A stretch of DNA of 64,000 bases from an uncultured virus (IMG/VR IMGVR_UViG_3300025738_000003) (IMGVR_UViG_3300025738_000003); one strand, 5' to 3'. Shown: positions 1 through 64,000, numbered from the stretch's first letter. Notes: generated by a model not told the origin, from the letters alone. Translations and numbers: made by a program.

Positions 1-338
1 TTAAGAGTAGACAGTAAATATTGACTGGTACGCATTGCAAAGGTTTCCGTAAAATAGGGATAAATATAATTGGCGGTATTCTATCAGGGGGTTAGCTTAT
101 GAAAAAGTAATAAATGTAATATTTCTGTCTTAGTTACATAAAAAATAAGCAAGTGATGATATATGCAGTTATCGGGTCATTTTCTTTACAAATAACAGTC
201 CCTATTTAACAGGGTGACTACACGGACCAAAGTATCTTGCTTTAATTCGCTTGGTGCCTTATATTCAAGGGGTTAGGGCAGTTGTACCTATTCAATTCTA
301 TTCACGGTTACTACCCCGTATTCAGTTGAAGACAGCAA

Positions 339-361
339 AAGTGTGTACCTAAGTGTGTACC
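339..361 (+). repeat. Tandem integrase arm-type binding sites (att region)
   Basis: AAGTGTGTACC repeated at 339-349 and 351-361, just upstream of the integrase start. Confidence 0.65.
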
Positions 362-387
362 AAATTTTTATCAGGTGAAAACAATAT

Positions 388-1647
388 ATGGCTCTGTCAG
401 ACTTAAAGTTGAAGAAAATCACTCAAGGAAAGGGCCTATATAAAGGTGATACAGAATTGCCTGATGGACATGGATTGAGTGTTCGTATTTCTGATAAAAG
501 AAAAGTGGTTTTTCAATTCAGGTACCGGGTTAAAGATATTGATTCAGATAAGTTAAAAGCCAAGCGAATTAAGTTGGGCGACTATCCTGTTATGAGTATA
601 AAAAGTGCTCGGGGAGAATTATCTCGCTGCAAAGAACTACTTGAAAAAGGGATTGACCCTGCAATTCAGAAGAGGGTGGATAAAGCTAAAAACCAAAGCG
701 CTATCTTCATGCAAACGTGTATTGATCACTTTATTGAGCGATACGTAAGAATAAAGCGTAAAAACCCTGCTGAAATAGAAAACTTATTTGCCAACCATGT
801 ATCGCCAGTTCTTGGTGATCTACCTGCAGATTCTGTAGTGCTTGCTCATTGGTTACCTATTTTTGATAAGCTTGTAGATAAAGGCCACTCAGTACAGGCT
901 GGTAATGTACTGGTTAAGTCAAAGCAAATGCTAAAATTTTGTAAGCAACGTGGAATGATTGAAAACAATGTGCTGACGGATGTAGCTATTAATGATGTAG
1001 GTGCCAAAAGCCAAAAAGGCGAAAGGATCTTGAGCGACATTGAACTTGGTAAATTTTGGCGTTTGTTGAATAACATGCCTTCAGTTGCCAAAATGTCGCC
1101 CGTTATGATTAATGCTGCTCGTTTATTACTTATATTTGGCTGTCGTTCGAGTGAGTTGAGATTATCTAAAGCGAGTGAGTGGGATTTTAAGGAAATGACT
1201 TGGACTGCGCCAAAGCACAATACTAAGCATGGTAGCGATGTTATACGACCAATACCGGTTAAGGCGCTACCGTTTATTAAACAAATTTTTCAATTATCAA
1301 AAACCGATATCCTTTTCCCTCCTGTAAAATTGAGCTCAAAATCAGAATATGTTTCTAGGCAATCATTCACAAAGCTGACTGATTACTTAAATGATTACAT
1401 TGAAATACCTGAATTTGACACCCATGATTTAAGGCGAACTTTTAGTACTAAATTGAGCGAATTGAACACTGAGCCTTATGTCGTTGAAATGATGCTCGGT
1501 CATAAATTGGGCGGCGTTTTTGAAACATATAACAAACATTCTTTTATTGAGCAAAAACGCGTTGCCATTGATAAGTGGGTTGATAGATTAGACTTGCTTT
1601 CGCAAGACAACGACAATGTTGTCTTGCTTTCATCGGCGGTTGGCTAA
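388..1647 (+). CDS. int: Phage integrase (tyrosine recombinase with N-terminal arm-binding domain)
   Basis: DGHGLSVR...LGDYP arm domain; catalytic GCRSSE, HDLRRT, LGH, YNKH. Confidence 0.95.
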   Translation: MALSDLKLKKITQGKGLYKGDTELPDGHGLSVRISDKRKVVFQFRYRVKDIDSDKLKAKRIKLGDYPVMSIKSARGELSRCKELLEKGIDPAIQKRVDKAKNQSAIFMQTCIDHFIERYVRIKRKNPAEIENLFANHVSPVLGDLPADSVVLAHWLPIFDKLVDKGHSVQAGNVLVKSKQMLKFCKQRGMIENNVLTDVAINDVGAKSQKGERILSDIELGKFWRLLNNMPSVAKMSPVMINAARLLLIFGCRSSELRLSKASEWDFKEMTWTAPKHNTKHGSDVIRPIPVKALPFIKQIFQLSKTDILFPPVKLSSKSEYVSRQSFTKLTDYLNDYIEIPEFDTHDLRRTFSTKLSELNTEPYVVEMMLGHKLGGVFETYNKHSFIEQKRVAIDKWVDRLDLLSQDNDNVVLLSSAVG

Positions 1648-1778
1648 TACAACATTGTTCCTCTCCCTAAAAAGACTTAAGAACAAATACCAAGTAAATA
1701 AAGTATTAATAAGTTTATAAATATATGAAACTATGTGATATTAATTCGAATTAAATCAAGTTTAAATTTAGGGATGAA

Positions 1779-2540
1779 ATGATTAAAACAATTAGTATCC
1801 GGCTGACTTTAATAGCCATTACAGTAACTCTATCCGCATGCAGTACACAGATAAGACCGCTGAAATTAGGTATACCAGTGGAGCCTGAAGTAATTCCCGG
1901 AAAGGTTTTCGTTTCAACTAAATCGGTGGCTAATGTTGGCGATGTTATGCTCACTGCAGGGGAATACTTAAAAGAGGCTTCTTCTCTAAAGCTTGAAACG
2001 TTCCATGTCAAAGATAGTTCTACAACAAGTGTGAAGCACAAAATGAAAACGTTTGAATTCACCATTCCAGATGGAGACTATCGCTTACACAGTAGGATTA
2101 CTGAAGGTAGTTACTATTCTGCACCAGTAGCTTTTTCTGGTTTAAATGGAACTAGGATTGGGTATGGAGGGCTATTCGTACCACGTGAAAAATCCGTAGC
2201 TACAGAGATTTATTGGAATTGGATCCCTGACTCATTGAGAGGTTACCAAGCGAAACTGACATCACAGATTAGTGGAAATACTAGGGAATCAATCGCTCAC
2301 TTAAACGATCAGGAAATTTCTGGTCCGCGTGCGACATTGACATATGTTGGTGTAGCAGCTGGACAAATTCGTTTCGCCTATAAAGAATTTACTGAACAAG
2401 GTCTAGCTCTACCGGCTTTCACTCAAGAGGTAATTCTGGATTATAAGCTAGGAGGCACTTATGCATATAAAAATGCGAAATTTATCGTTGAAAACGCCGA
2501 TTCTACTCAAATTAGTTTTACTTTACTTCAACCTTTATAA
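1779..2540 (+). CDS. Lipoprotein, moron-like cargo
   Basis: Signal peptide with LSAC lipobox; own AT-rich upstream region and terminator. Confidence 0.75.
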   Translation: MIKTISIRLTLIAITVTLSACSTQIRPLKLGIPVEPEVIPGKVFVSTKSVANVGDVMLTAGEYLKEASSLKLETFHVKDSSTTSVKHKMKTFEFTIPDGDYRLHSRITEGSYYSAPVAFSGLNGTRIGYGGLFVPREKSVATEIYWNWIPDSLRGYQAKLTSQISGNTRESIAHLNDQEISGPRATLTYVGVAAGQIRFAYKEFTEQGLALPAFTQEVILDYKLGGTYAYKNAKFIVENADSTQISFTLLQPL

Positions 2541-2560
2541 ACTTCATTGATTTAAATTTT

Positions 2561-2592
2561 AGCGCACACCTAATTTAAGTGTGCGCTTTTTC
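2561..2592 (+). terminator. Intrinsic terminator
   Basis: AGCGCAC...GTGCGCT stem followed by a T-run. Confidence 0.7.
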
Positions 2593-2605
2593 ATTATCAC
2601 TATGG

Positions 2606-2803
2606 TTATCTGCGGTTGGCTAAAAGCCATGTCATTACTTCAGTTTCAAGATATACATTTTTACCTAACCATATTGCTTTAGGGAAAGGGTTTATGTCTT
2701 GATCTCTGTAACGCCAAAGTGTTGCTTGAGAAATCTTTAACAACGCGATGATCTCTTTTGTATCAAAATAAACTAGTTTTGTTAAATCGATTGCTGCACT
2801 CAT
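2606..2803 (-). CDS. AlpA-like excisionase
   Basis: Short HTH: LLKISQATLWRY...FPKAIWLG; near int. Confidence 0.8.
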   Translation of the reverse strand: MSAAIDLTKLVYFDTKEIIALLKISQATLWRYRDQDINPFPKAIWLGKNVYLETEVMTWLLANRR

Positions 2804-3051
2804 TATACTGCTCCAAACATAGCTAGATGCCATAGATTCACTTTAGATTTTTTGCGGCCGTTTACGGCTACAACCTCAACCTTTCTACCAGGTAACGATG
2901 TTTCATTAGTCTGGTACTTTTTACCTTTTCGGATGTTACACAATAAACCACTGGCTTCTTGGGCTGATATATTTGTTTCACTAGCCAGTTTAGCGGCAGT
3001 GTAAAAGCCACCATGGCTGTGCATATGTTCAGCTGCTTCATTAGTTAACAT
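2803..3051 (-). CDS. Hypothetical phage protein (possible winged HTH)
   Basis: 82-aa ORF translationally coupled within the left operon. Confidence 0.6.
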   Translation of the reverse strand: MLTNEAAEHMHSHGGFYTAAKLASETNISAQEASGLLCNIRKGKKYQTNETSLPGRKVEVVAVNGRKKSKVNLWHLAMFGAV

Positions 3052-3725
3052 TACGCAACTTCCTTGTTTTGCTCATCTAAAATCATTTGACCAAGTTCTC
3101 TTAACGCAGCTCGAGAAACGATATCGTCGATAGGTTTGTCCTTATATGAAGGATCAAATATTACTACTGCCATACCCCCGCGGCTTGAACTAGGTTCGCT
3201 ACCTTCAGGATCTTGTTTGTACCATTCAGGCACGTCAAAACTTACTCGACCGTTTACTAGTTTATAAACAGCACTAGCTGGGTATTCAGCTAATCGATGA
3301 GGAAACCAATCAGCTTCTATATTATTTGGCACGAAGAAAACCGAATGAAAGCCTAACTTCATTTCCATATAAGCTTTTTTCATAATTTCACTTAAGCCGG
3401 TGCATGTTGAACCATCAGCAAGTTTGCCAGTATGAGGTTTGCTAAAAGGAGGGTTAGCAAAACCTATCGGTGCAACACCTTGCTCTTTACAGTATTTCCC
3501 CCAATCTTGCTGCAGTGCATTTTCTTTCGCAGTAAAGAACAATGGTGCTTTGCTGTTAATGGTCCCATCAGTAAATAAGTCGATAGAGAAACTTTTGGCA
3601 GGGCAAAACATTTGTTGAATTCCCATGAATTCACGATCAGGTGTGCGCCATTCATCTTGCACATCTTTTGCTGAGTGCAAACGTTTCAATTTAGCGTTAA
3701 GTAATTGTTGAATATAATCAGCCAT
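3051..3725 (-). CDS. Phage N6-adenine DNA methyltransferase (Dam-like)
   Basis: DEWRTP, IDLF, NPPF and GRVSF motifs. Confidence 0.88.
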   Translation of the reverse strand: MADYIQQLLNAKLKRLHSAKDVQDEWRTPDREFMGIQQMFCPAKSFSIDLFTDGTINSKAPLFFTAKENALQQDWGKYCKEQGVAPIGFANPPFSKPHTGKLADGSTCTGLSEIMKKAYMEMKLGFHSVFFVPNNIEADWFPHRLAEYPASAVYKLVNGRVSFDVPEWYKQDPEGSEPSSSRGGMAVVIFDPSYKDKPIDDIVSRAALRELGQMILDEQNKEVA

Positions 3726-3734
3726 GGTCCTACC

Positions 3735-4610
3735 TTAGTTCTGCATAGCGATTGATTTAACATCGCTATCGGTTAATGTCCAATTTTGAGATTTAAAGCG
3801 TCTTAGTAATTGACCACAATGAGAAAGTGTTGTTTTTTTAGGGCGTAAGCCACCTTTAGGAGCTGGTGCAAGCTCTGCTTCACCATCATTGTTAAGTAGT
3901 ACTAAACTGCTGCGGCCTGTTGCATGCATATAAAGAAGTGGCACTTGACCAGGTTCATAACCTTCAATATCACCTAATTCATGCGGGAATAAGCAAATGT
4001 AGTCTTGGCCATCACGGTGTAACTGTGTGATGTCTGATACTGCTAGCTTATGAGCTAGGTCCATCACTTCTTTTTTAAACGTTTTAACTTCATTATTTGC
4101 AGTGACAAGGTTTTTCTTATGCTGGTCTGTAACACCTTTTTCTTTAAGTAAACGCGCTTGGAAGTCTTTAATTTTCTCGCGAATTTTTTTAGGGCTGTTG
4201 GCGATTTCTTTATAAGCTTTCAACTGGACACCCAGATCCTTTACTTTGTTTTTGGCTTGAGTTGTTTCTCGCTGCTCTTGCTCGATGCGCTGATTGATTT
4301 TTTCTGCGTTAAGTAAAACCACGTCTTTTTGCTTTGCGAGCGTTTTAAACCGTTCTTCAAATTCTGCCACCGTATTTTTTAATTGCTGATTTTCACTTAC
4401 TACGCCATCCACTCGAGTAGTTAAGTTGTTTACTTGAAGTTTCAAAAAAGTATTTTCTTTTTCGATAGCTACAGTGTGTTTTACCAACTGCTCTACTTCT
4501 TCATTATCAGCATGGAAAGCAGTTAATAACTGTTCCATTGCAACATCAAGAGGTAAAGCATTAGGCATTATTGGTTGTTCTGCTAATTGAGTATTCATAT
4601 CTTCCACCAA
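3735..4610 (-). CDS. Coiled-coil hypothetical protein
   Basis: Long heptad-rich region plus a globular C-terminus. Confidence 0.7.
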   Translation of the reverse strand: MVEDMNTQLAEQPIMPNALPLDVAMEQLLTAFHADNEEVEQLVKHTVAIEKENTFLKLQVNNLTTRVDGVVSENQQLKNTVAEFEERFKTLAKQKDVVLLNAEKINQRIEQEQRETTQAKNKVKDLGVQLKAYKEIANSPKKIREKIKDFQARLLKEKGVTDQHKKNLVTANNEVKTFKKEVMDLAHKLAVSDITQLHRDGQDYICLFPHELGDIEGYEPGQVPLLYMHATGRSSLVLLNNDGEAELAPAPKGGLRPKKTTLSHCGQLLRRFKSQNWTLTDSDVKSIAMQN

Positions 4611-4653
4611 AGATTTATGGCGCCATCAACGACAGCGCTAATTTATTATTAAG

Positions 4654-5805
4654 TTACGCTGCTTGTAAAACTTCTCTGGCACCATTACTACCAGGCTCAG
4701 ATACAACATCATTATTTTCAAGTTGCTCTACTAAACGAGCTGCTCGGTTGTAACCAATACGAAACTTTCTTTGAATGCTTGAAACTGACACTCTTTGTGT
4801 TTCAATGACAAACCCAACAGCTTCATCATAGAGAAAATCATTTTCTTCGTCGGGTTCGATAGGTTTCAACTTAACCTCTGCTTTTGAACCATCAAGGTAA
4901 TCAGTATTTTTTAGACTGAATTCACCTAACAATTCATTAATAAATCGATTTAATTCACCGGCCATCAATATAAAATCAGCATCTAGTTTCGCCACTACAT
5001 CATCACTGTCGATATCATCGTTTTGCTCATGAATCACATCGAAGAACTTAAGGCGCTTAATTGATAAATCATCACCAAGTACAAAGGACAATGATTCATC
5101 CCACTCAAGGGCAATTTTGGTAACGTATTTATCTGCATCCAAATGCGCTTTAACTTCTTCACTGGCTAAATCTTGATTCTTAACTCTGGCAATAGCACCA
5201 TCATCACCAAGCGCGTGAAACTCTGCTTCCATACCTAACTTGAACTTATTGCCAATAGAACCATTAGTTAACCAATCAGTCATGGTTTCATCTACAGTCA
5301 CATCAGGATCAAAGCTTGTTACGGGTAAAGTACCGAGTGTTTTGCGAAGTAGGGCCAGTAAATCTTCAGCTTTTCCACGAGTACTTGAGTTAACAACGAT
5401 AATATTATTCTCAGGGCAAATGTAAGCGTGAGTATCAGTTACGCGAGAAAATGCGCGAGGTAACAATTCAAAAATAATGTCTTCTTTAAATTGTTCTCTC
5501 TCTCTTTTGGTAGCTCCGCGGCCCTGTTCTACTTCAAGCAGCTCAACTTTTACTTCAACCATATCCTTGATAACCGGAGCAGGGAGCATCTTCTCTTCTT
5601 TGCGAGCACAAACTAATAAATTGCCATTGCCTTGATGAACAATCGAATGACCATGTTTACCAAGCGCATTAGTCCAGCCAAAATGGGATATTTCAGTTGA
5701 ACCACAAGGCGTAAATAAATATTCAGCTAAATGCTGTTCTAGCTGTTCTTGAGTCCAAGTGAAAGGACGGGTTAAAGCGAAAATATATAAATTGTTAAAC
5801 CACAT
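4654..5805 (-). CDS. rdgC: RdgC recombination-associated protein fused to a C-terminal FtsK gamma domain
   Basis: MWFNNL...[10 protein letters not shown]...LLPRAF; C-terminal LYDEAV...[24 protein letters not shown]. Confidence 0.9.
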
Positions 5806-5877
5806 AGTTGTTACCTTTTTTGTATTTAATTAAATCGGCGACTTGCGCAGAGTAAAACGCAAATCACCTGGTGGATG

Positions 5878-6120
5878 TTACTTAGGTAAATCTGGCCATT
5901 TACCGCCATTTTCTAAAATTGCTTGGATAGAAGCTTCTTTATTTTCATGAGAAAACAATCCCCAATAGCGCTTTTTAATTGGCTTTTTATGGCGATTACC
6001 TTTCATCCCTAAATCAAGCGCTTGAACAAAAGCAAATAACTGTCCTTGGCTACGACATAGCTCTAGCTCGCAATCAGGGTGATTGTCATCAAATGTTAAG
6101 TTGTTTATAGATAGTTCCAT
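5878..6120 (-). CDS. Hypothetical phage protein
   Basis: 80-aa ORF with RBS in the left operon. Confidence 0.6.
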   Translation of the reverse strand: MELSINNLTFDDNHPDCELELCRSQGQLFAFVQALDLGMKGNRHKKPIKKRYWGLFSHENKEASIQAILENGGKWPDLPK

Positions 6121-6150
6121 TGTTCTGCCCCTAAAGTGAAAATATAAAGA

Positions 6151-6543
6151 TTAAGCCGTTAACGCTGCCGGCTGCAGCGACAACTTTAAAAGTTTGTTAT
6201 GATCACAAATCACTTTTCTTGCTGCCAAAATAGCTTGCTTGAATTGCTGAGCAGATGAACTACAATCCCAGTCGATTCGCTTATTCATTACAACAACACC
6301 ATAACTATCGTCAGATGCCATTTTATGGATGGTTACCACTGAATGACGCGCTTCACCACCAAGGTGACTTATGCCAATGGCCAATCCTTTTGATGTACAA
6401 TCAGCTAAATTGTTTAGCTCACAACGCGCCACCGACAATGAACAACGCTCTAGATTTTTTGGGATAAAATGCTTAGGCATCGTTTGAATTCCTTTTGTGT
6501 TGGTACTTACAGCGTTTTCTAATCTCTTGTTAAGTCTGTTCAT
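6151..6543 (-). CDS. Hypothetical protein, first gene of the leftward operon
   Basis: ATG at 6543 preceded by a GAGGGA RBS. Confidence 0.6.
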   Translation of the reverse strand: MNRLNKRLENAVSTNTKGIQTMPKHFIPKNLERCSLSVARCELNNLADCTSKGLAIGISHLGGEARHSVVTIHKMASDDSYGVVVMNKRIDWDCSSSAQQFKQAILAARKVICDHNKLLKLSLQPAALTA

Positions 6544-6721
6544 TATTGCTCCCTCGTTTATCATTGTGATCAACTGAAATGACACTGCCATTTACTGCTT
6601 TTTACTGCCATCGTTGCTTTTATAACCTTTCGGAACGGCTGCCCATGGTAAGTGAACGCACATTCCTATATAAATCACTTGTGCAATTTTCGTTTCTCTC
6701 GCTTACATAACATATATATCC

Positions 6722-6791
6722 ATATGTAGAATATAATCTATATGTAGAGTATATATCCCATTCCTTTAAAGTCAACAGATATGTAGAATAT
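6722..6791 (-). promoter_or_regulatory. PL-like promoter with three operator-like repeats
   Basis: Minus strand TTGACT-16-TATACT; ATGTAGA(A/G)TAT three times. Confidence 0.65.
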
Positions 6792-7012
6792 ATAAGATTT
6801 ATTTGTTTGTGCTATTTTTTAATTAGTTAAAATCAATTAGTTGTCTGCTATGGGGAATGAGGGGCTCAGGATGTGATTGTGTGCTACGTACAGTATTACT
6901 GATCTTATTTTTTGTAACGTAGGTGATGCCCTACATACAAATAGTTACCCTTAGTGTAATAAACTCTAGGTGACTTCATCATTTTAATATATAAATTGAT
7001 CTTGATAATATA

Positions 7013-7065
7013 TATGTAGAATATATTAGATCATCATTGACAATAATCAATTATATAGGCACTAT
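7013..7065 (+). promoter_or_regulatory. Operator-like 22-mer plus sigma70-like promoter of peptide cassette A
   Basis: TATGTAGAATATATTAGATCAT (7013-7034), then TTGACA-17-CACTAT. Confidence 0.55.
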
Positions 7066-7111
7066 TTAGCCCTCGATTAACAAAGACAACACTTTATATA
7101 AGGATAATGTT

Positions 7112-7174
7112 ATGCCAGGTCAAGGTAACGGAGATGATAAAGACCAAGAAACAGGTGAAACTACTGAAAAGTAG
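7112..7174 (+). CDS. 20-aa micro-peptide MPGQGNGDDKDQETGETTEK (not in ORF track)
   Basis: AAGGA RBS, ATG...TAG, followed by a terminator-like hairpin. Confidence 0.65.
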   Translation: MPGQGNGDDKDQETGETTEK

Positions 7175-7195
7175 CTTTTAATTTTCTTGAGTAAT

Positions 7196-7222
7196 GGGCC
7201 GCATTTAGTTGCGGCTCTTTTT
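7196..7222 (+). terminator. Terminator/attenuator between the peptide and membrane-protein genes
   Basis: GGGCCGCA-TTTAGT-TGCGGCTC-TTTTT. Confidence 0.65.
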
Positions 7223-7232
7223 AGGAGTTATT

Positions 7233-7772
7233 ATGGGTGAATGCTCTTTTGAACCCCACCTGCAAATATTACTGAATCGCTATATCTTAATTTCGATAGT
7301 GTTAATAGGCTTTAGCTTTACATTAAAAAATAAGAAAGCCACTTGGTTAGCCTTAATTACAGCCATTTCTTTCTGGGTAGGCTATACGCTGCAATGTGAT
7401 TTCAAAGTAAATGATCCTGAGCGTATATGGCGATATGCTTTTTGGGTGGGATTAGATACAATATATTTATTGATTTTGTTTGGCTTATACAAATTCAAGC
7501 GAATAGAAGAATGGCAGTTTGGTGCAATATGCTGCTTGCAAGTTTTTAGTTTTTTTGTACAACTTATACGTTTACCAGATGCACATAAGTTTAATTATTT
7601 TTATACAGATTCTTTTTATGCGTTGGCACTGAATTTGTACAATATACTGATTATTATTGTGGTCGCTTTGCCTACAATAATGACAATCATCGGAAAAATA
7701 AAGGAATATAAAGATGGAAGATATGTACGTCGCAATGGGTCTGATCACGGCATGTTTGATGCTCGCTATTAA
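7233..7772 (+). CDS. Multi-pass (~5 TM) membrane protein, cassette A
   Basis: AGGAG RBS before ATG 7233; several hydrophobic helices. Confidence 0.8.
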   Translation: MGECSFEPHLQILLNRYILISIVLIGFSFTLKNKKATWLALITAISFWVGYTLQCDFKVNDPERIWRYAFWVGLDTIYLLILFGLYKFKRIEEWQFGAICCLQVFSFFVQLIRLPDAHKFNYFYTDSFYALALNLYNILIIIVVALPTIMTIIGKIKEYKDGRYVRRNGSDHGMFDARY

Positions 7773-7986
7773 GTTTGGGCATACAGTTTTAGTTACCCTT
7801 AAAGCCAGGTACGTTGCGCAAGGCTCAATAAATGCACTTAACCTACTAAATGAAGATCAAATGATTGATGTAATCACTGACCCCAAAAGACAAGCAGTAG
7901 CGAGATTGTCATACAAGATCAAAAGAGATAGGTTGTTATCTAAATCTAAGATTGCAATCGCGAATGCGGTTGCAGAGTCGAGGTAA
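7714..7986 (+). CDS. Small membrane-anchored protein
   Basis: AAGGA RBS, N-terminal TM, basic C-terminus; overlaps the previous gene. Confidence 0.6.
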   Translation: MEDMYVAMGLITACLMLAIKFGHTVLVTLKARYVAQGSINALNLLNEDQMIDVITDPKRQAVARLSYKIKRDRLLSKSKIAIANAVAESR

Positions 7987-7992
7987 TAAATT

Positions 7993-8451
7993 TTATTTAA
8001 GTTTTTTACTTATCAATTTCATAATCTCAATATTCATTCTGTCTTCTTGATTATTCAATAAAGAACTATAGGCGAGAGCTGTTGCTTTTGCCTTAAACTC
8101 TTCATCTTCAATGCCCGTTTCTCTACATACTGTATTCGCATAAACAATTGCTTTAGTGAGTGTTGGTAAATCAATATCACTGCTAACAGATAAAAATGCA
8201 CCTTCGTCGTTAAATCCTAACGGGTGCAGTAGTTGCCAAGGAGAAACTTCGAGCCCTTCGGCTAAATCATGTAATTTATTCAGCGTTACATTTACACCAT
8301 CACTATCCTCTCGAACAAGAGAAGCCGTATATGATCTATCCAGCCCACCAGTTTCAGTTTGAGTTAATTCAGATAATGTTTTAGCGTTTGCAATCCCTTT
8401 CGCCTTCATTAGCGATATAACATTAAGAGATAGAAGTTTTTTAATGTTCAC
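7993..8451 (-). CDS. Phage repressor (XRE HTH, no S24 peptidase domain)
   Basis: LDRSY...NVTLNKLHDLAEGLEVSPWQLL; divergent from cro; GTG start with GGAG RBS. Confidence 0.8.
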   Translation of the reverse strand: MNIKKLLSLNVISLMKAKGIANAKTLSELTQTETGGLDRSYTASLVREDSDGVNVTLNKLHDLAEGLEVSPWQLLHPLGFNDEGAFLSVSSDIDLPTLTKAIVYANTVCRETGIEDEEFKAKATALAYSSLLNNQEDRMNIEIMKLISKKLK

Positions 8452-8613
8452 GCGTTCTCCTTATATAAAAACCGAATATGTCTTTTTTCATTATAGTACA
8501 TAAGGTAGAAGATAATCCACACTTATTAGTAGAGCAAATACTTTGTAATTGCTTTCATTTACCCAACAACAATCACTTATATGGATAAAGTCCACTTTCA
8601 CTATAAAAAACAA

Positions 8614-8652
8614 TTGATGTTAAATTCCTTATGATCTAATATATTCTACATA
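8614..8652 (+). promoter_or_regulatory. PR-like promoter overlapped by an operator
   Basis: TTGATG-17-TAATAT; 8631-8652 is the exact reverse complement of 7013-7034. Confidence 0.65.
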
Positions 8653-8674
8653 ATTGTAGGGGATAAAAGTTAGC

Positions 8675-8899
8675 ATGAAAGATTACAGTAAAAATGCAGA
8701 AGACTATCTTGCAGAACAAGTGCAAGTCAGAGGTAATATTCCAGCTATTGCTAAGGCGATCGATTTGCCTAAAGCGTGGTTATATAAAGTTGCCCAAGGA
8801 AAGATCCCTAACCCTCAAGTTAACCGAGTAATGAAAGTACTTGCCCATAAAGAATCTCAAGAAAAGATATTGGCTTCCAACAAAAGTGAGACAAGATAA
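8675..8899 (+). CDS. Cro-like HTH protein
   Basis: IPAIAKAIDLPKAWLYKVAQGKIPNP; position in the switch region. Confidence 0.8.
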   Translation: MKDYSKNAEDYLAEQVQVRGNIPAIAKAIDLPKAWLYKVAQGKIPNPQVNRVMKVLAHKESQEKILASNKSETR

Positions 8900-9438
8900 T
8901 GCGATTAACAATGCAAGAAAACACTGTATTAAAAGCTATTGCTACATGCCACCCAGTTAAATCTAGTTTTGCAAAGTTGACTAAAGAAACTGGTATGGCA
9001 CGAAACGAAATTGAGGAAGTTGTTACTGGCCTTAAGAAAATTGGGTTTGTTAACGTTACGCCAGGTAATGAAGTTTATTTTATGGAGGATGGCCGTAATC
9101 ACCTTGGAATTACTAGTGTTCCTACGGCAAAAAGCGCTCAGGACAAAGAAGAGCGTAAACCTGTTGTTCCTGCGTTACTGACTTCTGCACTTGTTGCAAG
9201 AAAGCCGGTAGTTAAACAAAAGGTTGCTCGATTAAGTGAGTCAACAATCGAAACTCAGCAGAATGGCGTATTAACTTCTATTGACGAACTGGCCATAAAG
9301 TTAAATAAGCCGGTTATCAAAATTACTGATTGTGATTTGAAAGGCCAAGCCTTAGCGAGATTAGCTGATCTTATGTCTGAAGATATCGCAGAGCTATTGC
9401 TTGATATTAAAGCCGACTTAGAGCGAGCTGCTGCGTGA
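8899..9438 (+). CDS. Winged-HTH hypothetical protein (cII position)
   Basis: N-terminal wHTH-like pattern; coupled to cro. Confidence 0.6.
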   Translation: MRLTMQENTVLKAIATCHPVKSSFAKLTKETGMARNEIEEVVTGLKKIGFVNVTPGNEVYFMEDGRNHLGITSVPTAKSAQDKEERKPVVPALLTSALVARKPVVKQKVARLSESTIETQQNGVLTSIDELAIKLNKPVIKITDCDLKGQALARLADLMSEDIAELLLDIKADLERAAA

Positions 9439-9582
9439 TTTTGTTTTTGAATAAAAAATCGCGTTAAGGATGACGCGTAGCTTTGCTGCAAGTTCATGAC
9501 GTTTGATGATTGAACGAACGTAAACGCAGTATCAATCAAGGTGTAAGGAATAGGGGATTTATCCCCTAAACCCTACAGGCAT

Positions 9583-9668
9583 AAAAAAACCGCTTAATCC
9601 CTGAGAAAGATTACAAAGCGGTTCAATTACAACGGAGTCAGTATGACAAGTTCAGCAGAAATAATCAA
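9583..9668 (-). ncRNA. OOP-like antisense RNA with its promoter
   Basis: Minus strand TTGATT-17-CATACT at the start of O; terminator AACCGCTT...AAGCGGTT-T-run; same position as lambda oop. Confidence 0.6.
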
Positions 9669-10497
9669 CTTTCCAGAACAAGAACAATTTCAGGAGCGCG
9701 AGTACGTGAAAGCAGACACTGATAACGGTTACTATCGCGTGGCTAACGAACTCGGTTTGGCTTTATGTAAAACGCAATTAAGCGACCGTGAAGGACGTTT
9801 AGTACAAGCAGTAATGATGAAGACCTTTGGTTTTAATAAATCGATGGATTGGATTTGTAACGGCCAATTAAATGATATTACGGGCATTAAACAAACCCAT
9901 ATATCAGACATTAAAAAAGGCTTGGTTGCTCGAGGCATATTACTGGTTGAGGGTAAAAAAGTTGGTCTTAATCCTGTGGTTTCTGATTGGGTATATTGCA
10001 AGAATCAGCCAATCACCCCTAAACAGGGTAAAACAAAAGCACCCCTGAACAGGGTAGCAACCACCCCTGAACAGGGTAGACCCACCCCTAAACAGGGTAA
10101 AAAAACACCCCGAACAGGGAACCACAATAAACAAGACACTATAACAAAAAACAATATTACAAAAGACAGTAAGTTTTCAGTTGAACTTCCTCAGTGGTTA
10201 CCAGTTGAACTTTGGAATGAATTTGTGTTGATGCGTAAGACCATTAAAAAACCTTTAACTGAGAATGCTGCAAAACGAATGATCACCAAGCTAATCAAGT
10301 TTACCAATAAAGGTTTTGATGCAGCAGCTCAGTTAACCAACTCGATTGATAATTGTTATTCAGACGTTTATGAGCCTAAAAACTTTCAGGCTAAACCATC
10401 CAAAGCAAAAAACACTGCCGAAAATTTTGCCGAAAAAGATTATGGTGAAACCGTTGTACCTGAGTGGATGCAGAACGAGCAAGGAGTTCAATCATGA
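9643..10497 (+). CDS. Replication initiator, lambda O-like
   Basis: ADTDNGYYRVANEL...KTFGFNKSMDWI; internal iterons. Confidence 0.9.
   Translation: MTSSAEIINFPEQEQFQEREYVKADTDNGYYRVANELGLALCKTQLSDREGRLVQAVMMKTFGFNKSMDWICNGQLNDITGIKQTHISDIKKGLVARGILLVEGKKVGLNPVVSDWVYCKNQPITPKQGKTKAPLNRVATTPEQGRPTPKQGKKTPRTGNHNKQDTITKNNITKDSKFSVELPQWLPVELWNEFVLMRKTIKKPLTENAAKRMITKLIKFTNKGFDAAAQLTNSIDNCYSDVYEPKNFQAKPSKAKNTAENFAEKDYGETVVPEWMQNEQGVQS
10014..10120 (+). repeat. Origin iterons (5 copies)
   Basis: CACCCCT(A/G)AACAGGGTA at 10014, 10040, 10062, 10083, and a degenerate copy at 10106. Confidence 0.9.
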
Positions 10498-11345
10498 AAA
10501 ACATTACTGACCTCGCGAATGCAGTAGCTGTTGATGGAAGCTGTGAAGAACACGGTGCTTGGAGTTATCGATTACCGCCATTTTTAGCCAAGCGTGGTGG
10601 GCAATGTCCAGATTGCGTTGAAGCCCAAAAGCAAACAGAACTCACAGCATTGAATGACAAGCAAACTCAAGAGTGTATTGAGCAAAAGCAAGATGCTATC
10701 CGTCATCAATTCTCTAAGGCTGCTATCCCTAAACGCTTTTTAAACCGCACGTTTGATAATTATGAAGTGACGAGTCAACAGCAACAACTAGCCTTAAAAA
10801 TTGCTAGACAATATGCCAGTCACTTTGTAGAACGTTTAGAAAATGGTGGTGGTTTAATTCTTCAAGGGGTACCAGGAACAGGTAAAACACATTTAGCTTG
10901 TGCTATTGCTAATCAAGTCATTACCCATGGTTCATCAGCTCGCTTCACTACGGTAATGCAACTTGTTAGGGCGATTAGAGCTACGTGGAAAAGAGATTCG
11001 GAGCAATCTGAGGATCAAGTGCTTCAGTCGCTTATTGATTATGACTTATTGATCATTGATGAAATAGGCGTTCAGTATGAAACAGAATCGGAAAAATTGA
11101 TTTTGTTTGATGTGCTCAATGGCCGTTATGAAAACGAGAAACCTACCATCTTGCTAACGAACTTGGTTGGCCAAGAGCTAAACACCTGTATAGGTGAACG
11201 CAACGTTGACCGAATTCAAGAAGGTGGTGGTACCACTATTTCTTTCACCTGGGGAAGTTATAGAGCAAATGTTTATCAAAACGATGCTTTAAAGAGTGTG
11301 TCGTGTGCAGAGATTGCCGCTCAAAATATTAAGGGAGTAGCTTAG
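10494..11345 (+). CDS. DnaC/IstB-like helicase loader ATPase
   Basis: Zn-binding Cys/His residues, GVPGTGKT Walker A, LLIIDEIG Walker B. Confidence 0.92.
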   Translation: MKNITDLANAVAVDGSCEEHGAWSYRLPPFLAKRGGQCPDCVEAQKQTELTALNDKQTQECIEQKQDAIRHQFSKAAIPKRFLNRTFDNYEVTSQQQQLALKIARQYASHFVERLENGGGLILQGVPGTGKTHLACAIANQVITHGSSARFTTVMQLVRAIRATWKRDSEQSEDQVLQSLIDYDLLIIDEIGVQYETESEKLILFDVLNGRYENEKPTILLTNLVGQELNTCIGERNVDRIQEGGGTTISFTWGSYRANVYQNDALKSVSCAEIAAQNIKGVA

Positions 11346-12593
11346 TTGCCTCTATTGAATGAAAAAATAACCGATAAGCTTATTTCTTCACATTTGGCTT
11401 TGCCAACAGTGACAAGAGTACGTGATACGTTGAACCCGCTAATACAAATACGGTTTGGTACTAAGCGAACTCAGGGTAAGTGGTACCTTCACCATCGTAA
11501 CAGTTGGATAAAAGTAGCACTGTGGCCAGAGGTTAAGACTGCAGACATCAGACGTAACTTTAGTGTGTTAATTGAAAAGGTCCGTAATAAGCAGGAGATC
11601 ATAGTAAGTACTGATTGTTTGCTAACAGTCGGTGATGTATTAACTTGGTATGACGAGCGCATGCAAGACCATGCTAACTTAAGTGATCAGCGTAAGAAGG
11701 ATATTGCTAGCGGTATTAAATGCCACTTATTACCTTGCTTAGAAAAAGTAGACTTAGATGATATCAATAAATCATTGCTTGATAAGTTACTTATATGGCC
11801 CTCACAGAAGAAATTGGCAAAGAGTTCGGTAACTAAAATATTCCATACATTGAAAGCGGCTTTTAGTTCTGCGTTTGATTTGGATTTAATGCCAAACAAC
11901 CCTATAGCCGGTATAAAAATTTCTGACTTTGGTGATTTTTCTAGTGATAGAAAAGAGCCTCGAGTGTTTCCGTATATGGTCCAAGCATTACTTGATGAAA
12001 TGGCAGAGCAAACACTGATATTGAAAACCCTTTGTATGTTGGTTTTAACCTTAGGTACTCGCATTGGGGAAACCCGTAAAGCTAAATGGCATAACTTCAA
12101 TTTAGGCCAAGATCCTGTTTGGATTATTCCTCAGCAGGACACTAAAACCAGTAAAACCCACACTATCCATTTACCTGTTGATGTTGTTGCCATGTTAAAG
12201 CAGTGGCGTGAGTATCAAGTTTCGTGTCGATATAAAGGTAAATTTTTATTCCCTAACTTCGCTGGTAAAGATTGCTTAAGCAGTAATGATGCTTTGTCGA
12301 TGGTTCATGCTTTCAGTAGTGGAGAATGGTCGAGCCATGACTTACGCAAGTGTGCTAGAACATGCTGGCAAGAGCAGGGTGTTGATTCAATGGTTGGTGA
12401 AATTATGCTTAATCATGATGTTGGTAAGGTTGCAGAGGCATATATAGGTAGAGCATTTATTTTGAGACTTGAGGCATTAGAGCAACATTGCTCATGGTTA
12501 AAAATGCAGAAAAACAATTGCTTTGTAATCAGTCCAGTTTCAGTCCAACGCACTAGTGAGATTTTAGCAAAAGATAGCTGTGGTGTGGTTTAG
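11346..12593 (+). CDS. Second tyrosine recombinase
   Basis: GTRIGE, TKT, HDLRK, LNH, AY catalytic set. Confidence 0.88.
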   Translation: MPLLNEKITDKLISSHLALPTVTRVRDTLNPLIQIRFGTKRTQGKWYLHHRNSWIKVALWPEVKTADIRRNFSVLIEKVRNKQEIIVSTDCLLTVGDVLTWYDERMQDHANLSDQRKKDIASGIKCHLLPCLEKVDLDDINKSLLDKLLIWPSQKKLAKSSVTKIFHTLKAAFSSAFDLDLMPNNPIAGIKISDFGDFSSDRKEPRVFPYMVQALLDEMAEQTLILKTLCMLVLTLGTRIGETRKAKWHNFNLGQDPVWIIPQQDTKTSKTHTIHLPVDVVAMLKQWREYQVSCRYKGKFLFPNFAGKDCLSSNDALSMVHAFSSGEWSSHDLRKCARTCWQEQGVDSMVGEIMLNHDVGKVAEAYIGRAFILRLEALEQHCSWLKMQKNNCFVISPVSVQRTSEILAKDSCGVV

Positions 12594-12651
12594 CGTGACG
12601 TTTAGATGTATCTGTATGTGGAATATTTTAATTAATAAAAAAGGCTCTGAT

Positions 12652-12747
12652 ATGACTAATTTTATGCATTATGACGAACAGCGTGAAGCCGATTTAGATA
12701 AACAAAAAGTGCAACAAGTACCTGGCGAATGTAAGGGAATTTCTTAG
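12652..12747 (+). CDS. 31-aa small ORF (possible gene remnant)
   Basis: AAGG RBS; MTNFMHYDEQREADLDKQKVQQVPGECKGIS; stop overlaps the next start. Confidence 0.4.
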   Translation: MTNFMHYDEQREADLDKQKVQQVPGECKGIS

Positions 12748-12968
12748 TGATACCACAAGGTGGAATAATCATAAAAGCGGCTAGAAAAGCTAGGGGCATG
12801 ACACAAACCTATGTAGCCGATAGTCATGGCGTTGATGTTGATACTATCAGCCGATGGGAACGATTAAAAACATCAGTCCCATTCGATGATGCTATTTGGA
12901 TCATAACTGATATTTTTAAAATGTCTCTTAACGAAGCTATGGAGCTAGCCACCAATGAGAACAATTAA
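12747..12968 (+). CDS. XRE-family HTH regulator
   Basis: IKAARKARGMTQ...TISRWE. Confidence 0.85.
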   Translation: MIPQGGIIIKAARKARGMTQTYVADSHGVDVDTISRWERLKTSVPFDDAIWIITDIFKMSLNEAMELATNENN

Positions 12969-13302
12969 AGACGTTCAAAGTGAGTTAAAGCAATGGGGTA
13001 ATTTCTGGGCTCGCCAAGAAGAGGGGCAAGGATTTTCTAGTAAATCTAACGCTCAATCCGTAAAGGAAGCTTGTGAGGTTGGTTGCGCCAGCTCAAGTAC
13101 ATTGCATTTATTTAGCCATTCGGCAGATAATATTCATGTTCCTCATAATATTGAAGTTATCGATAATATTTTGGAATGTTTAACCCCTCAATGTAAAACA
13201 GCTATTCGGCAGCGTTATATCAATAAAGGGAAGGTATTATATTTTCCAGATAAAAAAGCCTTTCTTTTTTGGGTAGGAAAAGCTGAAAGAGAATTGCTTT
13301 AG
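12955..13302 (+). CDS. Probable late-gene regulator (Q-like)
   Basis: LKQWGNFW N-terminus; last gene before the lysis region. Confidence 0.55.
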   Translation: MRTIKDVQSELKQWGNFWARQEEGQGFSSKSNAQSVKEACEVGCASSSTLHLFSHSADNIHVPHNIEVIDNILECLTPQCKTAIRQRYINKGKVLYFPDKKAFLFWVGKAERELL

Positions 13303-13309
13303 CTGATCC

Positions 13310-14182
13310 TTACCGGGCTTCTGAGTTTGCCCTTAGTTTTTCTTTCAGTAGCCTTAGCTTCCATTTGTCTACGAGCTTTTCAAGGTTAATGTATGTGTTT
13401 GGGGAGTCTACTTGAGCATGCTTTACAAACAAGCAGCATTTTTTGAATTGCCCAACCACAATGCCTGATAGACACTCAAATAATAAGTCTTCATCTAAAT
13501 CGTCCTTAGTTATCCCTGCAGCTAAAAACTCAAAATAGTTCAGTAAGTACCTAGCTGCATGCAAACCATCAACGAACATCGCATCCTTAGATGTGTCAGT
13601 GCAACTTGTGTTTAGCAATTTATAATATTTTTCTGTTTCCTGAATATATTTTAAGTGCTCTTTTTTAATTGGTGATGAGGCAGGGAAGCATTTAGTGAAG
13701 TTTTTAACTTGAAGCTGATATTCGGTACTTACTCTTGATTGCATTAATAAACTTAGAGTATGAGTTTTTCTGTGACTTTTATTTGATAATTGTACATGTA
13801 TAACCCAGCCTAGGGCTGCAGAACATGCAGAGAAAACTGAAATAACAACCAAGTAGGGTCCTGTGGTTACAATTGTGGCATTAACGGAGTAATTGTATAG
13901 ACAAAAAGAAGAAGCTATAAGGAATGCAACAATTGCTGAAACGCCATACCAAACTTGGTAAGAAAATGCTTTTTTGGAATGGCCAAACCTGTAAAGCACA
14001 GGGATCATCCCTACATTTATAAGGAAGAATATTGCCGCCCAGAAAAAAGGGTAGAATTTATTATAAGATTCGCTGTAATCGCCAATATGATGCACAAAAG
14101 AGACAATCATGATGACTATAGCGAGTGTTAAAACAAGCACATTGGTCAGTTTAAATTGCGCCTTGAAACCATCCTCTTTCAT
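13310..14182 (-). CDS. DUF4760-like membrane protein, cassette B
   Basis: 4 TM helices, then RKTHTLSLL...YLLNYFEFLAAGI...LDEDL...LVDKW. Confidence 0.75.
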   Translation of the reverse strand: MKEDGFKAQFKLTNVLVLTLAIVIMIVSFVHHIGDYSESYNKFYPFFWAAIFFLINVGMIPVLYRFGHSKKAFSYQVWYGVSAIVAFLIASSFCLYNYSVNATIVTTGPYLVVISVFSACSAALGWVIHVQLSNKSHRKTHTLSLLMQSRVSTEYQLQVKNFTKCFPASSPIKKEHLKYIQETEKYYKLLNTSCTDTSKDAMFVDGLHAARYLLNYFEFLAAGITKDDLDEDLLFECLSGIVVGQFKKCCLFVKHAQVDSPNTYINLEKLVDKWKLRLLKEKLRANSEAR

Positions 14183-14206
14183 TGTAAACGTCCTTTTTTA
14201 AGCAAT

Positions 14207-14233
14207 AAAAAACCCCTTATGAAATAGGGGTTT
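14207..14233 (-). terminator. Terminator/attenuator between the peptide and DUF4760-like genes
   Basis: Minus strand AACCCCT-loop-AGGGGTT followed by a T-run. Confidence 0.7.
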
Positions 14234-14259
14234 GTTGGGTTTTCATTTTTGAGTATAAA

Positions 14260-14304
14260 TTAACCACATCCGCTTCCGTGCATTAGTATAATTGATTTTT
14301 TCAT
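14260..14304 (-). CDS. 14-aa micro-peptide MKKSIILMHGSGCG (not in ORF track)
   Basis: AGGGTG RBS, ATG...TAA, followed by a terminator. Confidence 0.6.
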   Translation of the reverse strand: MKKSIILMHGSGCG

Positions 14305-14342
14305 AATTTTTCACCCTGTATTATTGTTGCCTTCTTTGAGTA

Positions 14343-14369
14343 TAGTCGGCAATTTAAGAAATTTCTTGA
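14343..14369 (-). promoter_or_regulatory. Sigma-28 (FliA)-type promoter
   Basis: Minus strand TCAAG-N14-GCCGACTA versus consensus T(A/C)AAG-N14-GCCGATAA. Confidence 0.6.
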
Positions 14370-14701
14370 GCATATTGTTTCGAGTCAGTTATTTTCTTGT
14401 TGTGATAAAAGTAAAATAAAAGAGCAAATGCTTCAATAAAGCTATTGAACCATGTTACATGAAACTGCGCAATGCTTTTACACATCAATTTGTATGTATT
14501 TGTTACTGTATGAAGTGGTGTATATTGTCATTAAGCACAACATATTGTTGTTTTTATGGTGATTTCATAAATTAAGCACATTATGTAGTAATCAGCCTAA
14601 ATTTTCAGTGTTTATATATAAATTTATTAACTTATTACATAACTCGGCATATATGCGGTTTTTATTCCCCATAAAAAGCGTATGATTTTGCTATTGTTGT
14701 T

Positions 14702-14732
14702 AAAGCCCCGCCAGAAATGTTGGGGCTTTTTT
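14702..14732 (+). terminator. tR'-like terminator in the late leader
   Basis: AAAGCCCC...GGGGCTTTTTT. Confidence 0.7.
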
Positions 14733-14866
14733 CATCTGTAGCGAGCAGCACTATTAATATGTGCCAAGAGTTTGGTGTGGCAAGCCATTAATACATCAGT
14801 TAGCCATCTTACATACATGTTTTGCCCTGTCATTTGATAGGGCTTTTTTATATCTGAGACTAAATT

Positions 14867-15295
14867 ATGCCTAAGTTCGGAAACGCTTCTACTACAAGGC
14901 TGGCAACTTGTCATATAGACCTACAGCTCATATTTAATGAGGTTTGTAAAACTGTAAATTGCTCTATCTTCTGTGGTTACCGAGCAAAAGAATCGCAAGA
15001 GAAAGCTTTCATTGCTGGTTTATCTCAAGTTCAATTTCCAAACTCAAAGCACAACAATTTTCCGTCTATGGCTGTAGATGCAGGTCCATACTTTCCAGAA
15101 TTAAAGAATACGGATTGGGATGATGCCATAGCGTTTGCTTCATTTCATGGTTATGTAAAACGTGTTGCAGAAGAGCTGTTAAAGGCAGGCCGCATTAGTC
15201 ATACCATACGTTGGGGTGGTGATTGGGATTCAGACGGCAGAACTTCAGATGAAACCTTTAAAGACTTACCTCATTTTGAATTGGTGAAAGTATGA
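14867..15295 (+). CDS. Endolysin, M15 L-Ala-D-Glu peptidase
   Basis: GYR, SKH...AVD, WGGDW, DLPHFEL. Confidence 0.92.
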   Translation: MPKFGNASTTRLATCHIDLQLIFNEVCKTVNCSIFCGYRAKESQEKAFIAGLSQVQFPNSKHNNFPSMAVDAGPYFPELKNTDWDDAIAFASFHGYVKRVAEELLKAGRISHTIRWGGDWDSDGRTSDETFKDLPHFELVKV

Positions 15296-15858
15296 ACTTA
15301 CTGAACATATTAGGAAAGGTTGGCAGTTCAATACTCGCTGATGTTATACCAGGTGGCAATGCTATTTTAAAAATGGTGAATGGGTTTTTACCTAGTGAGG
15401 GTAAGCTATCAGAAAAATCAACCGGTGCAGATATTCAAGATGCAATATCTCAGTTGCCGGCTAACTTTCAAGTTGAAGTATTAAGCAAAGAGTTTGATGT
15501 TGAAATAACGTCGATACAGGAACACACCAAAGTAATAGCCGCATTAGGTGAAGTAGATAAAACAGGCAACTCAACAAGACCATTTATTGCTTTGATGATG
15601 GCGTGGGTTGTTTCGTTCGCTATCGTTGGTTTGATTATCATGCTAGGTATTGCGATTAATGAAAAAGATTCAGAGTCAGTTATCGCTATCGGCAATAACT
15701 GGCCTTTAGTTACTGCGTTGTTAGGTATTCCATCCGGCTTACTAAATTCATACTTTGGTAAGCGTACTAAAGAAAAGCAGCAAAAGTATCAAGCCATATC
15801 AAATGCAGAGCCTAAATCAGTACTCACTGACTTAATGAGTCTATGGAAATCGAAATAA
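15292..15858 (+). CDS. Holin-like membrane protein
   Basis: TRPFIA + TM...SYFGKRT; adjacent to the endolysin. Confidence 0.6.
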   Translation: MNLLNILGKVGSSILADVIPGGNAILKMVNGFLPSEGKLSEKSTGADIQDAISQLPANFQVEVLSKEFDVEITSIQEHTKVIAALGEVDKTGNSTRPFIALMMAWVVSFAIVGLIIMLGIAINEKDSESVIAIGNNWPLVTALLGIPSGLLNSYFGKRTKEKQQKYQAISNAEPKSVLTDLMSLWKSK

Positions 15859-16184
15859 TGTCAGATCAAGAACAGTACATTCCTCATCGCTTGAGTCAGT
15901 TTGAGAAATTCTCGTCTGGAATTATTGCCGTGATCATCGCGGGCTTACTTGGGTGGGTTGGTTTAAGCGTGAGTAACCAGCAAGTTCAGCAAGGGATAAT
16001 CATTACTACTCAAACAGCGCAATCAGTAACGCTTACTAAAATTCAATCTTCAATAGATAAAGCGGTACCAGCTAGAAATGCATTGATCACCAGCAACGCT
16101 TTATTAACTCAACGTGTTGATTCATTGGATAAAGCTGTTCAGGCTTTAGAGGCTGAGGTTGATGCGTTAGAGAATAAACATTAA
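15858..16184 (+). CDS. TM plus coiled-coil protein (lysis region)
   Basis: Single TM helix and a heptad C-terminus. Confidence 0.6.
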   Translation: MSDQEQYIPHRLSQFEKFSSGIIAVIIAGLLGWVGLSVSNQQVQQGIIITTQTAQSVTLTKIQSSIDKAVPARNALITSNALLTQRVDSLDKAVQALEAEVDALENKH

Positions 16185-16609
16185 TGCCTAAAGCTACTCC
16201 TAAACGCTGCAGACAAAGATCATGTGGTAAAACAACTATTGAACGGCATGGTTACTGTGATGTTCATGAAGGTAATGCAAGTTGGGGCAAGTACGGCAAG
16301 CAACAAACAGCTAAAGGTAAGCGTGTTCACCACACAAGTCAGTGGAAGTATCACATATCACCTCACGTAAAAGATTTAGCTAACCATCTTTGCATAAATC
16401 ATCTGTTAATGACCCCATCAATTGTGGTTAGGGGTGTGATTACTGAGCATATAGTGCCAGTAGCAAAGGGAGGCACAGAAGAGCTTAGTAACCTGTCTTG
16501 CTTCTGTAGTGAGTGCGCCACCATTAAGACATCATGGGAGCGAAACAAGTCTGTTAATGAGGTGCTTAGGCGCTATGGTCACACTGCTATCACTCTTCGA
16601 AAGGGGTAG
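16184..16609 (+). CDS. HNH endonuclease, terminase-associated
   Basis: EHIVPVAKGG...NL...CSEC; precedes cos/terS. Confidence 0.85.
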   Translation: MPKATPKRCRQRSCGKTTIERHGYCDVHEGNASWGKYGKQQTAKGKRVHHTSQWKYHISPHVKDLANHLCINHLLMTPSIVVRGVITEHIVPVAKGGTEELSNLSCFCSECATIKTSWERNKSVNEVLRRYGHTAITLRKG

Positions 16610-16700
16610 GGGGTACTAAATTGTTCAAAACAAAACGCTCTACCAGTACAGCCACCTAAGTCAATTTTTACACGTGAGAAATAAGAAAACTTTTTTTGAA
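16603..16700 (+). other. Putative cos region, element 1
   Basis: G-run, GC-rich core and T-run between HNH and terS, as in HK97-like phages. Confidence 0.5.
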
Positions 16701-16717
16701 AAATAATTGAGGTTATT

Positions 16718-17158
16718 TTGACAGCAATTCGAGCGGCCGGTGGCGGAAGAAAAAAGAATGATGCGCTGTTATCTGTTGGTGATCCAACATTAACAAGAGT
16801 TGCACCACCTGAACAATGCCGTGATGAAAATGCAATAAATCTTTGGAAAGCTCAAAGTAAAATTATGATCTCTCGTGGAACATTATCCCGAGAAGATTTA
16901 CCGATACTAGTTGCTTATTGCAACGCTTGGTCATTGATGCTTGAAACTCAAGACGATATGGCAAAAACCTTATATTCCTCAACTGCTGATGGTGGTGAAA
17001 AAGTTCACCCTTCCGTCAACATTAATAAAATAGCAGTTGGTCAATTAAAAATGTTGGGCTCACTTTTAGGATTAGATCCTTTATCGCGCTCTCGAGTAGT
17101 TGGAACAGGCTTGAGCGGTAAAGGTGATGAAGAAGAAAATGAGTTTAATGAATTCTAG
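16718..17158 (+). CDS. Terminase small subunit (P27-like)
   Basis: AGGGRK...AYC...KVHP...LGLDPLSR. Confidence 0.9.
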   Translation: MTAIRAAGGGRKKNDALLSVGDPTLTRVAPPEQCRDENAINLWKAQSKIMISRGTLSREDLPILVAYCNAWSLMLETQDDMAKTLYSSTADGGEKVHPSVNINKIAVGQLKMLGSLLGLDPLSRSRVVGTGLSGKGDEEENEFNEF

Positions 17159-17161
17159 TCA

Positions 17162-18874
17162 ATGTCTACTTACCCGAATGTTAATGCAGCGAACAAATAT
17201 GCTCGTGAAGTTGTAGCAGGAAAAATACCTGCATGTAAGTTGACGATACTTGCCTGCAAAAGACATTTAGACGATTTAAAAAAAGAGAAACAGAAGAAAT
17301 TTAAATTTAAGTTTGATCGTGATGCAGCAGAACGTATTTGTAAATTCATTCAGCTATTGCCCCACACCAAAGGCGAGTGGTTAAGGCGAAAATTAAAGAT
17401 AACCTTGGAGCCTTGGCAGCTTTTCTTTTTTGCTGTTGGTTTTGGTTGGTTAAAAAAATCGGATGGCACTCGACGTTTTCGAGAACTGTATTTAAAGGTT
17501 CCCCGTAAAAATGGGAAATCAGCCGTTGCAGCTGGAGTAGGCCTTTACGGTTTTTGTGCTGATAACGAATATGGCGCTGAAATTTTTTGTGGGGCTACTA
17601 CTGAAAAGCAAGCTTGGGAAGTTTTCAAACCTGCCAAGCTTATGGTTCAAAAATTACCAAACTTGCGTAAACGGTTTGGGATAGAAATAAATGCAAAAAA
17701 ATTAGTTAAAACTGATGGCTCTGTATTTGAACCTGTTATCGGTCAGCCTGGTGATGGTTCAAGTCCACATGTTGCGATTATTGATGAATATCACGAACAT
17801 CAAAGTGATGATCAATACGATACATTCAACACCGGAATGGGAGCCCGTGAGCAGCCAATGATGTTGGTTATCACAACGGCAGGATCTGATATTGACAGCC
17901 CTTGTTATGATCTTGAGCAGCGTGTTGTTGAAATGTTGCATGGTGTTAAAGACGATACGTTGTTTGGTCTGATCTTTGGTATTGATGATGGTGATGATTG
18001 GGCTTCACCAGAAGCATTGATTAAAGCGAACCCTAACTACGGTATTTCAGTAAAGGCTGACTATTTATTAAGTCAGCAACAAAAGGCAATTACACGCCCT
18101 CGCTTTACTAACAGATTTAAAACTAAACATTTAAACATGTGGGTAACGGCTAAAGAAGCCTACTTCAACATGGAAAAATGGAGTGCTTGTGAAGATAAAA
18201 CATTAAGCATTGACCAATTCATTGGTGATGATTGTGTTCAAGCATGTGATTTAGCTCGCAAGCTAGATATGAACTCTAAAGCACGTATTTTCTGGAAACT
18301 AATTGATGGTAAAAAGCACTGGTATTGTATAGCCCCACAATTTTGGGTTCCGTATGACACTGCTTTTAACAATGAAAATAGGTCCTTAGGTGAGCGCTAT
18401 CAAAAGTATATTAATCTTGGCGTACTAAGTGTTACAGATGGCGCCGAAATTGATTACCGTGAAATTCAACAAGATATTTTAGCAAGTCATTTAGAAACAC
18501 CGAGTATCAAAATACCACTTGATCCACATGGTGCAACTAACCTTGGCCATCACCTTATGGATGACGGTCTTGAAGTAGTAACTATAACTCAGAATTACAC
18601 AAACTTAAGCGACCCGATGAAAGAACTCGAGGCCGCAATTAATAACGGGCGATTTCATCATGATGGTAATCCTGTCATGACATGGAACATATCAAACGTT
18701 GTCGGTAAAAACTTACCAGGTAACGATGATGTCGTTAGACCTGTAAAGCAAAAAGCTATTAATAAAATTGATGGTGCTGTCGCATTAATGATGGCAATTG
18801 GGGAGGCTATGTTACAAGAACGTGAGCCTCAAGAAGAAGATTCTATTTATGATACAGGGGCAGTAGGATGCTAG
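17162..18874 (+). CDS. Terminase large subunit
   Basis: [22 protein letters not shown]. Confidence 0.97.
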
Positions 18875-19047
18875 CAGATTTGATTAGTGGCTTATTGGGC
18901 CTAGTTGGAATTTTTTTATTATCATATGGTGCTTATTTAATAGCCCCTCATTTTGGTTTTATAACCATGGGTATAGCACTCATTGGTTTCTCATATTTGT
19001 TCGCACGCGCAAATGCACTTAATAAACTAAAAAAAAATAAGAAGTAG
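18868..19047 (+). CDS. Small 2-TM protein between terL and portal (not in ORF track)
   Basis: [21 protein letters not shown]...; positional counterpart at 43229. Confidence 0.65.
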
Positions 19048-19050
19048 GCT

Positions 19051-20310
19051 ATGTTTTTCTCAGGACTTTTTGGTGGCTCAGATAATAGCGCTAGTAATTT
19101 CAGCATGTTTGGATCAGGAAGTGCTACTTATTCTAAGTCTGGCGTAATCGTTGATCCTAAGACAGCGTTAAGTCAGTCTGCCTTGCGTCGATGTGTAACT
19201 TTACTAGCTGAATCTGTCGCACAATTGCCTTGTGAGGTGTATAAGCGCAATGGTGATCAAAGAGAAAAAGCAGTTGCACATCCGCTATATGACATATTGC
19301 ATAACCAACCAAATCAAAAAGACTCTAGTTTTGAATATTTCGAAACAGCACAAGGATTTCTTGGTTTAAACGGTAATCATATTGCATTAATTGAGCGGGA
19401 CAATAAAGCCAACATCACCGAATTAATTCCTATTCATCGAGACAAAGTACAAATATTAAAAGGTAATGATGGTTTACCCTACTACCATTTAATCGAAGAA
19501 AATAAAACGTTACCAATGCGCATGGTTCACCATGTCAAAGCGTTTTCGATGGATGGATTTCAAGGGTTATCCCCTTTACAAACAAGTCCTGACACTATTG
19601 GTTTATCAATAGCTGTAGAAGAGCATGCATCAAAAGTATTCTCAAATGGTACAACTCTGTCAGGCGTTATTGAACGCCCTAAAGATGCAGGATCAATTAA
19701 GACGCAAAGTGGTATCGATACTGTTGTTAATTCATTTGTAGGTAAACACTCAGGGCTTCGTAATATGTTTAGCGTTGCCATGCTTCAAGAGGGCATGACA
19801 TATAAACAAATGGCAATGAATAACGACCAAGCTCAACTTGTAGAAGCGAGGGGGATGTCAGTTGCTGACATGTCTCGTTTGTATGGTGTTCCTTTGTCAA
19901 TGTTAAGTGAAAGCGCTGGTGAATCGTATAAATCAATAGAGCAACAATCATTAAATTATGTTGTTTTTGGTTTGATGCCATGGCTTAAGCGATGGGAATC
20001 AGCCATGCGTAGAGATTTGCTTTTACCATCCGAGCGTAAAGAATATTTCATTGAGTTTAATGTTGCCGGCTTGATTCGCGGTGATATGAAATCTCGCTAC
20101 GATGCTTATGCTATTGCACGTCAATGGGGTTGGTTATCGGTAAATGATATTAGACGTCTTGAAAATCTCCCACCAGTAACTGGTGGGGAAACGTACTTAA
20201 CACCTTTAAATATGGTCGACTCTAAGAATTTAGAGGTACACAACAAAATAACAAGCGCTTCATCTGAACGTATAGCAGAGGTTAAACAAATACTATGTCC
20301 AACCAATTAA
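19051..20310 (+). CDS. Portal protein (HK97 family)
   Basis: LAESVAQLP, GLSPL, LIRGD, NDIRRLENLPP. Confidence 0.95.
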   Translation: MFFSGLFGGSDNSASNFSMFGSGSATYSKSGVIVDPKTALSQSALRRCVTLLAESVAQLPCEVYKRNGDQREKAVAHPLYDILHNQPNQKDSSFEYFETAQGFLGLNGNHIALIERDNKANITELIPIHRDKVQILKGNDGLPYYHLIEENKTLPMRMVHHVKAFSMDGFQGLSPLQTSPDTIGLSIAVEEHASKVFSNGTTLSGVIERPKDAGSIKTQSGIDTVVNSFVGKHSGLRNMFSVAMLQEGMTYKQMAMNNDQAQLVEARGMSVADMSRLYGVPLSMLSESAGESYKSIEQQSLNYVVFGLMPWLKRWESAMRRDLLLPSERKEYFIEFNVAGLIRGDMKSRYDAYAIARQWGWLSVNDIRRLENLPPVTGGETYLTPLNMVDSKNLEVHNKITSASSERIAEVKQILCPTN

Positions 20311-21242
20311 GCCCAAAAATCATTAATTATTCACACATTGCACAAATGGCATTTAACGTGCCTTTACTAGCGACTGCACAACTTGCTGATACGGTCACTT
20401 CCTTCTTACAGAATAAAATTGCGAGTTCTTCAATTGACCACATTGATAGCGGTCATCAAATGGCAGCAGGTAATATTGAAACTATTGAGCTTGGTAGCCC
20501 TGAACATGGCGAAAGCATCGCTGTTATTCCTGTTCATGGAATATTAGTGCCTCGTCGTTTTTCAATTGAAGCATGTGAAGAAATGATGAGTTATGAGTTG
20601 CTACGAACGCAATTAACAAAAGCGCTTAATGATGATGGGATCAGTGAAATTGTTCTTGATGTCAATTCTGGAGGCGGTAATGCACAAGGCGCTTTTGAAA
20701 TAGCTGAATATATTTATCAGTCGCGCAGTATTAAACCCATTCGTTGCATTGTTAATTTTAACGCTTTTTCAGGTGCTTATTTAATTGCTGCAGCTTGTTC
20801 TGAAATAATCGTTTCAGACACTAGTGGTGTTGGTTCAATTGGGGTTTACACAAAACGTTTAGATCTGACTCAATATTACCAAGATCAAGGTGTGAAAATT
20901 CACTCTTTTTATCGTGGAGCTCGTAAAATTGATTTCCATCCTGACACTGAGTTAAGCGAAGAAGAACGCAGTAATATTGAAAGCAACATGGAAAGCACCT
21001 ATCAAAAATTTATTAATGCGGTAGCCAAATATAGAGGTATGACAGCAGAGGCTGTTATAGCAACTGATGCAGATTGCTTTGAAGGGCAGAAAGGCATAGA
21101 GCTCGGCTTAGCAGATCGATTAGCAACGCCACAAGATGCTATCAATCAAATTACTCAGCATGTATTGGCAAATCAAACGCCAATACCAAAGCAAAGCATT
21201 TCAATCCAAGCAGCGCATATGCGTATGCAATCACAGCTCTAG
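20295..21242 (+). CDS. S49-family head maturation protease
   Basis: DVNSGGG, AFSGAY, GSIGV. Confidence 0.92.
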   Translation: MSNQLSPKIINYSHIAQMAFNVPLLATAQLADTVTSFLQNKIASSSIDHIDSGHQMAAGNIETIELGSPEHGESIAVIPVHGILVPRRFSIEACEEMMSYELLRTQLTKALNDDGISEIVLDVNSGGGNAQGAFEIAEYIYQSRSIKPIRCIVNFNAFSGAYLIAAACSEIIVSDTSGVGSIGVYTKRLDLTQYYQDQGVKIHSFYRGARKIDFHPDTELSEEERSNIESNMESTYQKFINAVAKYRGMTAEAVIATDADCFEGQKGIELGLADRLATPQDAINQITQHVLANQTPIPKQSISIQAAHMRMQSQL

Positions 21243-21315
21243 CCTCGCGGCAGAGTCAACCACAATAAGGTCGCATTGAGCGGCCTTTTTTTATACTTTA
21301 AATAAGGTAAACACC

Positions 21316-22596
21316 ATGCTAAAACGCATCGAAGAACTACGCCGCGATCAGGCAATGATTGCAGAAAAAGTACAAGTATTAGCAAGCAAAGAAAATAAAG
21401 GCGAGAAACTAAGCGCTGAAGATCTTGAGCAGTTTGCAAGCATGCAAACTAAGTTCGATGAATTAGGTGGTCAAATATCACGCGCAGAGCAAGCAGAAAA
21501 AATGGCTATTACTACCGCGAAGCCTGTAACAAGTGCAGTTAGTGCGGCTATTCATACAAAATCAGTAGCAAAAGATTACCCAGGAGCAAAACTAGCTCGC
21601 TTTGCTATGTCAATGGCAGCGGGTGAAAACGACTTAGTATTAGCTGAAAAATTTGCGGCTAATGAAATTGGTGATGCGGATGTTGCCTTGGCTATTTCTA
21701 CAGCAAGTAATTCGGGTGGCGCATTAGTTCCTGAAAATGTTGCTAATGACATTATTGAATTATTACGACCAAAATCAGTTGTTCGTACACTTGGAGCACA
21801 AACTGTTCCACTAGTTAATGGCAACTTAACAATGCCACGACTAGCAAGTGGCGCTAACTCAAGCTATAAGGGTGAAAATGCACCGCAAAACGCTGAAGGC
21901 GCTACGCTTGATGATGTGAAGTTAGCGGCTAAGACGCAAATGTCTATCGTGCCTATGTCCAACGAATTAATTGGACAAGCAGGTATTCGTGTTGAAGGTA
22001 TTTTCTTGAACGATATGATTAATGCAATCTCTAACCGTCAAGACAAAGCGTTTTTACGCGATGATGGTACGAGTGACACACCGACTGGCTTTAAAGCTAC
22101 AGCTGTTGCTGGTGGTCAAGTTGTTGCTTGGAGTGGTACAGCAGATTTAGCCACTATTGATGCTTATCTTGATACATTGATTTTAGGTTTGATGCAATCA
22201 GACTCGAACATGATCATGTGTGGTTGGGCATTATCACCGCGTTCATTCATGAAACTGCAAGGTTTGCGTGATGGTAATAATAATAAAGTTTACCCTGAAA
22301 TGGCTAATGGCTTCTTAAAAGGCTGGCCTATCAAACATACAACAAACATTCCTGTAAATCTTGGTACTGGCACCAACGAAACAGAAATCTATTTTGCTGA
22401 TTGGAACGATGTAATTATTGGTGAAACCGATGTTTACACCATCGACTTTAGCCGTGAAGCAACGTACAACGACTCAACAGGTACACTCGTTTCAGCTTAC
22501 TCACGCAATCAATCAGTACTTCGTGTTGTAACGGGTAATGATATTGGTTTCCGTCATTTAGAAGGCTTGCAACTAGGTACTAAAATTACTTGGTAA
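21316..22596 (+). CDS. Major capsid protein (HK97 fold)
   Basis: N-terminal coiled delta domain, GGALVPE, position. Confidence 0.93.
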   Translation: MLKRIEELRRDQAMIAEKVQVLASKENKGEKLSAEDLEQFASMQTKFDELGGQISRAEQAEKMAITTAKPVTSAVSAAIHTKSVAKDYPGAKLARFAMSMAAGENDLVLAEKFAANEIGDADVALAISTASNSGGALVPENVANDIIELLRPKSVVRTLGAQTVPLVNGNLTMPRLASGANSSYKGENAPQNAEGATLDDVKLAAKTQMSIVPMSNELIGQAGIRVEGIFLNDMINAISNRQDKAFLRDDGTSDTPTGFKATAVAGGQVVAWSGTADLATIDAYLDTLILGLMQSDSNMIMCGWALSPRSFMKLQGLRDGNNNKVYPEMANGFLKGWPIKHTTNIPVNLGTGTNETEIYFADWNDVIIGETDVYTIDFSREATYNDSTGTLVSAYSRNQSVLRVVTGNDIGFRHLEGLQLGTKITW

Positions 22597-22672
22597 GCAG
22601 TATTTAACCCTGACATTCATTTAATAGTTACACCACTGAATTAACTAAAGTGGTGTAACTAGGGAAAATTTC

Positions 22673-22996
22673 ATGAACAAAAAACAATTAATTGAAGCTA
22701 TCTTGCTTCTTGCTACAGCCTTAGATAAAGAAGTCATCACAAAAGATCTCGATGTAGACGCACTTAATATTCTTCATGATGAACTTGTTGAAGAAAAAAA
22801 GACTCTAGATGAATCTTTAGTTGAAAACGAATCGAAAGAGTCATTATCAAAACAAGAAAAAGTTGTGCTGAAGTTTATTGCACCACACAAGCGATATGCT
22901 AATGGTGATGTTGCAGGGTTTGATGCAGATGCTGCAAAAGATATCTTAGCGCTAAAGCCTGCGGTTGCTAAACCATACCAAGAAGAAAAAGAGTAG
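22673..22996 (+). CDS. Capsid-associated hypothetical protein
   Basis: Follows MCP; C-terminal YANGDVAGF. Confidence 0.6.
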   Translation: MNKKQLIEAILLLATALDKEVITKDLDVDALNILHDELVEEKKTLDESLVENESKESLSKQEKVVLKFIAPHKRYANGDVAGFDADAAKDILALKPAVAKPYQEEKE

Positions 22997-23067
22997 TTAA
23001 CACTGCTAAATAGTAAAACGAAAAGCCAGTATTAGCTGGCTTTTTCCCTTATTACAAAGGTTTTATC

Positions 23068-23409
23068 ATGCCAATAGTTTCATTAGAAGCTGCAAAAGAA
23101 CAATTAAACGTGACTGAAAGTGACGATGACTTGCTTATCGCAACGTTTACTAGTGCTGCTATCGGCATGGTTGAACACGCAATTCAGCGTGACTTGTATG
23201 AAACAAAAGCTGAAGTACCGGTTGATGCTGTTAACGCTATTGTTTTTGAAGATCTTAAGAAGTCAAAACAAGCAGCATTACAAGCCGCGATAATGTTAGC
23301 GCTATCTACACTTTACACGTATCGCGAATCAGATCTAGATGTCGATTTATCAGAAAATCCAGCGTTTAAGGCTTGTTTGTCTGGTTTTAGTGAAGTGGTG
23401 GTTGGCTAG
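23068..23409 (+). CDS. Head-tail connector (gp6-like)
   Basis: VSLEAAKEQL...DDDLLI...YRE. Confidence 0.88.
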   Translation: MPIVSLEAAKEQLNVTESDDDLLIATFTSAAIGMVEHAIQRDLYETKAEVPVDAVNAIVFEDLKKSKQAALQAAIMLALSTLYTYRESDLDVDLSENPAFKACLSGFSEVVVG

Positions 23410-23729
23410 TGGCGTTAAAATCTGGCGAATTACGCAACAAAATAACCTTCTTACAACGTACTAAGGTTGATGGGAAATACGGTAAAGAAGAAGAGTGGCT
23501 ACCACTTAAAACTGTACGCGCCAAAGTCACGCAGCCGAAAACCGATGAAAGTGACAGTGACCATGGTAAAAGCCGTAAAGTTAAGTTAATCATTTTTATC
23601 CGCTACACAAAGAACGTCAGTGAAGATAATCGTTTGATCTTCAACGGCACTGAATTTGATATTACCAGTTGCCGTGATTTACTCGGTACCCGTAAAGAAT
23701 TAATTATTGATGCAGAAAAGCGAAGCTAA
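23409..23729 (+). CDS. Head closure protein
   Basis: GELRNKITF...IRY. Confidence 0.85.
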   Translation: MALKSGELRNKITFLQRTKVDGKYGKEEEWLPLKTVRAKVTQPKTDESDSDHGKSRKVKLIIFIRYTKNVSEDNRLIFNGTEFDITSCRDLLGTRKELIIDAEKRS

Positions 23730-23731
23730 TC

Positions 23732-24241
23732 ATGTTCTCATTAAATTTAGGCCATGAACTCAGTACATTGCTGAAAGAATTAAACGAACTTGAAGATTCA
23801 GTTAAGAATAAAGTTGTTCGATCCGGTTTAGTTGCGTTAAGTAAACCGCTAAAAAAATCTATGGCATCAAAGGCACCAAAGGATCAAGGCTATTTAGCAC
23901 AGAGCATAAATCATAAATCATTAAATAAACGCCAAAAATCACGGATGAACATTGCTGCAGATGATGTTGCTATTCTGGTTGGGCCTAATAAAAAAGTTAA
24001 CGGTTTTAGTCAATCAAGAAAAGCAAACCTAGTTGAAAATGGCGTAAAAGCCCATGTTATCCAATCAAATAATAAACCATTAAAAATTGGTCCTACGGGA
24101 TACGCTTCAGGAAAAATAAAACATCCTGGCATAAAAGCAAATCCCTTTATGGCTAATGCACTACAAGATAACGAAAGTAATTTACAAGGGTTGTTTTACA
24201 AAGGCATGGCTAAATCACTAGATAGGATCAGAGCGCAATGA
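23732..24241 (+). CDS. HK97 gp10-like neck protein
   Basis: APKDQGYL...LVENG...PFM. Confidence 0.85.
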   Translation: MFSLNLGHELSTLLKELNELEDSVKNKVVRSGLVALSKPLKKSMASKAPKDQGYLAQSINHKSLNKRQKSRMNIAADDVAILVGPNKKVNGFSQSRKANLVENGVKAHVIQSNNKPLKIGPTGYASGKIKHPGIKANPFMANALQDNESNLQGLFYKGMAKSLDRIRAQ

Positions 24242-24972
24242 GCTTACAAAAAATTATTGATCAATTAGCAACGGCCCCTGAATTCCAACAAGTCAGTGAA
24301 GCGGGTAGCGCATCTACCACCCCGCAAATTGACACTGAAGCATTATTAACAATCGTTTTGTCAGCAGTTACCTCAGACGTACATTCGTTAAAGTTACCTG
24401 AAAGCCCAAGTTACCCAAACATCGTTTACATGCTTGTTGGTGGTAAAAATCAATACTTTGAAAAGCACTTATTAACCCAAGTCGATACTTTTATTGTTTC
24501 ATTACGTGAAAAGTCACAGCAGCTACTCGCGGTTAAAGCAAAAGAATTGCTTACGGCCTTAGTGACAAGTTCATACGCCATTGAAATTATCGACAAACAA
24601 AAAGATTACGAACCTGATCGTGAATGTTATCGCTTAGATCTAGAAATTTCATTTACCGTTCCAGCCACAGGCGTTAACGCAGAAACCCCTGCCTTATTGG
24701 TTTATTGCGTAGGGGAAGATGGTGAAGAAAGTGATTATGACAACATAATTAAACAAAGAATAAATAGTGCTTATGGCATTGCCATTTTAACAGCAGGTAA
24801 TGATATTACAGCGCTTCAAGCAGTAGTAAGAAATAAGCTGCTTGGGTTTCAACAAACACCGCAGTACTTTGAAATGCAATTTGCGCGAGGTTCACCCCTA
24901 GAAAGTGAGGGAGGCTTGCGAATTTGGCGAGAAATCTATCAAGACTCGCACATGATTAAGCAATTCACATAA
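24238..24972 (+). CDS. Tail terminator-like protein
   Basis: Position before the tail tube; LPESPSYPNIVY. Confidence 0.6.
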   Translation: MSLQKIIDQLATAPEFQQVSEAGSASTTPQIDTEALLTIVLSAVTSDVHSLKLPESPSYPNIVYMLVGGKNQYFEKHLLTQVDTFIVSLREKSQQLLAVKAKELLTALVTSSYAIEIIDKQKDYEPDRECYRLDLEISFTVPATGVNAETPALLVYCVGEDGEESDYDNIIKQRINSAYGIAILTAGNDITALQAVVRNKLLGFQQTPQYFEMQFARGSPLESEGGLRIWREIYQDSHMIKQFT

Positions 24973-25034
24973 GCAAACCACATAAACCACCTTTGAGTGG
25001 TTTTTTTATACCTAAAAATTAACAAGGTGAACTC

Positions 25035-25184
25035 ATGAATACAGGCGGTAGCTTCGTAATTAAGGACGATAAACGCGTCCTAAAGGAACAAACCAAACCC
25101 CAAGCAACTCTGTTGCACAGTGAAAAAATAGCGGCAGCGAACCCTAAGTCTCCTGCCAAAACTAAGACAGCAGGAGATAAATAA
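25035..25184 (+). CDS. 49-aa small protein coupled to the tail tube gene (not in ORF track)
   Basis: AAGGTG RBS; MNTGGSFVIKD...; TAATG overlap. Confidence 0.6.
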   Translation: MNTGGSFVIKDDKRVLKEQTKPQATLLHSEKIAAANPKSPAKTKTAGDK

Positions 25185-26125
25185 TGAAATTTCGCGCAAA
25201 AACGCTTTTAGCGAAAATTGAAGCAGTCTACGGGACTGCAAGTGTATTAACAGGCGCTGAAGCCATGTTAACGAAGAACCTTACGATCAACCCCTATAGT
25301 GGTAATACTATTGGTCGAGATACTGATAGAGCAAGCTTAGGTAATACCGAGCAAATTAATACCAATCCTTTTGTTGAGATAACCTTTGATATTGAATTGG
25401 CGGGTGCCAAAACTGCAGGTAGTGCACCTGGTTACGGTTGCTTATTAAGATCGTCTGGTTTTAGTGAAACTATCAATGTTGGTACCGACGTTGTTTATCA
25501 ACCTGTATCGTCGGGTTATGAATCAGTAACTCTTGCCTATTTACGAAGAAACAATGCAGGCACTAATCAAATCCACGAAGTTAAAGGTGCGCGTGGTTCA
25601 TGCTCTTTCAGCTTATCTAAAGAGGGCATTCCAACCATTAGCTTTAAGTTTATTGGTTTTTATAAACGCCCTGCAGATGTTTCTGTTATCACTGCTGATC
25701 ATTCCGCTTTCGCAGATCCGCTACCAATTTCAAACACGCAAACATCGTTAACCATTGGCGCATATAGTCCCATCGCAGAAAGTATTTCTTTTGACATGTC
25801 GAGTGATGTAAAAGCGCGTAACGTAATAAATCAAAACGAAGTGATCGTTACCGACCGTAAGCCTACGGGCTCTACAAGTGTACAAGCACCAGATGTTACG
25901 ACTAAGAACTTCTTTGCTGAAGTTGAGAGCCATAACGGCATTACTCTGCAAGCCTTACAGCTTATTCATGGCACAACAGCAGGTAATATTGTCCAGATTG
26001 ATGCGCCTAAAGTTCAGTTAACCACCATTAGCGAACAAGACGGTGATGGTGAACTTCATTACAACTTAGGTTTATCGCTGGTACCAAATGCAGGTGATGA
26101 CGAGTTCATATTAACAATTAAGTAA
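25184..26125 (+). CDS. Major tail (tube) protein
   Basis: LLAKIEAVYG...GARGS...DDEFILT; position. Confidence 0.85.
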   Translation: MKFRAKTLLAKIEAVYGTASVLTGAEAMLTKNLTINPYSGNTIGRDTDRASLGNTEQINTNPFVEITFDIELAGAKTAGSAPGYGCLLRSSGFSETINVGTDVVYQPVSSGYESVTLAYLRRNNAGTNQIHEVKGARGSCSFSLSKEGIPTISFKFIGFYKRPADVSVITADHSAFADPLPISNTQTSLTIGAYSPIAESISFDMSSDVKARNVINQNEVIVTDRKPTGSTSVQAPDVTTKNFFAEVESHNGITLQALQLIHGTTAGNIVQIDAPKVQLTTISEQDGDGELHYNLGLSLVPNAGDDEFILTIK

Positions 26126-26227
26126 GGTTTAGGTTGGGCAGCGTGTTTAGCCGTGCGTTGTCTGACCGTTTAATTACTACGGCTAAAAATAATTTATTAA
26201 TTCTATTTACTAACGGCGAGAAAAAAC

Positions 26228-26581
26228 ATGTCTTTTAAAATTAAAGCAGTTACTAGCATCAAAGAAAAAATCATCATTCAAGAACCTAAAGACTTAGGCA
26301 GAAGCAATCAATGTGACATTGTTGTCGAGTTTAAAAAACTCCCAGTGTCAGAGACTAAGCAATTACTTGAAGATTCAGCGAAAGGCGACATGAACGACGA
26401 CCAGGTGCTGCATGAAAACATTATTAATATCGATGGGTTAGTTGATGATAACGGAACAAAAATAGAATACAGCAGTGACATTCTGCCAGAGCTGTTAGAG
26501 ATGGAATACGTTCGACGTCCATTAATCAAAAAGTTCATGGAAGTCATTGTTGGTCGCGAGGCATTAAAAGCAAAAAACTAA
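26228..26581 (+). CDS. Tail assembly chaperone (G)
   Basis: Ends in AKN with slippery A AAA AAC. Confidence 0.85.
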   Translation: MSFKIKAVTSIKEKIIIQEPKDLGRSNQCDIVVEFKKLPVSETKQLLEDSAKGDMNDDQVLHENIINIDGLVDDNGTKIEYSSDILPELLEMEYVRRPLIKKFMEVIVGREALKAKN

Positions 26582-26946
26582 TTGATCTCGGTAAGTATTT
26601 GGCTAGCTCCAACAGTGCTGAAATTACCGAGCAAGATTTAGAAGATGACAAGGATGTTATTCAGTTAAATGGCGATGCAGAAGCATTTTGGCAAAAACAA
26701 AGTCAACCAGACGAGTTTTTGCTGTGGGACGAAAACCACCCAGCTTACAACTTGTTTCAACAGTGTCAAACCCAGTGGAATGTCACCATGTCAGGCGTAA
26801 CAGGGCTAAATTATCCTGCTTTACAGTCAGTCATGGCGATGACCGCGGTACCAATAGAAAAAAAACCACTACTTTTTGAAGAGATTCGCTTTATTGAAAG
26901 CGGCTTTTTATCAGCAATCAGCGAGCAACGGAAAAAAAATGGCTAA
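26578..26946 (+). CDS. Tail chaperone T segment (-1 frameshift product)
   Basis: The -1 frame is open from 26578; TQW...GLNYPA motif. Confidence 0.8.
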   Translation, partial: LIDLGKYLASSNSAEITEQDLEDDKDVIQLNGDAEAFWQKQSQPDEFLLWDENHPAYNLFQQCQTQWNVTMSGVTGLNYPALQSVMAMTAVPIEKKPLLFEEIRFIESGFLSAISEQRKKNG

Positions 26947-29900
26947 AAATTATCAAGTTGGTTTGGTCATCAAGGGTAATGCTAAAGGTGGCGTATCTGC
27001 TGTAAAAGCAACTAAAGACGAACTAACCAAACTTAACACTAAACAGAAGCGCTTTCAGCAAGAGGCTACGACATCCAAAGCTTCAATTGGTGGAATGACT
27101 AAAGAGTTTGGCTTGTTAAAAGGGGTGGTTGCAGGTGTAAGTTTTGGCTTACTTGCTAATGAAGTTTACCGTGGTATTGATGCATTTCAGGGCTATAGAG
27201 GTCAGTTAAAAACAATAACAGGTGATTTTTCTTCAGCGGGTAAAGAGCTAGAGCGATTAATTGCCATTTCAAAAGAAACCCCTTTTACCTTAGCGCAATC
27301 GGTAGAGGGTTTTACCAAATTAACACATTTAGGGCTGGATCCCTCTCGTGAGTCTATGATCAGCTACGGTAATACTGCTGCTGCCATGGGCAAAGATTTA
27401 ATGCAAATGATTGAGGCGGTTGCTGATGCTTCAGTTGGTGAATTTGAACGCTTAAAAGAATTTGGTATTAAAGCGAGCTCACAAGGCGATAAGGTTCGTT
27501 TTACCTTTCAAGGTACCAGCACAGAAATCAAAAAAGATGCGGCTAGTATTCAGCAGTATTTAATCGACTTAGGTAATAACAAGTTTGGTGATGCTATGGG
27601 TGACCAAATGGGTCGCTTAAGCGCTAAAACTAGTAATTTGCAAACATCGTTTGCTCAGTTATATGACGGCATTGGAAGTCAAGGTGCTGCAAGCGGTATT
27701 GGTGGAACCATTGATACTATAGCTTTAGGTGTTGATGGCTTGTCTTCAAACTTACCTGCGGTAATTTCAGTTATTGAAACGTTGTCTGTAGTCGCTGGTG
27801 GGCACCTTGTTGCAGCCCTCGCTAAAAGTAGCAAAGGGATGTTAGATAATAAAATAGCTTCGTTAGGTAAGCTACAGGCAAACATCAAATTACAAGCAAG
27901 TGAGCTGATGTTAGCAAAGTCAGCAAATCATAAAGCTATTCAAGAACAACTAGCAGCCAAGCGATCTTTAACTATAGCAAAAACTACTTACGCCAGAACG
28001 AGAGCTCTTAATAATTTAGCGTTGGCCAACGGTAAAGCGGCAGCATCTGAGCGAATCCTTACTGTTGCTACTAATGCACACAATGTAGCCATGAATCGTG
28101 CAAGTGTAACAAGCCGATTACTTGGTGGCAGTATGGCGTTGTTAGGTGGACCAGTAGGCGTGGCAATGTTAGCCGGTTATGCACTTTATGAAATGGCCAG
28201 TGGCATGGATAGCGCAAAATCCTCTGCTGATAAGTTAAAAGAAAGCACTGATAAAGTAGTCTCTAGCATTGAAAACATGACTAGACGTCAACAAGAGTTA
28301 AAAGCCGCCAGTTATAAACGATTAATTGATGATAAAACTGCTGAAATAATAGCGCTTGGAAAACAAGCACAGCAACTTGAAGCAATGGATTCTCGGGGTA
28401 ATAATAAACGTTCTTCTGCTTTTTCTTCAGAAAAAAGGCAAGAAGCTGCAGAGCTAAGTGCGGAATTATCCGTATTACAAGAAGCTTACGGTAAGCTTCA
28501 GGAAAATTTGGTTGGTGTAAACCTCGAAAGTATAAAGTGGAGCGAATCTAGTGACAGCTCAACTAAATCAATTGCCTCGCTGTCAAAAGAAAGCCAGTCA
28601 CTAATCGATAGACTGAACCCATTAGCTCAAACTTCACGACAGTACGGGGAAGATATGAAGCAGCTGCATTCTTCATATTTATCGGGCTCTCTCAATATTC
28701 AAGAATATAAGCGGCATGTAGCATCGCTTGCAGCTGAATATAAAAACAGCACTAAATCTAAAGACGTTGAAATCAGTTCGGACCAAAAGTTTATAAATTC
28801 ACTCAAAGAAAAAATTCGCTTAAGTGGTATGGGTGAAGTCCAAAAGCAAGCCGAAATAAACTTAAGTAAATTATCAATAAATGCAACAGATGAGCAACGT
28901 CAAGAGGTTGAGAAATACACCAACGCTTTAGCCGATCAAAAAAACATTCAAGACGAAATCAATGCAGAGAATGACTTTTATCAAAATATGATAGCTGGTG
29001 CTAACGGTGTTGGTGAAGCATGGGCCAGTGCTGGTAATATTATCGTCGATACCTTTGGCAGTATTGGTCAGCAAATGGAAAACTTGTTTGTAGGTCAAGA
29101 AAAATACAATAAAGCCATTGAAATAAACCACCAAAAACAAAAGGTAGTGGGTGCTGATTTAAACAAGCTGAAAAAAGAAGAAGCCAAACTTGATTATGGC
29201 AACACCCAAGCCCAGCTAAATAGTTATTCATCCATCGCGGGTGCTGCCTCGAGTATGTTTAAAGAAAACTCGAAAGCTGCCAAAGCATTTCATGCTATTG
29301 AACAGGGGTTAGCCATTGCTTCATTAGCCATGTCTGTTAAAAAAATGTTGATGAGTTCAGCTGAAACAACTGCAGTGGTAGCGAATGAAACGGTTAAACA
29401 AGCCGCTTTAGGTACCACAGCAATCATTAATCAAGGACAAGGGGATCCGTACACTGCATGGGTACGTATTGCAGCCATGGTTGCTGTTGTTGCAGGCCTT
29501 GGTATTGCCACAAGCGGGAGTTCAGGCTCGGCACCAACTTCATCAGCAGAGCGCCAAGAAAATCAAGGTACCGGTACAGTACTTGGCAGTGATGATAAAT
29601 CCGCATCACTTATTAATAGCTTTGAACGCATTGAAGAGTTAGAGCTTGATAAATACGCAGAATTGCGTGAAATGAACAATAGCTTAAATGATTTAAACAA
29701 TAACATTACTCACCTAGCGACAAGTTTTGTCAGTAATTTTGGTAAGTTTGATGGGGCTGGTTATAGCGGTCAACTGGGCGAAACGTCAAAATATAATAGT
29801 AATGGTTTATTTGAAAAAATAGACAGTAAATTGGATGTTGTCTTTGGCAGTTTAGGCGGCGGTATCTTAGATAAAATTATTGGCGGCTTCTCATCCACGA

Positions 29901-32116
29901 AAAAATCATTAGTCGATTCGGGCATCAATATTGTTAGCCAAACCATGGGCGATATTATCGACACGGGCTTAGTTCAAGCACAGCAATATTTTGATATTAA
30001 AACCAAAAAGAAAAAGTTTTGGGGTTTATCATCAAGCACAAGTTACAGCACACAATACCAAGATGTTGATCAACAGTTAGAGCACGAATTAGCACTAGTA
30101 TTTGGCAATATAGGCACGTCTATTACCAGTGCCATAGACGTATTAGGTGTTGATACACAAAAAAATCTCGATAACTTCGTATTGAGTATTGGCGCGATGA
30201 GTTTCAAAGGCCTTTCAGGTGACGAAATACAAGCTGAGCTTGAAGCCATACTGTCTAGCCAAGCCGATTTAATGGCAACGTATTTAGTACCAGGCATCGT
30301 AAACTTTCAAAAAGTGGGGGAAGGGCTCTATGAAACACTGATCCGACTTTCTCAAGAGCAAGCGGTATTTAATTCAGTCCTTGAAATCACAGGTAATACC
30401 TTAGCGAATGTTGATGCGAATAAAACCATTGTAGCGACTCAGGCCATTATTGGTTACGCAGGAGGCATTGAAGCACTGCAAGGTGCAGCAAGTACGTTCT
30501 TTACTGAATTTTATAGTGAAGCTGAACAGTTTGAATACATGCAAAAGCAGCTTAACGCTCAATTTGAAGCGCTTGGGTTAAGTGTTCCTGCCACCAAAGC
30601 AGGTTTTAAGGATCTCGTTAGTGCGTTAGAGCCTTTAAATGAAGCAGACCAACAGTTATATGCGCAATTATTATTACTGTCAGGTCAAACCGCTGAATAC
30701 TTAGATGCACTAGAAAATCAAGGTGGCGCGGTTGATAACACCATTGAAAAAGAAAAAGAACTAGCGATAGCGCGTTTAGCGTTTAGTAAAGACATTGGTA
30801 CCCAGTTAGCTTTGCTCGACTTTAGCCCTGTACAAACGCAGCTATATAACTTGCAGAAACAATTTGCTGATTATGCCAGTGAAGCACAAGCATTAGGCCT
30901 AGGCACTGAAATGCTTGAGCTGCTACATAGCAAAAAGCGTCAAACTATTATTGATAGTGCATTAGCTGAAATCAACAACACCCATCAAGTTGAGCTTGAT
31001 AAACTCAACAAGTCACATACTGCTGCAGTCGCTGAATTAGTTAGTGCTAATGAGCAAATGAGTACGTCTATTGCAGGGGTTGCTCAATCTATAGCCGGTA
31101 GTATTTTAACGCTTAAACGACAAATGAGCGGTTGGGATGAAGTTGGTTATCAATCAGATAACGTCAACAGTTTACGAAGTGGTTTAGGCAATGGCGATAT
31201 TGGCGCGCAATTATCGACTATTGATAAATTAAGCCAGGCATTACAAAACAAATATCAAGCTGAGATTGATAGCAACAATCAACTTTCTGATCTTGCCAAT
31301 GAGCGTTATCAAAATGATTTAAGTAATTATCAAGCCCTTGCTGATGCGGCTAAAAACCTTAAAAAAGCCGCGGATGATTTACGTTTTGGCGATTTATCAA
31401 CCTTTACTAGTGCTGAGCAATTTAACTTTTCGAAAGAGAGTTTTACCAAAGCCCTTAGCACAGGTGATATAGCTAATTTACAAGGCAGTGGTCAACAGTA
31501 CTTAGAGCAAGCTAAAAACTACTATGGCGGTACGGCAAGCTCAGAATATCAAGCGATATTTGATGAAGTAACGAATGCATTTAGTTCAACCGATGCAGGA
31601 GCTGCGCCAAGTGTTCCGGCACAAACAACGCGCTACCAAAATGACAACCTTGAATTGCAAAATAACTTGCTGTTAGAGCTTGAGTCACTGCAATTACTTA
31701 CCGATGAATTAAATGCGGTCAATGCTGATAACTTAACCGGTGAAATGGCAACGTTAGCGGATAGATATGATGAAGCGATGGCAGGGCTTAACCAGCAATT
31801 ACAAGCGCAAACGGCAGAGTTTGTTCACTCTATTACGAATGGTCTTAATGAAGTTGTTGGTGCAATTAACAATATCGAGATTCCAGCCATACCCGCTCCG
31901 GTGATTGTTAATCCTCAACCGATTTATTTACCCGCCATACCTGCTACACCCGCACCAGTGGTGGCTAATCCTGATAATAAGTTGAATGAGCTAGTTGAGT
32001 TAACTAAAAAGCAAACCAAGGCACAAGCTGAAGCAGCTGAACAAAACAATTCTCGATTAGAAGCAATGGAAATGAGATTTTCAGAAACTAATAGTATCAG
32101 GAAATATGCACCATGA
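26939..32116 (+). CDS. Tape measure protein (~1725 aa)
   Basis: Ala-rich helical; ETPFTL...GEFERLKEFGI tape-measure domain. Confidence 0.93.
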   Translation: MAKNYQVGLVIKGNAKGGVSAVKATKDELTKLNTKQKRFQQEATTSKASIGGMTKEFGLLKGVVAGVSFGLLANEVYRGIDAFQGYRGQLKTITGDFSSAGKELERLIAISKETPFTLAQSVEGFTKLTHLGLDPSRESMISYGNTAAAMGKDLMQMIEAVADASVGEFERLKEFGIKASSQGDKVRFTFQGTSTEIKKDAASIQQYLIDLGNNKFGDAMGDQMGRLSAKTSNLQTSFAQLYDGIGSQGAASGIGGTIDTIALGVDGLSSNLPAVISVIETLSVVAGGHLVAALAKSSKGMLDNKIASLGKLQANIKLQASELMLAKSANHKAIQEQLAAKRSLTIAKTTYARTRALNNLALANGKAAASERILTVATNAHNVAMNRASVTSRLLGGSMALLGGPVGVAMLAGYALYEMASGMDSAKSSADKLKESTDKVVSSIENMTRRQQELKAASYKRLIDDKTAEIIALGKQAQQLEAMDSRGNNKRSSAFSSEKRQEAAELSAELSVLQEAYGKLQENLVGVNLESIKWSESSDSSTKSIASLSKESQSLIDRLNPLAQTSRQYGEDMKQLHSSYLSGSLNIQEYKRHVASLAAEYKNSTKSKDVEISSDQKFINSLKEKIRLSGMGEVQKQAEINLSKLSINATDEQRQEVEKYTNALADQKNIQDEINAENDFYQNMIAGANGVGEAWASAGNIIVDTFGSIGQQMENLFVGQEKYNKAIEINHQKQKVVGADLNKLKKEEAKLDYGNTQAQLNSYSSIAGAASSMFKENSKAAKAFHAIEQGLAIASLAMSVKKMLMSSAETTAVVANETVKQAALGTTAIINQGQGDPYTAWVRIAAMVAVVAGLGIATSGSSGSAPTSSAERQENQGTGTVLGSDDKSASLINSFERIEELELDKYAELREMNNSLNDLNNNITHLATSFVSNFGKFDGAGYSGQLGETSKYNSNGLFEKIDSKLDVVFGSLGGGILDKIIGGFSSTKKSLVDSGINIVSQTMGDIIDTGLVQAQQYFDIKTKKKKFWGLSSSTSYSTQYQDVDQQLEHELALVFGNIGTSITSAIDVLGVDTQKNLDNFVLSIGAMSFKGLSGDEIQAELEAILSSQADLMATYLVPGIVNFQKVGEGLYETLIRLSQEQAVFNSVLEITGNTLANVDANKTIVATQAIIGYAGGIEALQGAASTFFTEFYSEAEQFEYMQKQLNAQFEALGLSVPATKAGFKDLVSALEPLNEADQQLYAQLLLLSGQTAEYLDALENQGGAVDNTIEKEKELAIARLAFSKDIGTQLALLDFSPVQTQLYNLQKQFADYASEAQALGLGTEMLELLHSKKRQTIIDSALAEINNTHQVELDKLNKSHTAAVAELVSANEQMSTSIAGVAQSIAGSILTLKRQMSGWDEVGYQSDNVNSLRSGLGNGDIGAQLSTIDKLSQALQNKYQAEIDSNNQLSDLANERYQNDLSNYQALADAAKNLKKAADDLRFGDLSTFTSAEQFNFSKESFTKALSTGDIANLQGSGQQYLEQAKNYYGGTASSEYQAIFDEVTNAFSSTDAGAAPSVPAQTTRYQNDNLELQNNLLLELESLQLLTDELNAVNADNLTGEMATLADRYDEAMAGLNQQLQAQTAEFVHSITNGLNEVVGAINNIEIPAIPAPVIVNPQPIYLPAIPATPAPVVANPDNKLNELVELTKKQTKAQAEAAEQNNSRLEAMEMRFSETNSIRKYAP

Positions 32117-33555
32117 GCTTAACAAAAATCCAATGGTTAAAGCGACCAGGGCTTTTTCGGTGCATCCTTGTTGAAGCGGATTATTTAGAAGCAGGGGAGT
32201 TAAAAACCCTGCACTTAAGTAATTACCCTTTTAGAGCCAAACCAACCGATGTTAAAGCTAATCAAGTTTATCATAACTGGTTAAACGTTGGCTCTACGCT
32301 TACTTTTAGCCAGCGAATGAGTGTGGTTTTGTTCGGTGAAACAACGACAAGCACTAGTGCTATCGAGTTTTTTCTTCATGAAAAAGTTGAGGCGTTAATT
32401 ACCTCGGCTGATTTTTCGGGGCAAAAAATACGGGTACTGATTGGCGCGCCAAAATGGTCCCGTGATTTGTTTATTGAAAAGTTTGTCGGTGTCAGTAAAA
32501 ACATTGATCCCGTTGATGACAACCGCGCCCGACTTTTGTTTAGTGATTTTAGTAAATCATTAACTAAGCCGGTATTAACTAATGCGATCACCAGCGTTGA
32601 GAATAACGATGTTTTCAAGCCGCGCTGTTTTGGCCAATGTTTTAATATTGAACCTGTTTTAACCAACGCGATATCTCGAACGTATCAGATCAATGATGGT
32701 GCTATTGAGTCAGTAACACAGGTAAGAGAAAGCGGTTTTGTTATCAGTCCCGTTAATTATACGGTTAACAAAAGTGTCGGCACCATTACCATCAATAAAA
32801 ACGTAACGGGTAGACTGACCCTTGATTGTCAGGGCCATGTTGAAAATGGTGTTTATCTTAAAACTGCAGAGCAAATAATTAACCACCTTTTGTTCATTGC
32901 TGGGCAAAGTGCGGCGGTTGATAGTCTGGTTTTGCCAAGTTATACGCTAGGCCTTTACCAGCAAAAACAACGCAACATTGATGAGTGCATCGATGAGGTT
33001 TGTCAAAGTGTCGGGGCTAACTGGTACTTTGATGCATTAAGTCAATTTAGATTACAGCATTATGTCGGCATTACGCCAGTAACTGATTTTATTACCGCAG
33101 GACAAATAAAAAATGGCAGCTTGCGTATTAAAGATCGGTTACCGGCCATTAGTAAATTAACCCTAGCTTTTCAAAAAAACTACACCCCGCAAGGGGATGG
33201 TTTAGCGGCAGTGATCACTGAGAACAACCCTGAGTTAGCTGCGTTATATCAAAAAGACAATAGTGTCAGTAGCGGAACCAATACAGTGGTTAACTCTTCT
33301 GCTGCAGAAGAGTTAATAATACCAACCTTAATAGCCAATCTCGCTGATGTGCAAACAGAGCTTGTTAGGCGATTACCTTTACTTAAACACCCTCGGACCA
33401 TTTACAGCATGGAAACCACCATCAAAAAGCATAACCAAGGCAGTACGGTTAATGTGACCTATCCGCGCTATTTTGGCGGCAGTAAAGATGCGGTAGTGGT
33501 AGGGCAAATACACCGACTGAATAACCCAACTGACATTATGGAGGTGTTAGCGTGA
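32113..33555 (+). CDS. Tail tip/baseplate protein
   Basis: Follows TMP; KPRCFGQCFNIEP. Confidence 0.7.
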   Translation: MSLTKIQWLKRPGLFRCILVEADYLEAGELKTLHLSNYPFRAKPTDVKANQVYHNWLNVGSTLTFSQRMSVVLFGETTTSTSAIEFFLHEKVEALITSADFSGQKIRVLIGAPKWSRDLFIEKFVGVSKNIDPVDDNRARLLFSDFSKSLTKPVLTNAITSVENNDVFKPRCFGQCFNIEPVLTNAISRTYQINDGAIESVTQVRESGFVISPVNYTVNKSVGTITINKNVTGRLTLDCQGHVENGVYLKTAEQIINHLLFIAGQSAAVDSLVLPSYTLGLYQQKQRNIDECIDEVCQSVGANWYFDALSQFRLQHYVGITPVTDFITAGQIKNGSLRIKDRLPAISKLTLAFQKNYTPQGDGLAAVITENNPELAALYQKDNSVSSGTNTVVNSSAAEELIIPTLIANLADVQTELVRRLPLLKHPRTIYSMETTIKKHNQGSTVNVTYPRYFGGSKDAVVVGQIHRLNNPTDIMEVLA

Positions 33556-34424
33556 GTAATAACATGGTTGTTATGCGCAACGATTCGTTTGATGTTGCAG
33601 CAGTAACATTAAAAACAGGGGTTGAAATAGCAGGTTTAGAGCCATCGAACACCCAGCTTTACAGTAATGCTGAAGTGTTTAGAACAACATCATTAACCAA
33701 TGTTGAAATCAAAGTAGCATTTAATGAGCCAGGCATTGTTTCAGGCTTAGTGTTATGGCGCCATAACCTCAGTGCTACCGCGACAGTGCAATGGCTTGGT
33801 TATGTCAGCAATGATTTATCAGGCGTACCGGTATTTGATAGCGGCATTGTGAATGCTATTGAAGCCAAATCACTGGGCGAGCTGGAATGGGGCGTTGAAG
33901 CATTAGGCGCTAACATCTTTGATCAAAGCGCTTTTGAGAAAAAATTTACCGAAATCTGGCTAAAAAATAACAGTGATGAGTTAGAGCCGGTGGCAGTACA
34001 AAGTCAACTCATTGTGATTAACGATCCCGATAACCCTGATTTATTTATTGATCTTGCGCGAATTTACAATGGCCTTGCTCAGTCACCCAACACTAACTTT
34101 AGTTATGGCGCCAAAATGTCACCTGAGGTCACCAGTTCATCGGGGGTCGCAACGGCTGATGGTAGTTTTCATACTGTTTATGCTCCAGCAATTCGCCACC
34201 TTGACTTGAGCTTGCAATGGCTTGATGAATACGAACGACCTAAGTTTACTGAGTTTTTTAGTCTTGTTGGTTTACATCAAGATTTTTACATTTCTCTTTA
34301 TCCTGGTGAAAGCGGTCAAAAACGACGAGATCATGCCTTTGCCGCTAAATGCAAAAGCATACCCAGTAGTACCCATGATTTCCATAATAACTATTCAACG
34401 CCTATTAGCGTGAGAGAGGTTTAA
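33552..34424 (+). CDS. Tail tip protein
   Basis: Coupled tail-region ORF; HNLS motif. Confidence 0.65.
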   Translation: MSNNMVVMRNDSFDVAAVTLKTGVEIAGLEPSNTQLYSNAEVFRTTSLTNVEIKVAFNEPGIVSGLVLWRHNLSATATVQWLGYVSNDLSGVPVFDSGIVNAIEAKSLGELEWGVEALGANIFDQSAFEKKFTEIWLKNNSDELEPVAVQSQLIVINDPDNPDLFIDLARIYNGLAQSPNTNFSYGAKMSPEVTSSSGVATADGSFHTVYAPAIRHLDLSLQWLDEYERPKFTEFFSLVGLHQDFYISLYPGESGQKRRDHAFAAKCKSIPSSTHDFHNNYSTPISVREV

Positions 34425-35930
34425 GTGACCGCTGTTCAATTTAAGCTCAATGACAAAGATTATTTAGAAAAACTAAACCAGATGAGCGCCCAAGCAGGTG
34501 ATGTTCAACAGGCAAAATACGATGCAGAGAAGTCTGCAGACAAGGCACAAGAACAAGTAGAAATTACGCTTCAGCATAAAAAATCGGCAAGTGATTCAGC
34601 ACAAGCCGCGAATGACACCGTGGCGGGTAAACACAATCACGACAGCCTTTATCTTAGTAAATCCATCCGGTGGAGCCTTATCAACAACCCTGATGTGCAT
34701 TTATTTGGTAGCGGTCAGTCAGTAGTAAAATTAAATGGCGGTTTGTCATTTGAGCGTGATAGTTCAGCAACATATATTGATAAAAATACTAAGTTGTTAA
34801 TGATAGCCAACGCCAATGAATTACGCGAAGAAGCAAAAGGCTTTTTAATTGAGGGGTACAGCAAGAATTTATTTAGTGATAGAAAAACATTGAATTGGGG
34901 TAATACGCGCACCACAACAAGCACTGACGCAACAAAAGGGATTGACGGCACTTCTGATGCAACAAAGTTAACTGTTGATAGTGCGCTTTCTACAACTCAC
35001 ACAATAACCTCGCCCACGAGCATATCAGTCACTAGTGGAGAAACCTATACTAAATCAGTGTTTGCCAAAGCTGGTAATGGTACGGGAGCAGGGCGTTATT
35101 TACAGTTAGCCACTGATAGTTTTGGTGCATGGTCTAATGATGGCAATGTAGTGTTCGACCTTGTTGGTGGTGTTGTAAGTAATGGGGTAGGTGACGTATT
35201 CACAGCTACTCTCCCCAAGCAATATCAAATGGAATACATAGGTAACGGGTGGTATAGGTGTTCTATACAAATGATATGTAATTCCACATCGACCCTAAAC
35301 CAAGAAATACAAATGTCTGACGGGGGTAATTCGGAAACATTCAACGGCAACGGGTCGGACTTTATCTATGTAGATTGGGCGCAGTGCGAGCAATTACCTT
35401 TTGCGTCAAGCCCGATCAATTCGTCAGGTGAACCAGCAGAAAGGTCTGCCGATGATTTGAGCATTGATATTAATAACCTTCCTTTAAATGACAAGGGGGC
35501 GCTCAGTGTAAGCGCTGAAATAAGTCTTTTACATGAGCCAGCAGAGCTAACAAGTAACGCTTATGTGTGGGGTATTTATCTAGGCAATGATGATCACCTG
35601 CTCTTTAAGTTCACAACATCTAACAATATATCAGCAATAAGTCAGAGCAGCGGTGTAAGTGCGATCACATCCGTACATAGTAATAATGTTCGAGGTGTGC
35701 CTCAGCAGTTTACGGTAACTTTTGCTAAGACGGGGCTTGTCACGACTTATGTCGGTAGTGAAACAGATAGTGCAACACAGCATGAGGATACATGGGTTAA
35801 CCATACTGATAGTGATGTTTTTAGTGTTGGTGGATATCGTAATAACGGTGCATTAAAACTCTGGGGTCACATGAAAGATTTTAAGATATGGCGCGAAGAT
35901 TTCACACCTGACGAAGTAAACACATTATAA
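34425..35930 (+). CDS. Tail fibre/receptor-binding protein
   Basis: Coiled N-terminus, R-x-S-x-ATY...LIEG..NL, GNGWYRC, beta-rich C-terminus. Confidence 0.75.
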   Translation: MTAVQFKLNDKDYLEKLNQMSAQAGDVQQAKYDAEKSADKAQEQVEITLQHKKSASDSAQAANDTVAGKHNHDSLYLSKSIRWSLINNPDVHLFGSGQSVVKLNGGLSFERDSSATYIDKNTKLLMIANANELREEAKGFLIEGYSKNLFSDRKTLNWGNTRTTTSTDATKGIDGTSDATKLTVDSALSTTHTITSPTSISVTSGETYTKSVFAKAGNGTGAGRYLQLATDSFGAWSNDGNVVFDLVGGVVSNGVGDVFTATLPKQYQMEYIGNGWYRCSIQMICNSTSTLNQEIQMSDGGNSETFNGNGSDFIYVDWAQCEQLPFASSPINSSGEPAERSADDLSIDINNLPLNDKGALSVSAEISLLHEPAELTSNAYVWGIYLGNDDHLLFKFTTSNNISAISQSSGVSAITSVHSNNVRGVPQQFTVTFAKTGLVTTYVGSETDSATQHEDTWVNHTDSDVFSVGGYRNNGALKLWGHMKDFKIWREDFTPDEVNTL

Positions 35931-35942
35931 GGTAGCCAGAAC

Positions 35943-36728
35943 ATGACAATAAAAATTTACGCTAATAGCTCGATTTCAGGTACGGTTTTAGAGCTGACAA
36001 CCCTAAACCCTGTTGTTATTTTGGGTGCCAGCATTGTTGAGGATGATACGGGTAGGGTGATTAATGGTGATGGCGTTCGCACATACCTAGCATTAGTTGC
36101 TCTGATTGAGAGCAACAAGCGCAGCAGGCACAGCATGATAATGCCTCAATTTACAGTTGATTACCATTTAGTTTCTTTAAAAGCAGGTCTAAGCACGACC
36201 TATCAATCAAATTCATATGATTTTTTCGGGCAATTACAAAATAATTGGTCGCAATATGGTTTTGAAACTGCTGTATATCAACAATCAGCAAACACTTTAG
36301 AGCAGACGATTGTCGATACGGGTGCAGGGAGTGAGGGCGTATTAACTCATGTAATGTGCGGGGGGCTTAGTGTTACTGGCGATATAACAATTCGCGTAAC
36401 TGCTGACGGCGAGGTTCATACTTTTGTGGTAACAGGGATTGCGGCTAGTAGGCGTTTTTGTATTGGTGATTTTGTTCAGTTCTCACCATCTACTGATTCT
36501 AACTTGTCAACGGGTGAGTTTAGCGCCTTTGATGCTGGTTATCTGACAACAAGGCCGCTAGGGATGGTGACGCCTAATGACACAGCATCAAAGGGCATGA
36601 AAATCGGCATCCCTTTTGAAGACTCTTTAAAGGTAACTATGCAGGGCAGCGTTAATTTCGTCGTTGGATCTTCATCTTATAAGTCTGTTGCCGCATGGTT
36701 AACTCATATACCACAAGGAGTATTGTAA
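35943..36728 (+). CDS. Hypothetical tail-region protein
   Basis: 261-aa ORF with RBS. Confidence 0.65.
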   Translation: MTIKIYANSSISGTVLELTTLNPVVILGASIVEDDTGRVINGDGVRTYLALVALIESNKRSRHSMIMPQFTVDYHLVSLKAGLSTTYQSNSYDFFGQLQNNWSQYGFETAVYQQSANTLEQTIVDTGAGSEGVLTHVMCGGLSVTGDITIRVTADGEVHTFVVTGIAASRRFCIGDFVQFSPSTDSNLSTGEFSAFDAGYLTTRPLGMVTPNDTASKGMKIGIPFEDSLKVTMQGSVNFVVGSSSYKSVAAWLTHIPQGVL

Positions 36729-37171
36729 TGTTAAATTTAATTGCTTGGGATAAAGAAAACAATATCGCTGTAGAGCCTGAAAGATTGCCGTTAGATAATG
36801 AATGGGCAAGATTCCCCAGTGGAGTGAAAAAAACTTGGTATGAGCCTGTGGTTATTGTGGAGGTTATACCAGCTATTCGCGTCATTACCGTTCGCGCACT
36901 TAAACAACGATTTTATATAGCTGAACGTCATGCGGTGCGTAATACGACTAATATTTATGTTGAAGACATTTACGATGATTTAGTGGGTAGCGCTTATGTT
37001 GACTTAGATGATGCAAAGGTGGCGCAAGGTTTAGGTGTTGTACTTAATAACTTAACCACTATTGATAACATTCAAGAGCCGAGCATTAAAACGGTACTTA
37101 ATGAAGTATCTCGCCTTGCTCAATTGCTGCTCGATGGTGAAGAACACGAAAAATATAACGGGGTGCTTTAA
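36728..37171 (+). CDS. Possible fibre assembly protein
   Basis: ITVRALKQRF...YVDLDD; AAGGAG RBS. Confidence 0.55.
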   Translation: MLNLIAWDKENNIAVEPERLPLDNEWARFPSGVKKTWYEPVVIVEVIPAIRVITVRALKQRFYIAERHAVRNTTNIYVEDIYDDLVGSAYVDLDDAKVAQGLGVVLNNLTTIDNIQEPSIKTVLNEVSRLAQLLLDGEEHEKYNGVL

Positions 37172-37540
37172 ATGCTATTACCGCTATTGAAAATGTTAAA
37201 AAACCTCACAGGCTACATTTTCGTAGCCTTTTTTGTGCTCAGTCCTTTTGTGCCCTATGGCAATTACATCGGTTATATCTTGGCGCTGTTCTTTCTGCTT
37301 CAGCTGCCGTTTATACGAAAATATGACTATTGCTTAAGTACCTGGTACTTGATTGATATTTTAGCGTGTCATTGTATCCATAAAACGGGCGATAAACGCA
37401 GTATTAGCGGTTGGACCGGACAACACATGGCAACACTACCCCGTTATCGTTATCAAGCGTATTTGATTGATTTTGCCTTGGGTAAAGACCATTGCCTCCA
37501 GGAGTATCAAAAAGAAAAAGCGAAAGGGCATGTCCTTTAA
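37172..37540 (+). CDS. Membrane protein
   Basis: 2 TM helices, then SISGWTG...DHC; resembles 59585-59815. Confidence 0.6.
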   Translation: MLLPLLKMLKNLTGYIFVAFFVLSPFVPYGNYIGYILALFFLLQLPFIRKYDYCLSTWYLIDILACHCIHKTGDKRSISGWTGQHMATLPRYRYQAYLIDFALGKDHCLQEYQKEKAKGHVL

Positions 37541-37622
37541 TTTTATTTCTAACCAGCCACCTTCTACCCAACACTTTTAAACCACCTTCTCGGTGGTTTT
37601 TTACTTTCTAAGCGAGCGAATT

Positions 37623-37898
37623 ATGACCCAAACGACAAAAGTTAACGTAACAAACACCTTAACACCAATAGCGAACAGCGATACAGATACCTTGGTGACC
37701 GTGCAATCTAAATCCGGCCATACCATTGGCATTGTCGTTGATGACCGAGCACAAGCTGAACGCATCACGGCACTAGATGATATCTATTATGAAATCGGTC
37801 AAGGTGAAGAGCGCACCTTTAGTGGTTTCACCGGCACTATTTCGGTTAAAACCATGACGGATGATAAAGAAGCAGCCTTGATGGTAATGAAATCATGA
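37623..37898 (+). CDS. Hypothetical protein
   Basis: Beta-rich ORF after a terminator. Confidence 0.6.
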   Translation: MTQTTKVNVTNTLTPIANSDTDTLVTVQSKSGHTIGIVVDDRAQAERITALDDIYYEIGQGEERTFSGFTGTISVKTMTDDKEAALMVMKS

Positions 37899-38041
37899 TA
37901 GGGCATTTTATTGGCCCTCAATCGCTCTTTGGGCATTTTCCGTTGTTATCGGGTGGTGCATTCCCGAACAGCTTTATCACCGCATGGAATCAACCAATCA
38001 ACATGAACGGCACCATTTATTTAAACCAAATTTTAGGATAG
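37895..38041 (+). CDS. 48-aa small ORF (not in ORF track)
   Basis: ATGA overlap with the upstream gene; MIGHFIGPQ... Confidence 0.45.
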   Translation: MIGHFIGPQSLFGHFPLLSGGAFPNSFITAWNQPINMNGTIYLNQILG

Positions 38042-38048
38042 CAATAAC

Positions 38049-39809
38049 ATGACAATTCCACATTTAATAAAAGGCGTTTCAAACGTTGAAGATTTATTTG
38101 ATCGTGTAAACGCTCTTATCACAGCACAAACTGGGGTTGAACTGCCTGTTGTAGCAGCTCCTTTTGATATATGGATGGTGGCGGGTCAATCACTTTCAAT
38201 CGGCACATTAAACCCTGCATTTAACGTGAAGCCACCGCAGCCGCAAATACCCAGTAACTTTAAAATGTTTAATCAAGTTGGCTCAACTGGCGTACAAGAT
38301 AGAGCACTAATCCCAAGTGACATTAATGAGTTAGTAGCGTATCAAGAGCAAGGCGAATCGGGCATGGCTAGCTATTACACGCTAGGGACTACATTTTTAG
38401 CTGGAACTACAACCAAGGAAACCGCATGGATTCCTGCGGGTAAAGGCGGTGGGTCTATAGAAAATATCGGTAAAGACGGTTCATATGCGTGCTATGCGAA
38501 CCAGCAAGCTATGCTAGCAAGGCTAAAGGTATTGCAAAGCAGTGCAACCGTTAAAGGGATTATTTTCATTCATGGTGGTGCTAATTATCAGGACACCAAG
38601 CAAGAATACTACGATAAAATGGTAGCGTTTTTAGCTGACCAAATAAGTGCTATACAAGCTGAATATCCCAACCAAACCCCTCCTTTGTACATATATCAAC
38701 ACGGTGGCGAGCGAATTACCGATCAGGTACAACAAGCTCAGTTACAAATGGCTAAAGATGGGTTGGCTGTTTGTGTTGGTGCAACATACTGGCTCAACAG
38801 ACAGCACCCCAATACGTCTGAGGGGCTTAACGGGTCAACAAACTTTGAAAGAATACACCTGAACCCACTTGGTTATCAGTATTTGGGTGATATGTTCAAA
38901 AGAGCCGTCAAACTTGGTACGTCATTCAAGCCATTGCATGTAGAAAGTTATGAATGGGTAACAACAAAGCAATTAAAGTTACATGTACATAACCCTGAGA
39001 TTGGCTCGACGCTTGTTATTGATACTACTCAGCCATTTTTACCAGCCTTTGCGGGCAGTGGCATAGAGGTCGAACGGCCTAATGGTGAGCTTTTCCCTGC
39101 AACCAACGTTACTGTCAATGAGAACACAATCACTGTTGATTTTGCTGGTGACGTGCTGATAGGTGACAGGATTCGGTTAGGTTTTACGCCAGAAGATATG
39201 AAATATGACGGTGAATTTGCACCTAACCCAGCTATAGGTTCATACCCTTCTGCAATGATAGGCACAAACATAAGGGGCAGCAAGTCATTACCAGCAAGCC
39301 TTGGTAATGATGATTACTATGATTGGCTTGCGGTTGATTCGATAGATACCGAGGCGCTGCCATCTTCACCTGTAGTTGCTCGCGGTAATAATTGTTGGAA
39401 AACTGGGGCAACACAAGGTATAGCGGGATGGGGTTCTTCTCGCACTTTCCTTGGTGGGGTTATGACTGTCGTTACTGATGGTATTTCGGAGGAATTCCCG
39501 ATATCACGAAGCCTACAAAATGCAGGGACAAATAAAGAGCACAGTACATGGAATATAAAAGCCGCTCGTACTTTTGAGTTTACCGCTAATGCCGCTATTG
39601 ATACTGATATAGCGTATTACCAAGTATTTATCGGAGGTGCTGGGACAAACATAGCACAATCAGACATAGTGGATGGCAAAGTAACGCTACAACTAACCGC
39701 AACAATTGATTTTGATATCCGTGTAGCATTGAAAGAACGAACTGGTGAGGATATCACAGCATTTACTGGCCACTTGAGTGATATAGAAATTAGAGAGGTG
39801 TTTAGCTAA
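38049..39809 (+). CDS. SGNH/SASA-type carbohydrate O-acetylesterase
   Basis: VAGQSL, GKGG, HGGAN, IHLNPLGY blocks. Confidence 0.75.
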   Translation: MTIPHLIKGVSNVEDLFDRVNALITAQTGVELPVVAAPFDIWMVAGQSLSIGTLNPAFNVKPPQPQIPSNFKMFNQVGSTGVQDRALIPSDINELVAYQEQGESGMASYYTLGTTFLAGTTTKETAWIPAGKGGGSIENIGKDGSYACYANQQAMLARLKVLQSSATVKGIIFIHGGANYQDTKQEYYDKMVAFLADQISAIQAEYPNQTPPLYIYQHGGERITDQVQQAQLQMAKDGLAVCVGATYWLNRQHPNTSEGLNGSTNFERIHLNPLGYQYLGDMFKRAVKLGTSFKPLHVESYEWVTTKQLKLHVHNPEIGSTLVIDTTQPFLPAFAGSGIEVERPNGELFPATNVTVNENTITVDFAGDVLIGDRIRLGFTPEDMKYDGEFAPNPAIGSYPSAMIGTNIRGSKSLPASLGNDDYYDWLAVDSIDTEALPSSPVVARGNNCWKTGATQGIAGWGSSRTFLGGVMTVVTDGISEEFPISRSLQNAGTNKEHSTWNIKAARTFEFTANAAIDTDIAYYQVFIGGAGTNIAQSDIVDGKVTLQLTATIDFDIRVALKERTGEDITAFTGHLSDIEIREVFS

Positions 39810-40068
39810 ATATTTATGAGTAAAGAGGAAACCTTAACAAGTTTCCTCTGCTTCTTTTCCGTACTTTTTAAGATTTAACTTCACCTGGTGGCTTTTAATG
39901 AAGCTGTCTCAACTCATTGTCGCTTATATCTAGTTATTAAAGGGAAAAGCAGACAATAGCTATTAGTCATTGCCGAACGCTTTTAAACCCAGTAATAACG
40001 GACTTCCACGGAAAATTACTAATTAGCACAACCCACGAACAACACAACCTTAACAGAGTGAGTAATTT

Positions 40069-40290
40069 ATGAGTTTAACTTCAGGTAAACCACAAGAACA
40101 CCAAGGCGGCGTTGTTGTCGTGCAAGTGGCCCTTAATTCAGGCACCGCCGTTATTGAGGCGTCAGTAGGCAACTTACCTTTTAAGCCATTTAAAACAGTG
40201 ACCATTCCCGACGAGTTTGTCAGAGTGCAATTGAACGCCGGTAATCGTTGGCGTGTAGTGTTAACCGGTGCGGCTGTTGCCGCTATCTAG
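40069..40290 (+). CDS. Hypothetical protein
   Basis: 73-aa beta-rich ORF. Confidence 0.55.
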   Translation: MSLTSGKPQEHQGGVVVVQVALNSGTAVIEASVGNLPFKPFKTVTIPDEFVRVQLNAGNRWRVVLTGAAVAAI

Positions 40291-40298
40291 CGCCCATT

Positions 40299-40664
40299 AT
40301 GACACGTAGAACCACAGGCCGCCCCTGCCGTCAATGCCGCATAGGTATTCACTATGGCTCGGGTTATTGCGCTAAGTGTGAGCCAAGTGCTACCACTACC
40401 AAATGGGCACAGCACCACAAAGGTAAGGGCACTACACAGCGCGGCTATGGTAGCGAATGGGAACAAGACAAGAAAATCATCTATCAACGTGACAAAGCAT
40501 TGTGCCAACCCTGTCGGCGCAAAGGCATTGCAACCCAAGCCACACAGGTCGATCACAAGATAGCCAAGGCGAATGGCGGTACAGATGAACACCGCAATTT
40601 AGAGTGCATTTGTACACCTTGCCATGACACTAAAACCGCACAAGATAGACGAACGAGGCGTTAA
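40299..40664 (+). CDS. HNH endonuclease
   Basis: RGYG..W...RD..LCQPC...VDHKI...NL...CTPCH. Confidence 0.92.
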   Translation: MTRRTTGRPCRQCRIGIHYGSGYCAKCEPSATTTKWAQHHKGKGTTQRGYGSEWEQDKKIIYQRDKALCQPCRRKGIATQATQVDHKIAKANGGTDEHRNLECICTPCHDTKTAQDRRTRR

Positions 40665-40668
40665 AACT

Positions 40669-40874
40669 ATGGCTCAACCCTTAACAATCACTATAAAATT
40701 AGCGCTACCTGGTTTCGTTTTTATGTCTTGGGTGTGGTCATTGTGAGCAAATTAACAGGCCGTAAAATAGACCCGCTAAAGCTCAATTACTGGTTAGATA
40801 AAGCATTAACCTTTACTGACGGGCAAGGCAATAAAATAAAAGGCTTAGACAATGATTCACGCATTAACAAGTAG
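40669..40874 (+). pseudogene. Frameshifted small phage gene
   Basis: MAQPLTITIK continues as SATWFRFYVLGVVIVSKLTGRKID... if one A is added in the run near 40695. Confidence 0.5.
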
Positions 40875-40887
40875 CCTTATTCACATA

Positions 40888-40970
40888 GGGGGGGTGGTCA
40901 AATCGCTACAGCCTTTTGCTTCCTGACCGTACCCCCAGGCTTTTTTTTATGTGCGCGCATGAGAAAGTTT
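40888..40970 (+). other. Putative cos region, element 2
   Basis: GGGGGGGTGGTCAAATC...GACCGTACCCCC...T-run, upstream of terS. Confidence 0.55.
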
Positions 40971-41043
40971 TAGATCCTACCAAGATCCTTTAGAAAATAA
41001 CCAAAGTGATTAAGTGTGACGCGTCACAGATAAGGTTTTCATT

Positions 41044-41505
41044 ATGGCACGAAAAGGCGGGCAACAAGCCAAGCCCACGGCACTGAAAAAAGCACAGGGC
41101 AATTTGGGCAAACGAAAATTAAATGAGCGCGAGCCAGAATATCAAACGCTAACGCACATTGACCCGCCAAGTAGCTTGGTTGGTAACATCGCTATTCAGG
41201 CTTGGGAATTTTACATGCCCGAGTTAATCAACAATAAAATTTTAACGGTTGTTGATATTCACAACCTAGAGCAATTTTGTAATTGCATGGATTACATTCA
41301 GCAAATGGATGAAATTCTAAAAGATTCACATTTCATTGTGGGCAAAGCGGGAATGAAAAAACACCCAGCCCACACCATACGCGCTGAGAACTTACGGTTT
41401 TTAGATAAGTTCGGCTCATTGCTTGGGCTTGATCCTAGCAGTCGAGTTGGTTTGATAGGTAAAGATAAAAACCCAGATAAGACAAACCCTTTTTCAAAGT
41501 TTTAA
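41044..41505 (+). CDS. Terminase small subunit
   Basis: KPTALKKAQGN.GKRKLN..EP; LGLDPSSR. Confidence 0.92.
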   Translation: MARKGGQQAKPTALKKAQGNLGKRKLNEREPEYQTLTHIDPPSSLVGNIAIQAWEFYMPELINNKILTVVDIHNLEQFCNCMDYIQQMDEILKDSHFIVGKAGMKKHPAHTIRAENLRFLDKFGSLLGLDPSSRVGLIGKDKNPDKTNPFSKF

Positions 41506-41511
41506 AATTCT

Positions 41512-43239
41512 ATGGCCAGTTACCCTAATGTAAACGCCGCATTTCGTTATGCGCGTGAAGTTGTCGCGGGTAAAATCTTAGTTAATCAATTGGTGCTTGC
41601 TGCTTGCCAACGTCATTTAGACGATATGGAAAGAGCCAAAATGAGGACTAAAGATTTTCCCTATGTCTTTGACAAAGAACTGGCCGAAAGAAACTGTGAA
41701 TTTATTCAATTGTTGCCACACGCTAAAGGTAAGTGGGCCGCAAAAAAAGAACTGATCGTTTTACAACCTTGGCAATTATTCATTCAATGTATGATTTATG
41801 GCTGGGTACATCGCAAAGAAAAAACCCGCCGCTTTCGTACCGTGTATATTGCCGTTCCCAGAAAAAATGGTAAGTCGGTAATTGCAGCCGGAAACGGATT
41901 AGCATTATTTTGTGCTGATGGTGAATACGGTAGCGAGGTTTATTGTGGTGCGACAAATGAGAAACAAGCGTTAGAGGTTTTTCGCCCTGCTAAGGCAATG
42001 GCGAAAAAGACCCCTGAATTATTAGAACACTTTGGCATTGAAGTTAATGCCAAGTCGCTTTTTATCGGTAGTGATGAATCACGCTTTGAACCTGTCATTG
42101 GCGATCCTGCTGATGGTGCAAGCCCACAGTGCTTTATTATTGACGAATACCACGAACACAGAACAAGCGCGATGTTAGATACTGCGCAAACAGGAATGAT
42201 GGCGCGCGATCAGCCGCTTACACTAATTATCACCACTGCTGGTTTCAATGTCGACGGGCCATGTTATCAAATGGAACTTGATATACGTGATCTGCTAGAG
42301 GGTAAGTTACATAACGATCAGCTGTTTGGCATTATTTACGGCCTTGATAAAGACGACGATTGGACAGACCCAATTAACCTGGCGAAAGCTAACCCTAATT
42401 TTGGCGTGTCTATTAACGCACAAACGTTAATGCAAGATCACAAGCAAGCAGTACAACTGGCCCATAAAGCCAACGCCTTTAAAACCAAGCATTTTAATAT
42501 TTGGGTTGCTGCCGCGAATGCCTTTTTTAATATGCAGCACTGGAACCAAGGAAAAGACCCTGATTTAGATGCTAGCGCCTTTTGTTATGACGATGCTTGG
42601 TTTTGTTTAGATTTAGCGAGCAAAATTGATATAGCCGCGTTTATTCGTGTCTTTGTTCGTCACATTGATGGGGTTATTCATTACTACATTTTTTCACGGT
42701 TCTATATTCCTTATGACACCGCCCATGATACTGAACACCCAAGTTATGATTTATATCAAGAGTGGATAAAGTCTGGTGAATTAGAAGTAACCGGCGATGC
42801 CGAAATTGATTTTAATGCCATCGAAAAAGATGTAGTGCATTTTTCCGAGGGTTGCCAAGTTCGAGAAATACCACACGATCAGTGGAACGCTTTGCAAATG
42901 GCCAGTTCTTTGGCTGCACAAGGTTTTACCCCTGTTGCCGTACCACAAACCGCGCCGCATTTTTCCCCTGCCATGAAAGAAATGGAAGCGGCTCTTGCTG
43001 CCGGTAGGGTACACCATAGCGGTAATCGTGTTTTAACTTGGATGGTTGGCAACGTAACCAGCCATGAAGATTGGAACGGTAATCACTTTCCACGAAAAGA
43101 AACTAAAACCAGCACGCGAAAAATTGACGGGGCAGTAGCCGCCATCATGGGCATAGGCCGAGCGATGCACGACCAAGGCGATTACTCTATTTATGACGAT
43201 CCCAACTACGACCCAAGCGAAGCGAGCCTTGACGATTAA
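41512..43239 (+). CDS. Terminase large subunit
   Basis: [22 protein letters not shown]. Confidence 0.97.
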   Translation: MASYPNVNAAFRYAREVVAGKILVNQLVLAACQRHLDDMERAKMRTKDFPYVFDKELAERNCEFIQLLPHAKGKWAAKKELIVLQPWQLFIQCMIYGWVHRKEKTRRFRTVYIAVPRKNGKSVIAAGNGLALFCADGEYGSEVYCGATNEKQALEVFRPAKAMAKKTPELLEHFGIEVNAKSLFIGSDESRFEPVIGDPADGASPQCFIIDEYHEHRTSAMLDTAQTGMMARDQPLTLIITTAGFNVDGPCYQMELDIRDLLEGKLHNDQLFGIIYGLDKDDDWTDPINLAKANPNFGVSINAQTLMQDHKQAVQLAHKANAFKTKHFNIWVAAANAFFNMQHWNQGKDPDLDASAFCYDDAWFCLDLASKIDIAAFIRVFVRHIDGVIHYYIFSRFYIPYDTAHDTEHPSYDLYQEWIKSGELEVTGDAEIDFNAIEKDVVHFSEGCQVREIPHDQWNALQMASSLAAQGFTPVAVPQTAPHFSPAMKEMEAALAAGRVHHSGNRVLTWMVGNVTSHEDWNGNHFPRKETKTSTRKIDGAVAAIMGIGRAMHDQGDYSIYDDPNYDPSEASLDD

Positions 43240-43399
43240 CATCGTTTTTATTTTAGGGTTTATCGCGTTAACAGCGGGTTTATATTTACATTACGGCTTA
43301 GCCATTACGTTGATAACCACAGGCTGTTTACTGCTTGTCTTGGCTTTGGCGGCAGTGCTTAAACCAACGAAAATCATTATCAATAAGCAAGGCGCTTAA
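43229..43399 (+). CDS. Small 2-TM protein
   Basis: Hydrophobic ORF between terL and portal. Confidence 0.65.
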   Translation: MTINIVFILGFIALTAGLYLHYGLAITLITTGCLLLVLALAAVLKPTKIIINKQGA

Positions 43400-43400
43400 C

Positions 43401-44690
43401 ATGTTAACGAATTTATTTGAAAGCCGATCTACTCTAAGTTCTAGTTATCCGGCAGTGCTTGAACTCTTTGGCCTAGCTAACACCGAGGCAGGGGTTGCGG
43501 TGACTGAAAACAACGCCTTAAAACTTAGCGCGGTATACAGTTGTTTTTATGTGCTGTCTTCCTCGCTTGCTCAATTACCTTTGCACGTATTAAGAAAAAC
43601 AAAAGACAGTCGCGGCAAAGAGCTTATAGAAAGAGCCAGTGATCACCCCGTCTTTCATTTGCTGCACGACGAGCCAAACATGTGGCAAACCAGTTATGAA
43701 TGGCGCGAAAGTAAAATGTATCAAACCCTTGCGTGGGGTAATGGTTTTACTGAAATTATTCGTCGTAGAAATGGCGAAATAATGGAGCTTGATCACCTCG
43801 ACACATGGAATATATCACCGCCCGAAAGAGGCACCGCCTCAAATAAATGGCTCTATCCCTTATGGGATGAAGACGGCAAAAAAAATCGCGCTATTCGTCC
43901 TGAGAACATGTTGCACATTAAAGCGCTCACAGGTAATAAAAAATGGGGTGTTAGCCCTATACGCCAACACGCCGACACCATCGGACTTGGTTTGGCTGCG
44001 CAAAAATATGGTAGCCAGTTCTTTGGCTCGGGTGGTCGTCCAAGTGGCATATTAATCAATAAATCAGGCGGTCAACGTGGCGATGGTCAGAACAATTTAA
44101 AAGAAGCTTGGAAAGCTGGTGGTATAGGTAAAGGCGGTGGCCGTACTGCGGTATTACATGGTGATGTGCAATACCAAGCCATTACCATTAGCCCAGAAGA
44201 GGCGCAATTTTTAGAAACCCGCAAAATGACCCGATCAGAAATCGCCGGTATTTTTAACGTGCCCGCGCACATGATTAACGATTTAGACAAAGCCACCTTT
44301 TCAAATATCACCCAACAATCAATACAATTTGTTCGTCACACTATGGTTCCTTGGGTGGTTAAGTATGAACAAGAATTAAACCGAAAATTATTTACTACCG
44401 CTGAACGCTTAGCGGGTTATTACGTTAAATTTAATTTAGCCGGTTTATTGCGCGGTACACCAAAAGAGCGCGCCGAATTTTATCACTATGGCATTACTGA
44501 TGGCTGGATGGATAGAAACGAAGCAAGAGCGTTTGAAGAAATGAATCAACGCGATGGCTTAGACCAGCTATTAATTAGCGTCAACGCTAAACACCCTGAT
44601 CAACTTATCGAAGACGGCAAACCAGACGATAAGACCGAAGACACACCCAACAATAACCCCGAAGATAAAGGCGCAAGTGATGAAACATAA
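43401..44690 (+). CDS. Portal protein (HK97 family)
   Basis: SAVYSC...LAQLPL, GVSPI, EAQFLETR, GLLRG. Confidence 0.95.
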   Translation: MLTNLFESRSTLSSSYPAVLELFGLANTEAGVAVTENNALKLSAVYSCFYVLSSSLAQLPLHVLRKTKDSRGKELIERASDHPVFHLLHDEPNMWQTSYEWRESKMYQTLAWGNGFTEIIRRRNGEIMELDHLDTWNISPPERGTASNKWLYPLWDEDGKKNRAIRPENMLHIKALTGNKKWGVSPIRQHADTIGLGLAAQKYGSQFFGSGGRPSGILINKSGGQRGDGQNNLKEAWKAGGIGKGGGRTAVLHGDVQYQAITISPEEAQFLETRKMTRSEIAGIFNVPAHMINDLDKATFSNITQQSIQFVRHTMVPWVVKYEQELNRKLFTTAERLAGYYVKFNLAGLLRGTPKERAEFYHYGITDGWMDRNEARAFEEMNQRDGLDQLLISVNAKHPDQLIEDGKPDDKTEDTPNNNPEDKGASDET

Positions 44691-45303
44691 AATTGCTCAA
44701 GGCGAACAAGAAACCCGTATTTTTAGCGCCGAAGTGCGTGCCTATACCCCAGAGGGTGAAAGCCTCCCACACTTAACGGGTTATGGCGCAATGTTTAATA
44801 GTCGCTCTGAAAATTTAGGCGGCTTTCGTGAAATCATCAAAGAGGGCGCTTTTGATGAAGTGATAGATCAAGACGTTCGCGGCTTTTTCAATCACGATCC
44901 TAACTATATGCTTGGCCGTACAGCGTCCGGCACCATGACATTAACCATTGATGCTCGCGGCTTACATTATGATATTACCCCGCCTGATAGCCAAACCATA
45001 CGCGATTTAGTGTTAACACCCATGGAACGTGGCGATATTAATCAATCATCATTTACCTTTATTGTTGCCCGTGATGGTGATCGCTGGTACGAAGACGAAG
45101 AGGGCATAATTATTAGAGAAATAAGCAAAATATCACGCTTGCTCGATGTTAGCCCCGTATCTATCCCCGCCTACCCAGATACCACAGCAGCAAGTCGCGG
45201 CTTTGGTGATTTTGAAAAAAACAAACAAGCCATGACTGACGGCCTTGAGGGCCAAGAGCAAAGACAACGAAGACAAAGACAATTGTTTCTTATTAATAAA
45301 TAA
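44677..45303 (+). CDS. HK97-type prohead protease
   Basis: GYGAMFN, FNHD, LGRT, QSSFTF, DVSPVSIPAY. Confidence 0.95.
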   Translation: MMKHKIAQGEQETRIFSAEVRAYTPEGESLPHLTGYGAMFNSRSENLGGFREIIKEGAFDEVIDQDVRGFFNHDPNYMLGRTASGTMTLTIDARGLHYDITPPDSQTIRDLVLTPMERGDINQSSFTFIVARDGDRWYEDEEGIIIREISKISRLLDVSPVSIPAYPDTTAASRGFGDFEKNKQAMTDGLEGQEQRQRRQRQLFLINK

Positions 45304-45393
45304 ATTTTAACAGCACCACCAAGCAAACCCCATGCCCGCATTTTCATATGAGAATACGGGTTTTTTTATACCTGTATTAAAGGAAAGTTAACT

Positions 45394-46602
45394 ATGGCTT
45401 TATTAAAAGATAAAGTAGAAAAACGCAATCTTATCGCAAAGCAAATGCGTAGTTTAAATGATGAAATTGGCGATAAAAAATGGACTCCTGATCAAGAAAA
45501 ACGTTGGGGTAACATGCAGCAAGAGCATGAAGATATTGATCAAGCAATTGTCCGTGAAGAACGTTTATTAAAGTTAGATGAAAACTCACTTGATACTAAC
45601 GAGCCTGAACAACGCAATTTAGCCGGTGATCTTGACTCAGTAGAGCAGCGCAGTTCTAACGCCTTTGAAAAAGGCATCCGTTATGGCTTTGAAAGCTTAG
45701 ACACGGAAGAACGTAAGCTAGTTATTGAAGCACGCGCACAAAGTGTTGGCACTGACTCAAAGGGCGGTTTTACTGCACCAACACAATTTAGAAATCAAGT
45801 GTCGGATGCCATGAAAGCCTTTGGTGGTCTTGCTCAAATTGCCACTATTTTAAATACTGACAGTGGTAATAATATTTCATGGCCGGTAAGTGACGGCACC
45901 AGTGAAATGGGCGTCATGATTGCTGAAAACGCCCAAGCGGGTGAAGAAGATGCAGAATTTAGCGAAGAAACATTAGGCGCTAAAAAAATGACCTCAAAAA
46001 TCATTCGTGTCTCTAATGAATTATTAACCGACAGCGGTGTTGATATTGGCGCGTATTTATCACGCCGTATTGGTCAACGTATTGGCCGTGGAGAAGCGAA
46101 TCAGCTAATTAACGGTAGTGGCACAGGTAACAGCATTAACGGTTTATTAAACCAAGCTAATGTCGGCCATACTGCCGCCGGTACTGGCGCATTAACGTGG
46201 GAAGAGTTCCTTACCCTTAAACACAGTGTTGATCCTGCTTATCGTGCGGGCCTTGCGCATTGGTTATTTAATGACACTACCTTATTAAGCCTTAAAACCA
46301 TGAAAGATGGCCAAGGCCGACCGCTTTGGATGCCGTCTGTTGCTGGCCTTACTCCGGCAACGATTGATAACGATGCGTATCAAATCGATCAGGGTATGCC
46401 GTCTATTGGTGCGGGTAATGTGCCTGTTGCTTACGGTGATTTTAAGGCGGTGCAAGTTCGCCGCGTTAAAGCGATGGGTATCAAACGTTTATTAGAGAAA
46501 TACGCCGAGTTTGATCAGGTTGGCTTCTTGGCATTTCATCGTTTTGATATGGTGCTTGAAGATTTAGGCGCAGTTAAAACAATGAAAAACGCCGCTGCTT
46601 AA
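45394..46602 (+). CDS. Major capsid protein (HK97 family)
   Basis: GGFTAP, IRVSNELL.DS, KDGQGRPLW. Confidence 0.95.
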   Translation: MALLKDKVEKRNLIAKQMRSLNDEIGDKKWTPDQEKRWGNMQQEHEDIDQAIVREERLLKLDENSLDTNEPEQRNLAGDLDSVEQRSSNAFEKGIRYGFESLDTEERKLVIEARAQSVGTDSKGGFTAPTQFRNQVSDAMKAFGGLAQIATILNTDSGNNISWPVSDGTSEMGVMIAENAQAGEEDAEFSEETLGAKKMTSKIIRVSNELLTDSGVDIGAYLSRRIGQRIGRGEANQLINGSGTGNSINGLLNQANVGHTAAGTGALTWEEFLTLKHSVDPAYRAGLAHWLFNDTTLLSLKTMKDGQGRPLWMPSVAGLTPATIDNDAYQIDQGMPSIGAGNVPVAYGDFKAVQVRRVKAMGIKRLLEKYAEFDQVGFLAFHRFDMVLEDLGAVKTMKNAAA

Positions 46603-46671
46603 TCAATCGTAGCAAGTAACATTTTTAGCCGCTATTTTATCAAATAGCGGCTTTTTATTGGAGTATACCCC

Positions 46672-47181
46672 ATGAGTGAGAAACAAATTTTAGTGGTATT
46701 AACTACGTGCTTGGCCACGGGCCTTGGTAGTTTTGGTGTCGGTGATAGTTTCCCCTGTAAAAGTGAAGACGAAGCCAAACGCATGGTTGATGCAGGGCAA
46801 GCAACATACCCCAGCACTGAACATGTATCACAAGCAGAGTTCAACGCGTTGCAATTGGTTAATCAGGGCTTAGTAACTGACTTAGCCGCCGCTAATGAAA
46901 AGCTAACCTTGTCAGGTGAAGTGCCAGGCGAATTACCCGCCGAAGTAAAACAGAAAATTAGCGATCTTGAATTACAACTTGTTAGCGCTAATGAACAATT
47001 GAAACAGCCAACGACTTTACCTGTAGAAGTTGAAGATCAAATAAATAAATTAACCACCGAGTTAACATCATCGAATAAAGAAAAAGAAGAGTTAGAAAAA
47101 AACTTAGAAGCAGCAAGTAAAAATATTATTGCTATCAATAAAAAGTTAAAAGCGGCAGAAACCAAGCTAAAGGCTAAGTAA
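46672..47181 (+). CDS. Capsid-adjacent coiled-coil protein with internal repeats
   Basis: EAKRMVDAGQA N-domain; LP.EV...I..L...L.S.N repeated. Confidence 0.65.
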   Translation: MSEKQILVVLTTCLATGLGSFGVGDSFPCKSEDEAKRMVDAGQATYPSTEHVSQAEFNALQLVNQGLVTDLAAANEKLTLSGEVPGELPAEVKQKISDLELQLVSANEQLKQPTTLPVEVEDQINKLTTELTSSNKEKEELEKNLEAASKNIIAINKKLKAAETKLKAK

Positions 47182-47183
47182 TC

Positions 47184-47531
47184 ATGTTATTGACGTTACC
47201 AGTAATCAAACAGCAGTGCCGTATTAATCCAGATGATGATAGCCGCGATGCCTTATTAACGGTTTATGGCAATTCAGCCAAAAAAACCATTGAGAATAAA
47301 ACCGGCCGTAAATTGTTTGCGTTAAAAACGGAAATACCAGCGGAAAATGGTTGGTATGCGTCAATAGATGATTGCCCTGATCTTATGTTAGCTATGTTGT
47401 TATTGGTAACGCATTATAACGACAATCCAAGCGCCACGACTGAAAGCACTACGCGAACATTGCCGTTTTCAGTAAAAGACTTGGTTTCGCCTTACATCGT
47501 CTGTGATTCATCAATACTACCAGACGCTTAA
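47184..47531 (+). CDS. Head-tail connector
   Basis: IKQQCRI...LAMLLLVTHYND. Confidence 0.88.
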   Translation: MLLTLPVIKQQCRINPDDDSRDALLTVYGNSAKKTIENKTGRKLFALKTEIPAENGWYASIDDCPDLMLAMLLLVTHYNDNPSATTESTTRTLPFSVKDLVSPYIVCDSSILPDA

Positions 47532-47603
47532 AGTAAATAATTAGTAAATCATTAGTATGTATATTTTATTTCTTTTTGCATATTATTTTTAATGGATTAA
47601 CGC

Positions 47604-47915
47604 ATGATTTTAGCAAAAGACTTAAAACATATCGGCTTAATAAAAGCGCCGACTAGTTACAATGTCACTGGCCAAGCTATTGGTTGGGAAACTCAGTTTT
47701 CTTTATATTTTGGCATTGATAATGAAGCCGTTAGCGAAGCGGATCAAAGTAATAACAGCGGTAATCAAAAAACGCTGTCTTTGTTCACCCGTTATGATGT
47801 CCGGATTCAAAACGCACAGGTTATTTTTGCTAACGGACACAGTTATAAAATAAGCCAGCTTGATAATGTCGAGCTAGCAAATCGCCGTTTAAATTTCACC
47901 GCCACACCGCTTTAA
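47604..47915 (+). CDS. Head closure protein
   Basis: Position; TRYD...GHSYKI. Confidence 0.75.
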   Translation: MILAKDLKHIGLIKAPTSYNVTGQAIGWETQFSLYFGIDNEAVSEADQSNNSGNQKTLSLFTRYDVRIQNAQVIFANGHSYKISQLDNVELANRRLNFTATPL

Positions 47916-47935
47916 TTACTCACTAAAGGTTATTT

Positions 47936-48361
47936 ATGATCTCTTCTTCAATGAATGTTAAGGGATTGGCCGAGTTAGACAAAGCACTGGCTAAAATTGG
48001 GGCTGTTGCCGGTGGTCGTGCCTTGGTTGCTGCGCTAAAAGATGCAGCCGAGCCGGTACATTCTCACATGGTAGCCAATGCCCCCGAAGATTCAGGCGAT
48101 TTAAAAGCTAGAATTAAAAAACGTGCTAAAAAAGGAAAAGGCGGGGGTAAAACCAGTGCCAAGGTTAGTGTAGGTACTGCAAAAGTTGATTTTTACGGCG
48201 CAATATCTAACGAATTTGGCCGTCCTGACAGGCCACCAAAACCCTTTATTCGCTTAGCATTAGAGAAAAACTGGCGCAAATCAGCGTCTATTTTCAGCTA
48301 CGCATTAAAAAAACGTATTCAACAACAAGCCAAGCGCTTAGCCAAGCAAGCCGCAAAATAA
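47936..48361 (+). CDS. HK97 gp10-like protein
   Basis: VKGLAEL...APEDSGDL...EFG...PKPFIR. Confidence 0.9.
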   Translation: MISSSMNVKGLAELDKALAKIGAVAGGRALVAALKDAAEPVHSHMVANAPEDSGDLKARIKKRAKKGKGGGKTSAKVSVGTAKVDFYGAISNEFGRPDRPPKPFIRLALEKNWRKSASIFSYALKKRIQQQAKRLAKQAAK

Positions 48362-48403
48362 CTAACCATTCATTTTAATGACTAACAAAACAAGAGCGAC
48401 TTT

Positions 48404-48781
48404 ATGATCGAGCTAACCGTGAGCCTGTGGTTAAGACAGCTTGCCGCTATGGTGGCTGTAGTGCCCAATATTTACGCCATGACTTTGCCCAAAACAGATA
48501 TTTACCCTGTGTTAAAAGTATCACGGTTAAATACTGAATTTGACCAAACCTTTGACGGCCTAAGCGGTGAAGAAACCGCCATTATACAAGTTGATTATTG
48601 GGCTAACACCACCGACGAAATAACAGCCATTAAAAAAGAGCTCACCACGTTTTTTAATACCTTGTCAGTTAATCAAGACAAGGTATTAAGCGTGCATAAT
48701 TTGCGCGAACAGCCCAGCTTTGAACCGAAAGAAAACGTTTTTAAACAAACCCTCGAACTAACTATAATTTATAAGGAATAA
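48404..48781 (+). CDS. Tail terminator (DUF3168-like)
   Basis: IYAMTLP...IQVDYWA. Confidence 0.8.
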   Translation: MIELTVSLWLRQLAAMVAVVPNIYAMTLPKTDIYPVLKVSRLNTEFDQTFDGLSGEETAIIQVDYWANTTDEITAIKKELTTFFNTLSVNQDKVLSVHNLREQPSFEPKENVFKQTLELTIIYKE

Positions 48782-48785
48782 AGAC

Positions 48786-49202
48786 ATGATAGGCGATAAA
48801 ACTAAATTACTACGCGGTGACGGTGCCGATCCTGAAGTATTCACCGAAGTAGCCAGTATTGTTGATTTTGGCGATTTAACTATCAGCCGCGCTATGAACT
48901 CAAGCCCGCCAACGTTTGACAGTCCTGACGGTTACGAAACGGTAACGCCAGGTGCTAAAAAAGTAGAGCCGCTAGAGATAAAAGTTAAGTATAAAAAAGA
49001 TGAAGATGTTGCCGCGCAAGTCAAAGCTGATTTTGAAAGTGACAAGCCAACAAATTATCAAATTCATTGGCCTGACACCCCGCCAACCAAAAAACAAATG
49101 TCAGCGTTTGTTAACCAAATTGTTATGGCTACCCCTCAAAATGAAGACGTAACCGAAACCTTTACTTTCACGCCTACGGGCAAAGTTATAGACGTTGTAT
49201 AA
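48786..49202 (+). CDS. Major tail protein
   Basis: RGDGADPEVFT...YQIHWPD...TG. Confidence 0.85.
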   Translation: MIGDKTKLLRGDGADPEVFTEVASIVDFGDLTISRAMNSSPPTFDSPDGYETVTPGAKKVEPLEIKVKYKKDEDVAAQVKADFESDKPTNYQIHWPDTPPTKKQMSAFVNQIVMATPQNEDVTETFTFTPTGKVIDVV

Positions 49203-49210
49203 GGATAATT

Positions 49211-49633
49211 ATGGCAGATAAACAATTAAATACTGCGCAAGCCTTACTTGCGCATATTGGCCTTAAAACTAAGGATTTTCCGATTTTTGGCGCAATGATT
49301 TTAGTAAAGCAATGGACAGCAAGCGAGCGCCTTAAATACATGGGCTTTATTAGTAATACTGAGGTTGATCTCGATGATGAAATTTCGATAGTACGACCGC
49401 AAGCCAATATTTTTGCCTTGTCGTTAGTCAATAAAAATGGCGAGCCGTTATTTAAGGCTAAATGGCAAGATAACCAACCCGTTTTTGATGATCCTAAAGC
49501 AATTGAAACCTTTTTACAAAATCGCACCGCCGAAACCTCAGCGGCGTTTATTGCCATAGCAAAGTTTAACGGCATTTACTTTGGTGATCCCGAAGACGAG
49601 AAAGACAAAGAGGATACAGCAGTAAAAAACTAA
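49211..49633 (+). CDS. Tail assembly chaperone (G)
   Basis: Ends in VKN with slippery A AAA AAC. Confidence 0.82.
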   Translation: MADKQLNTAQALLAHIGLKTKDFPIFGAMILVKQWTASERLKYMGFISNTEVDLDDEISIVRPQANIFALSLVNKNGEPLFKAKWQDNQPVFDDPKAIETFLQNRTAETSAAFIAIAKFNGIYFGDPEDEKDKEDTAVKN

Positions 49634-49935
49634 AAGCGCAGCCCGAGCGATTGTTTGCAATGCACCTCGCTTTGGCTGCGGGAAACTTAAACGTTAATGA
49701 AGTGCTCGATAATATGTCGAGTGAACAATTCAGTGAGTGGCAAGCGTTTGCCCGCATTTACCCCTTTGGCCCAAGTGCTGAAACAGAACGTTTTGCCATT
49801 CAACAAGCAAACACACTCAACGCCCCGCATTTTTCCACTAAAAAAGTGCGTTTAGCCACTGAGTTTATACCCACCTTTAAACCGAAAAAGAAAACCGTAA
49901 AACAACAAATAGCCATGTTTAATCGCTTGGGCTAA
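49630..49935 (+). CDS. Tail chaperone T segment (-1 frameshift product)
   Basis: The -1 frame is open from 49630; MSSEQFSEWQAF...PFG. Confidence 0.82.
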   Translation, partial: LKAQPERLFAMHLALAAGNLNVNEVLDNMSSEQFSEWQAFARIYPFGPSAETERFAIQQANTLNAPHFSTKKVRLATEFIPTFKPKKKTVKQQIAMFNRLG

Positions 49936-49968
49936 ATCTTGCCACCTCTACTTTATAAGTGAAAAACC

Positions 49969-51807
49969 ATGTCGGTATTATCAACACTCGTTATTGATTT
50001 AAAAGGTAACAGCGCGCACTTTCAAAAAGAGTTAAAAAAAGCTAACGCTAAATCTAAATCTTTTGCTAAAAAAGTGCGGGCCAATTCTCAAGCGGTGGTT
50101 AAATCACTGGGCGCAATTGGCACAGTGGGAGCCGTAGCTTTGGGGGCTATTTATCAACAAAGCGCGGCTAATATTGACGCACTGGCCAAACAAGCTGACA
50201 AACTGGGCGTAACTACTCAAGCGTTAGCAGGGTTACAACATGCGGCAGACTTAACCGGCGTTTCAAGTAAAGCACTTAACAAAGGCTTGCTTGATATGAC
50301 GGTCAAAGTGCAAGACGCGGCCAAAGGTACGGGCGAGGCCAAAGACGCATTAAAAGAGCTTGGTTTAAATGCGCAAGTACTCGCTAAAATGTCACCCGAT
50401 CAGCAATTTAAAAAAATAGCCGAAGCGATGAAAAGCGTTGAACACCACGGCAACAAAGTGGCCATTGCTTATGATTTATTTGGCGCTAAAGGTACTGATT
50501 TAATCAATACCTTGGCCTTGGGTGAAGCGGGTTTGAATCAAACAGCCAAAGAGGCTGAATTATTAGGGCTTTCGCTTAATCGTGTTGATGCGGCAAAGGT
50601 TGAAGCGGCCACCGATGCTATGACCAAAAGCGCGGGAGTAGTTAAGGGCTTAGGTAATGCCATTACTGTTACCTTAGCGCCTTATGTTAAAGCGGTTTCA
50701 GACGAGTTTTACAATGCCGCCCTTGAAGCGGGTGGCTTTGGTGAATTCACCACCACAGCAATGAAAGCGGTGGTACAAGCTGTGGGTTATACCGCTAATG
50801 TTATTCATGGCCTAAAAGCCGTGTGGCAAGTAGTAAAGCTTGCCTCGGCTGCTGCTATCACGGGTATTTTAGAGGGCTTAACGTGGTTAGATTCTGGCTT
50901 AACCAGCTTTTTAAACTCATTGCCAGGTGTTGAAGCAAAAGCCAGTAGTTTTTTATCGGGCATGGCCGGTGCTATGCGCGCAGAAATGAACAACATACAG
51001 GATGATTTAACCGCCTTTGCCATGAAGCCTTTACCCCATGACGGCATTGTAAAATGGGCAGAAGAAGCTAAGCGAAAATCAATAGAAGCGGCTGAAATAG
51101 TGGCCGCTGCTGCCGCACAAAGTGGTGGTTACTCGGAAGAACAAGCGGGCATAGGCCAAGCAAGTGAAGACGGAACCAGCACCGATGAAGAAAAAGACAC
51201 CCAAAACAAAAAGCTTACCGCCAAGCAAGGTGACGAACAGAAAAAAGTAAAAAGTCATGAAGAAAAAATCCTCGACATAAAAACCAAAAACAGCAAAAAG
51301 TTTGCCGCTATTCAAGACGCTATTCGCATTAAAAATCTTATTAGAGAAAAAGCCTCACAACTTAAAATCGCCATTGGTGAGGGTTATGTTGCTATTCAAA
51401 AAGCATGGGCTAGTGCGCCGTTCCCTTACAACTTGCCAGCCGTAGCAATGGCAACAGGCTCAACGGCCATGAATGTCGCGGGCATTGCGGGCCTTGAAAA
51501 TGGCGGTAATGTGGGTAATCGCTCAATTGTTGAAGTGGGTGAAAAAAACAAACCTGAATTATTAGAATTTGGCGGTAAAAACTTTTTACTCGGTGGTAAT
51601 GGTGGTGCCGTATTTAATCAATCACAAATGCAATCTGTTAGTGGTAGCGGCGGTGGCGGTAGTGGTGGAAACATTAACATTGAATTAAACAACGTGTTTG
51701 AGGGTGATGTTTCAGAAGACAAAATGAGCGACTTTATCGCCCAAAATTACGAGGCAGTGTATAACGCCGTAGCCAATGCTAAATCAGATCGCGGGGAAGA
51801 GTTTTAA
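49969..51807 (+). CDS. Tape measure protein (612 aa)
   Basis: LVIDL..N...F; Ala-rich; VGE..PELL. Confidence 0.9.
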   Translation: MSVLSTLVIDLKGNSAHFQKELKKANAKSKSFAKKVRANSQAVVKSLGAIGTVGAVALGAIYQQSAANIDALAKQADKLGVTTQALAGLQHAADLTGVSSKALNKGLLDMTVKVQDAAKGTGEAKDALKELGLNAQVLAKMSPDQQFKKIAEAMKSVEHHGNKVAIAYDLFGAKGTDLINTLALGEAGLNQTAKEAELLGLSLNRVDAAKVEAATDAMTKSAGVVKGLGNAITVTLAPYVKAVSDEFYNAALEAGGFGEFTTTAMKAVVQAVGYTANVIHGLKAVWQVVKLASAAAITGILEGLTWLDSGLTSFLNSLPGVEAKASSFLSGMAGAMRAEMNNIQDDLTAFAMKPLPHDGIVKWAEEAKRKSIEAAEIVAAAAAQSGGYSEEQAGIGQASEDGTSTDEEKDTQNKKLTAKQGDEQKKVKSHEEKILDIKTKNSKKFAAIQDAIRIKNLIREKASQLKIAIGEGYVAIQKAWASAPFPYNLPAVAMATGSTAMNVAGIAGLENGGNVGNRSIVEVGEKNKPELLEFGGKNFLLGGNGGAVFNQSQMQSVSGSGGGGSGGNINIELNNVFEGDVSEDKMSDFIAQNYEAVYNAVANAKSDRGEEF

Positions 51808-52367
51808 TGTTATTTCCAAAAAATATTGGTTTTTTACAAGTCGAACCGCTGAGTAATTCCCCTGCCTATATTAGCGAGTCAAAGTCATTGAAAACAGTGA
51901 CCACAAGCACAGGCGCACAGCGTTGGGAATGGACATTAACAACAGACATTTTAAACGAGGTTAATTTTCGTCGCGGCTGGGCATTTTTAAACAGCTTAGC
52001 GGGTAAAACACACACCTTTGACATTCAATTGCCGCTTTTCAGTGAGCCGCTAGGCGTGGTCAGTGGCTTGGTGCAATCAATGGCGAGTCATGGCATTGGT
52101 GAAAATGTTGTTAATTTTACTAATTATATTGCGGAAATTGGCGATTTTGTGCGTTTTGTTGGGCATAGCAAAACCTATCAAATTATTGATACGGCGGGCA
52201 GTTCAGCCACGCTATTTCCACCACTGATAAAACCTGTTAGCAGTAGTGAAGTTGTACAAGTCAGTGACTTGTTATTTACCGCCAGGTTAAACAGTTCAAT
52301 TTCAAAACTAAAAGTGCCCAGCACCAAAAAGGCCAAGTTAAAATTTAAAATTATCGAGGCTTTTTAA
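51807..52367 (+). CDS. Distal tail protein
   Basis: Follows TMP; AQRWE...IEAF. Confidence 0.7.
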   Translation: MLFPKNIGFLQVEPLSNSPAYISESKSLKTVTTSTGAQRWEWTLTTDILNEVNFRRGWAFLNSLAGKTHTFDIQLPLFSEPLGVVSGLVQSMASHGIGENVVNFTNYIAEIGDFVRFVGHSKTYQIIDTAGSSATLFPPLIKPVSSSEVVQVSDLLFTARLNSSISKLKVPSTKKAKLKFKIIEAF

Positions 52368-52368
52368 T

Positions 52369-52929
52369 ATGCGAACGCTGCACCCCGACACCTTAGCGGC
52401 TCTTAAAACTGACCATTTACGCGCTATTTTAATTAAGCTCGATTTCACCCCAACGCCTATTTATTTAAGTAATACCGCCTTTGATGTGGTGCATAACGGC
52501 AACACCTATTTAGGCAATGGCCAACTGCTTAAAATCGGCAAAATACACCAAGACATTGATATTAGAGTATCAACCGTTGAGCTAACCCTCGACGCGGTTG
52601 ACTCGTCATTAGTGTCGTTGTTGCTTGGCTTGCCGCAACACGGGCGAAACGTTGAATTATCACTAGCTATTTTAAACAATAACTATTCGATTATTGGTGA
52701 TGTTATGCCTATGTATTCCATGATCATCGACGGTGCGCCCAGCATTATTGACGACCCCAGCAAAGGCAAAGCTATCATAAAACAAAAAATATCTAGTGAG
52801 TTTGCCAACTGGAAACAAAAAGGCGGCATAAGAACAACACCGGCTAGCTTGCAACGCTTTTCACCAAACGACACGGGCTTTGATTTTGCTGCTGAAAGTG
52901 GCCGCGAATATAAATGGGGGGCAAAGTAA
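52369..52929 (+). CDS. Tail tip protein
   Basis: YLGNGQLL...DTGFDF...WG. Confidence 0.7.
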   Translation: MRTLHPDTLAALKTDHLRAILIKLDFTPTPIYLSNTAFDVVHNGNTYLGNGQLLKIGKIHQDIDIRVSTVELTLDAVDSSLVSLLLGLPQHGRNVELSLAILNNNYSIIGDVMPMYSMIIDGAPSIIDDPSKGKAIIKQKISSEFANWKQKGGIRTTPASLQRFSPNDTGFDFAAESGREYKWGAK

Positions 52930-55900
52930 TGGGTTGGTTATCAAAAAAATGGAAACAAATAAAAGGCTGGTTTACTCCAAGCGAGCCAAAACCACAGGGC
53001 GTAAATGTTGAAAAAAGCGGCACTAATCAAGGCGTGCCCATTATTTATGGTTACATGAGTAAAGCCCCGTGTATTAAAGTATTTAAAGTCACTACCGATA
53101 AAGCCGGAGGCGCAAGTAACGAATACTTGCATTACATTTGTGTGTTTTGCGTGGGCGAAATTGAAGCAATAGGCAAACTGTATTTTAACGACATTCCTGA
53201 AAACCAAATAGACAACAAACGTTATTTTGTACAGCGCTTTAACGGCAGTGAAAGCCAAGCGTATTGCAGCGAGTTATCAGCTGAATTTAATCAATGGAAA
53301 GCCACCGCAACGTTAAAAAATGTCGCTTATGCTTATGTGCGTTTAAAGCAAAACAGCGAGGTGGATTGGTGGAACGGCGAGCCAAGAATATCGGCTAACA
53401 TTCAAGGCTTAAAAGTCTTTGATCCGCGTAATGGACAAACCCAATATAGCGACAATATCGCCTTATGTGCCCTTGATTATTTAACTAACGACAATTACGG
53501 CAAAGGACTCACCGCCAACAAAATAAACAGTCAAAGCTTTGCCAATGCTGCTGACTTTATTGAAACCAGCAAAACATACACCCGTACTGTGTATAAAAAC
53601 TGGTTTGACCCTGAATTAAAGGTATGGGAGAAAATAGTTACCGGCACAGTAGACGAAACCATTATTGAAAATTTAATGACCTGTAATGTCAGCTTGTCTC
53701 CTGAAAATACGCTCAAAAAAAATGTTGAAATATTACTCGGCGGTATGCGGGCAATATTGCCAGAAACCAATGGAAAATACAGGCTAGGCATTGAAAAAGA
53801 TGATGCACCCGTTTTTCCTTTTACTGAACATAACTTAATCGGGCCAATACAGTGCCAAGGCGGTAGCCAAAGTGATCGCTATAATCAGGTTATCATTAAA
53901 TATCGCAATCAATTAACCGGCGAAGACGACGAGGCGGTTTTTCCTGATGATGATGCCTTGCACCAAACATGGAAAACCGAAGACAGCGGCAAACTATTAT
54001 TAGGCGAGTTTGATTTTGATACTATCAACAATAAAGCCGAAGCGCTGCAAATGGGCCATGTTATTGCGTATCGTAGCCGCCAACTGATCGGCGCATTGTT
54101 TACCGGTTTACCTGAAACTATCGTTGTTGAAGCGGGTGACGTTGTCACCTTAGACAGCCAAATATTAGGCTGGAACGCTAAACCGTTTCGTGTTGAAAGT
54201 GTTGATATTGACCTAGAGTCAGGGCGCGTGAGCTTTCAAGGCGTAGAGCATCAAAATTCAATTTACCCGTGGGCCATTGGTGATGTAACCGAAGAGTATG
54301 CCGACACAAGTTTTGCACTGCCACAAAGCATACAAACACCAACAGGGTTAACATTGCTAAGTACCCCGAGTGATAGTGAATACAAGGGCGTGTTGTCGTG
54401 GGACGATCCGAACAATACCGCGGTAACTTCTCACAACATTACTATTTATTCAGTGGGTGACAATGCGGTTGTTCACGCAGAAAACAGCGCCTTTAATGCG
54501 GTTTTTATTCCGCTTTTAACGGTGGGTGATTATCGGGTTGAAGTGGTGGCAAAAAACAGCCTGTTTTTGTCTGACGCTGCTACCTTGTTATTTACGGCAC
54601 AAATACCCAACGCGCCAATATCACTTGGTCTGGTTGCCTCTACTTTTGAAGTAGGCGCAGCACCCACAGTAGGTATTGATAATCACTATGTTAATTTTGA
54701 GCTAATGTTCGGTACGGTTAACAACCGGCTAAATGCGCAAAAGGTTGGTCGTGGTAGAACGTTTACCATTATTGATCGCACCCCTGAAACCACTTATTAT
54801 TTTTGGGCTAAAACCGTGACACCTTTTGGTGATTCGCCGTGGGTAGCGGGCAATATAACCACGGGTGATGGCACCGCCATTGTTGAACTCATTGAAACCT
54901 TATCTAATGAGGCCGTGGTTGAGTTAGAGCAAGATGTTGTATTGCTCAATTCTGATATGAAGAAAATATTAGAATCTCTAATTTGGAACACTACCCAACA
55001 CCAAGAAAAAACCACTGAAACGGCTTTTATCTCTGCTGATGTAAAACAAACCGCCACCGCACTAGCAACCGAAGCACAAGCAAGAGCAACCCAAGGCACA
55101 GCAATTGAAGCCATTATTAACACCGAAAAAGGCCGTACTAGTGCGCTTATCTCGCGTGTTGATCAAGCCACTTCTGATATTAACGGCAATGCCCAAGCGA
55201 TTAGCTTTGTAGATGGTAAGGCTAGCAGCGCGTCAAGTACTGCCAGTTCAGCTTATTCATTGGCGCAACAAGCAAAATCTAGCGCTGACGGCTCAGCCAG
55301 TTCTATTACCGTAATTAGCAACAAAGTTAATGATAGCAGTACAGGACTAACCGCTACCAACTCACTGGCACAATCGGCAAAAATAACCGCTGAGGGTAAT
55401 GTTAGTGCGGTAACACAATTACAAGCCAGCATTGATGACATTGTAGGATCGGGCACTGCCACCACTGCTGAATTGCAATTGGCCGTAGTGGGCAATAAAA
55501 ACCAGATAGAAAGCGTGCAAGCACAAGCCTTTTTGTTTGCTGATGTAAACGGCCGAATATCAGGAGTAAAAGCAACCAGTACAGCCGCCCAAAGTAATCT
55601 TGATTTTATCGGTGGAAATGTACGTTTTTTAAAACAAGACGGTTCAGTGGCTATTTATTTTAATACGGTTACGGGTGAATACGAATTTAACGGTGACGGT
55701 AATTTTAACGGCACAGTACGAGCCGATAAAATTATAGGCGAACAAGCCTCGGGTGCTGCTGTTTCGTTGTCATATATTGAGCTAAGCCAATCATATAAAA
55801 CATTGGTTGGCTTTACCGTGTCTAGCTCGGGGTTTGACCGAGTGATTAATATTCCTAGCCCCTTTTTTATCTCTAACAATAGCAGTGATCCTGATTCAAA

Positions 55901-56138
55901 AATTGCTGTTCAGTTTTTAGCTAACGGCTCGAATATATACCTTGATTCGGCCGTCAGCGGCACCACTGAAAGCGGCTATTTTACCGCCCCGCCCCGTTTC
56001 TATAATTTGTTAGCTAATCGGTCGGTAACAATAACTATACATGCGAAGTTGATCGGCGGTAGCGGCAGTACAGCAATGTTTTCTCAAAACTACGCACCGA
56101 CCGTTTTTAAAGCCAGTGACGAAATAACGTTTAACTAA
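52929..56138 (+). CDS. Central tail tip / host-specificity protein (J-like)
   Basis: VPIIYG, GEIEAI, GLKVFDPR, FN3-like and coiled regions. Confidence 0.85.
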   Translation: MGWLSKKWKQIKGWFTPSEPKPQGVNVEKSGTNQGVPIIYGYMSKAPCIKVFKVTTDKAGGASNEYLHYICVFCVGEIEAIGKLYFNDIPENQIDNKRYFVQRFNGSESQAYCSELSAEFNQWKATATLKNVAYAYVRLKQNSEVDWWNGEPRISANIQGLKVFDPRNGQTQYSDNIALCALDYLTNDNYGKGLTANKINSQSFANAADFIETSKTYTRTVYKNWFDPELKVWEKIVTGTVDETIIENLMTCNVSLSPENTLKKNVEILLGGMRAILPETNGKYRLGIEKDDAPVFPFTEHNLIGPIQCQGGSQSDRYNQVIIKYRNQLTGEDDEAVFPDDDALHQTWKTEDSGKLLLGEFDFDTINNKAEALQMGHVIAYRSRQLIGALFTGLPETIVVEAGDVVTLDSQILGWNAKPFRVESVDIDLESGRVSFQGVEHQNSIYPWAIGDVTEEYADTSFALPQSIQTPTGLTLLSTPSDSEYKGVLSWDDPNNTAVTSHNITIYSVGDNAVVHAENSAFNAVFIPLLTVGDYRVEVVAKNSLFLSDAATLLFTAQIPNAPISLGLVASTFEVGAAPTVGIDNHYVNFELMFGTVNNRLNAQKVGRGRTFTIIDRTPETTYYFWAKTVTPFGDSPWVAGNITTGDGTAIVELIETLSNEAVVELEQDVVLLNSDMKKILESLIWNTTQHQEKTTETAFISADVKQTATALATEAQARATQGTAIEAIINTEKGRTSALISRVDQATSDINGNAQAISFVDGKASSASSTASSAYSLAQQAKSSADGSASSITVISNKVNDSSTGLTATNSLAQSAKITAEGNVSAVTQLQASIDDIVGSGTATTAELQLAVVGNKNQIESVQAQAFLFADVNGRISGVKATSTAAQSNLDFIGGNVRFLKQDGSVAIYFNTVTGEYEFNGDGNFNGTVRADKIIGEQASGAAVSLSYIELSQSYKTLVGFTVSSSGFDRVINIPSPFFISNNSSDPDSKIAVQFLANGSNIYLDSAVSGTTESGYFTAPPRFYNLLANRSVTITIHAKLIGGSGSTAMFSQNYAPTVFKASDEITFN

Positions 56139-56165
56139 TTCAATCAACATTAAATAAGGGATGAA

Positions 56166-58841
56166 ATGACCCAACAAATAGATATTGCTGATTTAACGAT
56201 CACCAAGGGCCAAGCCACCGTTACCGTTAACAGTAACGAAAGCCTGAAAGGTTATAAAGACGGCGACATTATTTTTACCACAGGCAACAAGCCTATTTTC
56301 GTAAAAATAATTACCGGGAAAATTATTACCTTGCGTAGTAATGCCAGTTTTACGGCTAATAACGTAACTGCCGTTTTGATGGCTAATAACGTATCTTTAC
56401 GCGAAGCGCTCACCACAATACAAGAAAATAACAAAGCGTGGTCTGTGCACTTCTCGCCGTTTTTACATTGGATTTCAACCAATGAGCAAACCGCCGATTT
56501 AATTGATTCTAGCGGTAATGTTATCAATGTTTATTCTGCTCAAGGTATGAATGCTTTGGCGGTTAATATTGGCTCAGCGGTTAATGATGCGGCGCAATTA
56601 CAACTTAATGTAAACACACTAACCAGCACAGTGAGCAGTATTCAAAGCTCGCTTGACGCGTCGAAAAATGCAGCTAGAGCCAGTGAGGATAAGAGTAAAG
56701 CCAGTGAGAACGCAGCTAAAACCAGTAAGGATCAAGCCGCCACCAGTGCCAGCGCTGCCGCTACCTCAAAGGCTGACGCGTTTAATAGTAAAAACTCAGC
56801 TAATACGGATAAATTAGCCGCCGCTAATAGTGCCAACGCTGCCAAAACAAGCGAAAACAATACCAGTGACAAGGTAACGTTAGCGAGTCAATACGCTAAT
56901 CATCCCGAAGATGAATATATACCAGGCACAACAGAATATTCTTCGAAGCATTGGAAACAAAAAGCTAAGGCTTTGGCCGGTGGTACTGCCCCCAACTCAT
57001 TAGAGCTTGGTAATAAAACTGCCGCACAGTGGCAACAAGAGGTTGATGATGCGGGGGCATCGTTACCATTACCGTTAGTACACTTGTTTGCGCCTAATGA
57101 GATAGTAAAAACGCTTAGCGGAAAACTTACCAGTGCACGCCTCGGTCCCGCTACATATATTGATAGATACGGGAAATTGATTTATTCGCCTAGTCCAGTG
57201 GTCACTAACGGGGTTCCTTACAGTGAAGATATAACAGATATATCTTGGGAAAAATTAGGCGTTACCGTTACAGGAAATGCAGGAACTGACCCTTTTGGCG
57301 GCATCAATGCAACGTTAATCACTCCAACAGGGGGTGATTCTCTCCACTGTATTCGAGCATTTCAATTAAATTCTGTTTCTGCATCGACGACCCATTCTAT
57401 TTTTGTAAAATACGCTGGTTATAGCACTGTCGCTGTAGGTATTTATTCTGGTGGTCAGTCGAAAGAATGTAAGTTTGATTTTGATACTGGAGCTATTGAC
57501 GTTGGGTCGGTTGGCGGTTCGATGTCTGATATTGTTAGCGGAGGGGCCGAATACATATCAGAGGGGTGGTATCGTATATGGTTGAAAACAAACTTGCAGA
57601 GAACACAGATTATAATAGCTCCTAATTACACAGGAACATTTACGGGAGATACTGACAAAGGTGTGCTGGTTTTCGGTGTGGCAATTGAAAACGGTGTAAC
57701 AGTGCCTAGCGGCTACCTTAAAACCACAGGCGCATCAAAGTCAGGTATTAGTTACCTTGGTATTGATACTTTGCGCATTAACGAAAAAGGTGCGCTGATC
57801 GAGGGTAGTAGCACCAACCTATTCGCCGCTAACAGCATCAAGAGCTATACATTTTGGAATAAAGATGAAAACAACACGCTATTTTTTGATGATAGCGTAC
57901 AAAATATTGACGGCACAATGGGGGCAATACGGGTAACTAACAACGATGTTAATACACGTCGAATTCACAATTCAAGAGCCAGCCCCTTAGCTTACGTTGC
58001 TAACACTAAAGTTACCGCGTCATGTGTCGTTAGAAGCGGTAACGGTGGTGGTTTAAGAGTTCGCTTTTATGGCGATGGTGGATTATTTAAAGGTGATAAA
58101 CTTTATAATATCGGTACGAAAACACCCTCTGTATCATCGCCTAACGTCACTCTACTCAAGGTCGAGCCATTAGCTCATGGCTGGGACAGAGTGTCATTTT
58201 CCTTTGAGTCCGGCGTAAACATTACAGATTTAGTGGCAGAGTTTTACACGTGGGACATTGGCAATATTACTGGTCAGACTATGTATATAGACTACATGCA
58301 GTTTGAAAATATTCCGTTTGCGTCAAGCATTATCATTAGTGGCGCATCCCCCGAAACAAGATCGGCTGACGATGTCAGTATACCTTGGCAGAATAATATA
58401 ACGTTCGATAATTACACTATTACAGCGGAAGTGACCTTACTTTCTAAAGATGAAGTCGTTTCAGGAACTAACGGAAGAAAGTATCTTTATAACATGAAGG
58501 GGTTTGCCATCCATGCTGCCTTTATTGATTCCGTAGGTACAAGGTTTTTCGCGTATGGCGCGGAAGGAACCACGGGGGCAGCATCTAACAGCGCTATTCC
58601 AAATACGCCTAACTTAAAAGTAGCTGTTGTTCGTGGAGCTAGCCCACAACAATTGCAAGTATACGCAGACGGCGAGGGAAGCGGAATAGACACTAGTTTT
58701 ACGGAGAACGTTGTCTTGCCTCCCTCTACTAGTCGCTTTGAAATAGGTAGGCTATCTAGCGTGAGGTATCTATGGGGTTATATCAAAAACTTTAAAATAT
58801 TCGATGTAGCATTAACAGCGGCGCAGGTGAAAAAATTATGA
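56166..58841 (+). CDS. Tail fibre/receptor-binding protein
   Basis: Ala/Ser-rich stalk; domains resembling 34425-35930. Confidence 0.8.
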   Translation: MTQQIDIADLTITKGQATVTVNSNESLKGYKDGDIIFTTGNKPIFVKIITGKIITLRSNASFTANNVTAVLMANNVSLREALTTIQENNKAWSVHFSPFLHWISTNEQTADLIDSSGNVINVYSAQGMNALAVNIGSAVNDAAQLQLNVNTLTSTVSSIQSSLDASKNAARASEDKSKASENAAKTSKDQAATSASAAATSKADAFNSKNSANTDKLAAANSANAAKTSENNTSDKVTLASQYANHPEDEYIPGTTEYSSKHWKQKAKALAGGTAPNSLELGNKTAAQWQQEVDDAGASLPLPLVHLFAPNEIVKTLSGKLTSARLGPATYIDRYGKLIYSPSPVVTNGVPYSEDITDISWEKLGVTVTGNAGTDPFGGINATLITPTGGDSLHCIRAFQLNSVSASTTHSIFVKYAGYSTVAVGIYSGGQSKECKFDFDTGAIDVGSVGGSMSDIVSGGAEYISEGWYRIWLKTNLQRTQIIIAPNYTGTFTGDTDKGVLVFGVAIENGVTVPSGYLKTTGASKSGISYLGIDTLRINEKGALIEGSSTNLFAANSIKSYTFWNKDENNTLFFDDSVQNIDGTMGAIRVTNNDVNTRRIHNSRASPLAYVANTKVTASCVVRSGNGGGLRVRFYGDGGLFKGDKLYNIGTKTPSVSSPNVTLLKVEPLAHGWDRVSFSFESGVNITDLVAEFYTWDIGNITGQTMYIDYMQFENIPFASSIIISGASPETRSADDVSIPWQNNITFDNYTITAEVTLLSKDEVVSGTNGRKYLYNMKGFAIHAAFIDSVGTRFFAYGAEGTTGAASNSAIPNTPNLKVAVVRGASPQQLQVYADGEGSGIDTSFTENVVLPPSTSRFEIGRLSSVRYLWGYIKNFKIFDVALTAAQVKKL

Positions 58842-59221
58842 TTACAGATTATATATTTGCAGTAACAGATTTAGAGGCTTTCAGAGTCTCGTTGTTATCA
58901 ATTGAGTCTGATTTGGTAAGTATTGGCGAAGATGGTGTAGCAACCATTCTCAGCCCGACCACAATGATTAAATACAAGGGGAATCAGTCAGTTGCTATTG
59001 CTAGGATTGATACTAACTCACTGTCTGAACTAAGTAGTTTTGCTAGTATGGTTTTAGTGGGTGAGGCTAAGCAATCATTCATTAAAACTAACGATGATGT
59101 TAATTGGCTCAATGAAGATTTATATCATTCGATTCATAGTATCGAACCGATAACTTATATAGATGATTATGGTTTTGAACAAAGCTATATCCCGTCTAAA
59201 CTTCATTGTGTTTTTGCGTAG
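58838..59221 (+). CDS. Fibre-associated hypothetical protein
   Basis: Coupled to the fibre gene. Confidence 0.6.
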   Translation: MITDYIFAVTDLEAFRVSLLSIESDLVSIGEDGVATILSPTTMIKYKGNQSVAIARIDTNSLSELSSFASMVLVGEAKQSFIKTNDDVNWLNEDLYHSIHSIEPITYIDDYGFEQSYIPSKLHCVFA

Positions 59222-59232
59222 GAATATTAATC

Positions 59233-59598
59233 ATGGGTATTTGGTCTAGTTTATTTGGTAAAGACAATGTTATTCAAGCGGGCATTGATGGCCTTGACAA
59301 AATAGTGCACACCGACGAAGAAAAGTCAGACGCTAAACAAGCGTTTTTAAAGTTATACGAACCGTTTAAAATTGCACAACGTTTGTTGGCTGTTATTTAT
59401 GGCGTGCCTTATGCGCTCGCGTGGTTTGTTACCTTTATGGTGTCATTTTTTACGGACGTATCAAAACAAGAGGCGTTATTGCAGGGCGATATAAGCCGCA
59501 TTGTTTTTGCTATTGTTAGTTTTTACTTTGGTGGTGGTGCTGCTGAGGGTGTTGTTAGAATGTTAGCTAATAGAGGTAAGAACAGTGAAAGAAAGTAA
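59233..59598 (+). CDS. Holin-like membrane protein
   Basis: TDEEK...QR + 2 TM...FYFGG. Confidence 0.6.
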   Translation: MGIWSSLFGKDNVIQAGIDGLDKIVHTDEEKSDAKQAFLKLYEPFKIAQRLLAVIYGVPYALAWFVTFMVSFFTDVSKQEALLQGDISRIVFAIVSFYFGGGAAEGVVRMLANRGKNSERK

Positions 59599-59815
59599 AC
59601 GTCATTATTTAATGCGGGTCTTAATCGCCTTTGACCAGTTTTTTAATGTACTGGTTTTTAATGGACGGCCCGATCATACTATTTCTGGTCGTGTTGGTTA
59701 TTTTGCTATTAAGGGTGAAAAATGGGCGTTGTATTGGGAAAAAATAATTAACACTTTGTTTTTCTGGCAAGCTGATCATTGTAGAAAATCAATTGAATGG
59801 GATGAAATGAAGTAA
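59585..59815 (+). CDS. Small phage protein
   Basis: AFDQFFN...GRPDHTISGRVG...DHC. Confidence 0.7.
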   Translation: MKESKRHYLMRVLIAFDQFFNVLVFNGRPDHTISGRVGYFAIKGEKWALYWEKIINTLFFWQADHCRKSIEWDEMK

Positions 59816-60036
59816 GTACAAGGTGAGTATAAGTTAAGCAAGGCTATGATTAATCATAGATCCTTGCTTTTTTTTGCTGTAGCATAACCGATCATCAATA
59901 TATCGTTCAGGCTATTTAAATAATAAAATAGTGGAAATAATCACATATTGTGATACATTGTGTATCACTTGCCATCGTTGGTGGCTAAAGGTAAGTATTA
60001 AGAAGAAAATTTAAACAATCACCGAAATTCAGACAT

Positions 60037-60134
60037 AAAAAAACCGCTTTTGGCGAGCGGTTGATTTACTAGGTTTAAAATCACAAACCCCATAACAAGG
60101 ACTTGATTTTAAGCTGACGGGTTTCTTTTTGCAA
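60037..60134 (-). ncRNA. Counter-transcribed antisense RNA (copy control) with its promoter
   Basis: Minus strand TTGCAA-17-TAAAAT; terminator AACCGCT-loop-AGCGGTT-T-run in the repA leader. Confidence 0.7.
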
Positions 60135-60157
60135 GAAAAAAATAAAAAGAGCTTAAA

Positions 60158-60964
60158 ATGAGAGTAAAAAATTCAACTCCGGCGTTTACTCGTCCGAATC
60201 ATCAAAAGAATTTACCGTCTTTTTTAGTGGCATGTAACACCATGCTAACCAAGTGCCCTGCGTCGGCGTGGGACGGTTGGCAACTTATTCGCCGTGTTCA
60301 TGGCAAATCATTAATGAATACTCACCGCGCGAGTGCGATCAATTCCCTTTTCATTGCTATTGCTAATCATGTTGATTTAAAGAGCAGCGTGGTTTTTTCT
60401 AATGTTTATGATCTGGCCCATGCTACGGGCTTGGCTACGGTAAGTGCGGCGGGTAATGTTTCAATAACGCGTTGTAGTCGTGCCATAATCGAAATGGAAA
60501 AAGCGGGCTTTCTTGAAACTGAATTGGTTTGGGATCGCGTCTTGGGTTGTCATATACCAAAATTTATTAATGTCACTGATTTGTTTTGGGAGATAGCACA
60601 CCCCGAGGGCACAAAGGGTTATCATGCAGCGCGTGAAAGCCAAATTTCTTACCAAAGGCAAGGTTTAGCAGAGCCAGAGGAATGGTTGACCGTGAGCCAA
60701 GCCAAAGAGCGCCGCCGTAGAATGCACATTAAAACCGCTTTTAAGTTAAGACGCGCTAAACATGAAAAATCAAAGCAGCGAACAGCGGCCAAGAAGCTAA
60801 CCAATGACAACATTGTTGTTTCTCGCGGTAAGATAGGCAAAGAAATACTAGACGAACTTGGCTCTTTACACGGCCTAGACCCTAAAGCGTTTCAGGTGAT
60901 GATCAGCCAACGTTACGCACTGTATAACAAAATAGCAGCAGACCCCGCACCCACAAGGCACTAA
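60158..60964 (+). CDS. repA: Plasmid replication initiator (IncFII RepA-like)
   Basis: HRASAI...LAHATGLATVSAAGNVSITRCSRAI...WD....IPK.I.VT..FW. Confidence 0.82.
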   Translation: MRVKNSTPAFTRPNHQKNLPSFLVACNTMLTKCPASAWDGWQLIRRVHGKSLMNTHRASAINSLFIAIANHVDLKSSVVFSNVYDLAHATGLATVSAAGNVSITRCSRAIIEMEKAGFLETELVWDRVLGCHIPKFINVTDLFWEIAHPEGTKGYHAARESQISYQRQGLAEPEEWLTVSQAKERRRRMHIKTAFKLRRAKHEKSKQRTAAKKLTNDNIVVSRGKIGKEILDELGSLHGLDPKAFQVMISQRYALYNKIAADPAPTRH

Positions 60965-61114
60965 GCCAACTTATTAAATAAAACCCTGCCTTGGCGGGGT
61001 TTTAGTCGTTCCCTCGAATAAATAACCATGTAATATGGGCCTTACTCACTTCTCATTATGCCGTTTTCACCCCTGTTTTTAATCATTCTGCGCTAGATAA
61101 ATCACATCCTTTAG

Positions 61115-61200
61115 TTATACACAATATAATGCAATTGCTTTATCTAATATAACGCCCACGTATAGATATATAATGCAAAGTCACTATAACTACTTATATA
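61115..61200 (+). promoter_or_regulatory. Putative plasmid origin downstream of repA
   Basis: DnaA box TTATACACA at 61115-61123; ATATAATGCAA twice; AT-rich. Confidence 0.55.
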
Positions 61201-61523
61201 TAAATAAACCTTATGGCTACGCCTAAAGTGAATAAATGCACGCCCTTGGTTTTTTTGCTAAAGAAACAGCAAAAGGGCGTAATTGTCGTTTGGTTCACTG
61301 CCTGGTGATAACTGACCGCTGCGTCACCTACATTTTCAATGAGATAATACCACTTGAGTAATCGTTGATGTTGAAGCTTATTAAGAGCGTCGCTTCGCTC
61401 AGTTTGGCAAGGGATAGACAAGTTTTGTGCCTATTTGTTTAATAGGCCTGTTTATTCTATTATGCGTGCTTATTACTTCATTACGGCTCACTAACAACAC
61501 ACCCCATAAAAGGAATTTAACGC

Positions 61524-61736
61524 ATGGCTAAAGATTTAGAACGAACGCTAAAGAAATGTAAAAAGTGCAAAAGAAAAACTGAGCACTTACGAAATACAGA
61601 CAAAACAGGTTTATTGTCCCTGTTAATCCATATAGCGTTAATTTTTATTACGGCTGGTATTTGGCTTATTCTTATTGTTATTTACAAGATCCTTAACGCT
61701 AAGGTGGGCGGCTGGCAGTGTAGCGAGTGTGGTTAA
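61524..61736 (+). CDS. Small membrane zinc-ribbon protein
   Basis: CKKC - hydrophobic hairpin - CSEC. Confidence 0.75.
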   Translation: MAKDLERTLKKCKKCKRKTEHLRNTDKTGLLSLLIHIALIFITAGIWLILIVIYKILNAKVGGWQCSECG

Positions 61737-62004
61737 ATGGGTTTTTCCCTACAGTTTAATAGCTATTAAGCCTGTATTTTTATACGGGCTTTTTTTTGAC
61801 CTAAAATAACCGTTTTGGTGATTTAGTGCTTAATATTGCTTTAATACTGAGCATATAGAATAAACAATATTCAACGGCAGTAAACGGCAGTAAAAGACAG
61901 TTGTTATTATTTGTTAAATTAACGTAAATTTAGCGTCTATTTTGGTGTTGATATTTGTAAGGCAGTGTAATGGCGATGTGTATTTGTTTAGCGTAGATTC
62001 GCCC

Positions 62005-62118
62005 GTATCACAAACGACCGTTATTTGACCACCACGTAAACACGGTGTTAATTAATGCTTTCGTGTTTCAAAACTATGTGTCACTATTGATGTCTCAAAA
62101 CAACGGCTTTATGACACA
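62005..62118. promoter_or_regulatory. res-like site
   Basis: Imperfect palindrome TGTCTCAAAA...TTTATGACACA; related half-sites GTATCACAAAC and GTTTCAAAAC. Confidence 0.55.
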
Positions 62119-62124
62119 CAGACA

Positions 62125-62676
62125 ATGAAATTTGGTTACGCAAGGGTTAGCACTAAACAACAAGAATTAGCCTTACAAGTAGACGCGCTTAAAGCGGCTG
62201 GCTGTGATGAAATAATCACCGAAGTTGAAACAGGCGCGAACAATGATCGCCCCGCACGATTGGCCATGATAGATAAGCTTAGAAAAGGCGATATTGTGAC
62301 GGTGTGGCGTTTAGATAGGTTTGGCCGTTCTATGCCTGATTTAATAGAAAAGGTTGAACAGTTAAGCGCCCAAGGTGTTGAGTTTATCTCGTTACAAGAA
62401 AATATAGATACTACCTCAGCCACGGGCCGGTTAATTTTTCATATTTTTGCGGGCCTCGCAGAATTTGAACGTAATTTGATTTCAGAAAGAACAAGAGCCG
62501 GATTAGCAGCAGCACGAAAACGCGGTAAATTGGGTGGAAGAAAAAGAATTATGAATGATATTCAGGTCAAAACAGCTAGACGATTAATATCAGGGGAAAA
62601 CCCCGTAAATCGTGAAGAAGTGGCCAAAATGCTTGGCGTTAGCCGGTCAACACTTTACCGAGAATTAAAAGAATAA
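62125..62676 (+). CDS. Serine resolvase/invertase
   Basis: GYARVST, LDRFGRS, AEFER, C-terminal HTH GVSRSTLYR. Confidence 0.96.
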   Translation: MKFGYARVSTKQQELALQVDALKAAGCDEIITEVETGANNDRPARLAMIDKLRKGDIVTVWRLDRFGRSMPDLIEKVEQLSAQGVEFISLQENIDTTSATGRLIFHIFAGLAEFERNLISERTRAGLAAARKRGKLGGRKRIMNDIQVKTARRLISGENPVNREEVAKMLGVSRSTLYRELKE

Positions 62677-62783
62677 AAACCTTACTTTTTATATTGATTT
62701 TAATCAAAATAATCACGAATCGTGTTTAAAAAATAGTAAGCGTGTCGTATTATAGAGACTGGTTTTTTATTGGGAAATGAATA

Positions 62784-62981
62784 ATGGAAGTCACGAATTC
62801 AGGCGTTAAAGCAATAGTTAATATTGGTCCGGAAGATAATAAATTACAAAAAATCGAGCCGCAACAAGATAAAGCGACTGCGGCACTCAGCACAGACAAG
62901 ATAACATTGTCTGATGATTTAATTATGACTATGGGTACTGGTGGCGGCACTACTAAGCCACCACCAACAACAGAAAACTAA
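62784..62981 (+). CDS. 65-aa peptide ending MGTGGGTTKPPPTTEN, cassette C
   Basis: GGGA RBS; low-complexity; directly upstream of a membrane protein. Confidence 0.7.
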   Translation: MEVTNSGVKAIVNIGPEDNKLQKIEPQQDKATAALSTDKITLSDDLIMTMGTGGGTTKPPPTTEN

Positions 62982-62991
62982 AGGACATTAC

Positions 62992-63594
62992 ATGGATGTA
63001 TTATCGTTCTTGATATTTATTGATGGGTACGTGGGGAGCTTAAATCATGTACTTATCAATAATCTACTTGCGTTGATCTTGGTTGTTTTGGCTTATGACA
63101 ATAAAGAAGATAGTAATTTTTTGTTTGTTATTTCTATGATGTTAATACCAAAGCTAGTTGATATTTTGGTATTGAATGATTTTTTATTGTCTGACTTTGT
63201 GCCGAATTATTTATTTTTCTTATTTTATTCTGTTTATGACGCACTCGTTCTTTGGTTGATTCTATATAGAACCAAAGTGATTCGTCTTTTTTTGATTATA
63301 AAAATAAAAGTGTGCCACCTTTTAAATATAAATAGTGATGCTGAAACTTTTACCTATGTCCGTCATGTTAACGAATATAAAATAACAGTTATCTTTGCAG
63401 TAAGCATTCTTATTAACTTAATTGTAGCTGTCGAATACCCGCTAAGATGGTATATAAGTGATGAAATATTATATTTTTACTATTTGTATGCACCATTAAA
63501 ATTTGGATTGAATATAGCGTTAGTTTATTGGGGTTCAAAAATGAATCCCGAAAAACAAAATACCTCAAGGAGTACACCAGGTGAATGTAAGTAA
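62992..63594 (+). CDS. Multi-pass (~5 TM) membrane protein, cassette C
   Basis: AAGGA RBS before ATG 62992; hydrophobic helices. Confidence 0.8.
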   Translation: MDVLSFLIFIDGYVGSLNHVLINNLLALILVVLAYDNKEDSNFLFVISMMLIPKLVDILVLNDFLLSDFVPNYLFFLFYSVYDALVLWLILYRTKVIRLFLIIKIKVCHLLNINSDAETFTYVRHVNEYKITVIFAVSILINLIVAVEYPLRWYISDEILYFYYLYAPLKFGLNIALVYWGSKMNPEKQNTSRSTPGECK

Positions 63595-63922
63595 CTTTAT
63601 TGTTGAATTATTTGAACTGTCAGGATTGAGTGAGCATGATTTCTGTCAAAAACTCGATATTGATGCCGAACAGTTGGCTGAAATAAAAGCGGGTAAAGCT
63701 CCAAGCGGCTCAGCTTGTAAAATGTTGTTAAAGGCTGTTTCAGTCGCTTTATTTTCCAAAAAGACAAACTGTGACCTTGATGAAGTTCACGACGAATTGA
63801 CAAAGGCTCGGGCTATCATTGTGACGGTTGGGGAAAGCTCGCATTTAGCCGAACATCATCAGGATTCACTATCGGCGGCTGCTGAAATGATTGATAACTC
63901 AAGGCAAAGAATATCCTCATAA
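63581..63922 (+). CDS. XRE-like HTH protein
   Basis: SGLSEHDFCQKLDIDAEQLAEIKAGKAPS; AGGAG RBS; overlaps the membrane gene. Confidence 0.65.
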   Translation: MNVSNFIVELFELSGLSEHDFCQKLDIDAEQLAEIKAGKAPSGSACKMLLKAVSVALFSKKTNCDLDEVHDELTKARAIIVTVGESSHLAEHHQDSLSAAAEMIDNSRQRISS

Positions 63923-63940
63923 CATTAAATACCAGACAAT

Positions 63941-63979
63941 AAAAAGCCGCTCTTATATAATCAATAAGAGCGGCTTTTT
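63941..63979. terminator. Bidirectional intrinsic terminator
   Basis: AAAAAGCCGCTCTTAT...ATAAGAGCGGCTTTTT. Confidence 0.85.
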
Positions 63980-64000
63980 AATGGTTTATAACTTACCTAT

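Follow-up and report, generated by a model that had tools for sequence, protein, structure and literature searches.

In a 64,000-nucleotide stretch of DNA from an uncultured virus (IMG/VR IMGVR_UViG_3300025738_000003; hereafter the window), three loci consist of a tiny open reading frame (ORF) followed by a gene for a multi-pass membrane protein. These loci raise the question as to whether the tiny ORFs are genuine partners of the membrane genes, whether the three pairs form one system, and what the short products may do. A preliminary description, in which all three loci were correctly placed, took them for one recurrent system with arbitrium-like communication or, alternatively, a peptide-gated toxin/antitoxin or abortive-infection module as its function. 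We find that the tiny ORFs are conserved and genuinely accompany the membrane genes and that, judged by sequence comparison, the window contains three distinct accessory modules of mobile elements that are not homologous to one another (A and B in prophage, C in a plasmid-like part). Locus A comprises the following features.

7015..7033, + strand: operator-like 19-mer adjoining the locus A promoter, with TTGACA 4 nt downstream
7112..7174, + strand: mini-ORF A, 20 codons (MPGQGNGDDKDQETGETTEK), with an AAGGA Shine–Dalgarno sequence upstream
7196..7222, + strand: intrinsic-terminator-like hairpin A (stem 7196–7217, then TTTTT), between mini-ORF A and the membrane gene
7233..7772, + strand: membrane protein A, 179 aa, five predicted helices
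7714..7986, + strand: third gene of A, 90 aa, overlapping the membrane gene, with a hydrophobic helix at the N-terminus
7993..8451, − strand: cI-like repressor gene, convergent with cassette A
8675..8899, opposite the cI-like gene: cro-like gene

This cassette is flanked by the leftward operator on one side and the repressor gene on the other. The repressor, which matches PADLOC "control protein" models weakly, is assigned as cI-like because of its position opposite the cro-like gene and because of shared operators. An identical copy of the 19-mer is found between these two genes (8632–8650, − strand) and another, with 3 mismatches, at 6782–6800; the number of matches expected from shuffles was 0. 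Comparison of type A was made with the single relative with DNA (L005), which keeps the operator-like 19-mer, the cI-like gene and the third gene, also overlapping and with about 53/90 residues identical. Its mini-ORF, MPGQGNGDDKDPDKT, differs from mini-ORF A over the first 11 codons by four synonymous and no replacement changes, and the 40 nt 5′ of the ORF have diverged (9/40 identical). Hairpin A contains 8 pairs, 6 of them G–C, in a spacer with a fold of −20.5 kcal/mol; the hairpin in the equivalent position in L005 (−9.3) has no T run. Membrane protein A matches no Pfam, PADLOC or NCBIfam family and belongs to a family of 5 proteins, itself included, in a set of 5.8 billion. The best structural match to its model (pLDDT 73.8) is a designed helical protein (Z 9.1), which is uninformative. 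The third gene matches no Pfam family.

Locus B, in prophage and adjoining lysis genes, is encoded on the other strand.

14260..14304, − strand: mini-ORF B, 14 codons (MKKSIILMHGSGCG-stop), starting MKKSIILMHG
14204..14233, − strand: intrinsic terminator B (8-bp, G–C-rich stem at about 14233–14210, then TTTTTT), preceding the DUF4760 gene
13310..14182, − strand: membrane protein B, 290 aa, N-terminal helices and a DUF4760 domain

The preliminary description quoted the peptide as LMHGSGCG*; these residues are real and make up only the last 8 of the 14-codon ORF. Residues 120–274 of membrane protein B match Pfam DUF4760 (PF15956; E 6.4e-23, 81.9 bits, cut-off 25), the protein also matches PHROGs of unknown function, and the DUF4760 alignment contains the conserved motifs GW, [KR][TS]HT, SR.S.EY and LNY.EF.A.GI. 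We found no function for DUF4760 in the literature searched. Rousset et al. 2022 list DUF4760 as prophage cargo in their table on the P2 hotspot (Table S5A, PMC9122126), and membrane protein B, itself a member, likewise occupies a prophage accessory slot. The passages of that paper on the P2 hotspot do not mention an upstream mini-ORF for DUF4760.

Eight of the ten DUF4760 loci examined, representing 7/8 lineages, carry an ORF ending in GxGxG-stop in the equivalent place, so that the type B unit reads MK…GxGxG-stop, intrinsic terminator, DUF4760 membrane gene. Phages that infect E. coli, Pseudomonas and Acinetobacter are among the carriers, and the DUF4760 proteins are only 21–37% identical to membrane protein B. 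Some units also occur in chromosomal prophage remnants between integrase genes. The homologous ORFs end in VGFGEG, DGYGLG or TGVGAG. Codons within VGFGEG (GGT/GGA/GGC, TTC/TTT) and within DGYG vary synonymously, and the residues between the glycines (F and E in VGFGEG) are kept within lineages. Common to the lineages are only the last five codons and the adjoining stop; the N-terminal sequence and the length (10–17 codons) vary. When 150 nt 5′ of six DUF4760 homologues were shuffled, an ATG-ORF ending in GxGxG-stop arose in 12/120,000 cases. All seven B loci that were folded show the order Shine–Dalgarno sequence, mini-ORF, terminator hairpin with T-rich tail and gene, with spacer folds of −11.1 (the window) to −21.8 kcal/mol and the gene starting 1–27 nt after the terminator. 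The distance from the stop codon to the hairpin is about 15–45 nt by eye (26 in the window), and 0–31 nt to the first paired base in the computed folds. In one DUF4760 lineage (L019/L020) the candidate leader is a different one, MVITQSGCFESGCFE, which lacks GxGxG.

Locus C lies beside a resolvase; its small ORF and membrane gene are not separated by a hairpin.

62714..62724, + strand: inverted repeat CACGAATCGTG, read from the sequence, lying 5′ of the locus C promoter region
62784..62981, + strand: small protein C, 65 aa, acidic, beginning MEVTNSGVKAIVNIGPED and ending ...MTMGTGGGTTKPPPTTEN (also given as ...MGTGGGTTKPPPTTEN)
62992..63594, + strand: membrane protein C, 200 aa, all-helical
63581..63922, + strand: third gene of C, about 112–113 aa, with an XRE-like N-terminus, overlapping the membrane gene

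The module thus consists of an acidic protein of 55–68 aa, a helical membrane protein of 200 aa and an XRE-like protein. A homologue of the small ORF stands directly 5′ of the membrane gene in 6/6 divergent loci, 10 nt from it in the window and 18–23 nt in L007, L009 and L011, where copies related to the inverted repeat also precede the small ORF. The third gene is kept directly 3′ of the membrane gene in these three loci and in L143. It matches HTH_3 below the cut-off (E 6.1e-4, 20.2 bits versus 23) and has no PADLOC match. The type C motif, TGGG-x-x-[KQR]-P-[PD]-[PN], is kept in 6/6 loci with varied codons and is doubled in L007 and L010; STGGG stands in L143 and in the second of the two L007 copies. 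The product also contains a conserved ..[TS]LSDD.. stretch. Around the ribosome-binding region of the membrane gene, the mean unpaired probability in the six loci is 0.22–0.60 versus 0.42–0.53 overall, without consistent masking of the site, two of the start coordinates being imprecise. The membrane protein family contains 8 proteins including itself, with 21 representatives among 1.84 billion, and a Pfam scan of 28 members matched none. Its model (pLDDT 89.2, pTM 0.81) gave no Foldseek match at E ≤ 0.001, and the top VIA match is a designed helical barrel (Z 9.3). The Atlas model aligns with TM 0.57 to the membrane part of a putative diguanylate cyclase cluster, which is a lead only.

Six-frame translation of the window contains 19 GxGxG matches in about 128,000 codons, 7 of them within stop-to-stop frames shorter than 70 aa. 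An upstream ATG-ORF of 8–120 codons containing GxGxG precedes 3/77 gene starts in the window, namely those of the three membrane genes; the association is therefore specific. We confirmed that loci A and B carry a hairpin and that the third gene overlaps the membrane gene in A and C. When homologues were inspected for an upstream ORF, the check by which the preliminary description had proposed it might be refuted, the ORF was kept in all three types. Its observation that Met precedes GxGxG by 1–2 residues is correct for the window, and fails for the B homologues and some C copies (L, S, R).

The notion of one recurrent system is not supported. BLASTP detected no mutual similarity among membrane proteins A, B and C, and hhalign between the families gave probabilities of 0.3% and 0.6%. 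Since the third genes of A and C are likewise unrelated, the loci do not constitute one homologous system. The position of the motif also differs: it is N-terminal in A, adjoins the stop in B and is internal to the 55–68 aa protein in C. PADLOC matched neither the membrane proteins, mini-ORFs A and C nor the third genes (mini-ORF B is too short to scan), and no Pfam defence or exclusion family (SieB, Rex and similar) matched membrane proteins A and C.

What could such mini-ORFs do? As a tentative explanation, we propose that they are translated regulatory leaders composed of slow residues, which would limit or gate the production of accessory and possibly toxic membrane proteins. For B, and for A in the window, most transcripts would stop at the intrinsic terminator before the membrane gene, so that this gene would normally be throttled, and read-through would be coupled to translation of the mini-ORF. 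In C, the proximity of the small ORF could allow it to gate translation of the membrane gene. Ribosome profiling has revealed that E. coli ribosomes pause at Gly, Pro and Asp; the same study reports that A-site pauses at Gly codons resulted from a sharp drop in tRNA charging upon filtration. Charging of tRNA-Gly drops fast in stress. The conserved cores consist almost entirely of these three residues (A, MPGQGNGDDKD; B, GxGxG-stop; C, TGGG..P[PD][PN]). The peptide-level conservation of all three mini-ORFs is consistent with this proposal, as are the specific association with the membrane genes, the layout of the seven folded B loci and the terminator of A in the window. A shared ending behind a variable remainder, as in B, would be expected if the ribosome is the site of action.

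Attenuators such as trpL, hisL, pheL and thrL consist of a promoter, a short translated ORF in which codons of a single amino acid recur towards the end, an intrinsic terminator and the structural gene. The B loci (7/7) and A in the window resemble them in having a short ORF with a ribosome-binding site, an intrinsic terminator and a gene. They differ in that we found no mutually exclusive antiterminator, that C has no terminator and the L005 hairpin no T run, that the controlled gene is phage cargo rather than a gene of glycine metabolism, and that non-Gly residues are also selected within lineages. Arrest-peptide ORFs precede genes for membrane biogenesis in SecM–SecA, MifM–YidC2 and VemP–SecDF2. 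CliM–YidC is a further example. With their conserved, Gly/Pro-containing C-terminal motif before a membrane-related gene they are most similar to type C, but they bear a signal or membrane segment which the small products described here, by reading, lack. Several observations argue against leaders. The alternative folds of seven B leaders, computed with pairing of the terminator's 3′ arm prevented (a crude procedure without covariation analysis), share no pairing that could serve as a conserved antiterminator; the B stop lies so far from the hairpin that a ribosome positioned there could not cover it; the ribosome-binding site of the membrane gene in C is not consistently masked in the folds described above; the L019/L020 lineage has a candidate leader that lacks GxGxG; and with its ..[TS]LSDD.. 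stretch the C product resembles a functional protein more than a leader.

The conserved F and E in VGFGEG would also fit a partner-binding peptide. A serious alternative, which we favour somewhat less, is that the mini-genes encode true peptides, made in excess, that bind, plug or neutralise the membrane protein or are processed by it, for example as an unstable antidote whose loss, once an infecting phage stops host expression, would release a membrane toxin. The peptide-gated toxin or abortive-infection module that the preliminary description offered as its second reading is likewise possible. The terminator would then make short peptide transcripts abundant and long ones scarce. The preliminary description took the terminator to imply excess peptide; for B, where all folded loci have a strong terminator, an excess of the short transcript can fairly be inferred. 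The spacing between stop and terminator in B suggests that the terminator acts independently of leader translation. The precedent is the microcin C operon, where, according to the passages of PMC4231749 on this system, the 7-codon mccA lies directly before an intrinsic terminator and mccB, giving an abundant short and a minor read-through transcript. The same passages describe that ribosome binding to the mini-ORF controls termination. Here, however, the downstream gene encodes a membrane protein instead of an adenylating enzyme, there is no antibiotic operon, and the peptides end in Gly where that of mccA ends in Asn; no MccB-like or other enzyme family was matched downstream in Pfam or NCBIfam, only DUF4760 for B. 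Selection on non-Gly residues, the accessory position of all three loci in mobile elements, and the conserved three-gene C module, whose order and XRE-like third gene recall toxin–antitoxin operons, are consistent with a peptide acting in trans. On the other hand, a short and flexible motif rich in Gly would need to be recognised by each of three membrane folds that are unrelated to one another, and B peptides of 10–17 residues with only three fixed glycines offer little binding information. Neither a modifying enzyme nor an exporter or protease is encoded nearby (Pfam, PHROGs, PADLOC), and DUF4760 is absent from the three newly validated systems in the P2-hotspot passages of PMC9122126.

The lack of homology, the differing motif positions, the TGGG..P rather than GxGxG motif of the wider C family and the missing terminator in C would also agree with three independent features without common logic: a DUF4760-specific leader/terminator unit (B), an ordinary small protein of a plasmid module (C) and a lineage-specific mini-gene (A), resembling each other by low-complexity coincidence. 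We consider this unlikely, given that the Gly-rich stretch is the best-conserved part of each mini-ORF, that GxGxG is rare in the window and that so few gene starts have such an upstream ORF. Highly improbable is a secreted peptide with a membrane receptor that signals between lysis and lysogeny. In the arbitrium system of Bacillus phages (AimP/AimR/AimX), AimP is made with a secretion signal, and its receptor AimR is a TPR-type protein of the cytoplasm. What is shared with that system is a small peptide gene on a phage, with regulatory genes nearby, and conserved small ORFs adjoining membrane proteins in prophage, a locus A promoter abutting an operator common to the immunity region, the XRE-like third gene of C and, as a lead, the Atlas match of membrane protein C could be seen in this light. 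The small products, however, have by reading neither a hydrophobic signal peptide nor a double-glycine export leader, and searches with Pfam, PHROGs, PADLOC and NCBIfam turned up neither an exporter nor a processing protease nor an RRNPP/TPR receptor. The hosts of the B units are Gram-negative, peptide followed by terminator is a cytoplasm-facing layout typical of leaders, and B units also reside in the chromosomal remnants mentioned above.

We found no description of such mini-ORF/membrane-gene units in the literature. If the mini-ORFs are regulatory leaders, the speed at which they are translated would set the yield of the membrane proteins. These are accessory cargo and probably serve exclusion, abortive infection or maintenance of the mobile element.

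The three tiny ORFs and the multi-pass membrane protein genes that follow them were all found where the preliminary description had put them, as were the hairpins of loci A and B and the third genes that overlap the membrane genes in loci A and C. The gene content around them was read from a Pfam scan of 79 predicted proteins in the window.

388-1647 through 38049-39809: lambdoid-type prophage, integrase gene through tail-associated esterase gene (Pfam)
7112-7174 (+): mini-ORF A
7233-7772 (+): membrane protein A, 179 aa
13310-14182 (-): membrane protein B, 290 aa, DUF4760
14260-14304 (-): mini-ORF B
40.2-59.8 kb: second head and tail module (Pfam)
60158-60964: IncFII-type RepA gene, plasmid-like stretch (Pfam)
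62125-62676: resolvase gene, plasmid-like stretch (Pfam)
62784-62981 (+): mini-ORF C, 65 codons, TGGG-type motif
62992-63594 (+): membrane protein C, 200 aa

Mini-ORF B is present with a full product of 14 codons, of which only the last eight had been given. The motif GxGxG occurs 19 times in the six frames of the window, and only 3 of 77 gene starts, those of the three membrane genes, are preceded by an ATG-initiated ORF of 8-120 codons that includes the motif; on these two counts the pattern exceeds chance. In shuffled upstream regions of DUF4760 loci, an ORF of the GxGxG-stop type arose 12 times in 120,000 trials. The cassettes are real and conserved.

Locus A occupies the interval that separates the leftward early operon from a cI-like gene. 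Locus B, encoded on the opposite strand, is flanked by regulatory genes and the lysis cassette, and locus C is immediately 3' of the resolvase gene. All three are typical optional-cargo positions of mobile elements, and the nearest record (G001) carries neither locus A nor locus C. A ParA-like gene follows past the window end in identical viral contigs (L001). The region 40248-64000 holds the second head/tail module and then the IncFII-type RepA and resolvase genes, with the ParA-like gene of L001 beyond it; either a phage-plasmid or two adjoining elements could account for this order. Inside the prophage replication module, 3' of replication O-like and DnaC/IstB-like genes, is another tyrosine recombinase gene, the second of the window (11346-12593, +). 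In the 680-nt gap 5' of the endolysin gene (14867-15295), the plus strand has two terminator-like hairpins, each with a T run, at about 14700-14735 and 14820-14850; together they may act as the leader of a late operon, with an antiterminator enabling read-through. An Rfam search of the whole window returned 0 matches, and blastn against phages for further genomic contexts gave none.

The proposal that the cassettes form a single recurrent system did not hold up. BLASTP detected no similarity among the three membrane proteins or between the third genes of A and C, and hhalign of the C family against A family profiles gave a probability of 0.3% when 8 sequences were used and of 0.6% when 28 were. 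By these sequence comparisons the cassettes resemble one another by analogy and not by homology. Membrane protein B belongs to Pfam DUF4760 (E 6.4e-23), and structure searches of the Atlas with this protein returned DUF4760 clusters only. Membrane proteins A and C matched no Pfam, PADLOC or NCBIfam family; the sole PHROGs match of A was weak (E 0.0017) and to a family without assigned function. Both families are small, with 5 proteins for A and 8 for C in the 5.8-billion set, each including the query itself, and 21 representatives for C in the 1.84-billion library. The known-family search against PDB sequences gave no match below E 0.029, and the top VIA match of membrane protein A (Z 9.1) fell short of the threshold that the tool gives for helical bundles.

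Type B is widespread and conserved. With protein B as query, tblastn returned 7 of 50,697 phage records, which fall into 4 distinct lineages, and searches from two, later a third, of these phage-record proteins returned the same 7 records. Relatives are also encoded in 34 plasmid records and in E. coli chromosomes; the phi467-type unit alone is present in 88 of the 5,426 complete genomes of E. coli. P0015 and P0016 are two further homologues of B. Upstream DNA was compared at 10 loci including the window, with L018/L023 and L019/L020 each counted as one lineage. At 8 of these loci (7 of 8 lineages) the DUF4760 gene is preceded by a very short ORF that has its own ribosome-binding site and ends in G-x-G-x-G-stop.

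Products of the type B mini-ORFs
Window: MKKSIILMHGSGCG
Pseudomonas phage Riah: MKLETGVGAG
Acinetobacter phage TRS1: MKTTKLNYRLADGYGIG
Acinetobacter phage A3926.3 and an A. baumannii record: MKTYNKLTDGYGLG
E. coli phage phi467: MKKTLTVGFGEG
E. coli CB9615: MKKTLAVGFGEG
E. coli G12: MKMIISVGFGEG

Across these lineages the shared part comprises only the final five codons together with the stop that follows them directly. Within VGFGEG and DGYG the codons differ synonymously between relatives, so that selection must act on the peptide or on how it is decoded; the mini-ORFs look translated and are under purifying selection. All seven B loci that were folded contain a strong hairpin with a T-rich tail 3' of the mini-ORF (spacer folds of -11.1 to -21.8 kcal/mol), and the DUF4760 start codon follows 1-27 nt past this terminator. 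The exception is the E. coli plasmid lineage L019/L020 (30% identity), which has a different candidate leader, MVITQSGCFESGCFE, and, by eye, a hairpin and T run. The frames of L019 and L020 diverge at the T run after the hairpin, which fits a one-base length difference. The annotated DUF4760 gene of L019 begins about 140 nt upstream of that of L020, through leader and hairpin, and this upstream start is probably an annotation artefact. The type B mini-ORF is annotated in none of the annotated records fetched. To our knowledge, annotation almost always misses mini-genes of 10-20 codons.

Type C is a three-gene module whose arrangement is kept in six divergent loci, five from the metagenome scan (L007-L011, of which L008 and L010 are near-duplicates of one another) and one from the viral scan (L143). 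Their membrane proteins are 36-65% identical to the query that found each locus. A small acidic ORF lies directly 5' of the membrane gene in all six, and a gene for an XRE-like protein of 112-114 aa directly 3' of it in the four that are long enough (L007, L009, L011 and L143). The small protein has the core TGGG-x-x-[KQR]-P-[PD]-[PN], preceded in most copies by ..[TS]LSDD.. and duplicated in L007 and L010. As the motif is written STGGG in the second L007 copy and in the L143 copy, GxGxG is just one spelling of it. RNA pairing as the main constraint on this motif was rejected: the Gly and Pro codons can pair in the window, but the pairing is absent from L009 and L007, and the codons change under constant residues. 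An inverted repeat, CACGAATCGTG (62714-62724 in the window), followed by the box GTGTCGTATTATAG, is conserved 5' of the small ORF in L007, L009 and L011; it may be the operator of the XRE-like third gene or else a site for the resolvase.

The predicted model of membrane protein C is confident (pLDDT 89.2, pTM 0.81) and has seven helices and a short C-terminal one. Foldseek found no match at E ≤ 0.001, and the top VIA match, a designed helical barrel (Z 9.3), was likewise short of the tool's threshold for helical bundles, so that this model has no informative structural relative among those searched. The Atlas's own model of the protein (62992-63594) aligned, at a query-based TM of 0.57, with the membrane portion of a cluster of putative diguanylate cyclases; as a lead only, this hints at a sensor-type membrane domain. 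No match to C was found by tblastn against plasmids, and none to A or C in a scan of genome contigs. A DNA pattern encoding GTGGG...PPP occurs in at least 119 stretches; among the 80 matches examined in fetched loci only L075, the window's own relative, is related, the others being unrelated and mostly in G+C-rich DNA.

Type A was compared with one relative, L005, a syntenic prophage whose membrane protein is 67% identical to A; P0010, P0012 and P0013 are three further homologues of A. The L005 mini-ORF encodes MPGQGNGDDKDPDKT. Over the first 11 codons it differs from that of the window by four synonymous changes and no replacement, and the 40 nt 5' of the mini-ORF agree at 9 of 40 positions. 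The overlapping third gene is conserved (about 53 of 90 residues). The hairpin is a terminator in the window and is present in L005 without the T run. When the type A peptide was searched for as a DNA pattern, the L005 contig was the only match. An operator-like 19-mer, TGTAGAATATATTAGATCA, occurs exactly at 7015-7033 (+) and 8632-8650 (-) and with 3 mismatches at 6782-6800 (0 expected by chance). Its copies flank the cI-like gene. The copy at 7015, which L005 also has, adjoins the promoter of locus A, and that at 8632-8650 lies between the cI-like and cro-like genes. This shared exact sequence ties cassette A to the immunity circuit.

The functional readings that follow are inferred throughout, whereas the selected mini-ORFs, the terminators in B and, in the window, in A, and the unrelated membrane proteins in cargo positions are observed. 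We tentatively prefer, as the most likely reading and at somewhat less than even confidence, that the mini-ORF is regulatory and gates an accessory membrane protein in cis. Locus B has the classical leader layout, its lineages share only the codons just before the stop and the stop itself, and all three cores consist of Gly, Pro and Asp, residues at whose codons E. coli ribosome profiling reports weak pauses, along with a sharp fall of tRNA-Gly charging under stress (PMC6377232). Against this reading, folds of 7 B leaders revealed no conserved antiterminator, the hairpin is too far from the stop (about 15-45 nt as judged by eye, and 26 nt in the window) to be masked directly, and the ribosome-binding site in C loci is not consistently masked. 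Close behind comes a possible, somewhat less probable partner-peptide model, by which the terminator would yield much peptide and little membrane protein, the peptide acting in trans as antidote, plug or ligand. The microcin C operon, where a terminator gives much peptide and little downstream product, is a described case of such a ratio (PMC4231749). This model fits type C best, with its small protein of 55-68 aa, but one very simple motif would have to be recognised by three unrelated folds. The arbitrium-like communication of the preliminary description finds no support: inspection found no signal peptide and searches of Pfam, PHROGs, PADLOC and NCBIfam found no exporter or receptor family.

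A broader and rather improbable extension is that Gly-rich mini-ORFs are translation-state sensors that release throttled membrane effectors, convergent on three unrelated proteins, with the type B form in E. coli, Pseudomonas and Acinetobacter phages. An infecting phage or stress would either upset how the ribosome elongates or terminates at the Gly/Pro/Asp core or keep a short-lived peptide from being replenished; the throttled membrane protein would then be freed and the cell halted or the invader blocked.

Literature searches for a GxGxG leader peptide with a terminator found nothing relevant, nor, by title or abstract, did those for prophage leader peptide, intrinsic terminator, membrane protein and abortive infection; the strings MKKTLTVGFGEG, MKKTLAVGFGEG and VGFGEG were not found either. 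The type B unit is a variant of leader or mini-gene control for which we found no description in print. The GxGxG-stop unit precedes DUF4760, a widespread phage cargo family for which the literature likewise yielded no function. Table S5A of Rousset et al. 2022 contains 1,199 listings of DUF4760 in P2-hotspot arrangements, and section 10 of that paper does not have it among the three newly validated hotspot systems (PMC9122126). Given these listings and the frequency of the phi467-type unit in E. coli genomes, the type B unit is directly testable in E. coli. If worked out, its mechanism would provide a function for DUF4760 and would tell whether mobile elements generally restrain dangerous membrane proteins by way of short Gly-rich ORFs.
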